Part shown: positions 1-64,000 of the stretch, one piece after another | Layout of the letters: every line of letters starts with the position of its first letter | How positions within the stretch are numbered: the first letter of the stretch is position 1 | Origin: a bacterium | GTDB taxonomy: Bacteria; Hinthialibacterota; Hinthialibacteria; Hinthialibacterales; Hinthialibacteraceae | Assembly (NCBI GenBank): GCA_963662285.2 | Contig: CAXXMV010000002.1 | Span: 1,408,001-1,472,000, forward strand | Reading direction: 5' to 3' | Length of the DNA: 64,000 nt | Translations under genes and position numbers: made by a program | The notes under the pieces: model-generated | The model's database searches: none | Told to the model about the DNA's origin: nothing | The model's input: the letters and a program-made list of their open reading frames with translations, nothing else

Positions 1-1
1 A

Positions 2-178
2 CGCCGGATAAGGTCTCAAAAAGCAAGCGCATTGCCAATAACGCTTCCTATTGACTTGAAATTACTACTGGTTGAACACTCCATCAAGACGGGATATACC
101 AAACAGGAAATCATTATCAAAGCCCTTGAAGAATACATGGCCAAATATGCGCTGGTCAAACAAGCGCCTGCCAAATAA
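2..178 (+). CDS. 5'-truncated small protein, probable ribbon-helix-helix (CopG/ParG-like) DNA-binding protein
   Basis: Not in the ORF track. Frame 2 is open from the window edge to TAA at 176-178 and reads RRIRSQKASALPITLPIDLKLLLVEHSIKTGYTKQEIIIKALEEYMAKYALVKQAPAK. The strand-helix-G-x-T-x-x-E-I-I-x-x-A-L-x-x-Y pattern is typical of RHH proteins. Confidence 0.6.
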   Translation, partial: RRIRSQKASALPITLPIDLKLLLVEHSIKTGYTKQEIIIKALEEYMAKYALVKQAPAK

Positions 179-193
179 GCGGATTTGATAATG

Positions 194-838
194 TTACTCA
201 GGAATTGTTTTTCTGATGATTTTGATGTTCTGTTCAATTGAATCTGAAGCTACATAGCAGGAATAAGCGTCTGAAACAGGCAATGCATTCAGAAACCACT
301 TTTTTTCTTCCAATAGGGCGGTGGTTTCATCCACCCAGGTCAGACTGGCGAGCGGCGCTGACATGCCGCGTCCATCGGCTTTGATAACACTCTCTTTTTT
401 TGTCCAGTATTCAAAAAAGGTATTGCATGAATCAGTACTATTTTGAATATTGCTCCACTCATCTTTAGACATGAATGATTGAAAATCTTCATATTCAATC
501 GGCCTGATTTGTTCTATATCAATTCCCAGGCTATTAGTATTACTGATTGCGCAAACCACCTGATTGCCTGAATGCGAAATGTTAAAATCTATTTCATCAT
601 TCAAATAGGGACGTCCATAGGATGTTCGTTGGATATTGAAAAAATCCTGTTGACTTAATCCTATTTCCAGGAATCCCTGCAAGAGAAGATGTTGACCATA
701 TAGGCCCGCATAGCGGTCTTTCCAGAAATGATATCGCAGTATTTTATCCTGAGTTTCGATAGGTAAGCATCGAAGAGAGTCATGCCATATATGATCTGGT
801 ATATGATCCGGGAATGAACTATAGAAAACCGTAATCAT
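194..838 (-). CDS. Sfp-type 4'-phosphopantetheinyl transferase
   Basis: Motifs YGRPY, FNISHSG, LGIDIE and WTKKESVIKADGRG; 214 aa; next to a PKS/NRPS cluster. Confidence 0.95.
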   Translation of the reverse strand: MITVFYSSFPDHIPDHIWHDSLRCLPIETQDKILRYHFWKDRYAGLYGQHLLLQGFLEIGLSQQDFFNIQRTSYGRPYLNDEIDFNISHSGNQVVCAISNTNSLGIDIEQIRPIEYEDFQSFMSKDEWSNIQNSTDSCNTFFEYWTKKESVIKADGRGMSAPLASLTWVDETTALLEEKKWFLNALPVSDAYSCYVASDSIEQNIKIIRKTIPE

Positions 839-843
839 GATTT

Positions 844-1497
844 CTAATCTTTATCATGAGTCTTTTTAATTTTAGCGGAAATCAGCAATCCCTCTTCAAA
901 CAAAGTTTTATAATGCTTGCGGACTTTGAAAGTATTGAAATCCAGGAAAGTTCCACCAGAGTCGAAATGTTGGATAAAAACTTTCCCTGTGGCGAATGTA
1001 AATGCAGCGGAAGTGAAGGGAAGGGCGGTTAAATAAGTCAATGCGCCAATTACCGGGACAAAAATAAAAGCCATCCTGACCAGTAAAATTGAAAGATAAA
1101 GAGGTCCGACCCCGCTCATTAAAGATGCGATAATTATTTTAGCTTTTTGATTAGAAAACGGGACATCATAGAGTTCAGCCAGTTGTTTTAGCGTGCTGGC
1201 TTGAAATCCAGCCATGCCGACAATATCCAGCAAGGGAATGGGGATTACTCCAATACCCATCGACCACAGCATGTTTTTCTTTACAATATTCAGGGCTTGC
1301 GTCTCACGTTTTGCAAAATCGATCTTTTCGCCAGCCTCAACAGGCGCTATATCCTCATCTTTGGCGGCATCTTTGGTAATATCTTTGGCATTATCTTTTA
1401 CTAATTGATCATCGGTTTCAACTGATGGGGTAAGAATGGCATTGGCGTCTTCCTCATCTGCGATTTGACAAAAGTTTTTCAAGTTACTTCGAGCCAT
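844..1497 (-). CDS. DUF697/YcjF-family membrane-associated protein with an acidic N-terminal extension
   Basis: Pattern GVIPIPLLD...[16 protein letters not shown]...VPVIG...[18 protein letters not shown] with hydrophobic segments. The start overlaps the parA stop; GAGGAGGTG Shine-Dalgarno upstream. Confidence 0.75.
1357..1398. repeat. Imperfect 12-bp tandem repeat (about 3.5 copies) encoding [14 protein letters not shown]
   Basis: Units atctttggcggc / atctttggtaat / atctttggcatt / atcttt, read directly from the sequence. Confidence 0.8.
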
Positions 1498-2131
1498 ATA
1501 TCACCTCCTCAATTAGATTACCTACTATTTTGATTTCTTCATAGGCAATTGATGCGGGATAAGCGTGACCTATCCAATCTCCTAAGCCGAAACAATCGAC
1601 AAAAGCGCTGCGCTGCCCCACGCCGGGGCTGATGGGTTCATTAAAGCCTTGCAATGCATCAGAAATTTCTTTACCAAATGAGGTCCTTCGATCTACCCGG
1701 CTGGGAACCAATAAGCACTGCGGTTGTCCATTGCGGATAGCGCGAGTTTTTTGCATCAATGCAATGGCTTTGGAAGTGGCGACGAAATCCGCTCCGGATG
1801 GCGTGACTGGAATAAGGAACAAATCACAGATGATCAAAGACGCTTCAGTGGCTTCATTGGTATGGGGTGGGAGGTCAATGATCAAGAGATCGGCAGTAAG
1901 ATTTTTGGCGTAGCGTATGAATTGCTCTGCATCACTTTGATTCTCAACCGGAAAAGTTTGTAAATGAATGGGGAGTTTACCACTTTTACACCAATCGGTC
2001 GCAGTTTTTTGTTCGTCCAAATCCAATAGAATAACCGACTTACCCCGTGAGGCCAATTCGCAAGCAATATTCACAGCGATTGTGGTTTTCCCGACACCGC
2101 CTTTTTTATTGCCAACGGCTATGCATTTCAT
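1484..2131 (-). CDS. parA: ParA/MinD-family ATPase, short type without an N-terminal HTH
   Basis: Deviant Walker [21 protein letters not shown] and PVTPSGAD. Start placed at MKCIAVG (ATG at 2131; 2140 is also possible). Confidence 0.9.
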
Positions 2132-2256
2132 GCAGTTCATTTCCTTTCCGGGCAAGCGTTTCTATTGTTTTATTGTTGATATTATCTAGAATAAGTCAAG
2201 CGAACTGTATACTTGTAACGCAACTCTTATCAAAAATCACTTTTACAAAAAATTAT
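2132..2256. promoter_or_regulatory. AT-rich divergent intergenic region between parA and asnB
   Basis: Position between two divergent starts; AT-rich. No specific promoter boxes are assigned. Confidence 0.45.
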
Positions 2257-4128
2257 ATGTGTGGAATATCTGGAATCTTCTCTTTCATTAATAAAAAACC
2301 GATAGAACAACCCATTCTGGAAAAAATGACCAGTCAGTTGGTGCATCGCGGACCGGATCAATCAGGGTATTATTGCAAACATGGCGTTGGCTTTGGTTTT
2401 AGACGTTTATCCATTATTGACCTGGAGAATGGGAATCAACCCCATTTCAATGAAGATCACACCATCTATTCGATATGTAATGGAGAGATTTACAATTATA
2501 AAGAACTGCGTACGCAGCTAGAATCAAAAGGTCACCGCTTCCGTTCGCATTGCGATGTTGAAATTCTGGTGCATTTGTATGAAGAATACCGGGAAGATTT
2601 TGTTAAACACCTCAACGGCCAATTTGCTTTTGCGCTTTATGATCAAAATCAAGACCGTCTTCTTCTAGCCCGCGACCCGATTGGCATCGCTCCGCTTTTT
2701 TATACTGTAGCCAATCAGCAACTGATTTTCGCCTCTGAAATAAAAGCAATCTTACAGCATCCGGCGGTTAAGAGAGAAGTGAATTTAACCGGCCTGGATC
2801 AAATCATGACGTTCCCCGGCCTGATAAGCCCGTGTACGATGTTTAAGGATATCTACTCGCTGCCGGCAGGACATGATCTTCGCATCCAAAATGGCGCTAT
2901 AGAGGATCATGAATACTGGGATCTGCAATACCCGGAAATAAATGACATTGGCCCGGTTCTTGAGGAATCGTCCTATCTCGCCTTATTGGAAGAGCATCTT
3001 TCGCAAGCGGTTCGCTACCGCCTTAATGCTGATGTTCCAGTCGGTTTTTATTTAAGCGGCGGGCTGGATTCAAGTTTGATCGCCTCTCTGATCCACCAAC
3101 TGCAACCGGATGTGAAACGTCATTCATTCTCGATAACTTTCACGGATAAGAATATCAGTGAACGGCAATATCAACAGATGATGGTTGATCAATTGCAATC
3201 AATCCACCATGAGCGGGAATTTGCATCCGAAGAGATTATCAACCGCTTGCAGGCGGCCATCTGGTATGCGGAATGTCCCCTGAAAGAGTCATATAACACC
3301 TGCTCGCTGGCGTTATCGAGCCTTGTTAAGCAGAATAATCTCAAAGTTGTTTTAACTGGCGAGGGAGCGGATGAATTGTTCGGCGGTTATGTCGGATACC
3401 GCTTTGATGAAACGCGGGATTCCAGTGATTACGATCTATACGATGTTCAAACCATGCTGGAACAGGAAACCAGAGAGTCGTTGTGGGGCGACCCGGATTT
3501 CTTTTATGAGCGTGATTACCATGAATTAAAGGATACTAAAACATCCCTCTATTCGCCTGATTTAGCATTAGGCTATTCATCTTTTGAAGCAGACAAGCAT
3601 TTTGTGATTGATAAAACCAAGATCAAGAACCGTCACCCATTTCATCAAAGATCTTACATTGATTTTAAGTTACGCATCGCCGATCACCTGGTTGCGGATC
3701 ATGGAGATCGCGTGGCATACGCCAATTCGGTTGAAGCCCGCTATCCGTTTCTGGATCACAAGTTCATCGAGGCGGTTCGTTTTATTCCACCTCAAATGAT
3801 GATCCAAAACGCTACGGAAAAATATCTTTTACGCCAATACGCCAGCCGGTATCTTCCCCGTCAAATTCTAGACCGGGAGAAATTCGGTTTTGTGGCGCCC
3901 AGCAGTTCATATTTTCTGAAGAACAAAGTTGAATGGGTCAACGATTTGCTCTCACCGGAAACCATAGCCCGCCAGGGTTATTTCAATGTTGATACGGTGG
4001 AACGTTTGAAAAACATGTATACCGAAGATGGAATGACCATCAACACAACCTTTGAGACGGATTGGTTGATGATTATTCTCACCTTCGGTATTTTTCTTGA
4101 CGCCTTTGATATGCCTTCATGCACCTAG
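2257..4128 (+). CDS. asnB: Asparagine synthase (glutamine-hydrolysing)-family amidotransferase
   Basis: N-terminal nucleophile MCGISG (start at 2257, not 2047), HRGPD, NGEIYNY, LSGGLDSS, LTGEGADELFGGY and EARYPFLD. Confidence 0.95.
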   Translation: MCGISGIFSFINKKPIEQPILEKMTSQLVHRGPDQSGYYCKHGVGFGFRRLSIIDLENGNQPHFNEDHTIYSICNGEIYNYKELRTQLESKGHRFRSHCDVEILVHLYEEYREDFVKHLNGQFAFALYDQNQDRLLLARDPIGIAPLFYTVANQQLIFASEIKAILQHPAVKREVNLTGLDQIMTFPGLISPCTMFKDIYSLPAGHDLRIQNGAIEDHEYWDLQYPEINDIGPVLEESSYLALLEEHLSQAVRYRLNADVPVGFYLSGGLDSSLIASLIHQLQPDVKRHSFSITFTDKNISERQYQQMMVDQLQSIHHEREFASEEIINRLQAAIWYAECPLKESYNTCSLALSSLVKQNNLKVVLTGEGADELFGGYVGYRFDETRDSSDYDLYDVQTMLEQETRESLWGDPDFFYERDYHELKDTKTSLYSPDLALGYSSFEADKHFVIDKTKIKNRHPFHQRSYIDFKLRIADHLVADHGDRVAYANSVEARYPFLDHKFIEAVRFIPPQMMIQNATEKYLLRQYASRYLPRQILDREKFGFVAPSSSYFLKNKVEWVNDLLSPETIARQGYFNVDTVERLKNMYTEDGMTINTTFETDWLMIILTFGIFLDAFDMPSCT

Positions 4129-4135
4129 ATCAACT

Positions 4136-5710
4136 TTAGAATGTTTCCCAGTTGGGTATTACGGTTGGTCCATAGGAACCTGTTGTGAATGACCATACGG
4201 GGCCTTGGACGCGACCTTTGGCGTCTGATACAGCATCCACTTTCCAATAATAAGTGGTGTTTTCATTCAAGGTATTAATGGTATATGATCTATCCGTGGT
4301 GGTATAATCGGCTGTTTCTGACATGCTTACGGTGTTATAATCCGTGCCGATCATGATTTCATACTTGTCGCCGTAGATTGTTCCGGCCTGCCATTTCAAA
4401 TCAATTATATTGCCTACCAGGAATTCTACATTGGCGCTTTGCGAAACTGGCGTGGGATAGTTAACCGGATAATCAATCACCATAGGAGTGATGGTATCCA
4501 GAATTTCAACTTCGGTTTCTCCATCCATAGTGTTCAGGCAGATAACGACAAAGGTTTCATCATCATAGAAATAATAGAGCAGGTCTTTATAACCATTGAT
4601 AGCGCCGCCATGACCCCGGCAATCGCCATAGGGCCGTTGACTCTGCATTAAACCGCCAACGCCATATTCCATGTTCATCCAATGGATATCAGCAGATACG
4701 TAATTCATCCATTTTTTACGGATTCCCTTGTTAATGATTATGTCTTCAGTAAAAATGGCCTTCAAAAAGCGCATCAGATCCCAGGGAGTTGAAATAATCG
4801 CTCCTGCCGCCCATGCGAAGGATGGATTTAAGATTGTAACATCGTTCCAGTTATCCAATGTTCCAGTGGGTTCAAAAAGAAGATTGTTTTTTGTGTACCC
4901 ACGCATCATGCGATCAGGAATCTGTTCATCAACAGCAAAATGGGAATCCTGCATATCTAATTTGTCAAAAATACGGTTTTTAATTTCGTCCTCGATCTTA
5001 TTGCCTGTGACTTTCTCAATAATCATTCCCAGGATCATATAATTGGTATTTACATACCACCATTTAGGCTCTGGCGTTGCTTCATCGGCAGGTATTTCAA
5101 ACAATGCTGTTTGATAAGGATTCGGATATGTCGCTCCGTATTCAAAATACTCCAATTGATTCGTGCCTTCATTGGCAAATTGCAAAAGTTGAGATGGCTG
5201 CCAAGCATATAAGGGATTTGTATTAACAGTTTCCTGAAGCGACTTATTTTCCAGATACCCAGGTAAACCGGATGTCATTTGCAGCAAATCCTTAATTGTT
5301 ATTACATCGGCGCTTATTTCCAATTTTACTTCGCCTGTCAAATATTTATCAACCGTATCATCAAAGCGAATTAAGCCTTCTGATTCCATTTGAAGAATCA
5401 CCATAGCAGTGAACATCTTTGAAACGCTGCCAACCCTGAATTGAGCATCCGGCGTTGGAGGCGCCAAGGTATCAAGATTAGCCATGCCGGATAATCCGAC
5501 CCGCACTCCCCATTCCGGAGAATGCACAATCATAATAGCTCCCGGCGTCTTATCATCGTTGGTGAATTCATCCAGCTTATCCTGCCAGGTTTCCGGGAAG
5601 GCCTCATATTCAAGATCATTCGACGCGGAAAAAACAGGATGCAGCCCCATAGTTAACAAAGATAAAAATAAGGTAAGACATAAAGCGTTTCTACTGAGTA
5701 ACCTATACAT
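4136..5710 (-). CDS. Exported beta-lactamase/PBP-family serine hydrolase (D-peptidase-like) with a C-terminal FN3-like domain
   Basis: SxxK (FRVGSVSK), YxN (WYVNTNY) and GHGG motifs; signal-peptide-like N-terminus from ATG 5710 with AGGAG upstream; C-terminal LNENTTYYWKVDAV...GPVWSFTT module. Confidence 0.88.
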   Translation of the reverse strand: MYRLLSRNALCLTLFLSLLTMGLHPVFSASNDLEYEAFPETWQDKLDEFTNDDKTPGAIMIVHSPEWGVRVGLSGMANLDTLAPPTPDAQFRVGSVSKMFTAMVILQMESEGLIRFDDTVDKYLTGEVKLEISADVITIKDLLQMTSGLPGYLENKSLQETVNTNPLYAWQPSQLLQFANEGTNQLEYFEYGATYPNPYQTALFEIPADEATPEPKWWYVNTNYMILGMIIEKVTGNKIEDEIKNRIFDKLDMQDSHFAVDEQIPDRMMRGYTKNNLLFEPTGTLDNWNDVTILNPSFAWAAGAIISTPWDLMRFLKAIFTEDIIINKGIRKKWMNYVSADIHWMNMEYGVGGLMQSQRPYGDCRGHGGAINGYKDLLYYFYDDETFVVICLNTMDGETEVEILDTITPMVIDYPVNYPTPVSQSANVEFLVGNIIDLKWQAGTIYGDKYEIMIGTDYNTVSMSETADYTTTDRSYTINTLNENTTYYWKVDAVSDAKGRVQGPVWSFTTGSYGPTVIPNWETF

Positions 5711-5732
5711 ATTTCTCTCTCCTGTTCTTACA

Positions 5733-8700
5733 TTATTGTTTATTCGATAAATCATCCTTAAACAATCCTACAAACCTTTTTATAGTATCAGGTTTGTGGA
5801 ACGTTTGATGATAACGAAACCCTATTTCTAACTGGCCATCAATAATCATCGCCTCGATTGCCAGTAATGATGATGACTTGAAACTCCGGTCAATAGATGC
5901 AAAACATAGATCATTTATACATGATACATCAGTGTTTGGTAATTGGGTGGAAATTTCTCCAATATAATTAACGCTGATTTGAGGTTGATTTTCTTCTGCA
6001 TCAAGATGCTCATTGGAATGTGAAGGAAAATAATGTAGTAATCCATACCCTATCCCACCTCCAGGTACATCCATGAGCCTTTGATGAATTGACTCTTTTC
6101 TTTCTTCTACATTCAGAAGGAAAGGATAATTGGCGGTAAACCATCCTACAGTGCGGCTTACATCAATATCTTCAATCAGATGCTGGCGGCCATGACCGGA
6201 AAGAGTTATGCGAATGGTTGAACCATCCAGCCATTGCCCTAATGTGGAAGACAATGCTGCTAAAAGTCCAACCAAGGCATTCTTTTTTGGAGAATGATTT
6301 AAAAAATCGGCTGTTTCATTTTTGGAGAGTTGCAGGGATACGACATCAGTTTGACCATATAACATGGCGCCGGTATCAAAATCGCATGGGATGTTTGATG
6401 AATGCGCGTCATCAATTTTTCGCCAATAGTTGATCTCCTGTTCTGTTATTTGTCCTTTGGAATAGTGTTGCAATTGATCCGCCCACTGGAAATAAGAAGA
6501 TGTCGGGGGGGGAAGTTGCACCGATTTGTGGTCAAGAATCTGTTGATAGGCTTCGATCCAATCGTCTAGCAGAATTCCACCCGAAACGGCATCGGTCGCG
6601 CAATGGTGGATAATCAAGGACAAAACATCACAATCTGGCAAACGAAACAGGACGGCTTTTAAGAAAGGCGGCTGACTCAAATCAAAATTACAATACTGTT
6701 CCTCAATAGTTTGCTTCAGGGAAGTAATGGCGCCATGATTTTGCATGAGATCAACTTTTTCAATTTGGCAAAGACCATTAAGTTGAACTGGTTGCTGCAT
6801 GATTGAATCATGGTTCCAGATAAATTGCATCCGTAATGCATCGTGATGATCCAGAATGGCATTAAGCGTTTGATTGAGTGCATCCTCATTAAGACGCTGG
6901 ATTGTACGTAATGAATATATATGGCAAAGATTGCGATGATGTTCTTCTGAGTGATCAAAGAAACTTTGTTGGATCGGTGTAAGAGGAACTGGATTTTTGG
7001 AATAAAAGCCATTAGTTACGGGGGCTGATTGTTTAAGATTTTCGGATATTTTAGTTATGGTTTCGAATTCAATGAGGTCTCTTAAACGGATATGGATTTT
7101 TTGCTTTCTCAGTCTGTTAACAACCTGGATGGCTTTTAACGAATCGCCTCCAAGATCAAAAAAGGATTGGTTAATACTAACTTTTCCATTGTTCAATACC
7201 TCTGACCAGACATCTGCAATAGATTTTTGCAATTGATTTTGAGGTAAGAGCGTTTCATTGAATGCACAAAGTTCTTGATAGACCTGTTTAAATAACTGTT
7301 TCCGGTCTACCTTGCCATTGGATGTCAGGGGAATGGCGGGTAGAAAAATAATCTTGGATGGAATCATATAATGGGGGATGCGTTTTTTCATAAAAATGCG
7401 AAGCGTCTGTTCATCCACTTGATCATTCAAGACGCAACAGGCAATGATTCCATTTTGCTGTTGGTTCACAATAGCGACTGCTTCGCGAACAGCTTGATGT
7501 TTCATCAAGCATGCTTCCAGTTCGCCTAATTCGATGCGATAACCACGAATTTTTACTTGAGAATCAATTCTGCCTATAAAATCAATTGATCCATCCGGCA
7601 ACCATCGACCGACGTCTCCAGACCTATAGAGACGCCGATTGGATTTAGTAATAATATTAATATCATTTTTTTCCGTTAACTCAATATTCAAAAATTTTTC
7701 ATCATTTATTTCCGGTCGGTTTAAATATCCCCGCGCTAAGCTTTTGCCTGATATGCATATCTCTCCCGGCGCGCCAATAGGGGCCGGTCTGAGAAAGCGG
7801 TCAACAATGAATACATTTATATTGGCCAATGGAAAACCAATCGGAATCCCATAAGGATACTCTTTATCAGGATGAACTGGCTGCATACATGTACATACCG
7901 AGTTTTCGGTTGGGCCATAGGCGTTAAAAAAGCGGCATGAATCGCGATAATGCAATGCATCCTCTATATTGACCGCCTCTCCCGCAGTTAACATAACCCG
8001 CAAGGTGGGAAATTCCGCCTTCTCAAATGCATTCAATAACGAGGGAGGAAAAGTCATGACGCTGATATTCTGTTCGGTGATGTAATCGTGGAGCAAGGTG
8101 ATATCTTCTTTGATGCGTGATGGAAGTAATACCAAGATCGACCCGGATAAAAGAGTCATGAATATCTCAGATAATGAAGCATCGAAGGCGCAGGAGGCGG
8201 CTTGTAGAATACGATCTTGATCCTTTATGCCAAATACCCGGATTTGCTCCCGGATCATATTTATAAAAGCTCCATGTTCTATCAACACTCCCTTTGGAAT
8301 GCCCGTTGAACCGGAGGTGTAAATGATATAGGCCAGATTGTTTTCATCAATTTTATTGGGAATGTTAGTCTGAATATTATTGTTGATGCTAGCGGGATCA
8401 ATAATTTGACAATGTTTTGATACGTTTAGCAATGGAGATAATTCGGAAGAACTTAATATCAATCGACAACCACTATCCTGAAGAATAAAGTTGATGCGTT
8501 CTTCGGGATATCCTGCATCAAGTGGTAGATAGGCGCCTCCGGCTTTCATGATTGCTAATAGAGATATGATCAGCCATTCGTTTTGCGGAAAAAAGACAGC
8601 CGCAAATTCTTCTTTTTTTAATCCGTATTGATGTATAAGATGATGTGCTATCTGGTTGGCTGATTGGTTTACCTGCGCATAAGTCAAGGATTGGCTTTCG

Positions 8701-10184
8701 GATTGTATGGCTATGCAGTCTGGCGTCTTGCGGACTTGTTCTTCCCAAAGATAGACGATTGTAAGGTTGTTAGGTTGATTGGCGCCTATACCTGAGAATT
8801 GGTTAATTATTTGGTTCTTTTCAGTATCTGTTATTATCTGTAATTGAGTAATTGGTTTTGAGGGATAATGTAGAATTTCATCTACTACTTTTCTGAAATG
8901 TCCTTCTATGCGTTGCATCTCCTCCTCTTCATAAACCCACTGGTTGTGATGAAGGGTAACGGTTATTTGTTCCCCGGCATGAACCAGAATTCCAAAATCA
9001 TAATGGGCCTGTTCTATGGATTCAACTGAATCCACGGTAAAACCAAGGGTTTCCCGGAGTGCACTCTCATTCGCATCCATGAACGAAGGGTAATTCTCGA
9101 ATACAAAAAGATGACCAAAATACTCTTGTTTATTACCATACAGAGATTGTATATCTGTTAAGGGTAGAAAATCCACATTGCAGAGTTGGATGGCTTCATT
9201 TTGTACTTGTTTAACCAAACCGGAAAATGCTTCTTGTTTCCGCCAATGAATCCGGATGGGAATTGTGTTAATAAACATTCCGACAAATTGGTTTATACCC
9301 TTAATTTCCGGGGGACGGCCGGAGACTACCGTTCCAAAGATTACATCATCTGTGTTGTTATAGTATCCAACCAGAATCCCCCAAATGCATTTGATTACAG
9401 TATTAAGCGTGACGCCTTGGTCTTGCGCAATTTTGATGATTTTTAAGGATAGATCATGAGAGAGTGAAAATGTATGCAAGGCAAGTTTATATTGCTGTGA
9501 TTTACTTACTTTTTTTAAATGAGGGACAATTGCTATTTCATTATAACTGGCTAAATAATCTTGCCAGACCTTTCTGGCGGATTCAAAATCTCGGGATTCC
9601 AGCCAATCCCAATAAGTATTGTAGGATAAAGTTTCTGTAGCGGCTGGTTCACGGCCATGTTTTAGTGATGAATAGATATCAACGAAATCGGATTGCAGTA
9701 GACTGCCCGACCATCCATCGAGAAGAAGATGACTATAACTCCAGATCATTTGGTAGCGTGAATCATCCAATCGATAAACCCGCACCCTTACTAAAGAATC
9801 ATTACGCAAATCAAAACCGCGACTGCGATCTTGTTGTTGTTCCCGCAATAAAACCTGATTCTGCTGAACTGGATCCAGTGCGCTTAGATCATCGAAAATA
9901 AATTCAACCGGGCGTTTGATTAAAATGAGTTGCAGAGGTTCCTTGGGATTTTTGGTGATAAATGATGATCTGAGCAACTCATGACGTTTTAGCAAAACAT
10001 CCCATGTTTGCTTACAAATATCCTGATCAAAATCTCCCTTTATCCGGTAGATGGTCTGGATAAAATAAGCCTGTGTTTCCGGATCAACCAGCAAATGGTA
10101 TAACATACCCTTCTGCGCTGATGTGAGTGGAAAAATGGATTGCGTATTTTCTTTAGTAATCATAGATTCAGTATTATTCGTCAT
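5733..10184 (-). CDS. Terminal NRPS: C-A(Tyr-like)-PCP-E-like domain, no TE
   Basis: C: WSYSHLLLDGWS. A: YTSGSTGIPKG and YGPTE, code read as DASTLAAVCK. PCP: LGGDSL. E-like: HHCATDAVS, SGHGRQ and RTVGWFT. ATG 10184 overlaps the upstream stop. Confidence 0.93.
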   Translation of the reverse strand: MTNNTESMITKENTQSIFPLTSAQKGMLYHLLVDPETQAYFIQTIYRIKGDFDQDICKQTWDVLLKRHELLRSSFITKNPKEPLQLILIKRPVEFIFDDLSALDPVQQNQVLLREQQQDRSRGFDLRNDSLVRVRVYRLDDSRYQMIWSYSHLLLDGWSGSLLQSDFVDIYSSLKHGREPAATETLSYNTYWDWLESRDFESARKVWQDYLASYNEIAIVPHLKKVSKSQQYKLALHTFSLSHDLSLKIIKIAQDQGVTLNTVIKCIWGILVGYYNNTDDVIFGTVVSGRPPEIKGINQFVGMFINTIPIRIHWRKQEAFSGLVKQVQNEAIQLCNVDFLPLTDIQSLYGNKQEYFGHLFVFENYPSFMDANESALRETLGFTVDSVESIEQAHYDFGILVHAGEQITVTLHHNQWVYEEEEMQRIEGHFRKVVDEILHYPSKPITQLQIITDTEKNQIINQFSGIGANQPNNLTIVYLWEEQVRKTPDCIAIQSESQSLTYAQVNQSANQIAHHLIHQYGLKKEEFAAVFFPQNEWLIISLLAIMKAGGAYLPLDAGYPEERINFILQDSGCRLILSSSELSPLLNVSKHCQIIDPASINNNIQTNIPNKIDENNLAYIIYTSGSTGIPKGVLIEHGAFINMIREQIRVFGIKDQDRILQAASCAFDASLSEIFMTLLSGSILVLLPSRIKEDITLLHDYITEQNISVMTFPPSLLNAFEKAEFPTLRVMLTAGEAVNIEDALHYRDSCRFFNAYGPTENSVCTCMQPVHPDKEYPYGIPIGFPLANINVFIVDRFLRPAPIGAPGEICISGKSLARGYLNRPEINDEKFLNIELTEKNDINIITKSNRRLYRSGDVGRWLPDGSIDFIGRIDSQVKIRGYRIELGELEACLMKHQAVREAVAIVNQQQNGIIACCVLNDQVDEQTLRIFMKKRIPHYMIPSKIIFLPAIPLTSNGKVDRKQLFKQVYQELCAFNETLLPQNQLQKSIADVWSEVLNNGKVSINQSFFDLGGDSLKAIQVVNRLRKQKIHIRLRDLIEFETITKISENLKQSAPVTNGFYSKNPVPLTPIQQSFFDHSEEHHRNLCHIYSLRTIQRLNEDALNQTLNAILDHHDALRMQFIWNHDSIMQQPVQLNGLCQIEKVDLMQNHGAITSLKQTIEEQYCNFDLSQPPFLKAVLFRLPDCDVLSLIIHHCATDAVSGGILLDDWIEAYQQILDHKSVQLPPPTSSYFQWADQLQHYSKGQITEQEINYWRKIDDAHSSNIPCDFDTGAMLYGQTDVVSLQLSKNETADFLNHSPKKNALVGLLAALSSTLGQWLDGSTIRITLSGHGRQHLIEDIDVSRTVGWFTANYPFLLNVEERKESIHQRLMDVPGGGIGYGLLHYFPSHSNEHLDAEENQPQISVNYIGEISTQLPNTDVSCINDLCFASIDRSFKSSSLLAIEAMIIDGQLEIGFRYHQTFHKPDTIKRFVGLFKDDLSNKQ

Positions 10185-13100
10185 CAAAAATATCGTCAAG
10201 ATCATCAGGATCGAGGTTCACACGGGATATATATGGCTGTTCAATTTCCTTACCAGGTGTTTCTGAAGACGCGTTTAAGGGTTTTATTATGGATGCAAAA
10301 GATTCTATGGTTGGATGTAAAAACAGGTCTTGTATTTCAGCCTGATAACCAGTTTCATTAAGTTTGGTAATTATTTGAATAGCCTGAATAGAATCTCCTC
10401 CTATTTCAAAAAAGCGCTGTCTGACGCCAATTTGGGTTTTGCCCATTATTGTCATCCAAATTTTTTGTATTGTTTCCTGTAAAGCATTTTCCGGTGGATC
10501 AAGTTTTTGTTCGCCATGTTGAAGAGAGATTTCATAAGTAAGAAGTTTCTTGCTATCGATTTTTCCATTAGGAAGCAGGGGTAACTGGTCTATCTGTAAA
10601 CCTATGGCAGGAATCATATAATCCGGCAGCGTCCGCCCCAGATCAGAACGAACCTTATGCCATTCTATATCTTGCTCAGATACATAATACGCAGCTAGTT
10701 CTTTGGTCAATTGTTGATTCTCTTTGACAACAACTGCTGCATGCATCATGTTTGGATACGACAAAATGGCTTGCTCGATTTCTGAAAGTTCCACCCGGTA
10801 TCCACGTATTTTAATTTGATTATCCATACGCCCTAAAAACTCAAGATTTCCATCCGCATGCAAACAGCCCACGTCGCCGGTTTTGTATAAACGATGATTT
10901 TTTTGATATGGATGAGGAACAAACGTTTTACGATTCAGTTCATCTTTATTGATATATCCATGCGCCAATCCGACTCCGGCAACGCAGATTTCTCCAGGGA
11001 TTCCTATAGGGGCAATATTACCATAACTGTCAAGAATCAAAATTTGAAAGTTCCTGATGGGCTTTCCTATGGGCAAGGCGCCGTTAAGTGATTCGCTTGC
11101 ACCAAATTTATAGTAAGAAGCGCAGATAGTGGTTTCCGTCGGGCCATAGGCGTTTATGTATTGCAGATGTTTTGAAAAGCGGCGGACATCTTCCTGGCGT
11201 GGAGGTTCACCAGCAGTTATCAATATTCGCAGGGATGATAAATCTTCTAATGATAAACCAGTAACATAAGTTGGAGGAAGAGTGGCGATTGAGACCTGAT
11301 GTTTTTTCAGGTAGGCGCTTAATCTAGCCGTATTCTGAATGTAATGTTGTTGAGCAATAACCAGACAGGCGCCCTGCATCAGAGCCATACTCATCTCCCA
11401 GACCGAGGCATCGAATGACATTGAGGCGAATTGTAAAACATTATCTGATGGTTTAACGCCAATGCCTTCGCGGTGTTCATAACATAAATTGACAGCGCCC
11501 CGATGTTCCAGTTGCACTCCTTTGGGCTTCCCTGTTGAACCGGATGTATAAATTATATATGCCAGATCATCGCCTGATATAGCATATTTTTTGTAAGCGG
11601 AATCTGCATCATGAATTTCTGTAATAGGAACGACTTTTTTCGCAATGTCATTCCATTCATTCTTCTGAGTTTCATCGGTTAGAACTAATGAACAATCGGA
11701 ATCCTTGATCATGTATGCTATCCGTCGGGCGGGATATGAAAGATCAAATGGAACATATACGCAACCCGCTTTTAATATCCCGATCCAGGCAATCACAACC
11801 CATTCGGAACGCTCCATCAGAACGCCGATCCGTTCGCCTTTTTTAACGCCCCATTGGTCATGGATGCAATTGGCAAGTTGATTGGTTAGTTTATCCAATT
11901 GCGCGTAAGTCAATTGATGTTCATCGCAAATGACGGCAATTGAATCGGGACTGGATTTTACCCATTCCTTAAACATATCCACTAGCATTACATCCGGGGA
12001 TAATGACGCCGAATCGATATTTGGTTGATCAAAAATCTGTTTACGCTCTATACCGGGTATAATTGAGAACTGGTTTATGGATTTAGTATGGTTTGTCAAA
12101 ACATCGTTCAATAATTCATTGAAATGTTCACTCATTCGCTTTATTCGATCAGGCTTAAACAAATCCGTATTATATTCAATTCTGAATGATATAGTTCCAT
12201 CCGGGTTCTCTTCAAAAATATATGCAATTGTAAAACGGCTCACCGCACAGGAAAATTCAAACTCCTGGACATGTATGCCATCAATATTTATTGCAGGTGA
12301 ATCGAAATTTTGATAAACCAGCATAACTTCTACAATAGGAGGTCGGCTCATATCCCGTTCCGGAGCGATATCATCCACAATTTTATCAAAAGGATAAATT
12401 GAGTGTTCCAGGGCTTCGGTTATGGTTTGTTTTATTTGCGAGAATGTATCTGCGAATGTATGCTGTCCATCGAGTTCATCAGCCAGAATCAGGGTATTTA
12501 CATAAAACCCGATTTGATTTTCAAACTCCAATTGATCTCTGCCCGCAACAGGAGAACCTATAACAATGTTTTTTTGAGATGTATAGCGGAAAAGCAAAAT
12601 TTTGATCAAGCAAACCATTCCCATATATAAACTGCCATCTAAATCCAGACAAATCCTGCGGAATTTATCAACTATATCAGCGGAAATGATGGAAGACGCT
12701 GTATCACCGTTAAACGTCTGTATTGGCGGGCGGGTGTAATCCAGTGGAAGATCAATGGTCGACAAGCGCTTCTCTAATTTGTCGTTCCAATATTTTTGAT
12801 GGGCATACACTTTCTCACTGGCAAGGTAGGCATTTTGCCACCCGGCATAATCCTTATATTGAAAATGCAGTGGAGGAAGATCAGGTTGAACTCCCTGACG
12901 GCATTTTTCATATATGGAAAACAATTCCTGTGATAATACGGCGACCGACCATCCATCAAAAACAATATGATGGATATTAAAAAACAGTATCCATGAATCT
13001 TTTTTTAATTGCAAAAGAAGGACGCGCAACAGTGGGCCGGTTGATAGATCAAAGGGTTTTGCTGCATCATTAGAACAAATTGATTGTGCTTCATTTTCGG

Positions 13101-16100
13101 GATTAGGAACATCAGTCAGATCTACGGTAGTTATGGCGAAATCCATTTTATCATGAACTACCTGTCTTACATTTTTCCCTTCATTCTTGAATGTTGTTCT
13201 TAAGATTTCATGCCGTTGGATCAGCATATTGAAAGCGGTTTGTAGAGCGGTTGCATCCATTTTTCCTTCGCATCGCAATGCGCCTGGAATATTATAAGCC
13301 TTGGCGTCTATTTCCATCTGATCCAGAATCCACAATCGCAATTGAGCATGCGAAACAGCGTAATCGGGCTGAGTGGGCAACACTTGAATGGATGATTCCG
13401 TCTGTTGAATCTGACTTTGAATGAACTCCGCCATTTTTTTTATGGTGGCTCGTTCAAAAAATGTTTTGATACGGACTTCCACATCAAAGAAACTGTTGAT
13501 CCGTGAAATCAACCTTATAGCCTTAAGTGAATTACCGCCGATTGATAAGAAGGGAGTTTCGACGCCGATGCGTCCCAGACCCAGAACCTGTTTCCATAAT
13601 TTTTCGAGTTCTTCTTCAGTTTTATTGGTTGGCGGCTTATATTCAAACCGATCATAAACCAAGGCATCAGGCTTTGGCAAAGATTTCATATCGATTTTGC
13701 CGTTTAAGTTCAACGGAAAACGATCCAGCGGAATCAGGAATTCAGGAATAAAAATGGAGGGGAGATGATCTTGGAGAAAATTTTTCAGGTCATCTATATC
13801 AACCGGGTTCTTTACTGTGTAATAGCATGTCAGCGCACTATCTTTACTATTCCGTTTGTGCAGTATGGAGAAGGCCTGATTTATATCAGGATATTTCATT
13901 ACGGCTTCGTCTATCTCCACTAATTCAATCCGCACTCCGGCTATTTTAACTTGTCGATCAAGACGACCCAGTATCTCAATGTCGCCATTGGTATGCAGAC
14001 GCCCCAGGTCTCCGGTGGTATAAATAATATCTGCTGGATTTTTAGTGATGGGGTTAGGAATGAATTTCTGCGCCGTCATTTTAGGATTTTTATAGAATCC
14101 CTTACATGCAAAGGGCGGTTGAATGCAAATCTCGCCAATTTCTCCGACAGCGGCCTGATGTCCATTCTTAAGTATATATACCTTGGTTCCAGTAATAGGT
14201 TTTCCTACATAGACCATCTTATTAGGTTCATTTACAGGGGTGGAAATTCGATGGAAAAATTTTGCCAAAGTGGTTTCGGATGGACCATAAATGTTTACGC
14301 ATAGGATTTCATTGCCGAAAGTGCGTAGAGCGCTTTCTACATCTCTTCCAAATAGAGGTTCTCCGGCAAAAAAGATATAGCGCAAATCCGGTAATTGATC
14401 TGTTTTTCCTGCAATGCCTGCATCCTGGATTAAAAGCCGGAAAAAGCCCGGTACGATATGAGTCGCGCTAATTCTCTTTTGCTTGAACCATTCGAATAAT
14501 AGGTGGAAATTTTCCCTTTGGTTTTTTGTAGGAATGCATACCTCGCCGCCGCTTAATAGCGGTAGAAAAATATCACGTAGACTGACATCAAACATAGTGG
14601 TTGATAGATTGCTTACCCGGATATCCGAACCGATGTTGAATTCCTTAATCTGCCATTTAATAAAGTGAGTCAAACCTTCATGAGTTCCGAGAATCGCTTT
14701 TGGTTCGCCGGTTGATCCTGATGAGAATAATATGTATATCGAGTCTTGCGGTGATGGACGTTCTTCCAGAGAAATGTCTTTTGTTTCACTAATTTTGATA
14801 TCAGATTTTGAATTACTTACATAATCATGCAGCATACATAAATCAGGAGTTTTAATTACTAGAATTTTTTTTGGGCGATAAGATATCTTGGGAAGCAGTT
14901 CTAAGAGATGTTGATATTGATCATTATTTGTGACGATGATTCTGGCTTCAATCAAATCAAGAATTGTTTCCAAACGTTTAATTGGAACATCCGGATTAAT
15001 GGGCGCAAACACTCCACAACTTTTTTGAATAGCGATAATAGCAGCGATATAATCCGCCCCGTTGCCCATAAAGACGGCGATATTGCTTTCTCTACGGCAG
15101 CCAGCCTTTTTAAGAGCCTTGGCGACAAAAGATGAATGGTCGTCTAATTGTTGATAAGATATTTCTTGTTTATCATCATCAATCGCAATTGAATCGGGCG
15201 ATAGTTTCACCTGCTTTTCAAATAAATCCAGCAGGATTTCTGTTTTTGACTCATCTTCGGGAATAATATTATCATCTTGAATAAGTGTAGTATCTGGTTT
15301 TTCAGACAGGTCAAGATTTTGAATATTAAAATGTTCACTCTCTAAAATACAGGAAATTAGAGTTCGTAAATGTGATTCAATTCTGATCGCATCTTCTTTT
15401 GTGAATACATTAGTATTTACTGAAAATTTGATTTCTATTTCATCTTTGGGGTGAATCACGATACTGAAATCATAATTCATCTGTTCATGGGATCGGAGGT
15501 TACTCATCACAAATCCCAGAGGATCATCTTCAGGCTGGTTTACATATTCAGGCTCAGGATAGTTTTCAAAGACTATCAAATGGTTAATCAATTCGTTATG
15601 CAGATTGGTGCAAGCCATGATATCTGCTATGGGATAATATTGATGAAGGAAGCAATCCAGTATACTGGTCTGCACATTATGCAATAATTCATTAAATGTT
15701 TTTACTGTATTAACTTTTATTCGGATAGGAATAGTTTGCAGAAATAAGCCAACTATGTTATCCACGCCCTCAATTTGCGCAGGGCGGCCAGATAGTACAA
15801 TCCCAAAGACGCATTCATCAGCATTGTTATAGCGGGATAATAACACTGCCCATGCGGTTTGAAAGACGGTGCTTAGTGTCGCTTGATTTCGTTGAGCGAA
15901 ATTACATAGTTTAGTACTCTGATCTTTGGGTAAGGTGAAGATGTGTTCTTGTACTTGATAATTACTGCTTGATGAAGTTGATTGGCCGCCCGGAACATAA
16001 GATGGCGCCGTTACGCCATCAAGATATTTGCGCCAAAAAATTCGTGATGGTTCCATATCCTGTTTTTGAAGCCATCTGATAAAATCCTGATAAGGTTTAA

Positions 16101-19100
16101 CTGCTGGAAGTTCTGCTTTAACGCAGCTTTTCCTTTGCCGGTAAAGAGCAACAAATTCTTCATGCAGAATTGCGACCGACCATCCATCCAATACAATGTG
16201 ATGATGACTCCATACGATTTCAAAGCAACTTTCTGTAAGTTGCAATATGGTAAATCTCATCAAAGGACCGCGATTAAGATCAAAGAACCTATTGCGGTCT
16301 TCTATCTGGGATTGTTTAACCCTGTCAGCGGCCTGAGTTGGCGTCAATGACCGTAAGTCTTCAAACAGAAATTCGCATTCCATCTTTTTGATAACAACTT
16401 GCATCGGTTCAGGGACGCGATCATAAATAAACACAGTCCGTAGTACGGGGTGACGATCGACCAGATCGTTCCAACAGTCAATAAATATATCTTTATCAAA
16501 TTGTCCATTAATGGAAAAGTTGAACTGTACGAAATAGGATTTAGCGCCTTCTTCGCTCATGGCGTGGAAAAGCATACCTTCTTGCAGCGGCGACATGGGA
16601 AGAATATCGTCTACATCTTCAAGGCTAAAACCGTAGACCTTAAGCGCCCGTTCTAAATCACTGGTAGATAAATCCCAATATTCAAATGAAGGAGAGGATT
16701 GGATAAAATGACCATCGCTGGAACGCGCTGTTTCAAGAATTTGTTTAAGTTTAGCGGTAAACAAATTCAGCAGATTGGTTATTGATTCCCGGCGATGTAT
16801 ATTTTTATTGTAGGCCATAGATAAAGAGAATCGCTTCTCATCTACCGCACTATTAATTTCCAACAAAAAGAGCCGCTCCAACTGCTGACCGCAATCTTCT
16901 CCCGTGGTTTCATCTGAAATAGAGAAATGCTCATTATCAACATCATCAAACTGTCCTAGATAATTGAAAACCACATCCCATGTGGAGTGAATTTTGAATT
17001 CCTGTTTGGATAATGCAGAAGCTGCGTATCTGAGAATACCATAGCCGATTCCATTATTGGGTATTCTACGCAATGTATCTTGCACTGACTGGACAGACTC
17101 TGTAAAACCGCTGCAATGACTTACATTGAATATCACCGGATACAACGCCGTGAACCATCCAATGGTGCGGTTAATATTAACTGGAGGATTTATCGGCGCC
17201 CGCCCATGCCCCTCTAAAAAGAGACGCATGCAATCCTGGTTAGTCCATTCCTGCATGGCGAGAACAAAAGCGGTTAATAGAATTTCAACAGTTTGAGTCT
17301 GATATACCTGGTTGGCCTTTGTCAATAGAAGAGATGTTTCTTCTTCTGACAAGGACATTTCAATTTTCTCTTCGTCTGCATATCGATTACTCGCGCAGGC
17401 GAAATCTACTGGAATTGACTTGACGTTTTGGCTTTCCTGGCTGTTCCAATACGGAATCTCCTGCAATTGCGTTTCGCTTTGAGAATACATTTGCAAAGCA
17501 GCCGCCCATTGCGAATATGAATCAGAAGTGAAACCTAAAGCCAGTTTTTTATTATGGAGAAGTTGTTCATACCCCATAATGAAATCACCCAACAACACGC
17601 GCCACGAAACGCCGTCAATAATTAAGTGATGCATCACAAAAAAGAGCCGGTCGCCATCAGGCATATGGTAATATATAATCTTGACAAGGGGGCCTTTCGC
17701 TAAATCAAACTGGCTCTGCATGTCGCTTGCGTGGGTTTGCATTTGCTGCAATGCATTTTGCGCATCCCTAAAATCGACCTCTATAAAACAAGAGTCCAGG
17801 TCAAATGCAGTAAGAGTTGGTTTGATTGATCCATCGACCAGAGGATACGTCATCCTCAAAGATTCATGTTGCGAGAGCAATTCCTTAATAACAGTTTTAA
17901 TTATTTTCAGGTCTATGGTTTTTTTGGTTTTCAATAAGACGGATTGATTGAAATGATGTAAGTCGGAAGAGTGCGATTCAAAAAACCAATGCTGAATAGG
18001 AGACAATGCATCTTGGTCATAGGATAATGGTTTTGCTTCAATTTTAGTAGTAATTTGTAAATGGGTTGCAAGTACCGCGATGGACGGATATTTAAACAAT
18101 GTTTTAATATCAAAAGCAATTCCTTCCTGATATAATTTGGTCTGGATCAGAATGGCCTTGATGGAGTCGCCGCCCAGATTGAAGAAATTATCATTCCGGC
18201 TTACCTGTTTGACGCCTAAAACAGCAGCCCACACTTTTTCCAGAACTTGCTCTGTTGCAGATTGAGGAGCGCTATATTGGCGTCCATCAGCGTCAGTCAA
18301 GTCTTCAGGAACAGGCAGGTTTTTAATATCGATTTTACCATTAGAGGTTATAGGGAAATCATCGACTTGAACAAAATATGATGGAATCATGTAGTAGGGG
18401 ATAATATCGCTAAGGTAATCACGCAATACCTTTGAATCAATCTTTTCCACTGAGGTGTAATAGGCGATTAATTCATCTGTACCTACATTGTTTTTCCTGG
18501 CCGATACGAATGATTTTTCTATTACCGGATGAGTCTGCATAGCCGTTTGAATTTCGCCCGGTTCGATCCGGAAGCCGCGCACCTGGACTTGATGATCATT
18601 TCGCCCGATATATTCAATCACGTCATCGGCTAAACAACGCGCCATATCTCCGCTTTTATACAAACGCTCATTCTGGTTGAAAGGGCTTTGAATAAAACGT
18701 TCACAGGTTAAATCCGGCGCATGTAAGTACCCCAAGCCAACGCCTGATCCACCGATATACATTTCTCCGGCGACTCCTATGGGTTGTTGATTCATATTGG
18801 CGTCGCAGATATAGATGCTGGTTTCCGGCAGGGGGCGCCCGATCAGGCTTCGTCCATCCGGCTGAGAAATATCTCTATCTTTGATTCTATAATAACTAAC
18901 ATGTACAGTGGTTTCGGTAATGCCATACATGTTGATCAAAGCTATGCGCTTCAGGGGATAATGGCAAACCCACTTTTGCAGCGATGAAGGATCCAACCGA
19001 TCCCCGCCAAAAATAACATAGCGTAGATGATCGCATAATTGATGAGCCTCCTGTTGATCTTCCACATCAATCAGATTACGGAATGCGGCTGGAGTTTGAT

Positions 19101-22100
19101 TGAGAACCGTCACTTGATGTTGTTTGATTAGAGCCAGAAATTTTTGGGTATCACGTACATCTTCTTTTTGAGCGACAACCACTTTGCCGCCATATAACAA
19201 TGCGCCATACATCTCCCATACGGAAAAATCGAAACAGAAAGAATGGGCGATAATCCAGACATCACTTTCGCAGAAGTCAAAATCATGCCGCCCATTCTTC
19301 ATCAAGCGAACCACATTACGATGGGAAATCATGCAGCCCTTAGGCTTGCCTGTTGAACCGGATGTATAAATCACATAAGCATTGGCATCCATATCAACTG
19401 GGATAGAAGGGTTGTCGGTATTTTTACTATCCAAGGTAGAAAGCGCAACCATCTTGCGCCTAATGGATGATGAATAACTATCAAGTTCCATCACATCCGT
19501 TATGATAACTGCGCATTGCGAATGCTCAAAAATATACTCCAACCGCGCAGCGGGATAATCCGGGTCCATGGGGACATAGGTTCCACCTGCTTTTAAGATG
19601 CCTAGGAAAACCGCAATAGCCTGTTCGGAACGGTTTAAGAGTCCACCGATGCGGTCGCCGGATCTAACGCTATGAGACTCAATAAGAGCATGAGCGATAG
19701 CGTTGGCCTTTTGATTCAGTTGCTGATATGTTAAAGATTTTTCACCGCAAACAACAGCGATGCGCTCAGGAGTTTTGCATGCCTGTTCTTCAAACAAGGC
19801 GGTTATATTTTTATCAGATGGGTAGTCAGCAGCGGTCTGGTTCAGCGCTGCAATAGATTCTATCTCCCGCCCGGAGCGTACATCTATTGTGAAGAGTGGC
19901 CGGTCTGGATCACTGGTTACCAGTTCAAGTATCTGTACGAAATATTCAGACCAGCGCTGGATGGTTGGTTGCTTGAACAGCTGAGCGGCGTAAATAAAAT
20001 GCAACGACAGTTGATCGGCGTCTTCGTACATATCCAAGTAGAAATCAAACATAGCTGTATCGCTATGAACATGATGATCGGTGAACGTCAAATCCTTGAT
20101 GCGGAAAGCCCGATCATCCGTTTTTTCATAAGCCAACATGGTATCAAAAATGGCATTCAAATGTTTGGGACGGTCGCCATTCATTTTCTCAGCCATCTTT
20201 TCAAATGGGTAATCCTGGTTATCATACGATCTGGAACATGCTTCTTTCACCTGTAAGAGAAACTCAGCAAAGGTATTCTTACCATCAATCCGGGTACGGG
20301 CGATAATAGAATTGACGAACATACCAACTGTTTTAGATAACCTGGCATCCAGCCGCCCTGATGCAGGCATCCCTACCAGCAAATCTTCCTGCTGCGTCAG
20401 TTTGTAAAGCAGAATCTTATAACAGGCCAGTAGTACCATGTACATGGAAACGCCATTGGTTCTGGCTAGATTGTTTAGTTTATCTTTCAGTCCTTTGGGG
20501 ATTTCCCGGAAAATCATACTGCCGGAATAATCAAACTCCTGAGGACGCGCAAAGTCGGTTGGTAAATTCAAAACCGGCAACGGCGCGGCGAGCGTCTCTT
20601 GCCAGAAAGCCTCCTGCTGCTGGTATGCTGCGCTATCTTGCCATTCATCCAGAATCTTCACGCCATCAGAATATTGATATTCAACCGGCTGCAAAGCGAC
20701 GCCTTGATACAAAGACATCAATTCCGTAGCCATGACGGTAAACGAAATTCCATCCAGCGCAATATGATGAGCATCACCGAGCAATAGATGTCTGGTTTCA
20801 CTTACCTTCAATAAAGCAATGCGCAACAGGGGAACTTTGCTCAAATCGAAAGGCCGGATAAAGGAGCGTATGTTTTGATCAATGCTCTCTTCGGTTGAGT
20901 CGATTCGTTCAATCGAAAAGCGCGGCTCGCCTCCCACATATTGAACCCACTCGCCTTCCATCCACAGAAAGCGGGTGCGAAGGCTATCGTGCCGCCGGAT
21001 TATTTCGGCAAAACCGTCTTCCAACAGGTCTACATCCAATGGACCATCGATCCAGAAAGCCTGGGTGATATGATAAGCCAACTCGCCGCCCGGTCTCTGA
21101 GCCATGGCAATCATGCGGCGTTGTACTGAGGTTATAGGATAAAATTGATTTGATGCGCTTTCAGTTTTAATATATTCAAATCCGTTGGCGCGGATTTCGT
21201 ATATGGACTGCTTGATAGCATTTTCGATCAACGCAATATCTTCATTACTATGGGCTGTGGATATGAAATTGATGCGCCGTTCCCAGGCGTACACGCCTTT
21301 CATCAGCATTAAGAGGAATAGGATTTCCATCTCAAGAGGTTGATTATCATTGATACCCACAGGAACCAGGCGCCATTGTGAGGCGAAGAATTGCGCTCTT
21401 ATTGGAACCTGCTCTTTTTCAAAGAAATAATTTAAGGATAAACATAAACGCCCGGTTTTCTGGTTCAACTCTTCTTGTAGTGCAGGGCCTTTTTTTTGGA
21501 GTTCACTCAGAACCGCATAGGCGCCAGCCATACTCATAGGGTTGCGGGCGAAGGTTCCACCAAAGAAAATCATATCAGCATGAGGGCCGGATTGATCGCC
21601 ATATTGCCAGTATCCGCCATCAATATAATCCATATACCTGGCTTTTCCCGCAATAATGCCGACGGGCAATCCTCCCCCGGCGATTTTACCATAGGTTATA
21701 ATATCGGCCTGTACGCCAAACCAGGCTTGCGCTCCTCCCGCATGGATGCGAAAACCATTTATCATCTCGTCAAAAATCAGAGCAGCGTTGCATCTCTCGG
21801 TTATTCTTCTTAATTTGCGCAGAAACAGTTGCGGTTGTAAATCCGGGTTCCGGCTTTGAACCGGTTCTACCAGGACTGCGGCCAGTTCATCTTTCAAGCC
21901 TTCTATGATGGACAAAGATTCAGCGCTGTCATAATCCAGTAGAACCAGATTCTCAATCATGCCGACCGGGGTGCCAACGCTAAAGGGAACCAGTCCGTCT
22001 TCAGTTTCTGTCGCCAGTACGCCGTCAAATATCCCATGATAGGAATTCTTAAATAGTACAACAGTATTTTTCCCAGTGGCGGCGCGCGCCAGACGGATGG

Positions 22101-25100
22101 CGACCATGACGGATTCGGTACCGGTGTTGCAAAAGGTAACCCGCTCAACGCCGGTCAACTCATGAATCAAGGTCGCCACTTTTCCTGTTAAATCAGATTG
22201 CGGGCCGATTTCAAAACCTTCGGTTATCTGTTTATTGAGAGATTCAACCAGAAAAGCAGGCCGGTGCCCGAAGATGTGAACCCCCATTCCCATGGCGATA
22301 TCCACATACTCATTGCCGTCTTTATCCCAGAACCGCGCCCCCTGTGAATGATCGGATACGATTGGGTATTTCGCTTCTTTAAGATGATTCCAAAAAGAAA
22401 GGGTGTGTTTCCAGTCAGCCAGAATTTTCCTTGATTGCTGGGTAATCTCTTTGGAGGTTGAGGTCCGTTTTATATATTGATCTACTACGGTTTGAATCCA
22501 TGCTTTTTGAGTATCAGTGAGAGTGTTTAATTTTTTTAAGTTCAGTGAACGGAATTCTTCAGCTTTCTTGGTATTCCGCACTGTCTTTACCGATGTTGAT
22601 TGTTTATCTTCTGTTGCAACTTTCTTTTGAACGCTAGAGGATACGGTCAATGATGCTGCGTCTGTTTTGCCCAATACATTTAGTTGTTGCTGGATCAATC
22701 CTTGCATCGAAGCCATATTCTGATTGGATAAAGCGGACAATTGCTGAAGTTGTTGCTGCATTAACTTAACAACCGCGTTATCCGTATCAAGTTGCTGTAG
22801 AGACGGCGGGATTGCAATATCCAAATTTTGTTGGAAGGCCTGTTGTTGCGGCGCATCCTGCTCAACAGCATCAGAAGAGATGCTTAAATTGGGAGCATTA
22901 ACGGCTATGCATTGCGCTACATCATCCAGAGTTTGCAGTTCATTAAAGAACTGGCTGACTTTAAGTTCGATGCCATATTTCTTTTCAATGGTTTGAACAA
23001 TCTTAAAAAGTAATAGGGAATCAAATCCCATTTCCAGCAATCTAACATCCGGTTGAATATCACCTAGATCAAAACCGCCAATGTCTGCAACAAGTTTAAT
23101 TAAATCATTTTTTAATTTGTCATTCATTATTTCTGTGCAATCCTGTTCCGGATTATCATGTTTATTTTTGTCATGATTCATACCCTCATCAGTGGCGACA
23201 ATTTCGTTGTGCTTATGTTCGTTATTTGCTGAAGGAAGCAGGTTAAGAAAATATTTTTTACGTTCAAAAGGATAGGTAGGAATATCTGTTTTTTGATAAG
23301 TGGCGCCCGGGTAAATTTTCCGCCAATCCATATCCATGCCATTTACATACATGCGTCCAAGGCATGAAAGGATGCAACGCATATCTTGCTGTTTTTTCTG
23401 AAGTGAATTGAGCCACAAACATTTCTTATCGGTTTTGCACTGTCTGCCGAAAGAGGCCAGCGTATGTGATGGCCCCAATTCTAAAAAGAGATCAAATCCA
23501 TCTTTCAGACAAGAAGAGACGGCGTCATAAAAACGCACCGGACTGACGATCTGCTTACCCCAATAGACAGAGTTGACTGGAGTATTTCCATCGATCAAAT
23601 CTCCAGTAAGCGTTGAATAAAACGGAATTACAGGAGATGAATACGAGATGGTTCGCCCGGTCTGTTCAAATTCATCGACCATTGGTTCAATCAACGATGA
23701 ATGAAAAGCGTGCGAAACGGGCAGGAATTTACAAGGTATCTTATGTTGTTCAAAGGATTGCGCGCATTGCTTCAGCGCATCGCTATGCCCGGTGATGGTA
23801 ACCCGCTCAGGCGTGTTGACCGCAGCGATATTAATGACGCCCTTGTGCTCACCGATCAATTCAAGAACCTGTTTTTCAGAGGCGAACACAGCCGCCATAC
23901 TACCGTTGGGCGCGAGAGCCTGCATTCTCTTGCCGCGCTCCGCCGCCAGGTTTAAGGCGTCTTCCAAAGAGAATACGCCCGCCGCATAGGCCGCCGCATA
24001 TTCTCCAATGCTATGCCCGATAACCGCTACGGGTTCAACGCCCCATGAACGCCACAATGCGATCAAAGCGTATTCCAGCGCGAATAATGCGGGCTGGGTA
24101 ACCGCCGTCTGGTTCAGTTCTTCTTCTTGGGCGTTATCGGCGAACAAATAATCTAATAATGATTTCTCAAACCAGGGTTGAAGAATCTCGCTGCATTGAT
24201 TTAAAGCCTCACGGAATACAGGCTGATCTTGATACAGTCCACGTCCCATACCGACATATTGCGCGCCCTGTCCTGAAAATAAAAACACGATTCCCTTATT
24301 TCCATAGCACACTGATTCATTAGAGATAAATGTGTTTTTCGCCTTTTTATCTTTGATATATGACTGCAACTCCTCAGTAAATTCCAGCGCCGTACCTGTA
24401 ACCACCGCCATCCGTTTGGGGAAATGACTTCGTCCCGCTGAAGCGGTAAAACAGATATCCGAAAGGGGCGAAGGTGGTTCAGCAAATGTATTGATGTAAC
24501 GGGAAGCCAATTGATCCAGCGCACTCTCTGTCTTGGTGGATAGAGTTAACAAAGAAACAGGCGGGCAGGGTGGATTGGTTTGCTGACGGGGCGGTTGGCA
24601 ATACTCTTCTATTACTACATGGCAATTGGTTCCGCTAAGTCCAAATGAACTAACGCCACCGGCACGGGGGCTATCATTGGCAGGCCAATCTCTTAGAGTT
24701 GTATTGACCTCTATGGGAATCTCATCCCACAGAATATGCTTGTTCGGCTCTTTATAATGCAAACTGGGGGGGATTTGTTGATGATATAAAGATAAAACCA
24801 ACTTTATGACGCCAGCAACGCCCGCCGCTGCTTCAGTATGACCAATGTTGGTTTTCACTGAACCAAGGTATAAAGGATCATCCAGCGTCCGTGACGCTCC
24901 GAACACAGCGTGAAGCGCGTTGACTTCAATCGGATCGCCTAGTATCGTTCCAGTTCCATGAGCCTCTATCAGGTCGATGGCGCCTGGAGATATTCCAGCA
25001 TTGTTTAACGCTTCATGGATAATCCGGGTTTGAGCCGGGCCATTGGGGGCGGTCAGCCCGTTACTGCGTCCATCATGATTAACCGCACAACCTTTAATTA

Positions 25101-25983
25101 CGGCGTAAACCCGATCACCATCTCGTTGCGCATCCTGCAAACGCTTAAGAACAACGACTCCACAGCCTTCCCCCCGGCCATAACCATCCGCGCTATTATC
25201 AAAAGACTTGCAGCGTCCATCAGGCGATAAAGCCATAACCTTTGACAGACCAATAAACCCATCAGGAGACATATTAAGAGTCACGCCTCCCGTCAAAGCC
25301 ATATCACATGCGCCGCTTTGTAAATTTTTAACCGCCTGAGTCAATGAAACCAGCGAAGAAGAACAGGCGGTATCAACCGATAAGGTAGGTCCCTTGAAAT
25401 CATAAAAATAGGATAAACGGCCAGCGCAGACGCTAACCATCACTCCACTGGCTGAAAAAGAATCAATCCGGGCGAAATCATCGGAGTGAATATGCGCCCG
25501 GAAATAATCATAATTTGAATAACCCAGAAACACCCCGGTGCGGCTGCCCCTCAGCTGGTTGGGATCAATTCCGGCATTCTCCAATGCTTCCCAGCTGACC
25601 TCTAGCAATATGCGGTGTTGGGGATCCATCTCCTTCGCCTCAACCGGCGTTATGCCGAAAAAGGATGGATCAAAATGGTCGAATTTATCTATGAATGCCC
25701 CGGATTTGGTATACATTTTCCCCGGAGCAGTTGGATCAGGATCATAGAACGCATCTACATCCCACCGATCCGGAGGGATCAGCGTTACTGTATCAATCTT
25801 ATCTCTGACAATTTTCCAGAAATCACCCGGAGAAGATACTCCTCCGGGAAAACGGCAACCAATCCCGATTACCGCGATTGCATCATTACGTTTCAATGCT
25901 TCGTTCTCATGAAGCAGCGCTTTGATTTTTTCTGAAGCTTTTCTCAGAGTATCTAAGTATTTCTTCTCCTTGGCAGAATCCAT
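10174..25983 (-). CDS. Hybrid PKS-NRPS: KS-AT-ACP-aminotransferase-C-A(Thr)-PCP-E-C-A(Asp/Glu-like)-PCP-C-A(Phe)-PCP
   Basis: KS DTACSSS/HGTGT/GHTE; AT GHSIG with HAFH (malonyl); ACP GFDSL; class-III aminotransferase FDEMINGFR and YGKIAGGG; C motifs HHIALDG, HHIVLDG and HHIVFDG; E motifs HHLIIDG and EGHGR; three A domains; PCPs GGDSI, GGNSL and GGDSI. Confidence 0.95.
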   Translation of the reverse strand: MDSAKEKKYLDTLRKASEKIKALLHENEALKRNDAIAVIGIGCRFPGGVSSPGDFWKIVRDKIDTVTLIPPDRWDVDAFYDPDPTAPGKMYTKSGAFIDKFDHFDPSFFGITPVEAKEMDPQHRILLEVSWEALENAGIDPNQLRGSRTGVFLGYSNYDYFRAHIHSDDFARIDSFSASGVMVSVCAGRLSYFYDFKGPTLSVDTACSSSLVSLTQAVKNLQSGACDMALTGGVTLNMSPDGFIGLSKVMALSPDGRCKSFDNSADGYGRGEGCGVVVLKRLQDAQRDGDRVYAVIKGCAVNHDGRSNGLTAPNGPAQTRIIHEALNNAGISPGAIDLIEAHGTGTILGDPIEVNALHAVFGASRTLDDPLYLGSVKTNIGHTEAAAGVAGVIKLVLSLYHQQIPPSLHYKEPNKHILWDEIPIEVNTTLRDWPANDSPRAGGVSSFGLSGTNCHVVIEEYCQPPRQQTNPPCPPVSLLTLSTKTESALDQLASRYINTFAEPPSPLSDICFTASAGRSHFPKRMAVVTGTALEFTEELQSYIKDKKAKNTFISNESVCYGNKGIVFLFSGQGAQYVGMGRGLYQDQPVFREALNQCSEILQPWFEKSLLDYLFADNAQEEELNQTAVTQPALFALEYALIALWRSWGVEPVAVIGHSIGEYAAAYAAGVFSLEDALNLAAERGKRMQALAPNGSMAAVFASEKQVLELIGEHKGVINIAAVNTPERVTITGHSDALKQCAQSFEQHKIPCKFLPVSHAFHSSLIEPMVDEFEQTGRTISYSSPVIPFYSTLTGDLIDGNTPVNSVYWGKQIVSPVRFYDAVSSCLKDGFDLFLELGPSHTLASFGRQCKTDKKCLWLNSLQKKQQDMRCILSCLGRMYVNGMDMDWRKIYPGATYQKTDIPTYPFERKKYFLNLLPSANNEHKHNEIVATDEGMNHDKNKHDNPEQDCTEIMNDKLKNDLIKLVADIGGFDLGDIQPDVRLLEMGFDSLLLFKIVQTIEKKYGIELKVSQFFNELQTLDDVAQCIAVNAPNLSISSDAVEQDAPQQQAFQQNLDIAIPPSLQQLDTDNAVVKLMQQQLQQLSALSNQNMASMQGLIQQQLNVLGKTDAASLTVSSSVQKKVATEDKQSTSVKTVRNTKKAEEFRSLNLKKLNTLTDTQKAWIQTVVDQYIKRTSTSKEITQQSRKILADWKHTLSFWNHLKEAKYPIVSDHSQGARFWDKDGNEYVDIAMGMGVHIFGHRPAFLVESLNKQITEGFEIGPQSDLTGKVATLIHELTGVERVTFCNTGTESVMVAIRLARAATGKNTVVLFKNSYHGIFDGVLATETEDGLVPFSVGTPVGMIENLVLLDYDSAESLSIIEGLKDELAAVLVEPVQSRNPDLQPQLFLRKLRRITERCNAALIFDEMINGFRIHAGGAQAWFGVQADIITYGKIAGGGLPVGIIAGKARYMDYIDGGYWQYGDQSGPHADMIFFGGTFARNPMSMAGAYAVLSELQKKGPALQEELNQKTGRLCLSLNYFFEKEQVPIRAQFFASQWRLVPVGINDNQPLEMEILFLLMLMKGVYAWERRINFISTAHSNEDIALIENAIKQSIYEIRANGFEYIKTESASNQFYPITSVQRRMIAMAQRPGGELAYHITQAFWIDGPLDVDLLEDGFAEIIRRHDSLRTRFLWMEGEWVQYVGGEPRFSIERIDSTEESIDQNIRSFIRPFDLSKVPLLRIALLKVSETRHLLLGDAHHIALDGISFTVMATELMSLYQGVALQPVEYQYSDGVKILDEWQDSAAYQQQEAFWQETLAAPLPVLNLPTDFARPQEFDYSGSMIFREIPKGLKDKLNNLARTNGVSMYMVLLACYKILLYKLTQQEDLLVGMPASGRLDARLSKTVGMFVNSIIARTRIDGKNTFAEFLLQVKEACSRSYDNQDYPFEKMAEKMNGDRPKHLNAIFDTMLAYEKTDDRAFRIKDLTFTDHHVHSDTAMFDFYLDMYEDADQLSLHFIYAAQLFKQPTIQRWSEYFVQILELVTSDPDRPLFTIDVRSGREIESIAALNQTAADYPSDKNITALFEEQACKTPERIAVVCGEKSLTYQQLNQKANAIAHALIESHSVRSGDRIGGLLNRSEQAIAVFLGILKAGGTYVPMDPDYPAARLEYIFEHSQCAVIITDVMELDSYSSSIRRKMVALSTLDSKNTDNPSIPVDMDANAYVIYTSGSTGKPKGCMISHRNVVRLMKNGRHDFDFCESDVWIIAHSFCFDFSVWEMYGALLYGGKVVVAQKEDVRDTQKFLALIKQHQVTVLNQTPAAFRNLIDVEDQQEAHQLCDHLRYVIFGGDRLDPSSLQKWVCHYPLKRIALINMYGITETTVHVSYYRIKDRDISQPDGRSLIGRPLPETSIYICDANMNQQPIGVAGEMYIGGSGVGLGYLHAPDLTCERFIQSPFNQNERLYKSGDMARCLADDVIEYIGRNDHQVQVRGFRIEPGEIQTAMQTHPVIEKSFVSARKNNVGTDELIAYYTSVEKIDSKVLRDYLSDIIPYYMIPSYFVQVDDFPITSNGKIDIKNLPVPEDLTDADGRQYSAPQSATEQVLEKVWAAVLGVKQVSRNDNFFNLGGDSIKAILIQTKLYQEGIAFDIKTLFKYPSIAVLATHLQITTKIEAKPLSYDQDALSPIQHWFFESHSSDLHHFNQSVLLKTKKTIDLKIIKTVIKELLSQHESLRMTYPLVDGSIKPTLTAFDLDSCFIEVDFRDAQNALQQMQTHASDMQSQFDLAKGPLVKIIYYHMPDGDRLFFVMHHLIIDGVSWRVLLGDFIMGYEQLLHNKKLALGFTSDSYSQWAAALQMYSQSETQLQEIPYWNSQESQNVKSIPVDFACASNRYADEEKIEMSLSEEETSLLLTKANQVYQTQTVEILLTAFVLAMQEWTNQDCMRLFLEGHGRAPINPPVNINRTIGWFTALYPVIFNVSHCSGFTESVQSVQDTLRRIPNNGIGYGILRYAASALSKQEFKIHSTWDVVFNYLGQFDDVDNEHFSISDETTGEDCGQQLERLFLLEINSAVDEKRFSLSMAYNKNIHRRESITNLLNLFTAKLKQILETARSSDGHFIQSSPSFEYWDLSTSDLERALKVYGFSLEDVDDILPMSPLQEGMLFHAMSEEGAKSYFVQFNFSINGQFDKDIFIDCWNDLVDRHPVLRTVFIYDRVPEPMQVVIKKMECEFLFEDLRSLTPTQAADRVKQSQIEDRNRFFDLNRGPLMRFTILQLTESCFEIVWSHHHIVLDGWSVAILHEEFVALYRQRKSCVKAELPAVKPYQDFIRWLQKQDMEPSRIFWRKYLDGVTAPSYVPGGQSTSSSSNYQVQEHIFTLPKDQSTKLCNFAQRNQATLSTVFQTAWAVLLSRYNNADECVFGIVLSGRPAQIEGVDNIVGLFLQTIPIRIKVNTVKTFNELLHNVQTSILDCFLHQYYPIADIMACTNLHNELINHLIVFENYPEPEYVNQPEDDPLGFVMSNLRSHEQMNYDFSIVIHPKDEIEIKFSVNTNVFTKEDAIRIESHLRTLISCILESEHFNIQNLDLSEKPDTTLIQDDNIIPEDESKTEILLDLFEKQVKLSPDSIAIDDDKQEISYQQLDDHSSFVAKALKKAGCRRESNIAVFMGNGADYIAAIIAIQKSCGVFAPINPDVPIKRLETILDLIEARIIVTNNDQYQHLLELLPKISYRPKKILVIKTPDLCMLHDYVSNSKSDIKISETKDISLEERPSPQDSIYILFSSGSTGEPKAILGTHEGLTHFIKWQIKEFNIGSDIRVSNLSTTMFDVSLRDIFLPLLSGGEVCIPTKNQRENFHLLFEWFKQKRISATHIVPGFFRLLIQDAGIAGKTDQLPDLRYIFFAGEPLFGRDVESALRTFGNEILCVNIYGPSETTLAKFFHRISTPVNEPNKMVYVGKPITGTKVYILKNGHQAAVGEIGEICIQPPFACKGFYKNPKMTAQKFIPNPITKNPADIIYTTGDLGRLHTNGDIEILGRLDRQVKIAGVRIELVEIDEAVMKYPDINQAFSILHKRNSKDSALTCYYTVKNPVDIDDLKNFLQDHLPSIFIPEFLIPLDRFPLNLNGKIDMKSLPKPDALVYDRFEYKPPTNKTEEELEKLWKQVLGLGRIGVETPFLSIGGNSLKAIRLISRINSFFDVEVRIKTFFERATIKKMAEFIQSQIQQTESSIQVLPTQPDYAVSHAQLRLWILDQMEIDAKAYNIPGALRCEGKMDATALQTAFNMLIQRHEILRTTFKNEGKNVRQVVHDKMDFAITTVDLTDVPNPENEAQSICSNDAAKPFDLSTGPLLRVLLLQLKKDSWILFFNIHHIVFDGWSVAVLSQELFSIYEKCRQGVQPDLPPLHFQYKDYAGWQNAYLASEKVYAHQKYWNDKLEKRLSTIDLPLDYTRPPIQTFNGDTASSIISADIVDKFRRICLDLDGSLYMGMVCLIKILLFRYTSQKNIVIGSPVAGRDQLEFENQIGFYVNTLILADELDGQHTFADTFSQIKQTITEALEHSIYPFDKIVDDIAPERDMSRPPIVEVMLVYQNFDSPAINIDGIHVQEFEFSCAVSRFTIAYIFEENPDGTISFRIEYNTDLFKPDRIKRMSEHFNELLNDVLTNHTKSINQFSIIPGIERKQIFDQPNIDSASLSPDVMLVDMFKEWVKSSPDSIAVICDEHQLTYAQLDKLTNQLANCIHDQWGVKKGERIGVLMERSEWVVIAWIGILKAGCVYVPFDLSYPARRIAYMIKDSDCSLVLTDETQKNEWNDIAKKVVPITEIHDADSAYKKYAISGDDLAYIIYTSGSTGKPKGVQLEHRGAVNLCYEHREGIGVKPSDNVLQFASMSFDASVWEMSMALMQGACLVIAQQHYIQNTARLSAYLKKHQVSIATLPPTYVTGLSLEDLSSLRILITAGEPPRQEDVRRFSKHLQYINAYGPTETTICASYYKFGASESLNGALPIGKPIRNFQILILDSYGNIAPIGIPGEICVAGVGLAHGYINKDELNRKTFVPHPYQKNHRLYKTGDVGCLHADGNLEFLGRMDNQIKIRGYRVELSEIEQAILSYPNMMHAAVVVKENQQLTKELAAYYVSEQDIEWHKVRSDLGRTLPDYMIPAIGLQIDQLPLLPNGKIDSKKLLTYEISLQHGEQKLDPPENALQETIQKIWMTIMGKTQIGVRQRFFEIGGDSIQAIQIITKLNETGYQAEIQDLFLHPTIESFASIIKPLNASSETPGKEIEQPYISRVNLDPDDLDDIFDDE

Positions 25984-26041
25984 TTTCTCCCCATATATGA
26001 TTCATATAAAAATACATAACCTTCAATTTCCAGGCTGCATA

Positions 26042-29000
26042 TTATGGTTTAATCAATTCTTCAATTTCCTGTAACATTGACTCGTTATCTAATTTATTTT
26101 TCTCTTGATCTGTCTGAGAGGTAGATTCCGTCTTGGTAATATCAAGCACAGACGTCAAAATAAAATCAGCAATTTTTTCCAATGTTGGATAATCAAATAA
26201 TAGGGATACAGGTAAAGGCTTATTCAATTTTTTACTTAAGCGGTTGCGGATATCAACCGTCATCAATGAGTCGAATCCTTGATCGGCCAAAGGCTGGGTT
26301 TTAGAGATCAATTCAGACTCGCTATACCCCAGAACTTCTTGAGATAATCTTACTAAATAATCAAGCAATATCTTGTTTTGGGCGCCGGTCTGCGCTTCTT
26401 CCAATTGTTTGATGATATCAGTTTGATTGCTATCTTCCGCTTGAGATGTTTTTTGCTCTGATTGGCTCGAACCGATTAAATTGGCGAACAATCCGGCGGA
26501 TGAATCATAGTTGTGCGATTTGGCGTAGGTTCGCCAATCCACATCAAGCACTGAAGGTTGAGTCATATCTCCATCCAATAGCCTTTTGAATAAGCGAAGA
26601 CAATCATCCGAAGGCATTGAACGAATACCCTGGGATGAGAAGCGATCCACTGTCACCGTTGCAGCCATTCCGGCTTCAGCCCAGGGACCCCAGTTAATCG
26701 CCTGGCATGGGTAGCCCAGATGTTTACGGTAATGTGCGAAGCCATCCATAAATCCATTGGCCGCTGCATAATTGCTCTGCCCCAGGTTACCGATAACGGT
26801 AACCACAGAAGAAAACAAGACGAAGAAATCCAGATTATGATCCATCAACGCATTGTGCAGATTGCATGTTCCCTGAATCTTGGGAAGCATCACCTTACGC
26901 AATCGGTTTCCATCCTGCTCGTTGCCCATACCATCATCCAATACCCCGGCAGCATGGATCACGCCTTTCAGAGGATAATCTAAATCATGTATGGAGGTCA
27001 TCAATTGCTCGACAGCTTCGGGATTCGCAATGTCGGCTTGCTCAACCAGAACAGTAATTCCTCGTTCTTGAAGAGTCTTAATTCTTGTCTCAGCGGCAGG
27101 CTTCATGCCGCTCCGGCCTGTCAGGATAATGGCGCCAGCCCCTTCTTCGGCTAACCATTCAGCAATATTAAGCCCCAAAGCGCCCAATCCGCCAGTCACC
27201 AGATAAGCAGCGTCTGATCTCACTGAACCGGCATTATCAACACTCTCCCGGTGAATTTCATTTTGTCTGGAGAGCACTACCTTACCGATATGTTTGGCCT
27301 GAGCCATAAAGCGGAAGGCTTCCTTGGCCTGCTCCATAGGGAACACGCTGATAGGCAATGGCTGGTATAATTGTTTTACGAATTTATCATAGACTTCAGC
27401 ATACATCTCTGTAATAAATTCGGGATTAGCTCTGGATATCGCGGCCAGATCAAAAGCGTCATATTGGAGCGTCGGATTATATTCCTTAACCTGCTCATCA
27501 GTCCAAATGCCTTTTTTGCCAATTTCCAAAAACTTGCCATTGTCGCATAGCACGGAGAAACTTTTCTCAATAAAATCATTAGCCAGGGAATTCAAAACCA
27601 CATGCACCCCTGCGCCATTGGTAATCTCTTTTATTTCATCTGCAAAATCCAACGTTCGTGAACTAAAGACATGTTTCACGCCCAACTCTTTGAGCAAGGC
27701 TCGCTTTTCTTCGGTTCCGGCAGTGGCGTAAATCTCCGCGCCCACATCCCGTGCGATTTGAATAGCGGCCATCCCCACTCCCCCGGTTCCGGCATGGATC
27801 AAGATACGCATATCACCAGTGATTTTCGCTAATCGAATCAAAGCATAATAGGCGGTCAGAAAAGTCGCAGGTATGGTCACCGCCTCGTTATGGCCAATTC
27901 CAGGAGGTTTCTTGTTAATGGCATTGCGGTGACAGGTGATATAATCGCAAATGCAGCCGGGAGCATCCATCACAATCACTGATTCTCCAACAGCAAAATC
28001 GGTGATCCCTTCCCCGATCTCAGTAACCACGCCCGATGCTTCATAACCTAAAAATCCAGCATCACCCGGATACTGCCCCAGGGTGTTGAGTACATCACGG
28101 AAATTCAAACCAGAGGCGTATACCTTAACCTCCATCTCGTTCAAACCCGGTTTTTTACGCAGACGCGTCTTGAACGACAACTCATCCAATGATCCACGGG
28201 CGCCTACATCCAGATAATAGGCTTCCTGCGTTGAACGTTGCGGATAGCATTCCGCTTGTTGAACAAGCTTATTTTTAGACTCTTTACGCAACCGTGAGAC
28301 GTAACTCTCTTTATTTTTCCTTAATGCAAATTCTTTTTCCTCGCTTGCCGAATCCAATACTCCCAGAAGCCAGGCAACTCCGTCAGGCGTAAGATGTTCA
28401 TCTACATCAATCATCCCGCCCCATACCAACGGCGATTCCAAAACCAGGGTGCGCCCCAATCCCCACAAACTTGATCCATAAGGATTGGCGAAGCGGTCTT
28501 CCGGCTGAACCATCTGGCTTTGTCTGGTGATTATCCAGATGCGCGCATGTTCCAGATTCAATGATTCCAGCGCCTGGACAAGATAGTACATCCCTTCGCT
28601 TAGACGAATTTGTTTTTGCAACAATTCCGACGATTCGCTGTTTGAATACGATGTATCATCCATCCCCATCGCAAAAAGGACTTTTATATCTTTTGCGGTA
28701 TCCGAAACAGCGCTTACAATTTGCTGAATATCCTCTTTAGATGATAAGTTAGCGGCGAAAGATGAATCAGATATTTTTCTATAAGAATCACCTTCAACCA
28801 CATGGATAAAATCTCCCCCCTGCTGTTGTATCTCATTTCGCAGGGCATCAGTGATTGATGGTTCATTCGAAAAAACAATATAACGGGAATCTTTGATCTT
28901 CTGCGTCTCTGTTGTTATGGATTTTTCTTCCCACCCGATCGAATATAGCCAATCTTTTTCTTCGCCGCCCAATTGGCGGAAAAGGGTTTTCCGGTCGGTC

Positions 29001-32000
29001 TGCTTAAGCAGAAAATCTTCAACCATCAGCACCGTGGCGCCGGATGAATTCATTATCCTCAGTTGGCATTTTAACAATTTATCCTGAATAACAACGCGGG
29101 TATGGCAATACAGGTCGCCTTCCAGCGACCCGGTAAACACAAGTTTCCCGAATTGCAGCGGGATCAATACCGACTCCCCTTCAAGCATGGAATCAGCGGT
29201 CTTATTTATAGCCGGTAAAACCGTTTGCAGGAGAGAATCTATCAGACCGGGATGAACCGCATTATCATCGGTTTTACCAACGGGAACAACTAAACACAGC
29301 ACTTCATCTTTCCACTGATATATCTCTCTTACGCATTTGAAATGCGGCCCGAACTCATAGCCTGCCTGCGCCATATATGCTATAAATTCTTCCTGCGTCA
29401 TAGGAGAATCGACGAATTTCTTTTTCAGTTCCTCCAGACTTTCCCATTGCTCATCTTTATCATAGGTTCCAGAAAATTTGGTGAATTCTCCCTGGCAATG
29501 AGTAATCCACGCGGCATCTGTTGCGTCATCCGGTTTACTGGTTAATTGGAAGGATGGCCGATTGGATGAAGCATCTTTTACCACCATCTGAACGATGCGC
29601 TGTTGTTCACTTTTTAACGTCAATGGAGAGGTCAGGCTGACATTCTCCATGACGCATGCGCCATGCGATATGGCATTGCGCCAGGCGGATAACGCCATAC
29701 ATATATGCCCGGCGCCTGGTGAAATGATGTTTCCAAAAATGTGGTGTTCTTTCAAGAAACCCGGATTCGATTCAGTAAAAACATTGTTATAAAGTATCAT
29801 GTCATCGGGCAGGAAGGACGATGATATCCGCTCGCCTAAATAGGGATGCATGCCCTTGCCGCGATGTTGATCGATTGAAGAAGAAACCACAGGATTCAGA
29901 TAATATGATTTCTTTTGATATGAATAATTAGGCAGAATAACTTTTTCTCTTTTATATGGTTTATCAAATCCCCGCCAGTCAATTTTCTCGCCATGACAAT
30001 ATAACTTGGCCAGGCTTTCTCCGATCTGCTCCCAATCATCCCGCCCCTTCTTCATAGAAGGCAGGAACAGGCAATCATTGGAAGAAATACTGCTGCGGGT
30101 CAATTGGGTTAATACGGGCATTGAACCAATTTCAACAAAGACCGTTCCACCCAATTCAGCCAAAGTTTGAGCGGTTTGGCAAAAGCGAACTGGCTTCCTA
30201 ATCTGCTGCGTCCAATACTCTGCTGTGGTGAAATCACCTGGATCAACCAGTTTTCCCGAAACAGTTGAAACTATATCAATCCGGGGAGATTGATACTGAA
30301 CCTTTGCCGCACTGGCGGCAAACTCATCAAGCATCGGTTCCATCAATCTGGAATGAAACGCATGTGACACCACCAAAGGCTTGGTCGATATTCCATTATC
30401 CTTTAAACTCTGCATTGCAGATGCTACCGACTTTTCGTCGCCTGAGATAACCACATTTTCCGGAGCGTTGCAAGCCGCAATCGATAATGCTCCATTCAAC
30501 GAATCAACAAAAGGAAGAACCGCTTCCTCACTGGCGAACACTGCCGCCATACTGCCGCCTTTTGGCAGAGACTGCATCAACCTGCCCCGCAAAGCCACCA
30601 GCCGGATGGCGTCTTCTAGGCTCATCACCCCGGCGAAACAGGCGGCGGCGTATTCACCAATGCTGTGTCCTGCAATCAAATCAGGATTAACGCCCCATGA
30701 TGACCATAACTTCGCCAGCGCATATTGGATCGCAAAAATGGCTGGCTGGGTGTTGCCTGTCTGAGATAATTCTGCATCATTGGCGTTTTCACCATACAAC
30801 ATATCAATCAAAGATTTGCTTAATTCTTTCGCCACTAGAGCATTGCATTCCTCAATGGCTTGCCGGAACACTGGTTGAGTTTCAAACAACTCCCGACCCA
30901 TTCCCGCATACTGAGAACCCTGACCTGTAAAAAGGAAAACAATCGATGAATCGGCGACAACTCCACTATTTGTGTGATAAGCCGGAGATTTTTTGTTATT
31001 CAGGCAATCCTTGATTCCTTGCTGCATCTCATCTTTGGATTTTCCTGTGAATATTGTACGGTAAGGCAGATGATTGCGCCCCACACTGGCGGTGTAGCAC
31101 GTATCGGCTAGAGAGTATGGTGTATTTTCCAGATAGTGCGCATACTTTTCCAGGTTATCATTCAGCGCCTCTTTGCTTTTGGCGCTTATCGGTAATAGAT
31201 GCAACGGTCTTTCAACTGCATTACTTTCCTCTATATGTTTTTCAGGGGGTAAAGGTTCTTCCAGAATCACATGAGCATTGGTTCCACTAAAACCGAATGA
31301 ATTAATCCCGGCTCTTCTTGGTTTATCATGCTTAGGCCAGGGGGTAAGTTCCAGTGGAACCCGAACCGGAATATCATCCCATGGAATCAGAGGATTTGGT
31401 ACATTCATATTCAAATGGGGTGGAAATTGATTATGCATCATGGATAGAACCATTTTAATCACCCCGGAAACTCCAGCCGCCGCCTCCAGATGTCCAATGT
31501 TCGATTTAACGCTGCACAAAATCAGGGGATTGGTTTTATCGTGCGAGTCTTTGATGATGCGTGCAATTGATTCAACTTCAATCGGGTCGCCCAGTTTGGT
31601 TCCCGTACCATGCGCCTCGATATAATCAATATCACTGGGCGTCAGTCCCGCATTGGATAGCGCCCTTTTTATCACCTTCTCTTGAGCTAAACCATTGGGC
31701 GCAGTCAGACCATTGCTCTTTCCATCCTGGTTCACTGCGGTGCCCCGGATTAATGCCAGGATTCTATCTCCATCCCGCTGAGCGTCGCTCAATCTCTTTA
31801 GAACAATAATCCCGCATCCTTCACCTCGCCCATACCCATCGCCCGAAGCATCAAATGTCTTGCATTTACCATCCGGAGAAATGGTGCCTAATTTGGTGGA
31901 ACAGATATGAAAAATGGGAGATAGTATCAGGTTCACTCCACCGGCAATGGCTATTTCTGATTCATTGTTGCGTAAACCCTGACAGGCCAGATGCAACGCA

Positions 32001-32635
32001 ACCAGAGAGGAGGAACAAGCCGTATCCACCGCCATACTGGGGCCTTCAAAACCAAAGGTATAAGAAATTCTTCCTGCTGCGGGAGCGAAACAGGTTCCCG
32101 TCAAAGAATAGGCGTCTATTATTTCATTCTGACCCGAATGCCGGTGCGCCTGTGTATAATCGTCGCTTGATATCCCGACATATACTCCGGTGCGGCTCCC
32201 CATCAGTGAGGAGATATCAATACCGGCGTTTTCAAAGGCTTCCCAGGTTACTTCTAATAATAATCGTTGTTGAGGGTCTAGACTTAAAGTCTCTTTACCT
32301 GAAATGTTAAAGAAATGTGAATCAAATTCATTAACCGGACAAGTTAAGAAATTTGCATGACTGGCATGAGTAGTTCCAGGATTACTTATCAATGGATCAT
32401 AATAAACGTCTGCATCCCAGCGATCCGGTGGAACGGGAACACAGGCGTCCTTACCATTCATTAAAAAATCCCAGTATAAATCAGGATCATTGCATCCACC
32501 GGGAAATCTACAACCCATCCCGATGATTGCGATAGGTTCACGTTGCGCGTTCTCCAGCGTCTGCGCTTTTTTTTCGGCTTTTTTTAAAGCAATAAAGGTT
32601 TTTTTTAAGATTTCATTTCCTGATGGCTGATTCAT
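26042..32635 (-). CDS. Type I cis-AT PKS, fully reducing module KS-AT-DH-ER-KR-ACP
   Basis: KS DTACSSS; AT GHSIG/HAFH; [12 protein letters not shown]; [12 protein letters not shown]; [13 protein letters not shown] and YAAAN; ACP GFDSLM; N- and C-terminal docking helices. Confidence 0.95.
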
Positions 32636-32645
32636 TCCCGACTCC

Positions 32646-35489
32646 TCAATCTATATCTAATTCCGCTTTAATTAGTTGTTCTAAGTTTTCCACGTCAAGG
32701 TCATTTATATAATCAAATCCCATATCCTCATTTAAGTCTTGATCAATCAATTTTTCTGCATTATCAGTAATGGATTGCGGTTCTTTTTCATCCGGCAAAT
32801 TAAGGGAATTCTCAATTTGGGGCATCAAATAATCGGCTATTTTTAGGATATTTGGATAATTAAAAAGAAAGGTGGGATTCAAATTAAGATGAAAAACCTT
32901 TTCCATACAATTGCAAAATTCAACTGCGGATAAAGAACTGAAACCTTGTTCATGCAATGGAGTATTCTTATCAAAAACAAATGATTCCTGTCCGGTTACA
33001 TCACAAGCAGTCGCATTTATAAAATCGAGCAGAATCTTCTTCCGCTGTTTGGGCTGTGAATTACAGAATGTCTTAATCATGGTTTGCTGTTCTTTCTTGT
33101 CAGAACGCAAAGGAGCAATATTGTTATGCTCCATACTAGAATCACGATAACAACGCTGCCTTTGAAATGGATACAATGGAAGAGAAATGGCTTTGAAATG
33201 GCGGTCGCCATAAAAATTCCGCCAATTCACATCATTGCCATACTCATAAAAAAGTGCAATAGCATTCACGGCCCTTTCTTCAAAACTCCCATCCACGTTT
33301 TCACAAACGGGCAGATGCTTATAATCCTCTATTTTACACTCATTATCAATAGATTTAAATTTCGCTTGAGCTACATGAAAAAGAAAGTCAACCTGGTTAT
33401 TGATCAACGATTGAAGGATGTCTTTTTCAATAGTGTCTTTCATAGATATTACGGGAACGTCAATGTTATGATTCCCCGAACATCCATCCTTCAATACAGT
33501 TGACTCTTTTTTTAGAACCATGCCAATAGCTTTATCCAAATCAAGTTTCCCGGTCAAACAGCCCCCGGCCCATTCACCTGTTCCTGAACCAATAATCATT
33601 CGGGGAATAATCCCCCACGACATGAACAATTTTCCCAGCGCGTAATTAAGAACAAACTCGTTTAATTCTATTATGGGGATTTGTTCAGGAATGGGATAAT
33701 TATCAAGTAAATATCGGGAATATGAAAAATCGGTATATTGCTGGATGCAATGGTCGCAGGCATCAATTCCCTCATGGAAAGCAGCGTAATGCTGGTAAAA
33801 ATACCTGATTTCACTGCCCGTCAGATTAGCCGCACCTTCAATAATAAAGCATCCATTTAATTTCGTTGTTTTGTTAAATATTGGTTCGCAAATGAATCGA
33901 TCCAGTTGCCCAGATATATCGTTTATGTTTTTCCCGCTAAAAAACTTTCGAATCGGGAAATGGGTTCTTCCCATACTCGCAGCATAACCCAGGTCGCTTA
34001 TGCATTCCAAGGAATCGCATATTCTTGATTTATAGGCTTGCGCCAAATCAATCAGCGCCTCTTTCGACTTGGCTGATATGGGCAATATGGATAAACCGGC
34101 ATTACTATCACTATATTGTTGTTGCGCTGATTTATCCTCATTCTTCATCGTATGCGATTCGGCATTGAAATCTTCTAAAATCACATGTGCATTTGTCCCC
34201 GTAATACCAAACGAACTGATTCCTGCGTAACGGATTTTATCCTGCGCAGGCCATGAAACCGCTTCTTGGGGAACGCGGAATGGAACCTTATCCCATTCAA
34301 CAGCATCTACCGGATTGTTAAAATGCAAATTCGGGGGAATTGTTTCGTGTTGCAGGGCGAGAATGGTCTTGATCATCCCCGCCATACCCGCTCCCGCCTC
34401 TAAATGCCCGATAACAGTTTTGGCTGAACCGATCAGCAGGGATTTCTCATGGTTGTTGTTATGAGAAAACACCTCCTCCAGAGCATGCAATTCTGCTGCA
34501 TCTCCTAATGGATTGCCGGTTCCATGCGTCTCAATATAATCAATTTGGTCGGGTTGCAAATCCGCTTTGCGTAAGGCATCCTGAATTAATTGAACCTGAG
34601 CGTCTTGTTTTGGAGATGTAAAACTTGAACCAAAACCTCCATGATTGACGGATGAGGCTGGAGATACCGCAAATATCCGGTTGTTATCATTCATAGCGTC
34701 AGGGATGCGCTTCAATAAAACTACGCCGCAACCCTCAGAGCGAACATAACCATCCGCAGATGCATCAAAGGCCTTGCAGCGTCCGGTGGGTGACAATACG
34801 CCTAATTTGGATAAATAAATATATGGATTAGGAGATAAAAGACAGTTGACCCCGCCCGCCAAGGCAACATCACATTCCCCGTTTCGCAAGGATTGGCAGG
34901 CGTAATGAAAAGCTACTAATGAGGAAGAACAGGCTGTATCTATCGATAGAGACGGCCCTTCAAATCCATAAAAATAGGATAACCTTCCGCTGGCTGAACA
35001 TCCCATGCCGCCCAGCCCTGAATATAGGTCAATTGAATCTGTTTGATTAGACCATATCTGTTGACCCAAACAATCATTGGTGGTGATGCCAATGAATACC
35101 CCGACTGGTTTATTTTTAAGCGTCGAAGGACATATACAGGCGCTTTCGAATGTTTTCCAGGAAACCTCCAATAATAAACGCTGCTGTGGATCTAATGCAG
35201 ATGCTTCATTGGGTGAGAGTCCAAAAAATGAGTAATCTATATCCCGGATATCCACATCTTGCAAAAAACCGCCCCATTTGGAGTTCGTCTTGCCTGATGC
35301 AGCTAAATCTTTTGAATAAAAATCTTCCCATCCCCAGCGTTCCAATGGAATCTCTGAGATTGCATCCTCACCATTACATATTAATGACCAATATGAATCA
35401 GGATCATTGGCGCCGCCAGGAAAACAACAGCCTATACCTACTATTGCGATTTTTTCTAAGTCTCTTCTTGCTAAAACTTTTCTTACCAT
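32646..35489 (-). CDS. Type I PKS first module: KS-degenerate AT-ACP
   Basis: KS has intact DTACSSS, HGTG and GHLE. The AT-like region is shortened, has GSGTGEW in place of GHSxG and lacks HAFH/YASH. ACP GFSSLS; C-terminal docking helix. Start at 35489 or 35519. Confidence 0.88.
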
Positions 35490-35784
35490 AATAATGTAAT
35501 TTAAACCTAAATTGACCATTTTTACTAGACAATACCAATCATCTTCTGAATAACGCCAGATAATAATTTTTGTCCTTAGAAACTGGGATTATTTAATAAG
35601 AATCGGCCTGGGGAAATAAAAAAGCGCTAAAGTACTTAAAGCAAAGAGGCTTTTAATGATTTTCCTTACAAACAGATTAAAAAACAATTAAAATCTTCAC
35701 GAATTAACTGGCAGTGACAGTGTTTTGAATGATCTTGGTGTAGAATATCTTACATTTGTATATTTTTCTCGCGGATAAAACATT
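35490..35784. promoter_or_regulatory. Divergent promoter region between the PKS/NRPS operon and the ABC exporter
   Basis: About 290 bp of AT-rich non-coding sequence between divergent starts. Confidence 0.5.
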
Positions 35785-37410
35785 ATGGAAATTTTCAACT
35801 ATTTGAAATCCGAAGTTAAACTTCTAGCGCCTGGAAAACTCGTTTTATATGCATTTTCAGGTTCTATCCATTTCGTTATTATCCTTTTACTTATCATTTC
35901 CGCACTATCTGTTCCAGATGTTCATTTCAAAAATGTCTTACTATTTTCGTTATTGATCTATGCATTTATACGTCTTCAAAAAAACGCAATGGATGAATCA
36001 GTCCGTATTATCGATAACAATATCATCCAAATCCGCCTCCGGTTGGTCGATCAAATTCGCAACCTCACTCTTTCTTCTTTTGAAACTATTGATTATAACC
36101 GCTTTATCACAATTTTAACCCAAGAATCTCAGCATATTTGTGAATTGGGTAATCTTTTTCCCCGACTTTGTTCATCTATCTTCCTTTTTTGTATCGCTTT
36201 TTTGTATATTTCCATAATTTCCTTTCCCGCATTCTTGTTATCCATTCTATTTATTATTTGTGGAGTTCAATATTACAGGATAAACCGGGCAAAACATGAG
36301 AAATACCTCATTGAAGCCAGTCATAAGGAAGACTCTTTCTTCGAACTTTTGAATCAGCTTCTTGATGGATTCAAGGAATTAAAAATCCATCGGGGCAAAA
36401 ACGATGATTTATATAACAATTATCTTCTTAAGTGCGCCAAAGAAGTAGAAGAATTGAAGGTTTTTTCTTCCTCGCAATTGTCCAAATCAATCATTTACGC
36501 CAATCTTTTTTGTTATATATTTATTGCCTTCCTGATCTTCATTTTTCCTGAGATTTTAGAAATCACCCAATCACAACTGATTCAAATTATTGCGATATCC
36601 CTCTTCATCACAACCGGACCCATTCAGGAAATCGTAGGCTCATTTCCTTTTATCGAACGCGCCAATATGGCCATTAAACACCTGGATATGATGGAGAAGC
36701 AATTACAGGAGTGTGAGTTTGATACTGTATCCGGGTTGGAAGAAGCTAATCTTCCCCTGCCTTTCGAGTCACTTCATCTCACCAATGTCAGTTTTCAATA
36801 CCAATCAAACATTGCCGATTCCAATTTTGGAATCGGACCTATTGATTTTGAAATTAACCAAGGCGAAATAATCTTTATAATGGGGGGCAATGGCGCCGGA
36901 AAATCAACCTTTTTGAAAGTACTGGTTGGATTATACCCGCACTGTGAAGGCAATATCGCATGGAATGATATATCAATTTGTCAACAAAACCGGACAGGTT
37001 ATCAAGCAAATTTTGCGGTTATTTTTCAAGACATGCACCTTTTTGACCGGCTATATGGCATCAAAAAGATTGATGTGGAAAAAGCAGAACAATTATTGGT
37101 AACAATGAAACTAGCAGACAAAACAACAATCACAGAAGATGGAGCAATTACTAATATTCGATTATCCGCAGGACAAAAAAAACGCCTGGCTCTTATCATT
37201 TCCGAAATGGATGATAAACAAATCTATGTGTTTGATGAATGGGCTGCTGATCAAGACCCCAAATTCAGAAAATATTTCTATGAAGTCTACCTTCTCGATC
37301 TAACCAAACAGGGAAAAACCATCATTGCCATCACCCATGATGATCATTATTATCATATTGCCGATCACCTTTTTAAAATGGATTACGGCGTACTGACTAA
37401 ACTTAGGTAA
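35785..37410 (+). CDS. Cyclic-peptide export ABC transporter (PvdE/SyrD/YojI family), fused TMD-NBD
   Basis: N-terminal transmembrane helices, GFKELK, Walker A GGNGAGKST, LSAGQKKR and the family signature FDEWAADQDPKFR. Confidence 0.93.
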   Translation: MEIFNYLKSEVKLLAPGKLVLYAFSGSIHFVIILLLIISALSVPDVHFKNVLLFSLLIYAFIRLQKNAMDESVRIIDNNIIQIRLRLVDQIRNLTLSSFETIDYNRFITILTQESQHICELGNLFPRLCSSIFLFCIAFLYISIISFPAFLLSILFIICGVQYYRINRAKHEKYLIEASHKEDSFFELLNQLLDGFKELKIHRGKNDDLYNNYLLKCAKEVEELKVFSSSQLSKSIIYANLFCYIFIAFLIFIFPEILEITQSQLIQIIAISLFITTGPIQEIVGSFPFIERANMAIKHLDMMEKQLQECEFDTVSGLEEANLPLPFESLHLTNVSFQYQSNIADSNFGIGPIDFEINQGEIIFIMGGNGAGKSTFLKVLVGLYPHCEGNIAWNDISICQQNRTGYQANFAVIFQDMHLFDRLYGIKKIDVEKAEQLLVTMKLADKTTITEDGAITNIRLSAGQKKRLALIISEMDDKQIYVFDEWAADQDPKFRKYFYEVYLLDLTKQGKTIIAITHDDHYYHIADHLFKMDYGVLTKLR

Positions 37411-37442
37411 TATCATTATATTATTATGAAAACTACTCTAAA

Positions 37443-37479
37443 ATGCCGTAACCTCTTATATATAAGATGATTACGGCAT
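37443..37479. terminator. Hairpin between convergent genes, probable intrinsic terminator
   Basis: Arms atgccgtaa/ttacggcat around an inner palindrome tcttata-tataaga; a short T run follows on the minus strand. Confidence 0.7.
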
Positions 37480-37522
37480 CTGTAAATGAAAAAAATAAAC
37501 TATTCGCCTAAACTCCCGCTAT

Positions 37523-39052
37523 CTAATTTCCACTATCCTGTTTTTGTAAAGCATAAATATTATTCATAGTAGTCACATAGATAACGCCATTAGCTGCTGT
37601 TACCGTACTGGCTATCGGGCTATCCATCCTGATTTCACTGATTACTTTTTTTGATCTGTCAGCCGCCAGAATGAATAAATCCTTCCGTCTTGTTCCCACA
37701 TAAAGCTTCCCATCAGCGACGAGTGGAGACGCCCATATTTCATATTTGGCATCATGCGTCCAGTATATCTTACCTGTTTCGGCATCCAAACAATGTATCA
37801 ATCCTTCACAATCCGTTATGAATATCAATCCATTGAAGATCGCCGGCGTCGCACAGCAGTGCGTGTTCATTTCATGCGACCAGAGTAGCCCGGATGAAGT
37901 AATATCGCCTTGTTTGGCAGCGTCTATACACTGGAGCCATGACTTTTTCTTTCCCCACCAGATATCACCACCAACAGCAACATATACGCGGTTATTGTGG
38001 AACACTGGCATGCCTTTGATATTACTTGGACTCTCTTTTCGATTTCTTTTATATTCGTTAATGTTTTCTTTGGGAGCCGTGGGATCACAGTCAAAACGCC
38101 AGACTCTTTTCAGTTTTTCTATCTTGCCCTCCGGCGGGATCGATTTCAAAGCCTCAAACGCATACATGACTCCATCACCACCACCAAAAAAGATCAACTT
38201 TTGTCCATTCACCAAACCAAGCGCGGGTGATGACCAGGTGCTATGGAAAATAAGAGGGCCGATTCCTTCATAATCGCGGGCCAAAAGACGGCCGGTTTTC
38301 TTGTCCAGCACAATAAGGCTGGGGCCATCTGGACATAAAATCCCCTTATGAGTATTGTCTACGCCGTTGCTTGTGTTGATGTATAGAAAATCTTCATCCA
38401 TAAGAATTGCACTGTGCGCCCCATCATGAGGATGGGTTCCTGCCTGGTTGGGGATATCAAACAGCCAGATAATGTCTGCATCCAGGGGCGTCACCTCATA
38501 AGATTTATCTTCCCCCAAGCCCATATGAAGCCCCTCATCCATGTATGGTCCATCGTTGCCGTTGCTCTGCCCATTTATATCCAGGCACATCGCTTCACCG
38601 CGATTGGTGACGACATAAACACGATCGCCCTCGATAGTCACAGGAGAAACGATGCCCGCGCGAGGCCAGTCTAGAAAAGGATCAGAACTAAGTTTTGGAA
38701 CTACTAACTGCCACAATAAAGCGCCATTCTCTTCATTCAAACATAACAGTATTCCTCGGTCTCCTTTATGGCGTGGATCTCGCGGTAGTTGGTTGTTGGA
38801 GCCGATAAATACTTTCCCGTCTGCTATCATGGGAGTAGACCATGTCTCACTCCCAAGGGGCGCCACCCACTTTACATTTCTTCCTGAAACGGGATCAAAA
38901 TCATCCACCAGGCCGGTTTCGCCGGAAATCATGTTTCGCGTGTGTTTCTCACCCCACTGAAGTTGATCATCCGCATAAGCATTTGATATAGAAAGGCATA
39001 CGAAGACTGTTATTACTACCACTAATACAACATTATTTTTTCCTGCCGTCAT
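37523..39052 (-). CDS. Secreted PQQ-like/BamB-type beta-propeller repeat protein
   Basis: Signal peptide ending AYA; repeated W..ST/SP...G.V.V blades (WSTPMIADGKVFIG, WASPLVADGKLYVG); QWGxxxxRNMIS N-terminus. Confidence 0.85.
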   Translation of the reverse strand: MTAGKNNVVLVVVITVFVCLSISNAYADDQLQWGEKHTRNMISGETGLVDDFDPVSGRNVKWVAPLGSETWSTPMIADGKVFIGSNNQLPRDPRHKGDRGILLCLNEENGALLWQLVVPKLSSDPFLDWPRAGIVSPVTIEGDRVYVVTNRGEAMCLDINGQSNGNDGPYMDEGLHMGLGEDKSYEVTPLDADIIWLFDIPNQAGTHPHDGAHSAILMDEDFLYINTSNGVDNTHKGILCPDGPSLIVLDKKTGRLLARDYEGIGPLIFHSTWSSPALGLVNGQKLIFFGGGDGVMYAFEALKSIPPEGKIEKLKRVWRFDCDPTAPKENINEYKRNRKESPSNIKGMPVFHNNRVYVAVGGDIWWGKKKSWLQCIDAAKQGDITSSGLLWSHEMNTHCCATPAIFNGLIFITDCEGLIHCLDAETGKIYWTHDAKYEIWASPLVADGKLYVGTRRKDLFILAADRSKKVISEIRMDSPIASTVTAANGVIYVTTMNNIYALQKQDSGN

Positions 39053-39192
39053 GATTCATTTTCCTGTTCTTACAACAATCTTGCTAAATTATTTACGAGG
39101 TGTAATTCTACTTAATCAGCGTTCATCGTGCTTGATTTATCCGTATTTTCTTTTTCAGATTAAATCAATTTGTTTTATAAGATAGTGAAGGA

Positions 39193-41544
39193 TTAGAGAT
39201 TTAATAGTTTTGAAGCCCGTGCAATTAAGTCGTAAGGTGAAAATGGCTTCTGGATATAATCGTTGGCGCCAAGTTCAAAACCGCGTGCAATGTCTTTTTC
39301 GCTCCCCATAGATGTCAGCAGTATAACGGGAAGCTTTTTAGAATCAAAATTGCGCCGGATATTTTCCAGCACCTTAAATCCATCCATGTGGGGCAGTTTT
39401 ATATCCAGAATTACCAAGGAGTAAGGTTTCTGAAGTACTTGGTCTACTGCGGATCGACCATCCGTAACCAAATCAATTTCGATGCCGGTCCTGGATAAAC
39501 GTTGAACCAGAAAAGAACCGATAATTTCATCATCCTCGACGCATAATATCTTTTTTTGTTTATATAGTGAATCGAGAACCAGAGTTTCAAGCAAGTGAGT
39601 GGAATCGGTTTTGGCATCTAATAAGCCATGCTCCAAAGCGCCTAATAATTCATCAAACATGAATTTTGACTGAATGGAAACCATAGAGGAACAAAAAGCG
39701 AATGATCGTTTCTCTTGATCGGGTAATTCAAAAAATGACTGTTGGCCAATTACATGCAAATTGTTTATAGCATCGTAATTGGTCAGACTCTCATCCGGTT
39801 TATACAATCCGAGTAGTTGGTTCATATTCCATTTCATTAAAAGTAAAGCGTCTCCAAGTTTTTCATCAATCAAGTTTGCAAATTTATTAATGAAATCCTT
39901 GGATGTTTGGAGACCATAGTGCATTAGCGCATCATGGCAATGAATAAGTTCGATCAATACCAGATACGAGTTCTGGTTATGGTTTAATAATTCCTGGTAC
40001 TCTTTTTCAAAAGTAATTTTGTCGGTGAAAAGATGTTGAGATGAATCTGCGCTAGCTGAAATTCTTCGAAGAATTTTGGTAATGGTTGATTTAAACTCAT
40101 TGTGGTCAAAAGGTTTGGTATAGAAAAATTCAGCCCCCCAGAGAAAACACTCCCGTTTAACCTGCTCCTCAATTTTATTAGAGATCACCACGATGGGAAT
40201 GTTCATTTTTTGCGGATCTTGTTTCAATTGACGTATCAGATAACGACCATCGGCGTCAGGTAAAATGAAATCTGTAATAATCAATGATATCTTTTCAGTT
40301 TTAAGCGTCTCTAAAGCCATCGTAGTAGTAGAAGCGTGTATAAATTCATAGTTGCAATCGCTGAAAATCTCCTGGAGCAGTTGTTGGATGCTTTCTCCAT
40401 CTTCAAGTAACAGAATTCGAGGTGGAGTAACCAAGGTGACTTTTTCAAGATAATTAATAAAATCGAATGTGTTCTGGATAAATTCTTCCCCCATCGCTTC
40501 TTCCACGGTTACCGCTTTTTCGGATATTTCCCGATAGCCGTATAAAGCGCTTGAACCACGTAAAGAATGAGCAATCCTCTTGATTGTTGTTTCTGACTGG
40601 GATGATTGAATGGTATTCAAATCCTGGCTGGCTTTTTTTAGATCTATTATTCTTTGTTTTAAGTTTTTGATAAAAAACGCTTCCATGTCTTCGGCGTTTT
40701 CCTCTCCGATGGCATCGGGCATTAATGTGAATGTGTGTTGTTCTTCTTCGCTGTCAACAACAAGAAATTGTGTAAGAATGCTTTCAATATCTGAAGGTTG
40801 AAAAGGTTTACTGATAAAATGGTTAAAACCATTTTGTATGCATTTCTCCCGGAAAGTTTCCGTGGTATGCGCGGTCAAAGCAATGATCGGTATATGGGGT
40901 TGGCGTATCTCTCTGTTTTGATTGCGAATCGCTTTTGCGATTTCGAATCCACTCATGTCGGGCAATTCCAAATCCAACAACACCAGTCCGAAATCACGGT
41001 TGGCAAGCATCTGAAACGCTTCTTCCCCTGTTTGCACAGCGCAGACGGAATAACCTAGTTTTTGCAGTATGGTTTTGGCAACGCGGATATTTAGGATTTC
41101 ATCTTCAACCAGCAAAATTTCGGTAGCGGAACTGGCTTTACGATTCATCGCTTCAGAGGGGGCGTAATTCTTGAGATGACTACGTACTCTCGCTTTCACA
41201 ACGGCAGGAGAGAATGGTTTTGTAATATAATCGACGGCGCCAATTTCAAATCCATATGACTCCTCTTCAGGATTGTCTTTGGCCGTGATGAATATTATCG
41301 GGATATGACTAATTTTTTGATCCGCTTGGACGCGTCGGCATATTTCATAACCGTCGATCTCAGGCATCATGATATCCAACAGGATTAAATCGGGAGGATT
41401 ATCGGATTTGATCAGGTCTAAGGCTTTTGGACTTTTGGTTGTAAAAAAGACCTCAAATTCGTCTTTCAAAACTTCATTAAGCGTTTTGATGTTCAACGGT
41501 TCATCGTCGATAATTAATATTCTAAAGGTTTTGTTAGTATTCAT
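39193..41544 (-). CDS. Multi-domain response regulator REC-REC-HPt-REC-(degenerate GGDEF)-REC
   Basis: Four receiver motifs (LLDIMMP, LLDLELP, ITDFILP, ILDIKLP), each with a downstream KPF; HPt AHSLRGSS; GGDEF-like region without the signature. Overlaps the upstream kinase by 4 bp. Confidence 0.88.
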   Translation of the reverse strand: MNTNKTFRILIIDDEPLNIKTLNEVLKDEFEVFFTTKSPKALDLIKSDNPPDLILLDIMMPEIDGYEICRRVQADQKISHIPIIFITAKDNPEEESYGFEIGAVDYITKPFSPAVVKARVRSHLKNYAPSEAMNRKASSATEILLVEDEILNIRVAKTILQKLGYSVCAVQTGEEAFQMLANRDFGLVLLDLELPDMSGFEIAKAIRNQNREIRQPHIPIIALTAHTTETFREKCIQNGFNHFISKPFQPSDIESILTQFLVVDSEEEQHTFTLMPDAIGEENAEDMEAFFIKNLKQRIIDLKKASQDLNTIQSSQSETTIKRIAHSLRGSSALYGYREISEKAVTVEEAMGEEFIQNTFDFINYLEKVTLVTPPRILLLEDGESIQQLLQEIFSDCNYEFIHASTTTMALETLKTEKISLIITDFILPDADGRYLIRQLKQDPQKMNIPIVVISNKIEEQVKRECFLWGAEFFYTKPFDHNEFKSTITKILRRISASADSSQHLFTDKITFEKEYQELLNHNQNSYLVLIELIHCHDALMHYGLQTSKDFINKFANLIDEKLGDALLLMKWNMNQLLGLYKPDESLTNYDAINNLHVIGQQSFFELPDQEKRSFAFCSSMVSIQSKFMFDELLGALEHGLLDAKTDSTHLLETLVLDSLYKQKKILCVEDDEIIGSFLVQRLSRTGIEIDLVTDGRSAVDQVLQKPYSLVILDIKLPHMDGFKVLENIRRNFDSKKLPVILLTSMGSEKDIARGFELGANDYIQKPFSPYDLIARASKLLNL

Positions 41545-44500
41545 TGTTTTTCATTATCTTTGCTATTCTGGATTTTATCTGTATATAGAACAAGTTTTTC
41601 TAAGGCTTCTTCATAGTCCAAGGAAGAAATGTCATCTAGAATGGCATTAAAATCCTCAGGAAACATTGATGGCGTCAGGTGTTCTGTGATCGTTTTCGCC
41701 AGGTCATCAGCGTTTAAGTTGTTCTGATCTAACATAATGCCAAGTTGTGGAAGCATTTCATTGATGATGGTCTCTGGTGAAATAATCTCTTCAGAAATTA
41801 GCGTTTTTTCTTCGGCTGGCAAATCTTTTAAGGTTGAGATCGACTGAATAACTTCTTTCAGATTATTATCAAAATGTTGAAGCGCCTCCTCAATCCTAAT
41901 CAGGTTTTTGCGTTCAATCTCCAGTTCTAATGTTTTGGCGGCGCTATGTAATTGGTTGGCGGATATATTGCCGGCCACGCCCTTAATTGTATGGATTAAT
42001 TTTTTCGCTTCAAGCCAATTTTCTTCTTTAACGAAGGATTGGATATTGGATGTTGATTGACTGTAAGACGTTGAAAATTCCAAGAGAATTTCCTTATAAA
42101 TATGCCGGTTACCTTGTAGTCTGTCTAAGCCTTCGGACAAATCAAGACCTTCCAGAAATTCAGGAAAAGAATCACTGGCGTCTATAATCTGCGGGATCGG
42201 TGCGATTTCTTCTCTATTTTCATTATGTTCTCTATCGGGAATCCATTGCATCAAGGTATTAAAAAGGTTTTCCACATTGATTGGTTTGGAAATATGGTCA
42301 TTCATCCCGGCATCTAAACATTTTTGTTTTTCCTCTTGCATTGCATGAGCCGTCATGGCGATGATCGGAATGTTTTGATATCCCTGTCTCAATCGAATGA
42401 TTTGCGTGGCCTGATAGCCATCCATTTGAGGCATTTGTAAATCCATTAAAATGGCGTCATAGCATTTGTTCTCTACCGCCTTCACTGCTTCTAAGCCATT
42501 ATTGGCGACATCAACCAGAACTCCTTCGCTCTTCAATATTTCAGTGGCTACCAATTGGTTGATACTATTATCTTCCACTAAAAGAATACAGGAATTTCTT
42601 AATTTAGAAAGTCGATTTTGATCCTTGACGCCATCAAGGCTGGATGTTTCCTCAACTTTTGTTCCCAACGCCTTTAATATTGTATTAAATAAAGTTGATT
42701 GTGATAAAGGTTTGGATAAAAACGAGTGTATGCCTACTTCTTTGGCCTGTTGAATGACGCCTTCCATCCTGTAAGCTGAGATCATAATGATCATAGGCGG
42801 TTGAAGGAGTTTTTCATTTTCACGAATTTTTGCAGCAGATTCAATGCCATCCATTTGGGGCATTTGACAATCCATCAACACAACATCAAACGGATTGCCT
42901 TCTTGAGAAGATTGCTGGATTAGATCAATCGCCTCTTGCCCGGAGCATACGGTTTTCACATTCACCGCATTGGATTCCAACATCTCCTGGATTATAATCC
43001 GGGCGGTTTCATTATCATCCACCACCAAGACATTTAATCCTTCAATCTCTTTAAGTCTTTTACGGTAGTGAGGTGGAACTTGCGTTTGTAATTCAAACCG
43101 GGCGGTGAAAGTAAAAGTGCTGCCTTTGTCCGGTTCGCTTGAAACAAAGATTTCTCCGTTCATCATATCAACAAGTTTTTTGCATATTGAAAGCCCCAAT
43201 CCCGTCCCGCCAAATTTTCTGGTAGTCGATTCATCCGCTTGGGTAAAGGAAGAAAAGAGGTTCGGGATGATTTTGGGATCAATACCAATGCCTGTATCAG
43301 TAACCTGGAATTTTATTTGCGCCGTATTGGCAATCATTTTATCAAGCATTACATGAATTACAACTTCTCCCTTTTCGGTGAATTTGATAGCATTAGTTGT
43401 CAGGTTGATAATAATTTGCTGTAGTCGAAGAGGATCTCCAATTAAGGCATACGGAGTTTCCGGTTCTATACGGACCAGCAGTTCAATTCCTTTTTCCGTC
43501 GTCTTGAATGATAGCATTTCGGCTACTAGATCAATGATGTCATGCAGGTAAAAATCAATATTCTCCAGTTCTAATTTTCCCGCTTCAATTTTAGAAAAGT
43601 CAAGGATATCGTTGATAATTCCCAGTAGAGAGTTCGATGAATCCTGTATTTTTTTAAGATAGTCATGCTGAACTCCATCAAGATTGGTTTTCAGCAATAA
43701 ACCGGATAAACCAATAATGGCATTCATGGGAGTGCGTATTTCATGGCTCATATTAGCCAGGAAAAGACTCTTGGATTCATTTGCCTGTTCGGCAAGTATC
43801 ATTGCTTTTTCGAGTTCCTCTTGAGCTTGTTTTTGGGCGGTAATATCCCGGAAGATACTCCGCGTGACAGTTGGTGCGCCATTTTCAAAGCGGCAGTTTA
43901 TGCTGCCGGAAAGAATGATTTCCTCTCTATTTTTTTTCAGAAAGGTTACTTCAACATTGTGTAAAACTGCTCCATTTAATATCTGTTGAAATAACTGATG
44001 GCAATGATCATGCATTTCCGGGCTTATAACATCAAATAAGTTTAATTTTTTGATGTCTTCTTCAGGATATCCTAATATTTCTTTCCACGAGCGATTTACA
44101 AAGACGAAATTGCCATTTGTATCGACGCTCTGAATAAGGTCGCTGGCGTTTTCAAGAAAATCAAGCAGTTGATTTTCATTCTCTAATAAAGCTTCATAAA
44201 TTCGGTTGCGTTCCAGGTTTTCCCTGAATCCTTGCAGTAGAATTCCAGTAGTAGAGGCAAAGGGTTCTAAAAAATGAATCAAATCGTCATCATATCCTCC
44301 CGGACGATTAGCAATTCCATACATCCCGACTAAATTATCACCTGCAAAAATTGGGACGCCGCAAAATGTGTTCAACGGAGGGTGACCATCCGGCAAGCCG
44401 CCCCGGCGGGAATCAGTACCTGGATCATTACTGATGACGATTTCTCCGGTTTTAAGTACATGACCAAATAATGTGTTTAAGTTTCTTAGTTCTAATCCAT

Positions 44501-46562
44501 CAGGGGCCTTATCATTATAAAGTAACTGTGTATTTTCATCCCAGGCTATATTGGTAATCGCAAGGGTTTTCAAATAAGCTTTCTTGTTATCGTCATATAA
44601 TACTTCCCCGATAAAACCATATTCACTTTCGGATGCTTGGATTAAAGTGATGAGCATATCGTCAAAAATCTCATGGGAATTAGCGGCATTGACAAAGCGT
44701 GAGGAAGCCAAATGAAGTGTACGCAGCATTTGGTCTTGTCGATTTTGGAATTTTTCTGATTCGATTTTCTTGGAAATATCCCTTAAAATTCCTACAAAGA
44801 ATAATTCTCCACCCAGTTGCATTTTACCGACAGAAAGATCTAGTGGGGTCTCATTACCATTTTTATGTAACCCGGATACCTCTCGTCCTATACCGATGAT
44901 TTTTGAAATGCCGGACTCTAAATGATTTTTGAGATACTGGTCATGAGCCTTTTGATAAGGTTCAGGCATTAATAGTTTAACATTTTTACCAATTACCTCT
45001 TCTGTGGAATAGCCGAATATTCTTTCAGAGGCTTTATTAAATGTCTGAATAATTCCCTTGGAATCAATTGTTATAATGGAATCCAACACGGTGTCTAGAA
45101 TAGACTGCAATCTGTTTTCATCATCAATTAATGTTTGTTCGGTCTGCTTGCGCCATGTGATATCGGTCGATATAAACAAGTACCCAATTAAAGTATAATT
45201 CGCGTCATACATCTCGCTTATGGCTAAATTAATGCAAATGTTTTCTCCGTTTTGACAGATGCAGGTCCACTCGCGCTCCTTAAATTTATGATGTTTATTT
45301 TGTTCAATAAATTTCTTGATTCCGATTATATCGTGTCCAGACGCTGGTTTCTGATAATTGATAAATTGATTAATCTCACTTTCTTTATGTAGGATCAGGG
45401 GTGTTTGTTTACCCACCATTTCCTTGGCGGAGTAGCCATACATACGCTCGGCGCCTGTGTTAAAAACATCTATAACACCTTGCAGGTCAGTGGCGATAAT
45501 GGAAACCTGCAGGGCTGAATCCAACAAAAAGCGATATTTGGAAATAGCTTCTTCTAAATCCATGGCAATTTGTTTTCGCTGGGTAGTCATTTCAACATGC
45601 ATGATTACCCCGCCGATATTTAAATCCTTATCGGTCCAGGGTTGAATATCCCATTGAAGCCATTCAACTTTTCCATTTGGACAGACAAATATATCTTCAT
45701 CGCATTTCTCTATCGCTCCAGCCAAACAATGTTTATAGATTTTTTTCCAGCGTTGGGGAATATTGGGGAATAATTCATAGTGAGAACGGCCAATAATATC
45801 TTGCTCACCAAGGTCAAAATCTTCCTGCCACTTTTTACTACAATACAGATATCTCATCTCCATATCAAACATGGCAATTGCTGCTGGAGCATTAATGACG
45901 AATTTCTTCAATAATTCTTCGGCTGTTCTTTTATCTAATACCTGCTTTTGGATCTCTATTGATTGACGATGCAGTTCTTCGTTGGATTCTCTGAGATTGT
46001 TTTGAAATTGCTCTACAGTATTTATGGCTGTCAAAAATGATCTATATATCCGGTTCTTTATAATAAAGATCAGCACGGACAATAATAAAGCCGCAGCCTG
46101 AAGAAAAATATAATGTATCCAGGTGGATGAACCGCCTTCCAGCCAGATGGCAATGCCCCATCCTGCTAAACTCACTGCATAGAAAGAGATCAGCCATAGG
46201 GGAGATAAAAAGAAATATCCTACAGCAATAATCAGCAATGAAATATTGGTCGATTGTTGAGGATCAAGAGTCAGGTATAAATGCAATAAACAATTGAGCA
46301 GAACCAGGAAAGCGATCCCAATGGTCAGGGGAATAGCCCATTTTTCACTAATTTCAATACGGATCATATAAATAAAAATCAATAGCATAATTAAAGAAGA
46401 CAAGCCCGATAATGAAATCATTATTATTGCTATAGTGGGAGAGAGAAATAAGTAATGACTAAAAGATATGATTAAATAATAAAAGAAAAGACCAAGCGTC
46501 AGAGGACGGAGGCTTTTCATAAGGATTTTATCATAGGATAAAATCGAGGGTGATGGTTCCAT
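41541..46562 (-). CDS. Membrane-bound hybrid histidine kinase: TM region-PAS-PAS-PAS-GAF-PAS-HisKA-HATPase-REC-REC-HPt
   Basis: FLANMSHEIRTPMN, GDPLRLQQIIINL, GGTGLGL, receivers LMDCQMP and LMDLQMP, HPt HTIKGVAG; about six N-terminal hydrophobic helices. Confidence 0.95.
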   Translation of the reverse strand: MEPSPSILSYDKILMKSLRPLTLGLFFYYLIISFSHYLFLSPTIAIIMISLSGLSSLIMLLIFIYMIRIEISEKWAIPLTIGIAFLVLLNCLLHLYLTLDPQQSTNISLLIIAVGYFFLSPLWLISFYAVSLAGWGIAIWLEGGSSTWIHYIFLQAAALLLSVLIFIIKNRIYRSFLTAINTVEQFQNNLRESNEELHRQSIEIQKQVLDKRTAEELLKKFVINAPAAIAMFDMEMRYLYCSKKWQEDFDLGEQDIIGRSHYELFPNIPQRWKKIYKHCLAGAIEKCDEDIFVCPNGKVEWLQWDIQPWTDKDLNIGGVIMHVEMTTQRKQIAMDLEEAISKYRFLLDSALQVSIIATDLQGVIDVFNTGAERMYGYSAKEMVGKQTPLILHKESEINQFINYQKPASGHDIIGIKKFIEQNKHHKFKEREWTCICQNGENICINLAISEMYDANYTLIGYLFISTDITWRKQTEQTLIDDENRLQSILDTVLDSIITIDSKGIIQTFNKASERIFGYSTEEVIGKNVKLLMPEPYQKAHDQYLKNHLESGISKIIGIGREVSGLHKNGNETPLDLSVGKMQLGGELFFVGILRDISKKIESEKFQNRQDQMLRTLHLASSRFVNAANSHEIFDDMLITLIQASESEYGFIGEVLYDDNKKAYLKTLAITNIAWDENTQLLYNDKAPDGLELRNLNTLFGHVLKTGEIVISNDPGTDSRRGGLPDGHPPLNTFCGVPIFAGDNLVGMYGIANRPGGYDDDLIHFLEPFASTTGILLQGFRENLERNRIYEALLENENQLLDFLENASDLIQSVDTNGNFVFVNRSWKEILGYPEEDIKKLNLFDVISPEMHDHCHQLFQQILNGAVLHNVEVTFLKKNREEIILSGSINCRFENGAPTVTRSIFRDITAQKQAQEELEKAMILAEQANESKSLFLANMSHEIRTPMNAIIGLSGLLLKTNLDGVQHDYLKKIQDSSNSLLGIINDILDFSKIEAGKLELENIDFYLHDIIDLVAEMLSFKTTEKGIELLVRIEPETPYALIGDPLRLQQIIINLTTNAIKFTEKGEVVIHVMLDKMIANTAQIKFQVTDTGIGIDPKIIPNLFSSFTQADESTTRKFGGTGLGLSICKKLVDMMNGEIFVSSEPDKGSTFTFTARFELQTQVPPHYRKRLKEIEGLNVLVVDDNETARIIIQEMLESNAVNVKTVCSGQEAIDLIQQSSQEGNPFDVVLMDCQMPQMDGIESAAKIRENEKLLQPPMIIMISAYRMEGVIQQAKEVGIHSFLSKPLSQSTLFNTILKALGTKVEETSSLDGVKDQNRLSKLRNSCILLVEDNSINQLVATEILKSEGVLVDVANNGLEAVKAVENKCYDAILMDLQMPQMDGYQATQIIRLRQGYQNIPIIAMTAHAMQEEKQKCLDAGMNDHISKPINVENLFNTLMQWIPDREHNENREEIAPIPQIIDASDSFPEFLEGLDLSEGLDRLQGNRHIYKEILLEFSTSYSQSTSNIQSFVKEENWLEAKKLIHTIKGVAGNISANQLHSAAKTLELEIERKNLIRIEEALQHFDNNLKEVIQSISTLKDLPAEEKTLISEEIISPETIINEMLPQLGIMLDQNNLNADDLAKTITEHLTPSMFPEDFNAILDDISSLDYEEALEKLVLYTDKIQNSKDNEKQ

Positions 46563-46639
46563 TTCTATATTCCTTAATACAAAATTGATATATTCAATTT
46601 CAACATCAGGGGCGCTTTATACAACCAAACAGTTTGCTC

Positions 46640-48646
46640 CTATGTATCTTCATATTTATCTCGAAAACGATTTTTGAGTTTAGATTTTTCACTATCCCTA
46701 AGTCGTTCAGCAAAAACATCCTCGCTGACGAAAGTGGATTCACTGGACTTGGAGGGAAGATTGAGCAAGGTGTTATAACGATTCATGATCTCCCGGCTCA
46801 ATTCTTTGGGATAATCTGGATTTGATTCATTCATTTCACTTTCGGTAAGGTTCTGACAAGCTTTTTGATATAAATATGGATGTTCTTTCTCTACCCATTT
46901 CAAACCATTACCATGCATTAATTCTTTAATAAACGATAATCGGGAATGTACATCTTTCGAGGATTTCATGGTTTTTTCGAATCGCATTGCTGGATAACGG
47001 GCTAGAAAAGTATTGAGTAAAAGTGGACGCATTAAATCAGGCAGTTTTATTTTAGGAAAATTTGACAACAAATCCTTAATCGCAACAGCCTTATACTTTT
47101 GACGATTAAATACCATAGATGGATTGAAACTATCAATAACGCCAAATTGATTTTTTATTCCAAAACTGGTAAGCAGCGAAAAAGTACCATAGTCCGGCAG
47201 CTGCAGCAAGGGAACCACACGCAATGACCAGCGGTTGTAATAATGTAAAAGATGCTCTCGGTATTGATGGACTTCCATCCAATAGTATATTGAACTGCGA
47301 TCTTCCGATGTGGATGCAGTGTCAGTCAATTCATTTGTAACAACCAGATTGACGTCCGGTTTATCCGGCACAGGAATCAAATCCATCGGTCCAAATACCA
47401 CCGCCTTGGGAATCTCTTGCCATTTCGCATAGTTCTGCAATTCAGCAATATGTTTTTTGATTGAATAATTAAGATGAGGATGTAATTTGGTATGCTTGAT
47501 AATCTCATTAATATTAAACACCGTAAGGAAAAGGCATGTTTCTAAAGATAGCCCGTCAAAACTACACCTGTATGCCTTCAAATCCTTGTTCTTAAATTCC
47601 TCATTCAGAAGATATTCCTTGGTCGAGGTGGATTCTTCTTCAGGATACTGGTCATTATAGGTATAGATATCACCATTTTGATTCAAACCGACAGGAAGCT
47701 TCTCATGCTCAGATGCTTCGTGCAACCGTACGGCAAAAGTCAGTTTGTCGGCTTTAATATTTTGCATGGCGGGTTTTAACAATAATTCATAAATATTCCC
47801 ATCCATTCCTTGATCATACATAAAAGATGCAATCTCTTGAAATCCTTCCATTTGTTTTAATATTGTGAAAAAATATTCTGGATGAGTGAGTATCTCTCGA
47901 ATAGTATTATTCAAGTTGCCTTCTTCACGGGTGGCCGTCAGGGGATGATATAAGTGAAGAGAGCCTTTCTCTCGAGTATGGAATACTCCGGTAATATAAA
48001 TTTTAGATACTTCAGGCAAGTCATCCACCAGCACTTTTGCTTTTGCTTGCCGAATGTCTTTGTTAATATCTTTCAATTCACCGGTTTTATCTGGTTCGAT
48101 TACCTGCTTGAGGTCCTTTGATGCAGCCGTATCGGGTTCATCGGATTTTTCAGTAGTTTTTGATTCTTGATTTTTTGAGATGGTTTGTGATTTTTCATCA
48201 GATGGAGAAAAATCAGTTACAGGAGATTTATAACTTTTTGAAGGTTGACCGATTGCCTTGGCGATGGAAGAACATATCATTTCTTGAGTCATAAATTGTT
48301 TTATGATGTATCCTTTGGCGCCAAGACTAATCGAGGTGCGGACTGACTCATTTCTATTATCGACCGTCAACATGATAATAGAAATATCTTCATCAATTTC
48401 CCGCAGCAAAGGCAAAATAGTTAAACCGCTTCCCAAGGGCATGTTAATATCAAGAAGAACTACGTCGGGGCGATGGGTTGATATCTGATTAACAGATTCC
48501 ACTCCCGTTCCAGCAGTGCCGCACACATTACATCCCTGCTTCTCAAGTAAAGGTTTGACGATATGAATAATGGCTTCATCATCGTCGCAAATAACTATCT
48601 TCAAGTTTTTTAATTGTGGATAACTCTTGTTCATGTCAGCGTTCAT
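46640..48646 (-). CDS. Response regulator: N-terminal receiver plus a large C-terminal domain of unknown function
   Basis: IVICDDD, VVLLDINMP, IIMLT and GYIIKQ; charged linker; unrecognised C-terminus of about 450 aa. ATG 48646 has AAGGA upstream. Confidence 0.8.
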   Translation of the reverse strand: MNADMNKSYPQLKNLKIVICDDDEAIIHIVKPLLEKQGCNVCGTAGTGVESVNQISTHRPDVVLLDINMPLGSGLTILPLLREIDEDISIIMLTVDNRNESVRTSISLGAKGYIIKQFMTQEMICSSIAKAIGQPSKSYKSPVTDFSPSDEKSQTISKNQESKTTEKSDEPDTAASKDLKQVIEPDKTGELKDINKDIRQAKAKVLVDDLPEVSKIYITGVFHTREKGSLHLYHPLTATREEGNLNNTIREILTHPEYFFTILKQMEGFQEIASFMYDQGMDGNIYELLLKPAMQNIKADKLTFAVRLHEASEHEKLPVGLNQNGDIYTYNDQYPEEESTSTKEYLLNEEFKNKDLKAYRCSFDGLSLETCLFLTVFNINEIIKHTKLHPHLNYSIKKHIAELQNYAKWQEIPKAVVFGPMDLIPVPDKPDVNLVVTNELTDTASTSEDRSSIYYWMEVHQYREHLLHYYNRWSLRVVPLLQLPDYGTFSLLTSFGIKNQFGVIDSFNPSMVFNRQKYKAVAIKDLLSNFPKIKLPDLMRPLLLNTFLARYPAMRFEKTMKSSKDVHSRLSFIKELMHGNGLKWVEKEHPYLYQKACQNLTESEMNESNPDYPKELSREIMNRYNTLLNLPSKSSESTFVSEDVFAERLRDSEKSKLKNRFRDKYEDT

Positions 48647-48744
48647 GACATTTTCCTTAGAGACTTTCTTATTCAACTAATATAATAGAGAGCGTTTACG
48701 CAATAGGATCATTATAGTATGTTTATAAATGATTTAATAAAAAA

Positions 48745-51700
48745 TCACCATTTAAGCCAACCGCCCTTTTGACGGCGGTTCAGCGCTTTCAATACCACCG
48801 AAGCATTTTGTAGACTTATGCGTTGTCGAATTAAATCCTTATATACTCTTTTGGCCATGCGTTGCCGTTTAATAGCATCATAACCATCGATAAAACTCTC
48901 AATAAATTCTATAATGCCAGTAAGAAAAATTCCTCCTTTACGACTACTTGTTCCCTCTAGATTTTCATATATTTTTTCAAGTTGGATTTCCAGGTTTCTA
49001 GATATTACATTTTGAAAAGCCTGGATATCTTCCCGTTGAGCCGCAAGTGAGGTTTTCAAGTAATCCAAAGTTTCCCGAACAGCGATTTCGCTTAGCAGTC
49101 CGAATTCCTGAAAATTAGCTAGTTCCGTTAAGCCGTCGAGCATAAGAGAAACATCTTCTTGCTGGGCCCTCTGACATGCCTGATGGCATTTATCCCAGGC
49201 CTGCCATCGGTATACGAAATCCAAGCCTGTACCCTTGATATTTTGTATGCCCATAATGTGGTTCAGGTATCCGGGAGGCGTTGACTCGCAGATGGTATGA
49301 ATGACTTCTTCTCCAGATGCATAATAATCATCAATTACAACAAACTTTGAAAAGAAACGATTGGTCAGCAATTTTTTGAGTTCCTGCAAAACTGCAGGAT
49401 CAGACGAATCATTGCTTAGAACTTTCTGTTGTATTGATTCATACTGTTGATAGCTATCCCGTTCCTGCTCAAAATAGCGTTCAATATCTTGCGCAATATC
49501 AACAGGCAAAACTGACGAAAGAACCGAAGATAGTGAATCGGGATCACTTATTATTTGATCAACAACCTGCTCTGCAGGAGGATTATCCACTGCATCCAAC
49601 ATGCTGCTAAGCGCGGATTTAAGCATGTTTTCTGTATAGGGGATGCGGAATTTTTTGGCATACATCAGCAATACATCCTCAGGAGGAGTAACTTTATCCT
49701 GACGTTGGATGCTTAAGGTAATTGTATCTGCATATTGTTCCCAGGCTTCCCGGATGTATCCCATCATCCCCTTCAGGTTGCCGCCGATGAGATAATGACG
49801 ATCAGCGCTTAGGTCATTAACCAGCATCGAGGCGAAGACCCGTGAACGTGGGATGCGGTCAGCGCGATTATTTACTACAGTTGTAACCCAGACGCCCGGA
49901 TCATTTTCCGGATCGTATTGGTGAAATCCCAATCGCGTCCAATTCTCTATGCAACCACGACGCTCGTTGGCCGACATGCCATTTGAGAAATCCAGTTTAC
50001 GACGGTTTAGTTTCGCTGTGGGATGTACTTTCAGTACTCCCAAATCAGGAATGACGTAATCCGCCATTTCTTTTAAGGCGAAATCACGGTCAATCCCCAA
50101 TTCCTCTGCTAAAGAAATCACCAAAGCCACATTAAATGGATGTTCCTTGTATGGAAAACGATCCAATACATCATCAGTCAGCATACCGGCTTCCAACCAG
50201 CCGACAGTATGAAATCGGGTTTTAAATTCTTGACTGGCGTCATGAAGAAGGGGTTTCATTTGTTCCTCACTGGTCAACAGCACCGAGTGTTTAGGAATAA
50301 AACACGTCATCACTTGAGGTATATTAATACCCGCAGGTCCTTGAACATCTTCATGGTCTGGATATGTATTGGTTATCGTGGAAAAATCATCTCTCATCCA
50401 TTTTTTCTGCAAAATCTCAACATAGGAGGGCGTTAATCCCATACATTCCCAAAGATAAACTTCGGAATTAAGACGTGATGCCAAATGAACCACGTCTTTC
50501 TGTTCCCATATCGTAGCCTTGTCATAAGATCGAAAAATAAAGAGTTCGTGCAATCGACCAAAAGTATGACCAAACATAAACATCGCTTCACAACCGGTGG
50601 TTTTGGAAAATACTTGAAATCCACTGGAATTTAACAAGGCGGCTTTTAAACGTTCAGTCCCCGATTTGCCACGGGTTCCCCAACCTCCCATAACCAGAGG
50701 AATTGATTGTCGGGCTTTTTGTAGTCTTCGATAGAGAAGCCAATGATTACCTAAAAATAAAAGCGTTATTGCTACTAGAAATATACTAAGTTCAAATAGA
50801 GAATTTTCGTAAACCGATAGAAAATAATTTAGAATACGTTCTCCTAAACCTTGTAATTCCAGCATCGGAAAGCTCAAAGGAAAAAAACGCTCAATCATTG
50901 GATCGGGAACAGCCTGTTTTTCTTCAATGGTATTATAGGATCGAAAATTGATTCGGAATCCTTTTTGACGCATGGCCTGAATATACTGGCGTGGATCTTT
51001 ATTGCTGGTTTCGCTCCAATTACGCATTTGCGCAAGTAATGCGAAATTAAAAGTAAGGCTTATATAAGCCCATAAGCGGGTCGGCCAAAAACGGGGCGCC
51101 CGGATTTCGGTGATTCCTTCATGCGTATAAAATCGAACTGGTCGATTACGCAATGTATTCAAACAAGAAAGAAAGTCATCCGCCAACGGCAAGTATGGCC
51201 GCCAGCCGTTTTCAGTAGGAATAAAAAGCGGTTCTCCCGGTACTTTGGTTTCTGAAAGTTCCGCCAGAATTGCTGAAGGAGCGCGGATGGAACTGTGCGA
51301 CACGCGTCCGATTGTATGATTAAAGGCCTGTCTTTTATCCGATGACGGATGGCGTAATTCATATATCATTCGCCATAAGCGAAAGCGGAAAACAAAACCA
51401 CGGGTTATGCAGGGTCTCAAAAAACCTCTCTTAAAATCAAGCCCGAAATCGTCCTGGGATAAAACCGCCAATACTCGACCGATAAAATCGTCACTTAATC
51501 CCTTAAACCATTTGCGTGGAATACGACGACTGCGACCAGGAGGAATTGCCTTAATAATGCTTTCCAGTTTTTCCTTCAGTTTTCTCGCCTCAGCGTTGGT
51601 ATTACACCAGATTTGCTCCAATCCCATAGAAGCCCAACGTCGCACCGAAAGAGAGGTTGCGTTAATATGGAGATAGTCCAGGCGCTCCACGGCCATAGCA

Positions 51701-52908
51701 AAAAACGAATCAGCGTTCTCACTTGGATTATGAGACATATATAATCCAATGACGGCGGCGGCGTGAATGGCTGTCCGGAGAACGAATTCATCGGTTTCAT
51801 GAGTGTATATCTCTCGCAGAATATCTATAGCAAAAGAAGCCGCATCTGCCCGTTTAATAACTTCTATGCAACCTAAAGCCGCGCTGGCGCGCACCTGGGC
51901 CACGTCATCTTCCAGTGAAAGTTTTCGATAGTAAACTTTCAGATCATCCATAGAAGACTTCTGCAGGGATTGCGCCACGCCCTGTCGAACAAAAGGACTG
52001 GGGTCGTCTACCGCATAAATGAATAAATCGGCTAATTCGGGAATGCGGCTCAGGTTTTCGCCTATAATTTTTACAGCCCGGCGACGAACAAACATATCAC
52101 TATCAATACCCGGATGTTCCAGCCGCCTGCGTAGCACTTTTTTAAGCGAAGAACGAGACATGCTTTCGAGTAAAGAAAGCGCTTCGCATTGAATCCAAAC
52201 TGCCTGGCTGGATTGCAGTGAGGCGCGATAAACAAATTGTATGGTGGCGTCATCCACATAATTTTCTAAGATTTCATCAGGCAATTCGCGTAGATGAATG
52301 GATAGCGTTTTGAAAGCTGCGATCCGCACCCGGTCATCACCTTCATAAATCCAAAAGATTTTGTTCCATTTATCAAATTCGAATGAGCGCCATAGCCTTT
52401 CAATGGCATTCAGCCCGTTAGCGCGTCTTAGTAGCATGGGCCCCAACACGCAAAGCCGATCCATGCACAAGACCAACATACGCTCAATCTCACCTTGCAT
52501 TTGCTTGCATCTATCATGCATGACGTCTGCATCCATCCAACGCTTGAAGGCCTTTTTATCTTTTCTAAGATCGCGTTCGGATGAGCCTAACTTTCGGGCG
52601 TAGTCTAAGATATGCTGTTGGCGTTCCCCCGGCGTTTTTGATTGTGATAGCTGCTGATTGAAATCTGTGCTAAGAATTTTTACTTCTTTCAAGCGTGTGA
52701 ATTGCAGGATTATTTCTCTTTTAATAAATTCGTAGACTTGCATTACAGTATGATCATCATCCAGGTAGACCGATGATTTATCCAACTTTCGTTCTGGCCA
52801 TTCCAGAAAGTTCTTCGCTATCTGGTGGATAAGTTTGGCGTGAATCCGTTTTTGATGCGGTCTCATGCCATTTTCGAGCAACGCAACGATGCTGGATTTT
52901 TCACTCAT
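48745..52908 (-). CDS. pgsB: HEAT-repeat-fused poly-gamma-glutamate synthetase PgsB/CapB-like (Mur-ligase family) protein
   Basis: After a TM helix come GTRGKSGTERL, SKTTG, WECMGLTPSY, TNTYPDHEDVQGP, PDLG, NGMSANE, NNRADR and GIQNIKGTG, the ordered PgsB/CapB motifs. N-terminal HEAT-like repeats: DRVRIAA, FVRRRAV, DPSPFVRQGVA, QVRASAA, SVRRWA. Confidence 0.85.
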   Translation of the reverse strand: MSEKSSIVALLENGMRPHQKRIHAKLIHQIAKNFLEWPERKLDKSSVYLDDDHTVMQVYEFIKREIILQFTRLKEVKILSTDFNQQLSQSKTPGERQQHILDYARKLGSSERDLRKDKKAFKRWMDADVMHDRCKQMQGEIERMLVLCMDRLCVLGPMLLRRANGLNAIERLWRSFEFDKWNKIFWIYEGDDRVRIAAFKTLSIHLRELPDEILENYVDDATIQFVYRASLQSSQAVWIQCEALSLLESMSRSSLKKVLRRRLEHPGIDSDMFVRRRAVKIIGENLSRIPELADLFIYAVDDPSPFVRQGVAQSLQKSSMDDLKVYYRKLSLEDDVAQVRASAALGCIEVIKRADAASFAIDILREIYTHETDEFVLRTAIHAAAVIGLYMSHNPSENADSFFAMAVERLDYLHINATSLSVRRWASMGLEQIWCNTNAEARKLKEKLESIIKAIPPGRSRRIPRKWFKGLSDDFIGRVLAVLSQDDFGLDFKRGFLRPCITRGFVFRFRLWRMIYELRHPSSDKRQAFNHTIGRVSHSSIRAPSAILAELSETKVPGEPLFIPTENGWRPYLPLADDFLSCLNTLRNRPVRFYTHEGITEIRAPRFWPTRLWAYISLTFNFALLAQMRNWSETSNKDPRQYIQAMRQKGFRINFRSYNTIEEKQAVPDPMIERFFPLSFPMLELQGLGERILNYFLSVYENSLFELSIFLVAITLLFLGNHWLLYRRLQKARQSIPLVMGGWGTRGKSGTERLKAALLNSSGFQVFSKTTGCEAMFMFGHTFGRLHELFIFRSYDKATIWEQKDVVHLASRLNSEVYLWECMGLTPSYVEILQKKWMRDDFSTITNTYPDHEDVQGPAGINIPQVMTCFIPKHSVLLTSEEQMKPLLHDASQEFKTRFHTVGWLEAGMLTDDVLDRFPYKEHPFNVALVISLAEELGIDRDFALKEMADYVIPDLGVLKVHPTAKLNRRKLDFSNGMSANERRGCIENWTRLGFHQYDPENDPGVWVTTVVNNRADRIPRSRVFASMLVNDLSADRHYLIGGNLKGMMGYIREAWEQYADTITLSIQRQDKVTPPEDVLLMYAKKFRIPYTENMLKSALSSMLDAVDNPPAEQVVDQIISDPDSLSSVLSSVLPVDIAQDIERYFEQERDSYQQYESIQQKVLSNDSSDPAVLQELKKLLTNRFFSKFVVIDDYYASGEEVIHTICESTPPGYLNHIMGIQNIKGTGLDFVYRWQAWDKCHQACQRAQQEDVSLMLDGLTELANFQEFGLLSEIAVRETLDYLKTSLAAQREDIQAFQNVISRNLEIQLEKIYENLEGTSSRKGGIFLTGIIEFIESFIDGYDAIKRQRMAKRVYKDLIRQRISLQNASVVLKALNRRQKGGWLKW

Positions 52909-52985
52909 TACCTAACCTCAACCATTGTGTCTGATTTCATGGTTTTATAAATTATCCTGTATCTATTCACTGTTTTTGCAATCGA

Positions 52986-55900
52986 TTATTCCTCGATAAA
53001 TAATGGCATACATCTTTCCCGCAAGTCCATGAAATCCAATTCACCCGGCTTGAAATCGCGATAGGCGCGTGCGCTGCCGAAATGCCAGGTCAGGAAAATG
53101 TTGGCTGTTGCGTCTTTGTTATCGATATCATATCTGACGCTCCCCCCTAATTCGATACGCTTGCGTTTACCCATCCAAAAATCATGCAGTAGATCCAGCG
53201 AAATCGCTTTACGGGTAGTCGTGGATTTACGATCATCATCATTCAGAAAGTGATTTAAATGAAAAGTGGTGGATATTTCGGTATTTCGCAACCTTTGTTT
53301 CCAACCAGTTTTGAAATAAAGGTGATCCGGTTGTTGGGATTTAAATAATTCATTCGTGGCCAGGCCGCCAATGGTCCACCATTCTGAATCCTGCCAGGGT
53401 CTATAGCGCAGAGTGTCCGATATTCGAAAACCATTTTGATGTTGTTGTTTGTATGGCGTGTAGATATCCTGATCCAGCTGCTGGAGACCGAAAGCAGAAG
53501 ATGGGTTTAAACTTAAATGCCTGCTGAAGAAGGATAGTCTTGGCGTATGCCGTAATGTAGGCGACAGTTCGATTGAGCGGCTTACGCCCATACGTAAAAC
53601 GGCAGACATTTCCAAATCTTCACGCGAAGAGTTTGAGGTGTCATCAATATCCTGCACATACAACTCTCCCCCGTAATTAAAAGTCCAGGGCGTCCAGTCA
53701 GGGGCGTAGCGAATCTCTTCTATTAAACCAAGGGTAGGGCCGCCAGGCGAGCGATAACGAGTCAATACTTCATTTTGAAAAAATGTATTCCAAGGCTCAT
53801 GATAATATCTATAAGCAACGTTTGTTTCAATGTAATCATCAAAATCTGCATTACGCTCAAAGTCTTCTTCTATAATGCGGCGCCTACGACCCTCGGTTGT
53901 CAGCGACCATGTTCCATTATACCGTTCTTCCACAGGCCCTGAGAGCCATTGTTTTTCAAGCAATTCTTCTGGATATTCATCCAACTGAACCAATGTTTCA
54001 GAGACAGGAATAGCTTCTTTTTCAATAAGATTAGGAGAGGCCTCTGGCTTGATCTCATTGGGCGTCCTATTAAAAATACGGTAGAATCCTTCTTCCCGGT
54101 CCGATTCAGGTTTGATGTAAACCTTCTGCAATCCCTCCTCAACATAGCGGTATTTCAATATTGTAGTTGTTCCCTGTAGTTCATCGATTCGCAACCAGGT
54201 CGGCCCCTGAATGTTCAGCTCAATGGGTTCTGTTGCAGTTGCAACATGATAAAAACGTTGGTTTGTTGGTACTAAAGAGTCAGGTGAAATCGTTTGTTCC
54301 TCACCTGGATGGTTCACATAGGTTTTCTTTACAACGACATATTGATTCACAACAGGATTCAGCGTCCAACAACGGAAGGCGTGTTCACCTGTTGGAATAG
54401 TGACTTGAATCCTTGCCGAAGGTGATTCCTGGTTAAGTTCGATAGTATTTTCCTGCCCGTCATCAATTTGATACGCAATGTTCATTGGCAATACTGGTAA
54501 ATAGTCTGGAACTTGCAGCGAAAAATCAATCTGTATATCAGTTGGATTATGATTGAGCATATAAAGTCCCAGGCTTTTATCGCCAAATATGACTTCTTCA
54601 TCCTTGAGGAGTGGTTGAATCAAGTTTTTGCGAACTTGCAATGTTGGACTTTCCGGCATCCAACCGGATGTTTCTTCAAAATGTGAACCGGCATTATGCT
54701 CTACGCTGGTGATCCGTTCCCAACTCAGATTACTTGTTAAGCGCGTGTAGAGAGATTGCATATTGGGAATATGTTTGTTTTCCCAATATAATTTCTCACC
54801 CAGCATTTGGGCATGAAATTTATATTGCGGAAATTGCTCGGCAATCCAAAGCAGATCAGTCATTCTTTGTATTGCATCTTTCTTTTCCTCAACAAAGTTC
54901 CTTAAAACTATTGAAGGATCAATATCTTTATTTGAACTCTTTTCATGAAGGATCAAGAAATTTTCCAGCTTTTTTGAGGAGAATGCTTGTATGTTCAATT
55001 GAGAAGAATAGGTTAGGGGTGAATATATATTCAATAAACTAATACTATCAGTAGCCGAAGCAGGGATTAACGAAATGGTAAAATTCATTGAGTCAGTAGC
55101 ATCCAAAGGAGAAGGAACATACTTTCCCGAAATAGCGGCTTCGATAGTTTGCGGCGTGATAGGAGGAAGGATGCCTAGGGGATGACGTGGCGCACGATAA
55201 GCCGCACGCACAAAAAGTTCAGAATGTAATGCATTAATTTCTATCCGATGTCGCCCTTGTTCTATTTCAATAACAGCATCGACATAGTTTCCCACTAGTT
55301 GCTCTTCACTCGAGATCAAGCGCATTGCATTGTTCGGCATATTGTTGGTGATGGGTATCCGCTGAATTTGATCCCCGGTCTTGATCATAATCCAATCATT
55401 CAATGGCGTATCAGGTTGACTCAGATAAAGCGGTCGAATCTCTAATTGAAGTGTAATAGGACCTTGCGCTTCATAAATCACAGGTTGATCTGAGTTAGCG
55501 AAATAGCCATGGATAAACAAATCCCGGTCAATATTGTATAACCTACCAGCTCCAGCTGAGGTATTAATCAACGTATCCGCTGAACGCCATTCCTTGTTTG
55601 CGGGAGATGAGTTCCAGTCTTTTTGCCATTGCTGAATGGATTGCAATCGTTGATCCACTTCCTGAGAAGATAAGCCTGCGGCAATCCGTTCCTGCTCTTC
55701 TATGTCATCGGCTAACATAGACCCTTGATTGTCCGACTGGAGGAGCAATCGCTTGGTTTCTGTCATCTGTCCTAAAGCAAGCGCTTTGCGTCCCGACCAA
55801 TACGCCTTACGCTTTGGCGATGCAATTGTTTGCGCGACGCGGTCAAAAATGCGAAACCATTGGATTTTCAACGCGGTTTCCAGAAGAGTCTCGCTGGCGT

Positions 55901-58382
55901 CACCCATCATTGCAGCGGCGTGAGCGGCCAGGAAAGCAAATTCCGGTTTATCATCTTGCAGCAACGCTTTAGCCAGTTCGGTATAGTTTTCGCAACTAGG
56001 GTCATCATACAATGCCGCAGCGTAAAGTTGAACAACGCCATTCCAGTCATTTTCTCCACGCCGTAGATCTAACAGTTTTTGAAAAGCCTTTTTACGGAAT
56101 TGAGGATCATTTTCATAAGACCAAATTCCCCGGTATTGTTGCTTGGCCAGGAAAAACTCGCCCAAATGCTCCAATATCCGGGCGCGGCCAAGAAGGGCTT
56201 CCTGACGATGGGATTCACTTGAACTTTCAGTGCCATGCAGCAGTGAATTCCAATAGGATAAGGCCGTGATCCATTGCTCTGTTTTTTCATGTTCCAACGC
56301 CAGGTCATAAAGTTGAGTTGCTTGAAGAGCCGTGTACTCATCATTTTTGTTCACTTTGGATCTGATTGGTGGTTCAACCGATGCCGATAAAGTTATTGCG
56401 CTTTTACTTAAATAGCGAAGAAAAGGCAGCCAATGGTTGTAGATTTGCTGTTCATCTTCTGTATTGCAAGACAATTCCAATGATGTTTTATAAATATCAA
56501 TTTCAGTTAACTTGGTGAAAAAATCGGGAGAAAGCTGATCCATATGATGCAGGTATTCTCCTTCCGGAAGCTGGAAAGGTTTCGAGGCGCGGTAAGCAAG
56601 CGAAACATGAAGATTATCTTGTATCTCATCATCTCTCCATAGTTTTACAGTTTGAGTATTAGCAGGAAGAGGTATCTCTGTATAATGAACTTCGCTTAAT
56701 TGCGCAGGTGGATCGAAGCGGGAAAAACCACCGCTTAGTGAAGCGCCGCGATAGTTGGGATTCATACGATTCAAGATGGCAAGACTTTCTCCTATAGGAG
56801 AAATTTCAAAATCATCATCGCTAAGAGAAACCTCTGCAATTAGATCCAGCCTTTGAGGTGGAACGTCATCCAATTGAATCAAAAGTCTATGTTTTGCAAG
56901 ATTATTCTCATGGCTTAATACCGCCACTCTCAATTGGCTGGGAACCGGGAGAGAAGGAATTGCGTATTCAAAAGGCTCGCCATCATTCTTCTTTAATTCA
57001 ATAAAACGTCCTAAATGCAAACGCTTGATCCATTGTTGCAGTTGTGGTTCATATAGCGATCCGCCATAAGGTAATGAGTCCCAGTTTTTTAATCGTTTTG
57101 GAATATAATAAGCATGAGAAAAATGAATGGATTGGTGGGAATTATCTGGCGAGAGTTCCCTGTAGAAAGTATTCCTGCTTTCAATAGATATCGCCTGATC
57201 CAAGAGTTCATCGGCGAAAGGTAAATGACTGGCGGCTTTGCGATAGAGAGCCGCGCTGGATAATCCGCTATCACGGCGAGAATTATCATGCAGAACACCA
57301 CGGGAAGCGCTTTGTAAGCCGGGCAGCATCGCCGGTTCTATCGCTTTGTTTAGCAAACCTGTAATCGTACCATAAAAGTCCAGCTGATTTGTTTGCTGAG
57401 GTGGATTTGATAGTAATGAAAACACTTTTTCTGCAGCAAGAATCGGTTGGTTTAAGTTAGGAAATAGATAGTCTTTTTCGGTAATGCCCGACACGCGTAC
57501 AAACAGTGCACGATTGGCATTCAACTCAATTGCGTCCATGCCGGATGGAATTGTTAGAAATCCTTTACGAAGTTGTCCTAATACCCGGATTTGATCATTC
57601 ACCAAATATGAATACCGGGTATCCGTATTTGTATCAAAATCCATAGTTGCTATCACATTATTATTATTCTGGACAGAAAGGCGATATGGTTGAGAAGGTT
57701 CAATCATATCCTCCTGATATGGGAGATAGGTTTCTATCGATATTCTCAGTAATTGATCTAAACTGAAATGTAAGGGGATGTCCGGTTCAAGCCGGTAAAA
57801 CTCCTCAGAATCAAAACGATCATCTCTTCGGATTTGGATAGGTTCAGCATCCGGTAATGCAGGCTGACTATAAGGCGCCGGATTTCTAAGGCGTTCCACA
57901 GCAGAAATAAAAACCGCCAGTTCCAATGGATGATTATAAACTCCGTTATGCTGAATGCGCATTATTCCAGGATAATTCAAATCAGGTTTATAAAACCGGG
58001 CGCCATTATCTCCATGCAGGACGGGAAAACATTGTGTATAAATACCGGAACCGTTGGAATAGGAGACATCTAAATAAAATTCTGGATCGTAATTATCAAT
58101 AGGTAATATTCTTAATGCAGCCCGGCCCGGCATCTTAAAACGAATGGATTGGCCCGGCGTCATGCGCACAACATATTTATTTTTATGATACTTGATTTGC
58201 GGTTTATAGCCCAAAAAGCAATCAGGTTTATCTATGATGTTATCCCAGATAACTGGATGTTGATATGCATTTTCTAATTCAAGTTGAAACGCATCTACCT
58301 CTGAAAAAACATAGAGTAAATTGCATCCCGAAAGGATTACCAAAAATCCAGCCCAAAATAACAATAATTTTAATCGACGCAT
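52986..58382 (-). CDS. Very large predicted lipoprotein with beta-rich modules, central TPR-like repeats and a probable C-terminal outer-membrane beta-barrel
   Basis: Lipobox LSGC at residue 20; TPR-like helices (EALLGRARILEHLGEFFLAKQQY, ELAKALLQDDKPEFA); alternating amphipathic strands in the last ~300 aa. Confidence 0.7.
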   Translation of the reverse strand: MRRLKLLLFWAGFLVILSGCNLLYVFSEVDAFQLELENAYQHPVIWDNIIDKPDCFLGYKPQIKYHKNKYVVRMTPGQSIRFKMPGRAALRILPIDNYDPEFYLDVSYSNGSGIYTQCFPVLHGDNGARFYKPDLNYPGIMRIQHNGVYNHPLELAVFISAVERLRNPAPYSQPALPDAEPIQIRRDDRFDSEEFYRLEPDIPLHFSLDQLLRISIETYLPYQEDMIEPSQPYRLSVQNNNNVIATMDFDTNTDTRYSYLVNDQIRVLGQLRKGFLTIPSGMDAIELNANRALFVRVSGITEKDYLFPNLNQPILAAEKVFSLLSNPPQQTNQLDFYGTITGLLNKAIEPAMLPGLQSASRGVLHDNSRRDSGLSSAALYRKAASHLPFADELLDQAISIESRNTFYRELSPDNSHQSIHFSHAYYIPKRLKNWDSLPYGGSLYEPQLQQWIKRLHLGRFIELKKNDGEPFEYAIPSLPVPSQLRVAVLSHENNLAKHRLLIQLDDVPPQRLDLIAEVSLSDDDFEISPIGESLAILNRMNPNYRGASLSGGFSRFDPPAQLSEVHYTEIPLPANTQTVKLWRDDEIQDNLHVSLAYRASKPFQLPEGEYLHHMDQLSPDFFTKLTEIDIYKTSLELSCNTEDEQQIYNHWLPFLRYLSKSAITLSASVEPPIRSKVNKNDEYTALQATQLYDLALEHEKTEQWITALSYWNSLLHGTESSSESHRQEALLGRARILEHLGEFFLAKQQYRGIWSYENDPQFRKKAFQKLLDLRRGENDWNGVVQLYAAALYDDPSCENYTELAKALLQDDKPEFAFLAAHAAAMMGDASETLLETALKIQWFRIFDRVAQTIASPKRKAYWSGRKALALGQMTETKRLLLQSDNQGSMLADDIEEQERIAAGLSSQEVDQRLQSIQQWQKDWNSSPANKEWRSADTLINTSAGAGRLYNIDRDLFIHGYFANSDQPVIYEAQGPITLQLEIRPLYLSQPDTPLNDWIMIKTGDQIQRIPITNNMPNNAMRLISSEEQLVGNYVDAVIEIEQGRHRIEINALHSELFVRAAYRAPRHPLGILPPITPQTIEAAISGKYVPSPLDATDSMNFTISLIPASATDSISLLNIYSPLTYSSQLNIQAFSSKKLENFLILHEKSSNKDIDPSIVLRNFVEEKKDAIQRMTDLLWIAEQFPQYKFHAQMLGEKLYWENKHIPNMQSLYTRLTSNLSWERITSVEHNAGSHFEETSGWMPESPTLQVRKNLIQPLLKDEEVIFGDKSLGLYMLNHNPTDIQIDFSLQVPDYLPVLPMNIAYQIDDGQENTIELNQESPSARIQVTIPTGEHAFRCWTLNPVVNQYVVVKKTYVNHPGEEQTISPDSLVPTNQRFYHVATATEPIELNIQGPTWLRIDELQGTTTILKYRYVEEGLQKVYIKPESDREEGFYRIFNRTPNEIKPEASPNLIEKEAIPVSETLVQLDEYPEELLEKQWLSGPVEERYNGTWSLTTEGRRRRIIEEDFERNADFDDYIETNVAYRYYHEPWNTFFQNEVLTRYRSPGGPTLGLIEEIRYAPDWTPWTFNYGGELYVQDIDDTSNSSREDLEMSAVLRMGVSRSIELSPTLRHTPRLSFFSRHLSLNPSSAFGLQQLDQDIYTPYKQQHQNGFRISDTLRYRPWQDSEWWTIGGLATNELFKSQQPDHLYFKTGWKQRLRNTEISTTFHLNHFLNDDDRKSTTTRKAISLDLLHDFWMGKRKRIELGGSVRYDIDNKDATANIFLTWHFGSARAYRDFKPGELDFMDLRERCMPLFIEE

Positions 58383-58518
58383 GGCAGCATTATTTCCGGC
58401 GCGAAGCCTTTATTTCTGAATGGTCTCTATTTCAATTATCGTACTGCATATACTTTTTCAGGCATAAAACAAAACTCTATCAATCGTCAGTAAATAAGTG
58501 ATTGAGCAATGATCAAAA

Positions 58519-59466
58519 TCATCCCCCATTAATAAAACAACTCAAAAAATCAGCTCGTAAATCTTTTTGATCACGTAAGCGCTTGCGGAATGTGCGGCTC
58601 ATCTCTACATGAAAAAATTGATCTGAATCATGTTGTTGATATGCCTTGGCAGCGATGTTCTGGGTTCCACCGAGTTGAAAAACATGAATGGGAAATACTG
58701 CGACGCGAATGGCTTGAAATTTTGGCAGGCATTTTGATATCTCATACAATTTCGCAGAGGGTTGCAACCCGCCATTACTCAAAATAATATCCTCGACCAA
58801 GGTCTCACCATTTCGTTTTATAACGGGACCAAAACCGTGTAACTGCAGCACGGATAGCGCTGGCTTCGCATCAACCGCTGCTAGTGTCAGTGCGTGAAAA
58901 AATGAAGTCTTCTCCTTGCCAAAATCCACTTTGTTACGGTGCACCGTATTCCATGCGCCAACCCTGGCCTGACTTTCCAGGAATAAACGCACAGCAATAA
59001 GCCCGGTATAGTAGTCATGATAACGATGCGGCGCCTGGATTATCAAAGGGACGCTTGACTCAACGCGAAAAATGAAGAAGCCGTAAGGCGCCGTATGCTG
59101 AGTATCCGGGCTTAGAACCCAAAGAGTCTCATCATTATAGATAATCTCATGCAATTTATACCCCGCATCACTCCATTGTTTTTCCATCTCAGTCTTTTCA
59201 ACTGATTGAGTCAGCATCTGCTTAAATAACTTCCAGGCGCATTGGAACTGGTCTGGAGATGGAGCAACGTAATCAACTTTGCTTTTGGATTGGTTAAACA
59301 ATTGCAATAAGAGTTTTTCACCAGTTTCTGCTAAGACTGGCGCTCCGGAAAACAGAACAATTAGAAGTGATATCCCAATCAATCGTAATGAAGATATCTT
59401 TCTTTTACTGGAACCGGGATTTTTCCAATGAAATAAATTATCAGATACTATATTGAATAAAAACAT
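58519..59466 (-). CDS. Secreted putative zinc hydrolase, remote gamma-PGA hydrolase (PghP)/N-formylglutamate amidohydrolase-like
   Basis: Signal peptide ending VLA; ordered motifs QAPHRYHD, LQLHGF, LGGTQN and HVEMSRTFR. Confidence 0.6.
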   Translation of the reverse strand: MFLFNIVSDNLFHWKNPGSSKRKISSLRLIGISLLIVLFSGAPVLAETGEKLLLQLFNQSKSKVDYVAPSPDQFQCAWKLFKQMLTQSVEKTEMEKQWSDAGYKLHEIIYNDETLWVLSPDTQHTAPYGFFIFRVESSVPLIIQAPHRYHDYYTGLIAVRLFLESQARVGAWNTVHRNKVDFGKEKTSFFHALTLAAVDAKPALSVLQLHGFGPVIKRNGETLVEDIILSNGGLQPSAKLYEISKCLPKFQAIRVAVFPIHVFQLGGTQNIAAKAYQQHDSDQFFHVEMSRTFRKRLRDQKDLRADFLSCFINGG

Positions 59467-59495
59467 GTCTCACCTTTTTTATCTTAATATTAAAA

Positions 59496-62009
59496 TTATT
59501 GCCTCTTAATTGTATCACGACTTTCAGTAAAAAAATTACGCTGTTCCTCCAGACCGGGAAGAATGCGTGAGAGTATCACATAGCCGGGATTACTACTCAA
59601 TAATTCCAGGCGGATGCGATATTCCCCAGGCGGCATATCAGCCCTGAATGGCAGGAAAAACAATTGTCCTTGATCAACAACTTGATCCTTGGTATTTAAC
59701 ACATAGGTCTGCGAGTCTTCCGTAGACGCCAAATCATATAGCCGATGAGTCATCGTCCAAGAAGGGAACGGTCCTGGATTCAACCTACGAAAACCACCTT
59801 CAATCGTTATCTTTATTAAGTTTCGCTTAGTCGTTCCATACTCAGAAAAATACCGGATGGAAAGAGTCTCTTCGTCAGGAATGATTTTAGGGAAAATATA
59901 TTCCAACGGTTGCGCTTCCAGTCGGGCAGCCAAACGCTTCTCAAATAATTTTCCACTGGCAGGACGGCTGTGGTTAATCAGAAATAAAGCAGCTCCATCT
60001 GAATTAATCCGGATTTTATGTTTTCCAACTGTTATGGGTGGAAGAATTACCTGCATACGTTTTGAGGTGAGAACTGATTGGTGAATAACGGCGCCATCTA
60101 TTTCAAGAATATAAGGTATAGATTTTGATTCTTGAGAAAATATCATCAAAGTAGGTGTTATCTGACGCTCCTTAATTGGCGAAATGAAGGTCCATGTTAC
60201 TTCTCGCCCATTAGGAATCTCTTGATAGATTGAAGGCAGCGATTCATCACGCCGGATGTCTTTTGCCTGAGTCGGCGCGAGTAATTCACGGCCGCGCCAG
60301 CGGTTAACTGGTTGAAAACTCTCCCACTCATACAATCCTTCCGCCAGATAATCCTTATCTTCCGGCGGTCGAGTTTGATAGGCGATAGGAATTACCAATT
60401 GTGATCGCATCATAACTTGCTGGTTACTCGGTGGTAGATAAAACCAACTGCGGCGGTGTATCTCTTTCTGGTTGAAACGAATGTAATCTTCCGGTACCAT
60501 GGTTTGTTGGACAAGATTTTGCGGTCGATTGTAGCATGACGCTAAAAAGGGATTCTGCTCTGCTGTAATCCGTAACTTTTTCATCTTGGAAGAAATGGAA
60601 AAATAGTAGGATACAGAGTCGCTGACCGACGGGAAAATTTCCACCTTCGGTATGCTGTCATATTGCGAGGCCTCTGACGCAATGGCTAACCGTTCATGCT
60701 TGATCACATTATCTTCTGCATCCAGAAACTGACATATAGCAAAGGCATTACGTGAATGATTCTCTTCGCCATTCAACGCATAGGGAATGCGGAAATCTAA
60801 CCGAATCGGCGTAATACCCTCTGACTCTGATAAAATTTCATATTCAGCGGTTGCATCTTGAATTAAGAATGTACGAACATAGTTTGTATCAGGAGTGATT
60901 TCAGATTCTTTATTATCTTCACCGGAAAAATACGCCCGCGCAACCATATTGCATGGTGAAATTATCTCCAATAATCCTCCCGGCCATTGAGATGAAACAG
61001 TGGTAGATGAAATAATGGAAGATAATCGCATCTCCTCTCTCTCATCAAAACTGCGGCCATATTTTTTTAATACAATTTCTGGAGAAGCGGAATTCACTAC
61101 AGCGCCTTCTTCTTTGATAAATTCCAAGCGTATCTGACCCTCCTGATCAGGCAGCGGAATCATTGCATGTTGACCTGGATGTATGAACAAACCAGTCGGG
61201 AGAATTTTATTCTCTTCGACAGGATCGCCGATTTCATCAAGTACATGCATATTGCGTAATTGAAAATCTACGCCTTGTACTCCGGCAGGCGCCAGTCTAT
61301 CAGTCAGGCTTTTTAAGATATTAAGTTGTTCATCTTCGGTAAGTAGATCATAAGAATATACATTCCCTTGCGACAACTGTTCTTTCGCGCTGCGGGACAG
61401 CCTTCGCCATTGGTATCTAAGACGTTTGCTTGAGAATGGTTTCTGGATGTTCATGCGTAGACAAACATCCACCAGCGGAGTAGGGAGTATTCCCTGGCGA
61501 ATTTGGATGCCGCTAATCTGTTGATCCGGGGGCGCCAGGTTAGTTAATTTGAGACGAAAGGCCTGACCATCTAATGGCTTGATTCTTTCGTCTATATAAA
61601 ACGCCTTCGCGTGAGTTTGGTTGGTCTCGGCGTCAAGGTACTCTGTATACTGAGATCGGCAGTAATATTCTCCGTTTCTAACTGTTTCTCCCTCCGGATT
61701 TATTAAGCGATACTCAATCGAATAATTCCAGACATCATCCGGCGCCGCATCATGTTTCAAAGGGAGATTGGCGTTTGTGATAAGAGTAACAGATTCCAGG
61801 CCTGGCGGAAAATTAAAAACCATCCAGTCGTCAGGTTTTAATACAAATACGCCTAAGGAACGTGAACCTTCTATCAGTTGGCTTTCATATTTACTTACAT
61901 AGGATCTAACCAACCGATCCCAATGATCGGTGTGAAAGAAATAAATTCCTCCGGATAGCAATAGAAAGTAAAATAATATGCGCACTTTCATGGATTCACT
62001 GAATTCCAA
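59496..62009 (-). CDS. Hypothetical protein with an N-terminal membrane anchor and a large beta-rich extracytoplasmic region
   Basis: 837-aa ORF; single hydrophobic segment ILFYFLLLSGGIYFF; overlaps the upstream gene; no catalytic motif recognised. Confidence 0.75.
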   Translation of the reverse strand: MEFSESMKVRILFYFLLLSGGIYFFHTDHWDRLVRSYVSKYESQLIEGSRSLGVFVLKPDDWMVFNFPPGLESVTLITNANLPLKHDAAPDDVWNYSIEYRLINPEGETVRNGEYYCRSQYTEYLDAETNQTHAKAFYIDERIKPLDGQAFRLKLTNLAPPDQQISGIQIRQGILPTPLVDVCLRMNIQKPFSSKRLRYQWRRLSRSAKEQLSQGNVYSYDLLTEDEQLNILKSLTDRLAPAGVQGVDFQLRNMHVLDEIGDPVEENKILPTGLFIHPGQHAMIPLPDQEGQIRLEFIKEEGAVVNSASPEIVLKKYGRSFDEREEMRLSSIISSTTVSSQWPGGLLEIISPCNMVARAYFSGEDNKESEITPDTNYVRTFLIQDATAEYEILSESEGITPIRLDFRIPYALNGEENHSRNAFAICQFLDAEDNVIKHERLAIASEASQYDSIPKVEIFPSVSDSVSYYFSISSKMKKLRITAEQNPFLASCYNRPQNLVQQTMVPEDYIRFNQKEIHRRSWFYLPPSNQQVMMRSQLVIPIAYQTRPPEDKDYLAEGLYEWESFQPVNRWRGRELLAPTQAKDIRRDESLPSIYQEIPNGREVTWTFISPIKERQITPTLMIFSQESKSIPYILEIDGAVIHQSVLTSKRMQVILPPITVGKHKIRINSDGAALFLINHSRPASGKLFEKRLAARLEAQPLEYIFPKIIPDEETLSIRYFSEYGTTKRNLIKITIEGGFRRLNPGPFPSWTMTHRLYDLASTEDSQTYVLNTKDQVVDQGQLFFLPFRADMPPGEYRIRLELLSSNPGYVILSRILPGLEEQRNFFTESRDTIKRQ

Positions 62010-64000
62010 TCAAGCCAGGCGAATCGCGAGGCGATATATTTTTCTAGATTCTCTTCATTCATGACTTCAACTTGATAAATATTTTCAATCTTATCGTTGC
62101 GTGGATTCAAATTGACAACCAATGGTCTTTGTTCTGCGCCTGAACTCATGATTAAAAATGTTTGCATGGAATTGATATCAAATAAACGCGTAAACTGAAC
62201 CTCAGGATGCGTTTTCATCAGGTTTTGCAATGCGATAATATTACCTGTGCGCAAGTAATGGTTCACATCCTGAAATAACTCAACAGGAATTTGATCGGCT
62301 CCCGGATATTGACGGGCAGCGTCTAGCAGGTCATAAAGCACCGCTCGCTCAGTGGAAATATTAAGTGATGCGAAGTGACTTTCCTGCAATATGCTCTCGG
62401 TTTTGAGCCTGTAAGTTTTTCGAATTAATGGCGACAACCACAATCCAACAAACTCTTTATTCTCGGTCTGACGTAAATAATAGGCCTGCGATAAGTTGCT
62501 GGCCTCATACCCGGCAGTCTCCAGACTTCCATCCACCAGTTGGTATTTGAATTGATCTTCCTCCAGATAATCCAGAAACATCTTTCCCAAATATGAAAAC
62601 GACGATTGATCAATTGTACCATCGGCGAAAGAAACAATAGCTTCCGAGTCTGTAGTGGGAGCGTCCTGCCGTATACCGAATGCCCGGCAACTGATCACCA
62701 GCATCGGTTTTGATTTCATCTCTCGCAGTAATACCTGATTAACCAGATTGAGAAAATTGTTCTTGTTCTTCAGGCTGATGATATTTGCCGCCCCATCCAG
62801 GTTGCAATCTCGATGAGCGCCTGAAATCAATATAGCTCGAGCCTGGATGCGCTCGAACAACTCCACGCCATATTCAAAACTGTTCTGTTCATACAAGGGG
62901 CGGGTAACATGTACCAGAAATGGATTGCTTTTCTCTAGGCGGAACACAAACGTACCACGATAAGTGCGGGATTCGACTGCTTCTCTTTCTGTCAGAATCA
63001 AATAGTTTTGATTGGTTAATTTATGCCGATACCAGATAAAACGGTAACCAATAATCGAAGCAGCATTGGATATAGTATGAAATTCGGATAAACCGTCCGA
63101 TGTGAATGCTCCATCAACAAATTCGCTATCGATTATTTTGATAAGTGGAGTTACCACTTCCTGATCAAAATAAAGCATCTCATCTTCGGTTGGAGGTTTA
63201 TATAAATCAGAACCTTTATCAGCAATCTCTCCCTTTGTGTTCATTAACCAATCATACAGGTAGCCATCAATTCGAGTTACAAAGGTCTCCGGTTTAATTT
63301 CAGTCTTCTCATCCATCGCTTGAGCTAGCAGCGAACGCCGGTCTTTACGGTTTAGCCATAATTCCGCAAATCCCGACCATGTTAATTCACGCTGAATATT
63401 CTTAAACGGTCCATCTTTCCATTCAACGCGATATTCGCCAATCAACGATTTTAATATAGAGGGATTCAATCCCGCAGGAATTTGCGAGCGTATCCAAAGC
63501 GTACTATCAACATTGGTTGGATTGATAGCCTCTGTGATTCCGGTTAGAACGCGGATACTTTTTTCCGTATAACCCCGAATCTGCAACACATTACGCCGTG
63601 ACGCAATTTCGTGAAAAATATGGAAAAAACTACCTGGTTGAATCAATACATCTGACGAACCGTTTCGATTGATATTCCGCTTGGCGCCAGACGCCGCATA
63701 GGCCTTTCCATTAAGTGATTTCAATAGTATCAAACCAGACTCAAGCGTACGCCATTCCTCTATGGGTGAAGGAATTTCAACCAGCAACCCACTGTCTCTA
63801 GTATAATCAACCGCGTATATCCCCCATCCGTTCTCTGGCTGCTTTTCATGAAGATATAAATACTGATCCTCTACTCGCTCTACAATATAATTAGCCCGGT
63901 TTAAAAACAAACGCGCATTCAATAAATCTGCTTCATCATGCGTATGCGTGTATTTCATCAATAAGACAATGCCTTCTCTGAATTGGCTCTGTTCGTAGGG
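61988..64000 (-). CDS. 5'-truncated protein with two tandem degenerate copies of the hydrolase-like domain seen in 58519-59466
   Basis: Frame is open to the window edge (PYEQSQFREGIVLLMKY...). Repeat 1: GIYAV..GLLVEIPSPIEE..SFFHIFH..VLQIRGY. Repeat 2: GTFVFR..PFLVHVTRPLYE..NFLNLVN..VISCRAF. Confidence 0.75.
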   Translation of the reverse strand, partial: PYEQSQFREGIVLLMKYTHTHDEADLLNARLFLNRANYIVERVEDQYLYLHEKQPENGWGIYAVDYTRDSGLLVEIPSPIEEWRTLESGLILLKSLNGKAYAASGAKRNINRNGSSDVLIQPGSFFHIFHEIASRRNVLQIRGYTEKSIRVLTGITEAINPTNVDSTLWIRSQIPAGLNPSILKSLIGEYRVEWKDGPFKNIQRELTWSGFAELWLNRKDRRSLLAQAMDEKTEIKPETFVTRIDGYLYDWLMNTKGEIADKGSDLYKPPTEDEMLYFDQEVVTPLIKIIDSEFVDGAFTSDGLSEFHTISNAASIIGYRFIWYRHKLTNQNYLILTEREAVESRTYRGTFVFRLEKSNPFLVHVTRPLYEQNSFEYGVELFERIQARAILISGAHRDCNLDGAANIISLKNKNNFLNLVNQVLLREMKSKPMLVISCRAFGIRQDAPTTDSEAIVSFADGTIDQSSFSYLGKMFLDYLEEDQFKYQLVDGSLETAGYEASNLSQAYYLRQTENKEFVGLWLSPLIRKTYRLKTESILQESHFASLNISTERAVLYDLLDAARQYPGADQIPVELFQDVNHYLRTGNIIALQNLMKTHPEVQFTRLFDINSMQTFLIMSSGAEQRPLVVNLNPRNDKIENIYQVEVMNEENLEKYIASRFAWLDWNSVNP

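Follow-up and report, generated by a model that had tools for sequence, protein, structure and literature searches.

This locus raises the question of how an assembly line that starts with a KS domain acquires its first acyl group, and how it parts from its peptide when no thioesterase (TE) is found at its end. The window (the whole stretch of DNA analysed, 64,000 nucleotides) carries four megasynthase genes at 5733-35519, all on the minus strand and collinear, as seen in the ORF listing and the Pfam/NCBIfam scans. Their domain order, KS-AT°-ACP; KS-AT-DH-ER-KR-ACP; KS-AT-ACP-AMT-C-A-T-E-C-A-T-C-A-T; C-A-T-E-like (AT° being a degenerate AT), bore out the gene order proposed in the first-pass annotation, and the PPTase, amidotransferase and exporter named there were each matched by Pfam/NCBIfam families (PF01648/PF22624, TIGR01536 and TIGR01194, respectively). 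The docking helices it had mentioned could also be recognised as acidic C-terminal tails and coiled-coil-like N-terminal heads, the tail of the first PKS protein being kept in 6 of 6 orthologues. Since the ORFs of 957 to 5269 aa carry ordered domains, a chance origin is impossible; this is a real gene cluster, predicted to make a small lipopeptide headed by a beta-amino acid.

Table. Features of the cluster in the window, with the evidence for each assignment.
Feature	Position	Strand	Evidence and remarks
PPTase, Sfp-type 4'-phosphopantetheinyl transferase	194-838	(-)	PF01648 1.3e-13; PF22624 4.9e-12
DUF697 membrane protein, conserved accessory gene	844-1497	(-)	PF05128 1.8e-7
ParA/MinD-like P-loop ATPase, conserved accessory gene	1484-2155	(-)	likely start 2131; PF13614 3.3e-19
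AsnB-type glutamine-hydrolysing amidotransferase	ORF 2047-4128, gene 2257-4128	(+)	TIGR01536 472.8 bits vs cut-off 267.1
S12 (beta-lactamase-fold) serine hydrolase, FN3-like C-terminal domain	4136-5755	(-)	likely start 5710; PF00144 4.9e-46
NRPS module 4, C(DCL-like)-A(DASTLAAVCK)-T-Et	5733-10205	(-)	Pfam Condensation x2, AMP-binding, PP-binding
Et, terminal epimerase-fold domain without catalytic Glu	5736-7025	(-)	HHCATDA; SGHGRQ
Hybrid PKS-NRPS, 5269 aa, KS-AT(HAFH)-ACP-AMT-C-A1-T-E-C-A2-T-C-A3-T	10174-25983	(-)	Pfam on two halves, motif map, codes
E1, canonical epimerisation domain after NRPS module 1	16684-18030	(-)	TIGR01720 105.7 bits vs cut-off 74.2
AMT domain, class-III aminotransferase, GSA-aminomutase-like	21412-22371	(-)	PF00202 3.2e-44; NF000818 1.1e-71
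PKS module 2, KS-AT(HAFH)-DH-ER-KR-ACP, fully reducing	26042-32635	(-)	Pfam and motifs
PKS module 1, KS-(degenerate AT)-ACP and C-terminal docking tail	32646-35519	(-)	Pfam KS, PP-binding; no Acyl_transf_1
AT remnant in PKS module 1	33150-33887	(-)	without GQG, GHSxG serine, HAFH
ABC exporter, fused TMD-NBD, divergent from the PKS genes	35785-37410	(+)	TIGR01194 'cyclic peptide export' 302.7 bits vs cut-off 286.2

Every ORF in the window is intact, including the one of 5269 aa. The earlier description of the cluster as apparently complete did not hold, given that no TE and no loading domain were seen, the AT of module 1 is non-functional, and conserved genes lie to the left of the window. The conserved block extends about 6.3 kb past that edge and comprises a second ABC exporter, an SPFH protein, a second DUF697 protein, a lipoprotein and a solute-binding protein. 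The DUF697 and ParA-like genes inside the window belong to the same conserved set; the ATPase scored 150 bits with NF041546, under the cut-off of 180. No C domain and no type-I KS domain lies outside the cluster in this 92.5%-complete genome.

The first PKS module retains the KS motifs DTACSSS, HGTGN and GHLE and is, judging from its sequence, without a working acyltransferase. When its AT region was aligned with the AT of module 2, GSGTGEW was found in this genome (G000) where GHSIGEY is expected; G004 and G020 also have a degenerate region here, and G013, G042 and Sphingomonas sp. BK036 have lost it by deletion. No loading module was seen in the assembly line. As to a FAAL or acyl ligase, the window ORFs contain no AMP-binding domain beyond the four A domains, nor was any noticed in the conserved flank. 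In PKS module 2 the HxxxGxxxxP, DxxxQ, LDD, catalytic Tyr and HAGTGGVG motifs are all intact and, apart from the module-1 AT, the catalytic motifs of the KS, AT, DH, ER, KR, AMT, C, A and T domains are retained. Since module 1 has no AT of its own, its ACP must be loaded in trans. This KS-ACP module would take an acyl starter and add one malonyl unit, the fully reducing module would add a second, and KS-AT-ACP-AMT would add the third unit and convert the beta-keto group into a beta-amine. The KS-AT-ACP-AMT-C junction of the beta-amino-acyl type, as originally proposed, is contiguous within one ORF (Pfam order, residues 34-2042 of the 5269-aa protein), and the PLP-lysine motif of its AMT domain reads TYGKIAGGGLP. 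The KS-(AT)-ACP-AMT-C order was observed in 4 of the 35 genomes of the phylum and in G041 and G042. If the module-1 keto group survives, as we assume, the chain would be a 3-amino-(7-oxo?)-acyl tetrapeptide.

For the specificity codes, 16 A domains were aligned with MAFFT, using the A4/A5/A10 motifs as anchors, and the codes extracted were exactly the four read before by eye (DFWNIGMVHK, DVRHFAILAK, DAWTIAAICK and DASTLAAVCK). The code classes are identical in all five full clusters (four by alignment, Sphingomonas by A4 motifs), and a literature search for the code strings returned no papers. Among solved structures, A3 has its best single-domain matches in two Phe-activating proteins, TycA (414 bits) and GrsA (399 bits). 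In the case of A2, the top structural match, LgrA, was discarded, its score being the sum of two A domains and giving no information on specificity; residue 2, given as Asx/Glx in the first-pass annotation, is probably acidic, as suggested by the Arg/His pair in DVRHFAILAK and by known codes. The four modules would thus add Thr (epimerised), probably an acidic residue, Phe and Tyr. The D-configuration assigned to Thr in the first-pass annotation is consistent with the intact E domain after module 1 (HHLIIDGVSW, EGHGRA) and with the DCL-like character of the next C domain. Conservation across the family extends to the predicted core, beta-aminoacyl-(D)Thr-X-Phe-Tyr, a scaffold with a free beta-amino acyl head and an aromatic C-terminus that we take to resemble aminopeptidase inhibitors of the microginin/bestatin class.

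At residues 3 and 4 the stereochemistry is a prediction. C4 is DCL-like although no E domain follows module 3 in G000, and the stereochemical logic is not fully consistent. E1 and E3 were gained and lost between orthologues, thus the C-terminal position is the only D-position possibly common to all clusters. Because the upstream E domains come and go, C2 and C4 were also considered as dual E/C domains, which their N-terminal motifs did not support.

The cluster family could be traced in at least nine genomes of three phyla: 4 of the 35 genomes of this phylum, Sphingomonas sp. BK036, other alphaproteobacterial MAGs and a Bryobacterales MAG. A cyanobacterial source of the window, considered at first on account of GC content and the sensor kinases, was rejected, as the genome contains no Photo_RC gene and its RpoB is nearest to MAGs labelled Candidatus Hinthialibacter sp. 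(86% over 70% of the query) and Candidatus Omnitrophota (82%). The genes pksA, pksB, hybC, nrpsD and S12 are syntenic in G004, G013 and G020 at 36-64% protein identity; of these three, only G004 and G020 add the AsnB and PPTase genes. Synteny is kept at 32-55% identity in Sphingomonas sp. BK036 and G042. The 5269-aa hybrid protein is 47-49% identical to its orthologues in G004, G013 and G020, and 41% identical to that of Sphingomonas. At L024, L025, L027 and L028 the last NRPS gene is followed by S12 and then AsnB, while the L023 contig ends before AsnB. A pattern search from the first PKS protein gave 11 pattern matches and no relative, and the one candidate paper on Sphingomonas lipopeptides (PMC12062506) was rejected as unrelated, dealing with no more than PCR fragments. 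The statement that this is not a described cluster still stands, as judged from the literature alone: our searches gave none with this layout.

No Pfam TE (PF00975) was present in any protein of the cluster, and the genome-wide search with this family yielded three partial matches of 26.7 bits or less, none of them clear, in the 92.5%-complete genome. A TE could sit in the missing part. The assembly line ends instead in an E-like domain (Et), about which the first-pass annotation was silent. A profile built from five orthologues matched E domains best (BacC 2.3e-121, followed by TycB, GrsA and TycA). In eight of eight family members S, T or A stands in place of the Glu in EGHGRE, which seven of seven internal E domains retain; the His motif reads HHxxxDA in seven of the eight and HHxxxDG in one, the catalytic His being kept. 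Thus Et has the fold of a canonical NRPS epimerisation domain, but not its combination of HHxxxDG and Glu. A search for further Et-type domains with the profile against 1.84 billion representatives returned only ordinary NRPSs with several E domains, as did a comparison of the Et region with a word-indexed collection, in which the known orthologues were not recovered either; swamped by ordinary E domains, neither search informs on the spread of the Glu-less variant. Since no TE exists, Et may be the domain that releases the chain, by hydrolysis or cyclisation, a tentative assignment to which we give slightly less than even confidence. We know of no E-fold domain that releases chains.

The S12 gene directly follows the last NRPS gene in all clusters, overlapping it or lying within 25 nt. 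Its export signal was read by eye: in all six orthologues inspected, a charged N-terminal segment runs into a hydrophobic one. G000, G004, G013, G020 and G042 have a Sec-type-like signal peptide, whose cleavage site is of the AxA type in G004 and G013; the Sphingomonas protein begins with a hydrophobic segment rich in Ala. All four sequences compared share the motifs SxxK (GSVSK), YxN and HGG without variation. Among solved relatives, alkaline D-peptidase (4y7p, 1.3e-41) comes first, followed by R61 DD-peptidase (2.5e-34), ClbP (3e-15) and SurE (2.9e-8). The C-terminal 109 aa read as a polar, soluble, beta-rich stretch, with weak matches to fn3 (22.3 bits vs a cut-off of 25) and Pur_ac_phosph_N; homologues carry precomputed PF00041 and PF16656. 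The 'peptidase' of the earlier description was therefore appropriate in so far as the enzyme is closest to D-stereospecific peptidases, but it carries a signal peptide and, being secreted, cannot off-load the synthetase. Quite likely the exported product is its substrate, and the enzyme would act on it outside the cytoplasm, in maturation or in self-protection.

The AsnB protein has GATase_7 and Asn_synthase domains, and its N-terminal Met-Cys lies at residue 71 of the long ORF (MCG at 2257). A second AsnB is encoded elsewhere in the genome; the cluster copy is a paralogue, to all appearances dedicated to the cluster. Its orthologues (55-64% identity) adjoin the S12 gene in G004, G020, L024, L025, L027 and L028. 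In the cytoplasm this paralogue would amidate a free carboxylate of the peptide, and one or both ABC exporters would carry the product out. The clusters of G004 and G020 are also adjoined by PPTase orthologues (38% identity) and DUF697 homologues (40-49%), and contain ParA-like orthologues (62-64%); a ParA-like orthologue was not found in the 75 kb examined around the cluster of Sphingomonas. Exporter orthologues of 48-50% identity are present in G004, G013 and G020.

Three other explanations have to be weighed against release by Et. The first, rather unlikely in our judgement, regards Et as a weakened epimerase that leaves a C-terminal D-Tyr, the linear peptide being released by an unlinked hydrolase or slowly by water, and the S12 enzyme as a self-resistance D-peptidase of the BogQ/TriF kind that destroys product coming back into the cell envelope. 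According to PMC8905534, roughly one sixth of the epimerase activity is left in the E892A mutant of GrsA, so that Et could still be only an epimerase. Moreover, S12 enzymes with signal peptides that cut beside the D-residues of lipopeptides are known (Lip3/Lip7, BogQ and TriF; PMC12903863), and the peptide is predicted to contain D-residues. However, AsnB is left without a role by this explanation, only the C-terminal D-position could be common to all clusters, and the loss of Glu from all terminal and from none of the internal E domains is not accounted for.

In the second explanation the S12 enzyme is a SurE-like PBP-type thioesterase, which off-loads the chain after C-terminal epimerisation and closes a head-to-tail macrolactam via the beta-amine. 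The end of the NRPS in T-E(-like), the missing TE, the beta-lactamase-fold gene directly behind it in all clusters and the exporter's match to the 'cyclic peptide export' family would all fit, and PBP-type TEs are described as stand-alone head-to-tail cyclases in the review PMC11735501. It is nevertheless improbable, since the signal peptides or hydrophobic N-termini should place the enzyme outside the cytoplasm, its similarity to SurE is far weaker than that to alkaline D-peptidase, its C-terminus seems to be FN3-like (by a weak match) rather than the lipocalin-like domain described in that source, and Et lacks the Glu needed for efficient epimerisation.

That the cluster is decaying and makes nothing is hardly credible: the dead AT, the variable set of E domains, the crippled terminal E domain, the missing TE, the first PKS gene reading in two overlapping frames in Sphingomonas sp. 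BK036 and the lack of a listed RNA run for a 6-kb query (two DNA runs of one study contain it) would agree with decay, but the ORFs of the window and their catalytic motifs are kept, and the persistence of the layout and the four code classes over three phyla at 32-64% protein identity needs purifying selection.

The reading that we prefer, at about even confidence, is a conserved TE-less hybrid PKS-NRPS family in which PKS-NRPS assembly would be followed by release by Et, amidation by AsnB, export and processing by the S12 enzyme. From the genes alone we infer the starter, the identity of residue 2, the mode of release, the site of amidation and the substrate of the hydrolase. A more specific form of this reading is speculative and, as a whole, unlikely: Et would be a neofunctionalised epimerase-fold release domain replacing the TE, the AsnB amide would mask the product until a secreted D-stereospecific S12 enzyme unmasks or cuts it, a prodrug logic unrelated to that of ClbP, and the head might be a piperideine. 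Closure of the N-terminal unit to this cyclic imine is conceivable because the unreduced ketone of module 1 and the amine of module 3 are 1,5-related.

If the preferred reading is true, chain release by a Glu-less E-fold domain, which is not known to have been described for bacterial NRPSs, would be combined with a new pairing of cytoplasmic amidation and extracytoplasmic D-peptidase processing. An uncultured candidate phylum (OLB16/Hinthialibacterota-like) that until now has figured only in surveys, where it is called 'enriched in NRPS clusters' (bioRxiv 10.1101/2023.06.28.546814), would also gain its first concrete and conserved pathway to a natural product. Since the cultured Sphingomonas sp. 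BK036 has the same cluster, the product and the proposed steps are testable without culturing the organism behind the MAG.

Among known systems, the microginin (mic) pathway of Microcystis and Planktothrix resembles this one in that one PKS module makes the N-terminal beta-amino acyl unit and an NRPS extends it; microginins are linear lipopeptides ending in Tyr. According to PMC9594780, mic comprises a FAAL and an ACP, a single PKS module and NRPS modules, and it differs by its FAAL-ACP start and by its halogenase, methyltransferase and monooxygenase domain. The present cluster, in contrast, has no FAAL, no tailoring domains and no TE, but three KS modules (the first AT-less), an E-like end domain and the S12, AsnB, SPFH and ParA/DUF697 genes. 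In the MycA-type (mycosubtilin/iturin) and puwainaphycin-type lines a terminal TE carries out the cyclisation, using the beta-amine. They share with this cluster the class-III aminotransferase at the PKS/NRPS interface, which turns a beta-keto thioester into a beta-amine; Gln is the amine donor of the MycA AMT domain (PMC3870968) and the puwainaphycin synthetase has an AMT-type module (PMC4219810). Those lines load a fatty acid by an acyl ligase or FAAL, whereas here there is AT in cis, with three PKS modules and no TE.

The systems of the SurE type (surugamide, desotamide, ulleungmycin, pentaminomycin) likewise have a TE-less NRPS, a C-terminal E-type domain and an adjoining stand-alone beta-lactamase-fold gene; unlike them, our enzyme carries a signal peptide, its C-terminus seems to be FN3-like and not lipocalin-like, it stands far closer to alkaline D-peptidase and R61 than to SurE, and the terminal E domain is without Glu. 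ClbP, BogQ and TriF are encoded in the cluster of the producer, and in the ClbP type a starter C-A(Asn)-T-E makes an N-acyl-D-Asn and the peptidase has three C-terminal TM helices. Neither these helices nor such a starter occurs here, where the first NRPS module (DFWNIGMVHK) follows the PKS. ClbP, BogQ/TriF and Lip3/Lip7 have in common with our enzyme the S12 fold and the export signal, and they act on D-residue lipopeptides outside the cytoplasm; motif III is HGG here and KGG in Lip3/Lip7 (PMC12903863). In contrast to these peptidases, the S12 enzyme is here always paired with an AsnB paralogue.

ORF calling combined with Pfam/NCBIfam scans placed a biosynthetic gene cluster in the leftmost 37 kb of the window, and the central observation of the first-pass annotation, a real cluster at this site, was borne out. 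It had also been called apparently complete, which it is not: the conserved block continues to the left, into the adjoining 20 kb (L030) of the same genome (G000), with five more genes. These code for a 395-aa lipoprotein-like protein that matches no Pfam family, a second DUF697 protein, a second ABC exporter of the cyclic-peptide type, an SPFH/Band-7 protein and a solute-binding protein (SBP_bac_6/8). Homologues of the first four lie beside the related clusters of both G004 and G020, two genomes of the same phylum, and that of the solute-binding protein beside the G004 cluster only; the SPFH and ABC genes have homologues in Sphingomonas and in G042, a further genome with a related cluster, too. 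The right border was set at position 37410, since the next gene, encoding a PQQ-like beta-propeller protein, is without counterpart in the related clusters. PQQ_2-type proteins occur on both flanks of the conserved block in G000, and they were not found at the related loci; the left one (1276 aa) carries a malectin domain. When AsnB is aligned with its orthologues, its Met-Cys start falls on their residue 1. The ParA-like ATPase, DUF697 and SPFH proteins are puzzling in a lipopeptide cluster.

Features of the window and of the adjoining 20 kb on its left (L030), from ORF calling and Pfam/NCBIfam scans
Feature	Location	Strand	Remark
Sfp-type PPTase	194-838	-	
DUF697 protein	844-1497	-	
ParA-like ATPase	1484-2155	-	
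AsnB-type glutamine amidotransferase	ORF from 2047; start 2257	+	Met-Cys start
Beta-lactamase-fold S12 hydrolase	4136-5755	-	
Four megasynthase genes (pksA, pksB, hybC, nrpsD)	5733-35519	-	
ABC exporter	35785-37410	+	divergent; above the TIGR01194 'cyclic peptide export' cut-off
PQQ-like beta-propeller protein	37523-39052		right flank
Signalling genes	39193-48676	-	783-aa protein with four receiver domains; 678-aa receiver protein; 1673-aa hybrid histidine kinase (PAS x3, GAF, HisKA, HATPase, two REC, Hpt)
Five large ORFs	48745-63961	-	1387, 1798, 315, 837 and 657 aa
PQQ_2-type protein with malectin domain	L030 9734-13564		left flank
Five genes of the conserved block	L030 13654-20178		

The signalling genes to the right of the cluster have no counterpart beside the related clusters. 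A Pfam scan of the five large ORFs that follow gave, at 1e-5, only a single weak HEAT_2 match, to the first of them, which leaves about 15 kb of coding sequence without annotation.

The megasynthases account for all six C-type and all three type-I KS domains of the genome. PksA (957 aa) is organized as KS-X-ACP; its KS has the DTACSSS and both His motifs, and X is an AT remnant lacking GQG, the GHSxG serine (GSGTGEW in G000) and HAFH. PksB (2197 aa) has the order KS-AT-DH-ER-KR-ACP with every catalytic motif intact and a malonyl-type HAFH in the AT. HybC (5269 aa) is KS-AT(HAFH)-ACP-AMT-C-A1-T-E-C-A2-T-C-A3-T, and in NrpsD (1490 aa) C-A4-T leads into a 430-aa domain of the condensation superfamily, designated Et. 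The condensation order and the redox domains are direct observations. C1 and C3 have LCL-like N-terminal motifs (QRRLW/Y), and C2 and C4 have DCL-like motifs (QxGMLFH) and group together as one subtype. The four specificity codes that had been read by eye were recovered exactly when 16 A domains were aligned with MAFFT and the Stachelhaus positions extracted with the motifs of A3 itself as anchors. By published code tables, the codes presumably correspond to Thr (A1), GrsA-type Phe (A3) and Tyr-type (A4), and the Arg/His pair of the A2 code to an acidic substrate. The assignment of A3 gains independent support, because its best single-domain solved matches, TycA (414 bits) and GrsA (399 bits), both activate Phe; every other single solved A domain scored at most 330 bits.

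On this architecture, KS1 would take the acyl starter directly from CoA or a fatty-acid ACP, and the module-2 AT or FabD would load malonyl onto the module-1 ACP in trans. One unit would then be added and fully reduced by module 2, and another by module 3, where AMT would form the 3-amine. Since the beta-keto group of module 1 would stay unreduced, the acyl unit, of C8 or longer, is predicted to be 3-amino-7-oxo-acyl. MycA is the precedent for the AMT step, with Gln as the amine donor (PMC3870968). C1 would link the acyl unit to Thr, and E1 together with the DCL-like C2 argues for D-Thr in G000. Arg and His in the A2 pocket suggest that residue 2 is acidic; Phe and then Tyr would follow. Besides the AsnB of the cluster, the genome encodes another one. 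Wherever the contig extends far enough, the cluster's AsnB adjoins the S12 gene, and its most likely role is to amidate a peptide carboxylate. Enzymes of the AsnB family with this activity on peptides are known, and TIGR03104 (N-acetylglutaminylglutamine amidotransferase) is among the matches of the cluster's AsnB, below the cut-off. The exported product would then be met by the S12 enzyme, in a step of either product maturation or producer protection. The only residue that could be D in every cluster is the C-terminal Tyr.

Pfam scans found no TE domain in any cluster protein, and the genome-wide PF00975 search returned three partial matches only, of at most 26.7 bits, in a genome that is 92.5% complete. 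Et has the epimerase fold: a profile of five orthologues matches the E domains of BacC (2.3e-121), TycB, GrsA and TycA, and C domains at far lower scores. The catalytic Glu of EGHGRE is replaced in all eight family members, by Ser (G000, G042), Thr (G004, G013, G020, Sphingomonas) or Ala (L027 and L023, two of the loci from the S12 scan below), and the seven internal E domains from these clusters all retain it. Et preserves the His motif, as HHxxxDA in seven of the eight. E domains use His and Glu as their two catalytic residues, and the E892A exchange in GrsA lowers the activity only about six-fold (PMC8905534). Thus the loss of Glu is no proof of lost epimerisation, which may persist; it is a consistent signature of altered function. 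Since Et is the sole release candidate within the cluster, we tentatively assign chain release to it, by hydrolysis or cyclisation, at somewhat less than even chances; an unlinked hydrolase and the S12 enzyme share the remaining probability.

The S12 hydrolase is predicted to be exported. In five of six orthologues (G000, G004, G013, G020, G042) the N-terminus begins charged, continues hydrophobic and has a cleavage motif of small residues; that of the Sphingomonas protein is hydrophobic, Ala-rich and less typical. The SxxK, YxN and HGG motifs are invariant. Among solved structures, the hydrolase comes closest to alkaline D-peptidase (1.3e-41), S12 peptidases, the R61 DD-peptidase and D-amino-acid amidase; ClbP (3e-15) and SurE (2.9e-8), a PBP-type thioesterase, are distant. 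S12 relatives cut or deamidate D-aromatic residues. The last 109 residues show a weak FN3 likeness, and several homologues have precomputed fn3 matches; the G013 protein (L020 15657-17645, 662 aa) extends about 120 residues beyond this domain. For the S12 step, Lip3/Lip7 provide a precedent for activation; BogQ and TriF, both D-stereospecific peptidases, are covered by a paper with resistance in its title (PMC12903863).

The genome comprises 7.29 Mb in 8 contigs and contains no photosynthetic reaction-centre gene. The nearest matches to its RpoB come from MAGs that carry the names Candidatus Hinthialibacter sp. (86%, partial) and Candidatus Omnitrophota bacterium (82%), and from these submitter labels we infer an OLB16/Hinthialibacterota-like lineage. 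The full AMT-C fusion is present in 4 of 35 genomes of the phylum (G000, G004, G013, G020), in two families. G004 and G020 have nearly the whole gene set in common, at 36-64% protein identity; AsnB, ParA, DUF697 and PPTase were not found within the 60 kb examined in G013. The placement of E domains varies: in G000 only module 1 is followed by one, in G004 only module 3, and in G013 and G020 both modules. An AMT domain also occurs in a 2925-aa ORF of another genome of the phylum (G031:C34:8041-9441; 43% identity to query residues 55-520), where the following C domain had no match; this may be a different AMT-containing cluster.

Scanning an alignment of the S12 protein against 185,579 species genomes gave eight loci, two of them G004 and G020. 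In five of the other six (Sphingomonas sp. BK036, a Sphingomonas MAG, an alphaproteobacterial MAG, a 68%-GC MAG and a Bryobacterales MAG), the gene directly upstream is nrpsD-like and ends in Et, and the contig of the sixth is too short to judge; AsnB lies directly downstream of S12 in four of these five. Two tandem S12 copies precede AsnB in the alphaproteobacterial MAG (L024 1055-6183). The BK036 locus, examined in full, contains the PPTase, S12, AsnB, SPFH, ABC exporter and reducing PKS. Its hybrid gene (5125 aa) has the domain order of G000, E1 included, its last NRPS is C-A-T-Et, and its first gene is KS-ACP without any AT remnant. The locus also has the same four A4 pocket motifs. The first gene (L031-L034 joined, 51090-53292) is split into two overlapping frames, with KS residues of about 20-169 in one and the remainder in the other; a frameshift, an error of sequencing or, in DNA of 68% GC, an artefact of ORF calling may be the cause. 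Given these relatives, the family is either old or mobile; it is under selection and occurs in a cultured strain as well. Since a cultured Sphingomonas carries the cluster, direct testing is possible.

The beta-amino-acyl-type PKS/NRPS junction proposed in the first-pass annotation belongs to the same class as MycA, microginin and puwainaphycin, and it is, with the codes, among the parts of that interpretation that were supported; the missing TE, Et and the putative export of S12 had gone unnoticed. However, two defining features of the known lines were looked for here and not found: loading through a FAAL or acyl ligase, and a TE at the end. The gene pair of a T-E end and a beta-lactamase-fold gene mimics SurE-type systems, but the enzyme here is probably exported and by sequence groups with D-peptidases. 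The cluster is not of the ClbP type, as it lacks an N-acyl-D-Asn starter module, and its hydrolase ends without a membrane-helix tail. Provisionally, no published description of the layout was found in literature on Hinthialibacter/OLB16, Sphingomonas NRPS lipopeptides, D-stereospecific peptidases, PBP-type thioesterases, epimerisation domains and microginin clusters, nor by the code strings, in a coverage that leaves out MIBiG and most subscription journals. The core chemistry is ordinary, and what is unusual is the chain start, the chain release and an accessory set conserved across phyla.

Follow-up and report, generated by a model that had tools for sequence, protein, structure and literature searches.

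A five-gene operon that looks like a trans-envelope machine for poly-gamma-glutamate in diderm bacteria

Synthase-dependent exopolysaccharide systems, among them Pel (PelB/PelC), cellulose (BcsC), alginate (AlgK/AlgE) and PNAG (PgaA), combine an inner-membrane polymerase-translocase with a periplasmic helical-repeat scaffold, a C-terminal barrel and a polymer hydrolase. The Bacillus systems for poly-gamma-glutamate (PGA), PgsBCA(E)/CapBCA(DE), use a PgsB-type amide ligase that follows a membrane helix, together with a PgsC/CapC partner. The operon described here has features of both. With Bacillus it has in common the ligase, the partner and their predicted docking, whereas it adds three envelope proteins, including an outer-membrane barrel, and its hosts are diderm; with the Pel, Bcs, Alg and Pga systems it shares the general layout, but its polymerase is an ATP-dependent amide ligase instead of a glycosyltransferase. 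A literature search found no paper on this five-gene operon.

The window, i.e. the whole 64,000-nucleotide stretch of DNA analysed, had been read in the original prediction as holding five co-oriented, closely spaced genes for a PgsB/CapB-motif ligase, a lipoprotein with TPR repeats and a beta-barrel-like C-terminus, a signal-peptide hydrolase, a membrane-anchored protein and a pseudo-hydrolase repeat protein. Five intact, co-oriented and closely spaced open reading frames were confirmed on the minus strand from 48745 to 65233, the final one passing the window end by 1233 bases; the intergenic gaps measure 77, 136 and 29 nt, while g1 overlaps g2. The features are as follows, all on the minus strand.

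46640..48676, minus: response regulator of 678 aa, directly downstream of the operon (Response_reg, E 5e-24)
48745-52908, minus: g5, 1387 aa
49747..50775, minus: PgsB amide-ligase domain of g5, aa 712-1054 (TIGR04012)
50734..50823, minus: hydrophobic helix of g5, aa 696-725 (hydropathy), predicted to pack on the g1 membrane helices
51877..52101, minus: HEAT repeats of g5, aa 270-344 (Pfam HEAT_2, E 2.4e-7)
52986-58382, minus: g4, 1798 aa
53079..53912, minus: modelled 14-strand outer-membrane beta-barrel of g4, aa about 1491-1768
55722..56114, minus: TPR-like stretch of g4, about aa 757-887, limits approximate
58519-59466, minus: g3, 315 aa
59496-62009, minus: g2, 837 aa, with an N-terminal anchor, a core domain (aa about 50-260) and a 570-aa extension
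61988 to beyond the window, minus: g1, 1081 aa, reaching the window-equivalent of 65233 (L001:1489-4734), with 61988..64000 inside the window
62390..63217, minus: pseudo-hydrolase repeat 2 of g1, aa about 673-948 (hhalign)
63317..64000, minus: pseudo-hydrolase repeat 1 of g1, aa about 403-639, starting just past the window end (hhalign)
Outside the window, minus: two CapC/PgsC membrane domains of g1, aa 24-159 and about 205-340 (Pfam CapC), and its last transmembrane helix, about aa 342-362, which precedes the two inactive g3-like domains
Outside the window (L003:3341-6106), minus: CHASE2 histidine kinase, directly upstream of g1 (CHASE2, E 3.8e-16)

The host genome encodes BamA and is therefore taken to be that of a diderm. 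Neither PgsA/CapA nor PgsE, present in the Bacillus systems, is found in the operon, the sole PGA_cap domain of the genome lying on another contig, and TIGR04332 was matched neither by g2-g5 (E <= 0.1) nor by g1 (E <= 1). Searches of Pfam and NCBIfam revealed no sequence homology between the operon proteins and the Bcs, Pel, Alg or Pga families, and the operon has no recognisable PilZ or other c-di-GMP receptor. In our judgement, the five genes probably form a trans-envelope machine in which PGA, or a close gamma-linked polyamide, would be polymerised at the inner membrane, cross the periplasm and exit through an outer-membrane pore. The lack of PgsA/CapA and PgsE in the operon counts against this reading.

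The ligase is the central element of this reading. g5 consists of an N-terminal domain of ~690 aa containing the HEAT repeats, a single hydrophobic helix, the PgsB-type ligase and a conserved C-terminal extension of ~330 aa, the first and last of these being additions with respect to the Bacillus ligase. TIGR04012 (PgsB) is the sole NCBIfam family that it matches (E 3e-60, 204 bits, model positions 4-331 of 380), bearing out the PgsB assignment, although the score falls just below the equivalog cut-off of 222.7. A grouping with MurC-F or FolC, considered beforehand as a possible refutation, was not observed: no Mur or FolC family of NCBIfam was matched at E <= 0.1, and a sequence search of the PDB returned neither a Mur ligase chain at E <= 0.01 nor any PgsB chain. 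The catalytic motifs GGWGTRGKS and PDHED do not vary among 21 sequences, and the ATP-dependent amide-ligase domain is, as judged from its sequence, intact. The HEAT part is matched by designed alpha-Rep chains in the PDB (E 1e-9), and the fused form of g5 has 1570 relatives at E <= 1e-3. Counting against the favoured explanation, g5 has only one clear hydrophobic segment, flanked by two large domains that would both be expected in the cytoplasm.

A search past base 64000 for PgsC/CapC, suggested in the original prediction, located two CapC domains at the start of g1 (PF14102, E 6.2e-39, 133.6 bits, 2 stretches); the match to TIGR04011 reached 56.4 bits, below the cut-off of 96.45. Compared with Bacillus, PgsC is thus doubled and carries two dead hydrolase domains in the same chain; a full-length form was matched in all five of the cultured carriers (5/5). 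As both synthase scores lie below their equivalog cut-offs, a point of difference from the Bacillus systems and one against the favoured explanation, the polymer could differ from classical PGA. When g1 aa 1-375 and g5 aa 690-1060 were modelled together, the complex scored 0.69 and the best of 3 controls 0.00, with g5 residues 695-727 in contact with g1 residues 94-112 and 200-215; the three runs share >= 79% of contacts, with partner pLDDT >= 75. The mark applied was reached by 58/80 solved complexes and 2/110 mismatched pairs, counts that apply only roughly here because our own alignments were used. As the PDB search by sequence returned no PgsB chain, it is unlikely that the model merely reproduced a known structure. 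The prediction is thus that g5 docks, through its hydrophobic helix and ligase domain, onto the membrane domain of g1.

The predicted signal-peptide hydrolase, g3, carries a signal-like helix at aa 27-45 and was upheld by its fold (model pLDDT 88.3). The nearest structures in a VIA comparison belong to the N-formylglutamate amidohydrolase family (2odf, Z 14.4; 2q7s, Z 12.7), followed by the polyglutamate hydrolases YndL and PghP, with Z of 12.0 (5onj, YndL with PGA), 11.5 (3a9l, PghP) and 11.3. At the level of sequence, g3 matched neither the PghP/YndL nor the N-formylglutamate amidohydrolase families in Pfam or NCBIfam, nor any PDB entry. H147, D151, H210 and E288 are invariant among 29 sequences, forming a set of the type H-x3-D...H...E; g3 thus has the fold of both families and an invariant His/Asp/His/Glu set, while differing from them in its first motif, H-x3-D, in an extra N-terminal helical part and signal peptide, and in an activity on PGA that is predicted. 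PghP is described as acting via a zinc ion (PMC4497714). We regard g3 as a secreted protein of predicted zinc-hydrolase fold and a candidate gamma-glutamyl hydrolase.

The profile of g3 also recovers the two repeats of g1, with 98.4% probability and E 6.2e-15 for repeat 2 and 97.3% and E 2.2e-11 for repeat 1 (hhalign). At the positions equivalent to H147, D151, H210 and E288, repeat 2 has R in 31/37, E in 33/37, R in 37/37 and W in 37/37 sequences, and repeat 1 has R at the H210 equivalent in 12 of the 15 sequences covering it. Where enough sequences cover the positions, the aligned repeat 2 has its histidines replaced by arginine and its glutamate by tryptophan; the expected pseudo-hydrolase repeat protein is hence recognisable as two g3-like domains with metal and catalytic residues replaced.

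The structural likeness of g3 extends to Csd4, a cell-wall carboxypeptidase, and to CCP5, a tubulin deglutamylase (Z about 10). Along with the sub-cut-off synthase scores and the lack of PgsA in the operon, this would suit a PgsB/PgsC-like pair that makes no free homopolymer but modifies an envelope acceptor, be it a peptidoglycan stem peptide, a lipid or a protein, with gamma-glutamyl residues or short chains, g3 being a trimming carboxypeptidase. We consider this quite unlikely: so small a modification hardly explains a tandem PgsC, two dead hydrolases resembling chain-binding domains and a barrel, and, after the formylglutamate amidohydrolase family, the nearest structures to g3 are true PGA hydrolases.

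Under the trans-envelope reading, the periplasm would be spanned by g2 and g4. g2 has a single hydrophobic segment (aa 7-27), the one N-terminal helix agreeing with the predicted membrane anchor, and no match in Pfam, NCBIfam or PDB; we describe it as a periplasmic protein with a membrane anchor that belongs to no known family, a point against the favoured explanation. g4 comprises a signal peptide, a beta-rich N-terminal region, the TPR-like stretch, a beta-rich middle and the C-terminal barrel, most of its periplasmic part being beta-rich and of unknown family. Its description as a lipoprotein holds for this copy, which bears an LSGC lipobox, but not for the family, as the lipobox occurs in 1/26 aligned homologues and the others have ordinary signal peptides. 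The TPR repeats are weakly detectable by the family profile, that of aa 670-940 matching designed consensus-TPR chains (E 7.8e-5 and 2.9e-4), but Pfam gives no TPR match at gathering score; sub-threshold matches occur in 5/26 homologues, this copy not among them. Peptidoglycan-binding inserts in the N-terminal half of homologues (OmpA in 2/26, SPOR in 2/26) place that half of g4 beside peptidoglycan.

By AF2, g4 is confidently modelled to end in a 14-strand outer-membrane barrel (pLDDT 84.6, 14 long strands), which bears out the predicted beta-barrel-like C-terminus; the lack of a barrel fold, considered beforehand as a possible refutation, was not observed. Foldseek matched it to OmpG (E 3e-11) and AlgE (2.4e-8), and a wide VIA comparison to CymA (Z 20.0), OmpG (18.2), the PelB barrel (15.5) and BcsC (14.5). 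It aligns to PelB and BcsC, yet is nearest to the 14-strand solute channels CymA and OmpG instead of the larger polysaccharide exporters, and by comparison with those systems the TPR stretch of g4 is short and gives a weak signal; both points, like the non-conserved lipobox, count against the favoured explanation. Together with the hydrolase fold of g3, these import channels could indicate a cluster for the uptake and breakdown of external polyglutamate, the barrel importing, g3 cutting and the dead domains binding. Such a function is very improbable, in view of the operon's core, an ATP-dependent ligase that is intact and whose catalytic motifs are invariant, of the predicted docking of this ligase on PgsC domains, and of the lack of any recurrent transporter or catabolic gene beside the operon.

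The possibility that the genes do not co-occur was addressed by a neighbourhood survey, in which the order g1-g2-g3-g4-g5 recurred in many diderm phyla. The ligase is encoded by at least 476 species representatives, with the full order in Gamma-, Beta-, Alpha- and Deltaproteobacteria, Planctomycetes and Verrucomicrobia, and a rearranged or partly seen operon in Acidobacteria and others. g4 lies directly upstream of g5 in 60/69 testable loci, and across 50 loci with >= 7.5 kb of flank g4, g3 and g1 were each found in 44 and g2 in 46. g3 was missing between g2 and g4 in three loci (L006, L023 and L032). Distribution is patchy, which counts against the favoured explanation, the operon not being found in 19/19 genomes of the host's own family, and many carriers are halophiles, e.g. 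Halomonas, Marinobacter and Halovibrio. g4 was not found in three genomes of Alphaproteobacteria, of which two belong to cultured isolates; the barrel is thus not indispensable, a further point against the favoured explanation. There g2 is shortened to about 250-535 aa, its core domain alone still matching; the part lost is the extension resembling the g4 N-terminus (hhalign 86%, E 5e-6), a co-variation that we count in favour of the trans-envelope machine.

The variant without g4, the halophilic carriers, the small 14-strand barrel and the OmpA or SPOR domains of some homologues would also accord with a polyamide that is made but not freely secreted, being kept in the periplasm or fixed to peptidoglycan or the outer membrane, where it would form a layer with an osmotic, buffering or structural role and g4 would be an anchor or scaffold. 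This seems rather unlikely, because a conserved open-type barrel joined to a long periplasmic arm is how the exporters PelB and BcsC are built, and because g4 so regularly retains its place immediately upstream of g5.

Apart from the five genes, two-component genes alone recur as neighbours (19 loci), the CHASE2 kinase occurring in 8/80, and the downstream response regulator is a probable regulator. For the trans-envelope machine, we propose that the ligase would face the cytoplasm and thread the chain through the PgsC domains. The dead hydrolase domains are placed in the periplasm on account of a lysine-/arginine-rich loop before the last g1 helix, and there their arginines may grip the anionic chain without cutting it. 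The inner-membrane-anchored g2 and the long periplasmic part of g4 would bridge the periplasm, while g3 would trim, release or clear the chain, a task that BcsZ, AlgL, PelA and PgaB perform on polysaccharides, and the g4 barrel would be the exit. Output may be controlled by the flanking two-component genes and possibly by the HEAT domain.

The proposal that a synthase-dependent layout is here applied to a polyamide is supported by the recurrent gene order, the PgsB affiliation of the ligase and the modelled barrel; we infer that gamma-PGA is the polymer made and that the g4 barrel is its way out of the cell. The operon looks like an undescribed machine that makes poly-gamma-glutamate and moves the polymer across both membranes.

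The operon is best explained as a trans-envelope synthase and exporter of a polyamide, built from five genes (g1 to g5, in transcription order) whose ORFs are all intact and lie on the minus strand. The first gene runs past the end of the window, and its full extent was established by reading on beyond that point.

Genes of the operon and its flanks (window coordinates unless stated otherwise)
61988 to beyond the window (window-equivalent 65233), minus strand: g1, 1081 aa, two CapC/PgsC domains and two inactivated g3-like domains
59496-62009, minus strand: g2, 837 aa, anchored periplasmic protein
58519-59466, minus strand: g3, 315 aa, candidate gamma-glutamyl hydrolase
52986-58382, minus strand: g4, 1798 aa, predicted C-terminal outer-membrane barrel
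48745-52908, minus strand: g5, 1387 aa, HEAT repeats and PgsB-type ligase
L003:3341-6106 (coordinates of the genome locus, outside the window), minus strand: CHASE2 histidine kinase, 921 aa, directly upstream of g1
46640-48676, minus strand: response regulator, 678 aa, directly downstream of g5, receiver domain at aa 27-134
39193-46562, minus strand: hybrid sensor kinase (1673 aa) and multi-receiver protein (783 aa), after the response regulator

The polymerase candidate is g5, whose residues 712-1054 match the PgsB model TIGR04012 (E 3e-60, 204 bits), the sole NCBIfam family found for this protein. The score lies under the equivalog cut-off of 222.7, and on sequence grounds g5 is a clear PgsB homologue. 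In the PDB, a search with the g5 family profile returned neither a Mur ligase nor a PgsB chain at E <= 0.01. With PgsB as its sole NCBIfam family, g5 does not show the grouping with MurC-F or FolC that would have counted against the original prediction. The sole PDB matches of that profile were designed alpha-Rep chains, confirming the HEAT repeats assigned by Pfam to residues 270-344. An alignment of 21 family members shows no variation in the P-loop (GGWGTRGKS), in the PDHED motif or at many positions of the N- and C-terminal extensions. The host genome holds one PgsB match only. Elsewhere, a shorter ligase of some 720 aa, without the HEAT half, was observed on long contigs (proteins P0124, P0137, P0146, P0176, P0182 and P0188), with 56-66% identity over the PgsB domain; its N-terminal half is either encoded separately or absent. 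A distant genome carries a PgsB-like frame of classical length at locus L005 (G036:C1:194657-195634; 392 aa, 29% identity), with one in-frame TGA.

The second synthase subunit, a PgsC/CapC protein that the original prediction suggested seeking beyond position 64000, is located there as the N-terminus of g1. PF14102 (CapC) matches this region in two stretches (E 6.2e-39, 133.6 bits; gathering score 27), and the PgsC model TIGR04011 gives 56.4 bits, under its cut-off of 96.45. The operon thus shares the PgsC/CapC subunit with the PgsBCA synthase, whereas PgsA/CapA is without a counterpart: no operon protein matched PGA_cap (PF09587) in the Pfam scans, and the sole PGA_cap (CapA-like) domain of the host genome lies on another contig (contig 3). 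TIGR04332 was likewise not matched in the NCBIfam scans of g2 to g5 and the in-window part of g1 (E <= 0.1) or of full-length g1 (E <= 1).

Structure prediction supports binding of g5 to g1. A complex model of g1 residues 1-375 with g5 residues 690-1060 scored 0.69, whereas none of three controls exceeded 0.00. Among solved complexes 58 of 80 attained that mark, and among mismatched pairs 2 of 110 did; both counts apply only approximately here, because custom alignments were used for the g1-g5 model. Three runs shared at least 79% of contacts, with a partner pLDDT of at least 75. In the model, the g5 helix formed by residues 695-727 lies against g1 helices near positions 94-112 and 200-215, and a K/R-rich g1 loop (residues 77-91) contacts the ligase domain. 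A ligase core of this kind could also belong to an operon that modifies an acceptor in the envelope, a rival reading less well supported than that of a polyamide synthase and exporter.

The product of g3 has an N-terminal signal-like helix and a hydrolase fold (model pLDDT 88.3), as had been anticipated for a signal-peptide hydrolase. Its Foldseek neighbours include structures of the formylglutamate amidohydrolase family, PGA-bound YndL, PghP, Csd4 and CCP5, and structural alignment gave the following ranking.

Structural neighbours of g3 (VIA-align)
2odf: Z 14.4, rmsd 3.2, 182 residues aligned
2q7s: Z 12.7
YndL (5onj): Z 12.0
PghP (3a9l): Z 11.5
21dc: Z 11.3
M14 carboxypeptidases: Z about 10

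These neighbours came from the fold search alone, the g3 profile having no PDB match by sequence. The relation to the PghP/YndL hydrolases is therefore one of fold and not of sequence-family membership: at E <= 0.1 g3 matched no Pfam family, that of the PghP/YndL gamma-PGA hydrolases (PF05908) included. Ten residues are invariant among 29 g3 sequences (H147, D151, T154, R177, D181, Q208, H210, G211, N270 and E288), a set that would fit a zinc site and a catalytic glutamate. With its PGA-hydrolase-like modelled fold and intact metal-site set, g3 is a candidate periplasmic hydrolase of the polymer.

The same fold recurs twice in the C-terminal 700 aa of g1, as found by profile comparison (probabilities of 98.4%, E 6.2e-15, and 97.3%, E 2.2e-11), which agrees with the pseudo-hydrolase repeat protein described earlier. 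In repeat 2 the presumed metal and catalytic positions are replaced: the equivalent of H147 is R in 31 of 37 sequences, that of D151 is E in 33 of 37, and those of H210 and E288 are R and W, respectively, in all 37. Of the 15 sequences covering the H210 equivalent in repeat 1, 12 have R there. In nine full-length g1 sequences, hydropathy and charge show a K/R-rich loop (aa 325-337) ahead of the last helix, from which the dead domains would face the periplasm.

The last 379 residues of g4 were modelled with 14 long antiparallel strands (pLDDT 84.6), so the barrel fold proposed for the large lipoprotein was recovered. Foldseek retrieved OmpG (E 3e-11, target TM 0.65-0.69) and AlgE (E 2.4e-8).

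Structural neighbours of the g4 barrel (exhaustive VIA)
CymA: Z 20.0
OmpG: Z 18.2
PelB barrel: Z 15.5, rmsd 5.5, 249 residues aligned
CdiB and FhaC: Z 14.7
BcsC: Z 14.5, rmsd 4.7, 271 residues aligned

A C-terminal outer-membrane barrel on a periplasmic scaffold protein is thus a feature that g4 shares with the Bcs, Pel, Alg and Pga secretion systems, although CymA and OmpG are structurally closer. An operon serving uptake would be another reading of such a barrel, and stands behind that of a polyamide synthase and exporter, which is better supported. The remainder of the description of g4, as a lipoprotein with TPR repeats, held in part. The window copy has a lipobox, LSGC, found in 1 of 26 homologues, and a conserved lipobox was rejected. 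The TPR signal is weak: residues 670-940 match consensus-TPR designs by profile (E 7.8e-5), the whole-g4 profile reached just E 0.035 in the PDB, to a designed TPR, and sub-threshold matches to Pfam TPR models occurred in 5 of 26 homologues and not in the window copy. Four of the 26 homologues carry OmpA or SPOR peptidoglycan-binding inserts in the N-terminal half, before the TPR-like stretch (aa 491-586 at locus L010, 551-646 at L012, 647-719 at L051 and 678-737 at L045), which places that half of g4 in the periplasm.

The membrane-anchored protein of the original prediction corresponds to g2, which has one N-terminal anchor. Like g3 and g4, it has no Pfam or NCBIfam family. A word-based homology search returned the query itself alone, and homologues were obtained only via synteny and phmmer. 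Nothing in the PDB matched the g2 profile below E 0.5; two homologues in the Atlas fell in unnamed clusters only, and TM did not exceed 0.41 for an Atlas model of low confidence (pLDDT 0.64). Residues 267-635 of g2 weakly resemble residues 73-496 of g4 (86%, E 5e-6).

Relatives of the fused 1400-aa ligase number 1570 in the protein collection at E <= 1e-3, across many diderm groups, and at least 476 of 594 candidate stretches from species-representative genomes contain one. Across 80 loci, phmmer detected g4 in 62, g2 in 51, g3 in 49 and g1 in 46. After correction for flank length, g4 is the gene immediately upstream of g5 at 60 of 69 loci. Among the 50 loci whose upstream flank spans 7.5 kb or more, g2 was present in 46 and each of g4, g3 and g1 in 44, so the expected co-occurrence in other genomes is observed. 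The order g1-g2-g3-g4-g5 is nearly always kept, with gene ends overlapping or abutting, and chance adjacency was rejected on these synteny counts. Rearranged loci are L017, L061 and L078; the genomes containing L017 and L079 have g4 on a different contig, and no g3 stands between g2 and g4 at L006, L023 and L032. Three alphaproteobacterial loci (L082, L085 and L036) have the order kinase-g1-short g2-g3-g5, g2 keeping its first domain only, and none of their three genomes yielded a g4 barrel. A polymer retained in the periplasm or anchored is a further rival reading, less well supported than synthesis with export.

Cultured carriers include methanotrophs, halomonads, Marinobacter and Ramlibacter, and full-length g1 was present in all five of those tested. 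Within the family to which the host belongs, the operon was not found in any of 19 genomes; its distribution is accordingly patchy, and it probably spreads horizontally. Beyond two-component genes, no additional neighbour family (racemase, transporter, GGT and others) recurred at more than 4 of the 80 loci. At 8 of the 80, a close relative of the CHASE2 kinase adjoins the operon, either upstream of g1 or on the downstream side of g5, and this kinase is likely a dedicated sensor. Some 540 residues after the receiver domain of the response regulator are without a Pfam family; together with the hybrid kinase and the 783-aa protein, it would form a large signalling block adjoining the operon. Several receiver-like stretches were recognised by eye in the 783-aa protein. 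The host is diderm, with a BamA match on another contig (G000:C1:992459-994773, outside the window). The match falls into two parts in adjacent frames (222.4 and 195 bits), which could reflect a frameshift, an assembly error or a genuine split.

The literature regards poly-gamma-glutamate as a polymer of Gram-positive bacteria and archaea. In the excerpted text of a 2026 review of bacterial surfaces, Bacillus and Staphylococcus are the only producers named, and how the PGA chain gets outside the cell is described as not understood (PMC13721041). CapsuleFinder counted CapB and CapC pairs in most phyla, including Planctomycetes, and the accessory genes of the operon go unmentioned in the excerpts of that paper (PMC5542703). 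A full-text literature search found no paper on the five-gene operon. The synthase of the Bcs, Pel, Alg and Pga systems is an inner-membrane glycosyltransferase with a c-di-GMP receptor, whereas the candidate polymerase here is a Mur-type amide ligase, and Pfam and NCBIfam scans recognised neither a glycosyltransferase nor a PilZ family among the operon proteins.

With confidence evenly balanced, we propose that the operon represents the first synthase-dependent secretion system for a non-polysaccharide polymer, a widespread anionic-polyamide machine encoded by at least 476 species representatives from many diderm phyla. An anionic polyamide would be made at the inner membrane and threaded through the periplasm, where hydrolase domains turned into arginine-lined chain holders may guide it towards a dedicated 14-strand outer-membrane pore as its exit. 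Since several carriers are cultured, the idea is directly testable. If true, polyglutamate-type capsules or slimes would be common in environmental Gram-negatives, where they have not been looked for, and the operon would reveal the route by which such a polymer is made and exported in a cell with two membranes. Three unannotated families (g2, g4 and the dead-hydrolase module) would join the known envelope proteins, and the operon would clearly exemplify how an enzyme fold can become a binding module. It could also be relevant to biofilm and sludge polymers and to PGA production in Gram-negative hosts.
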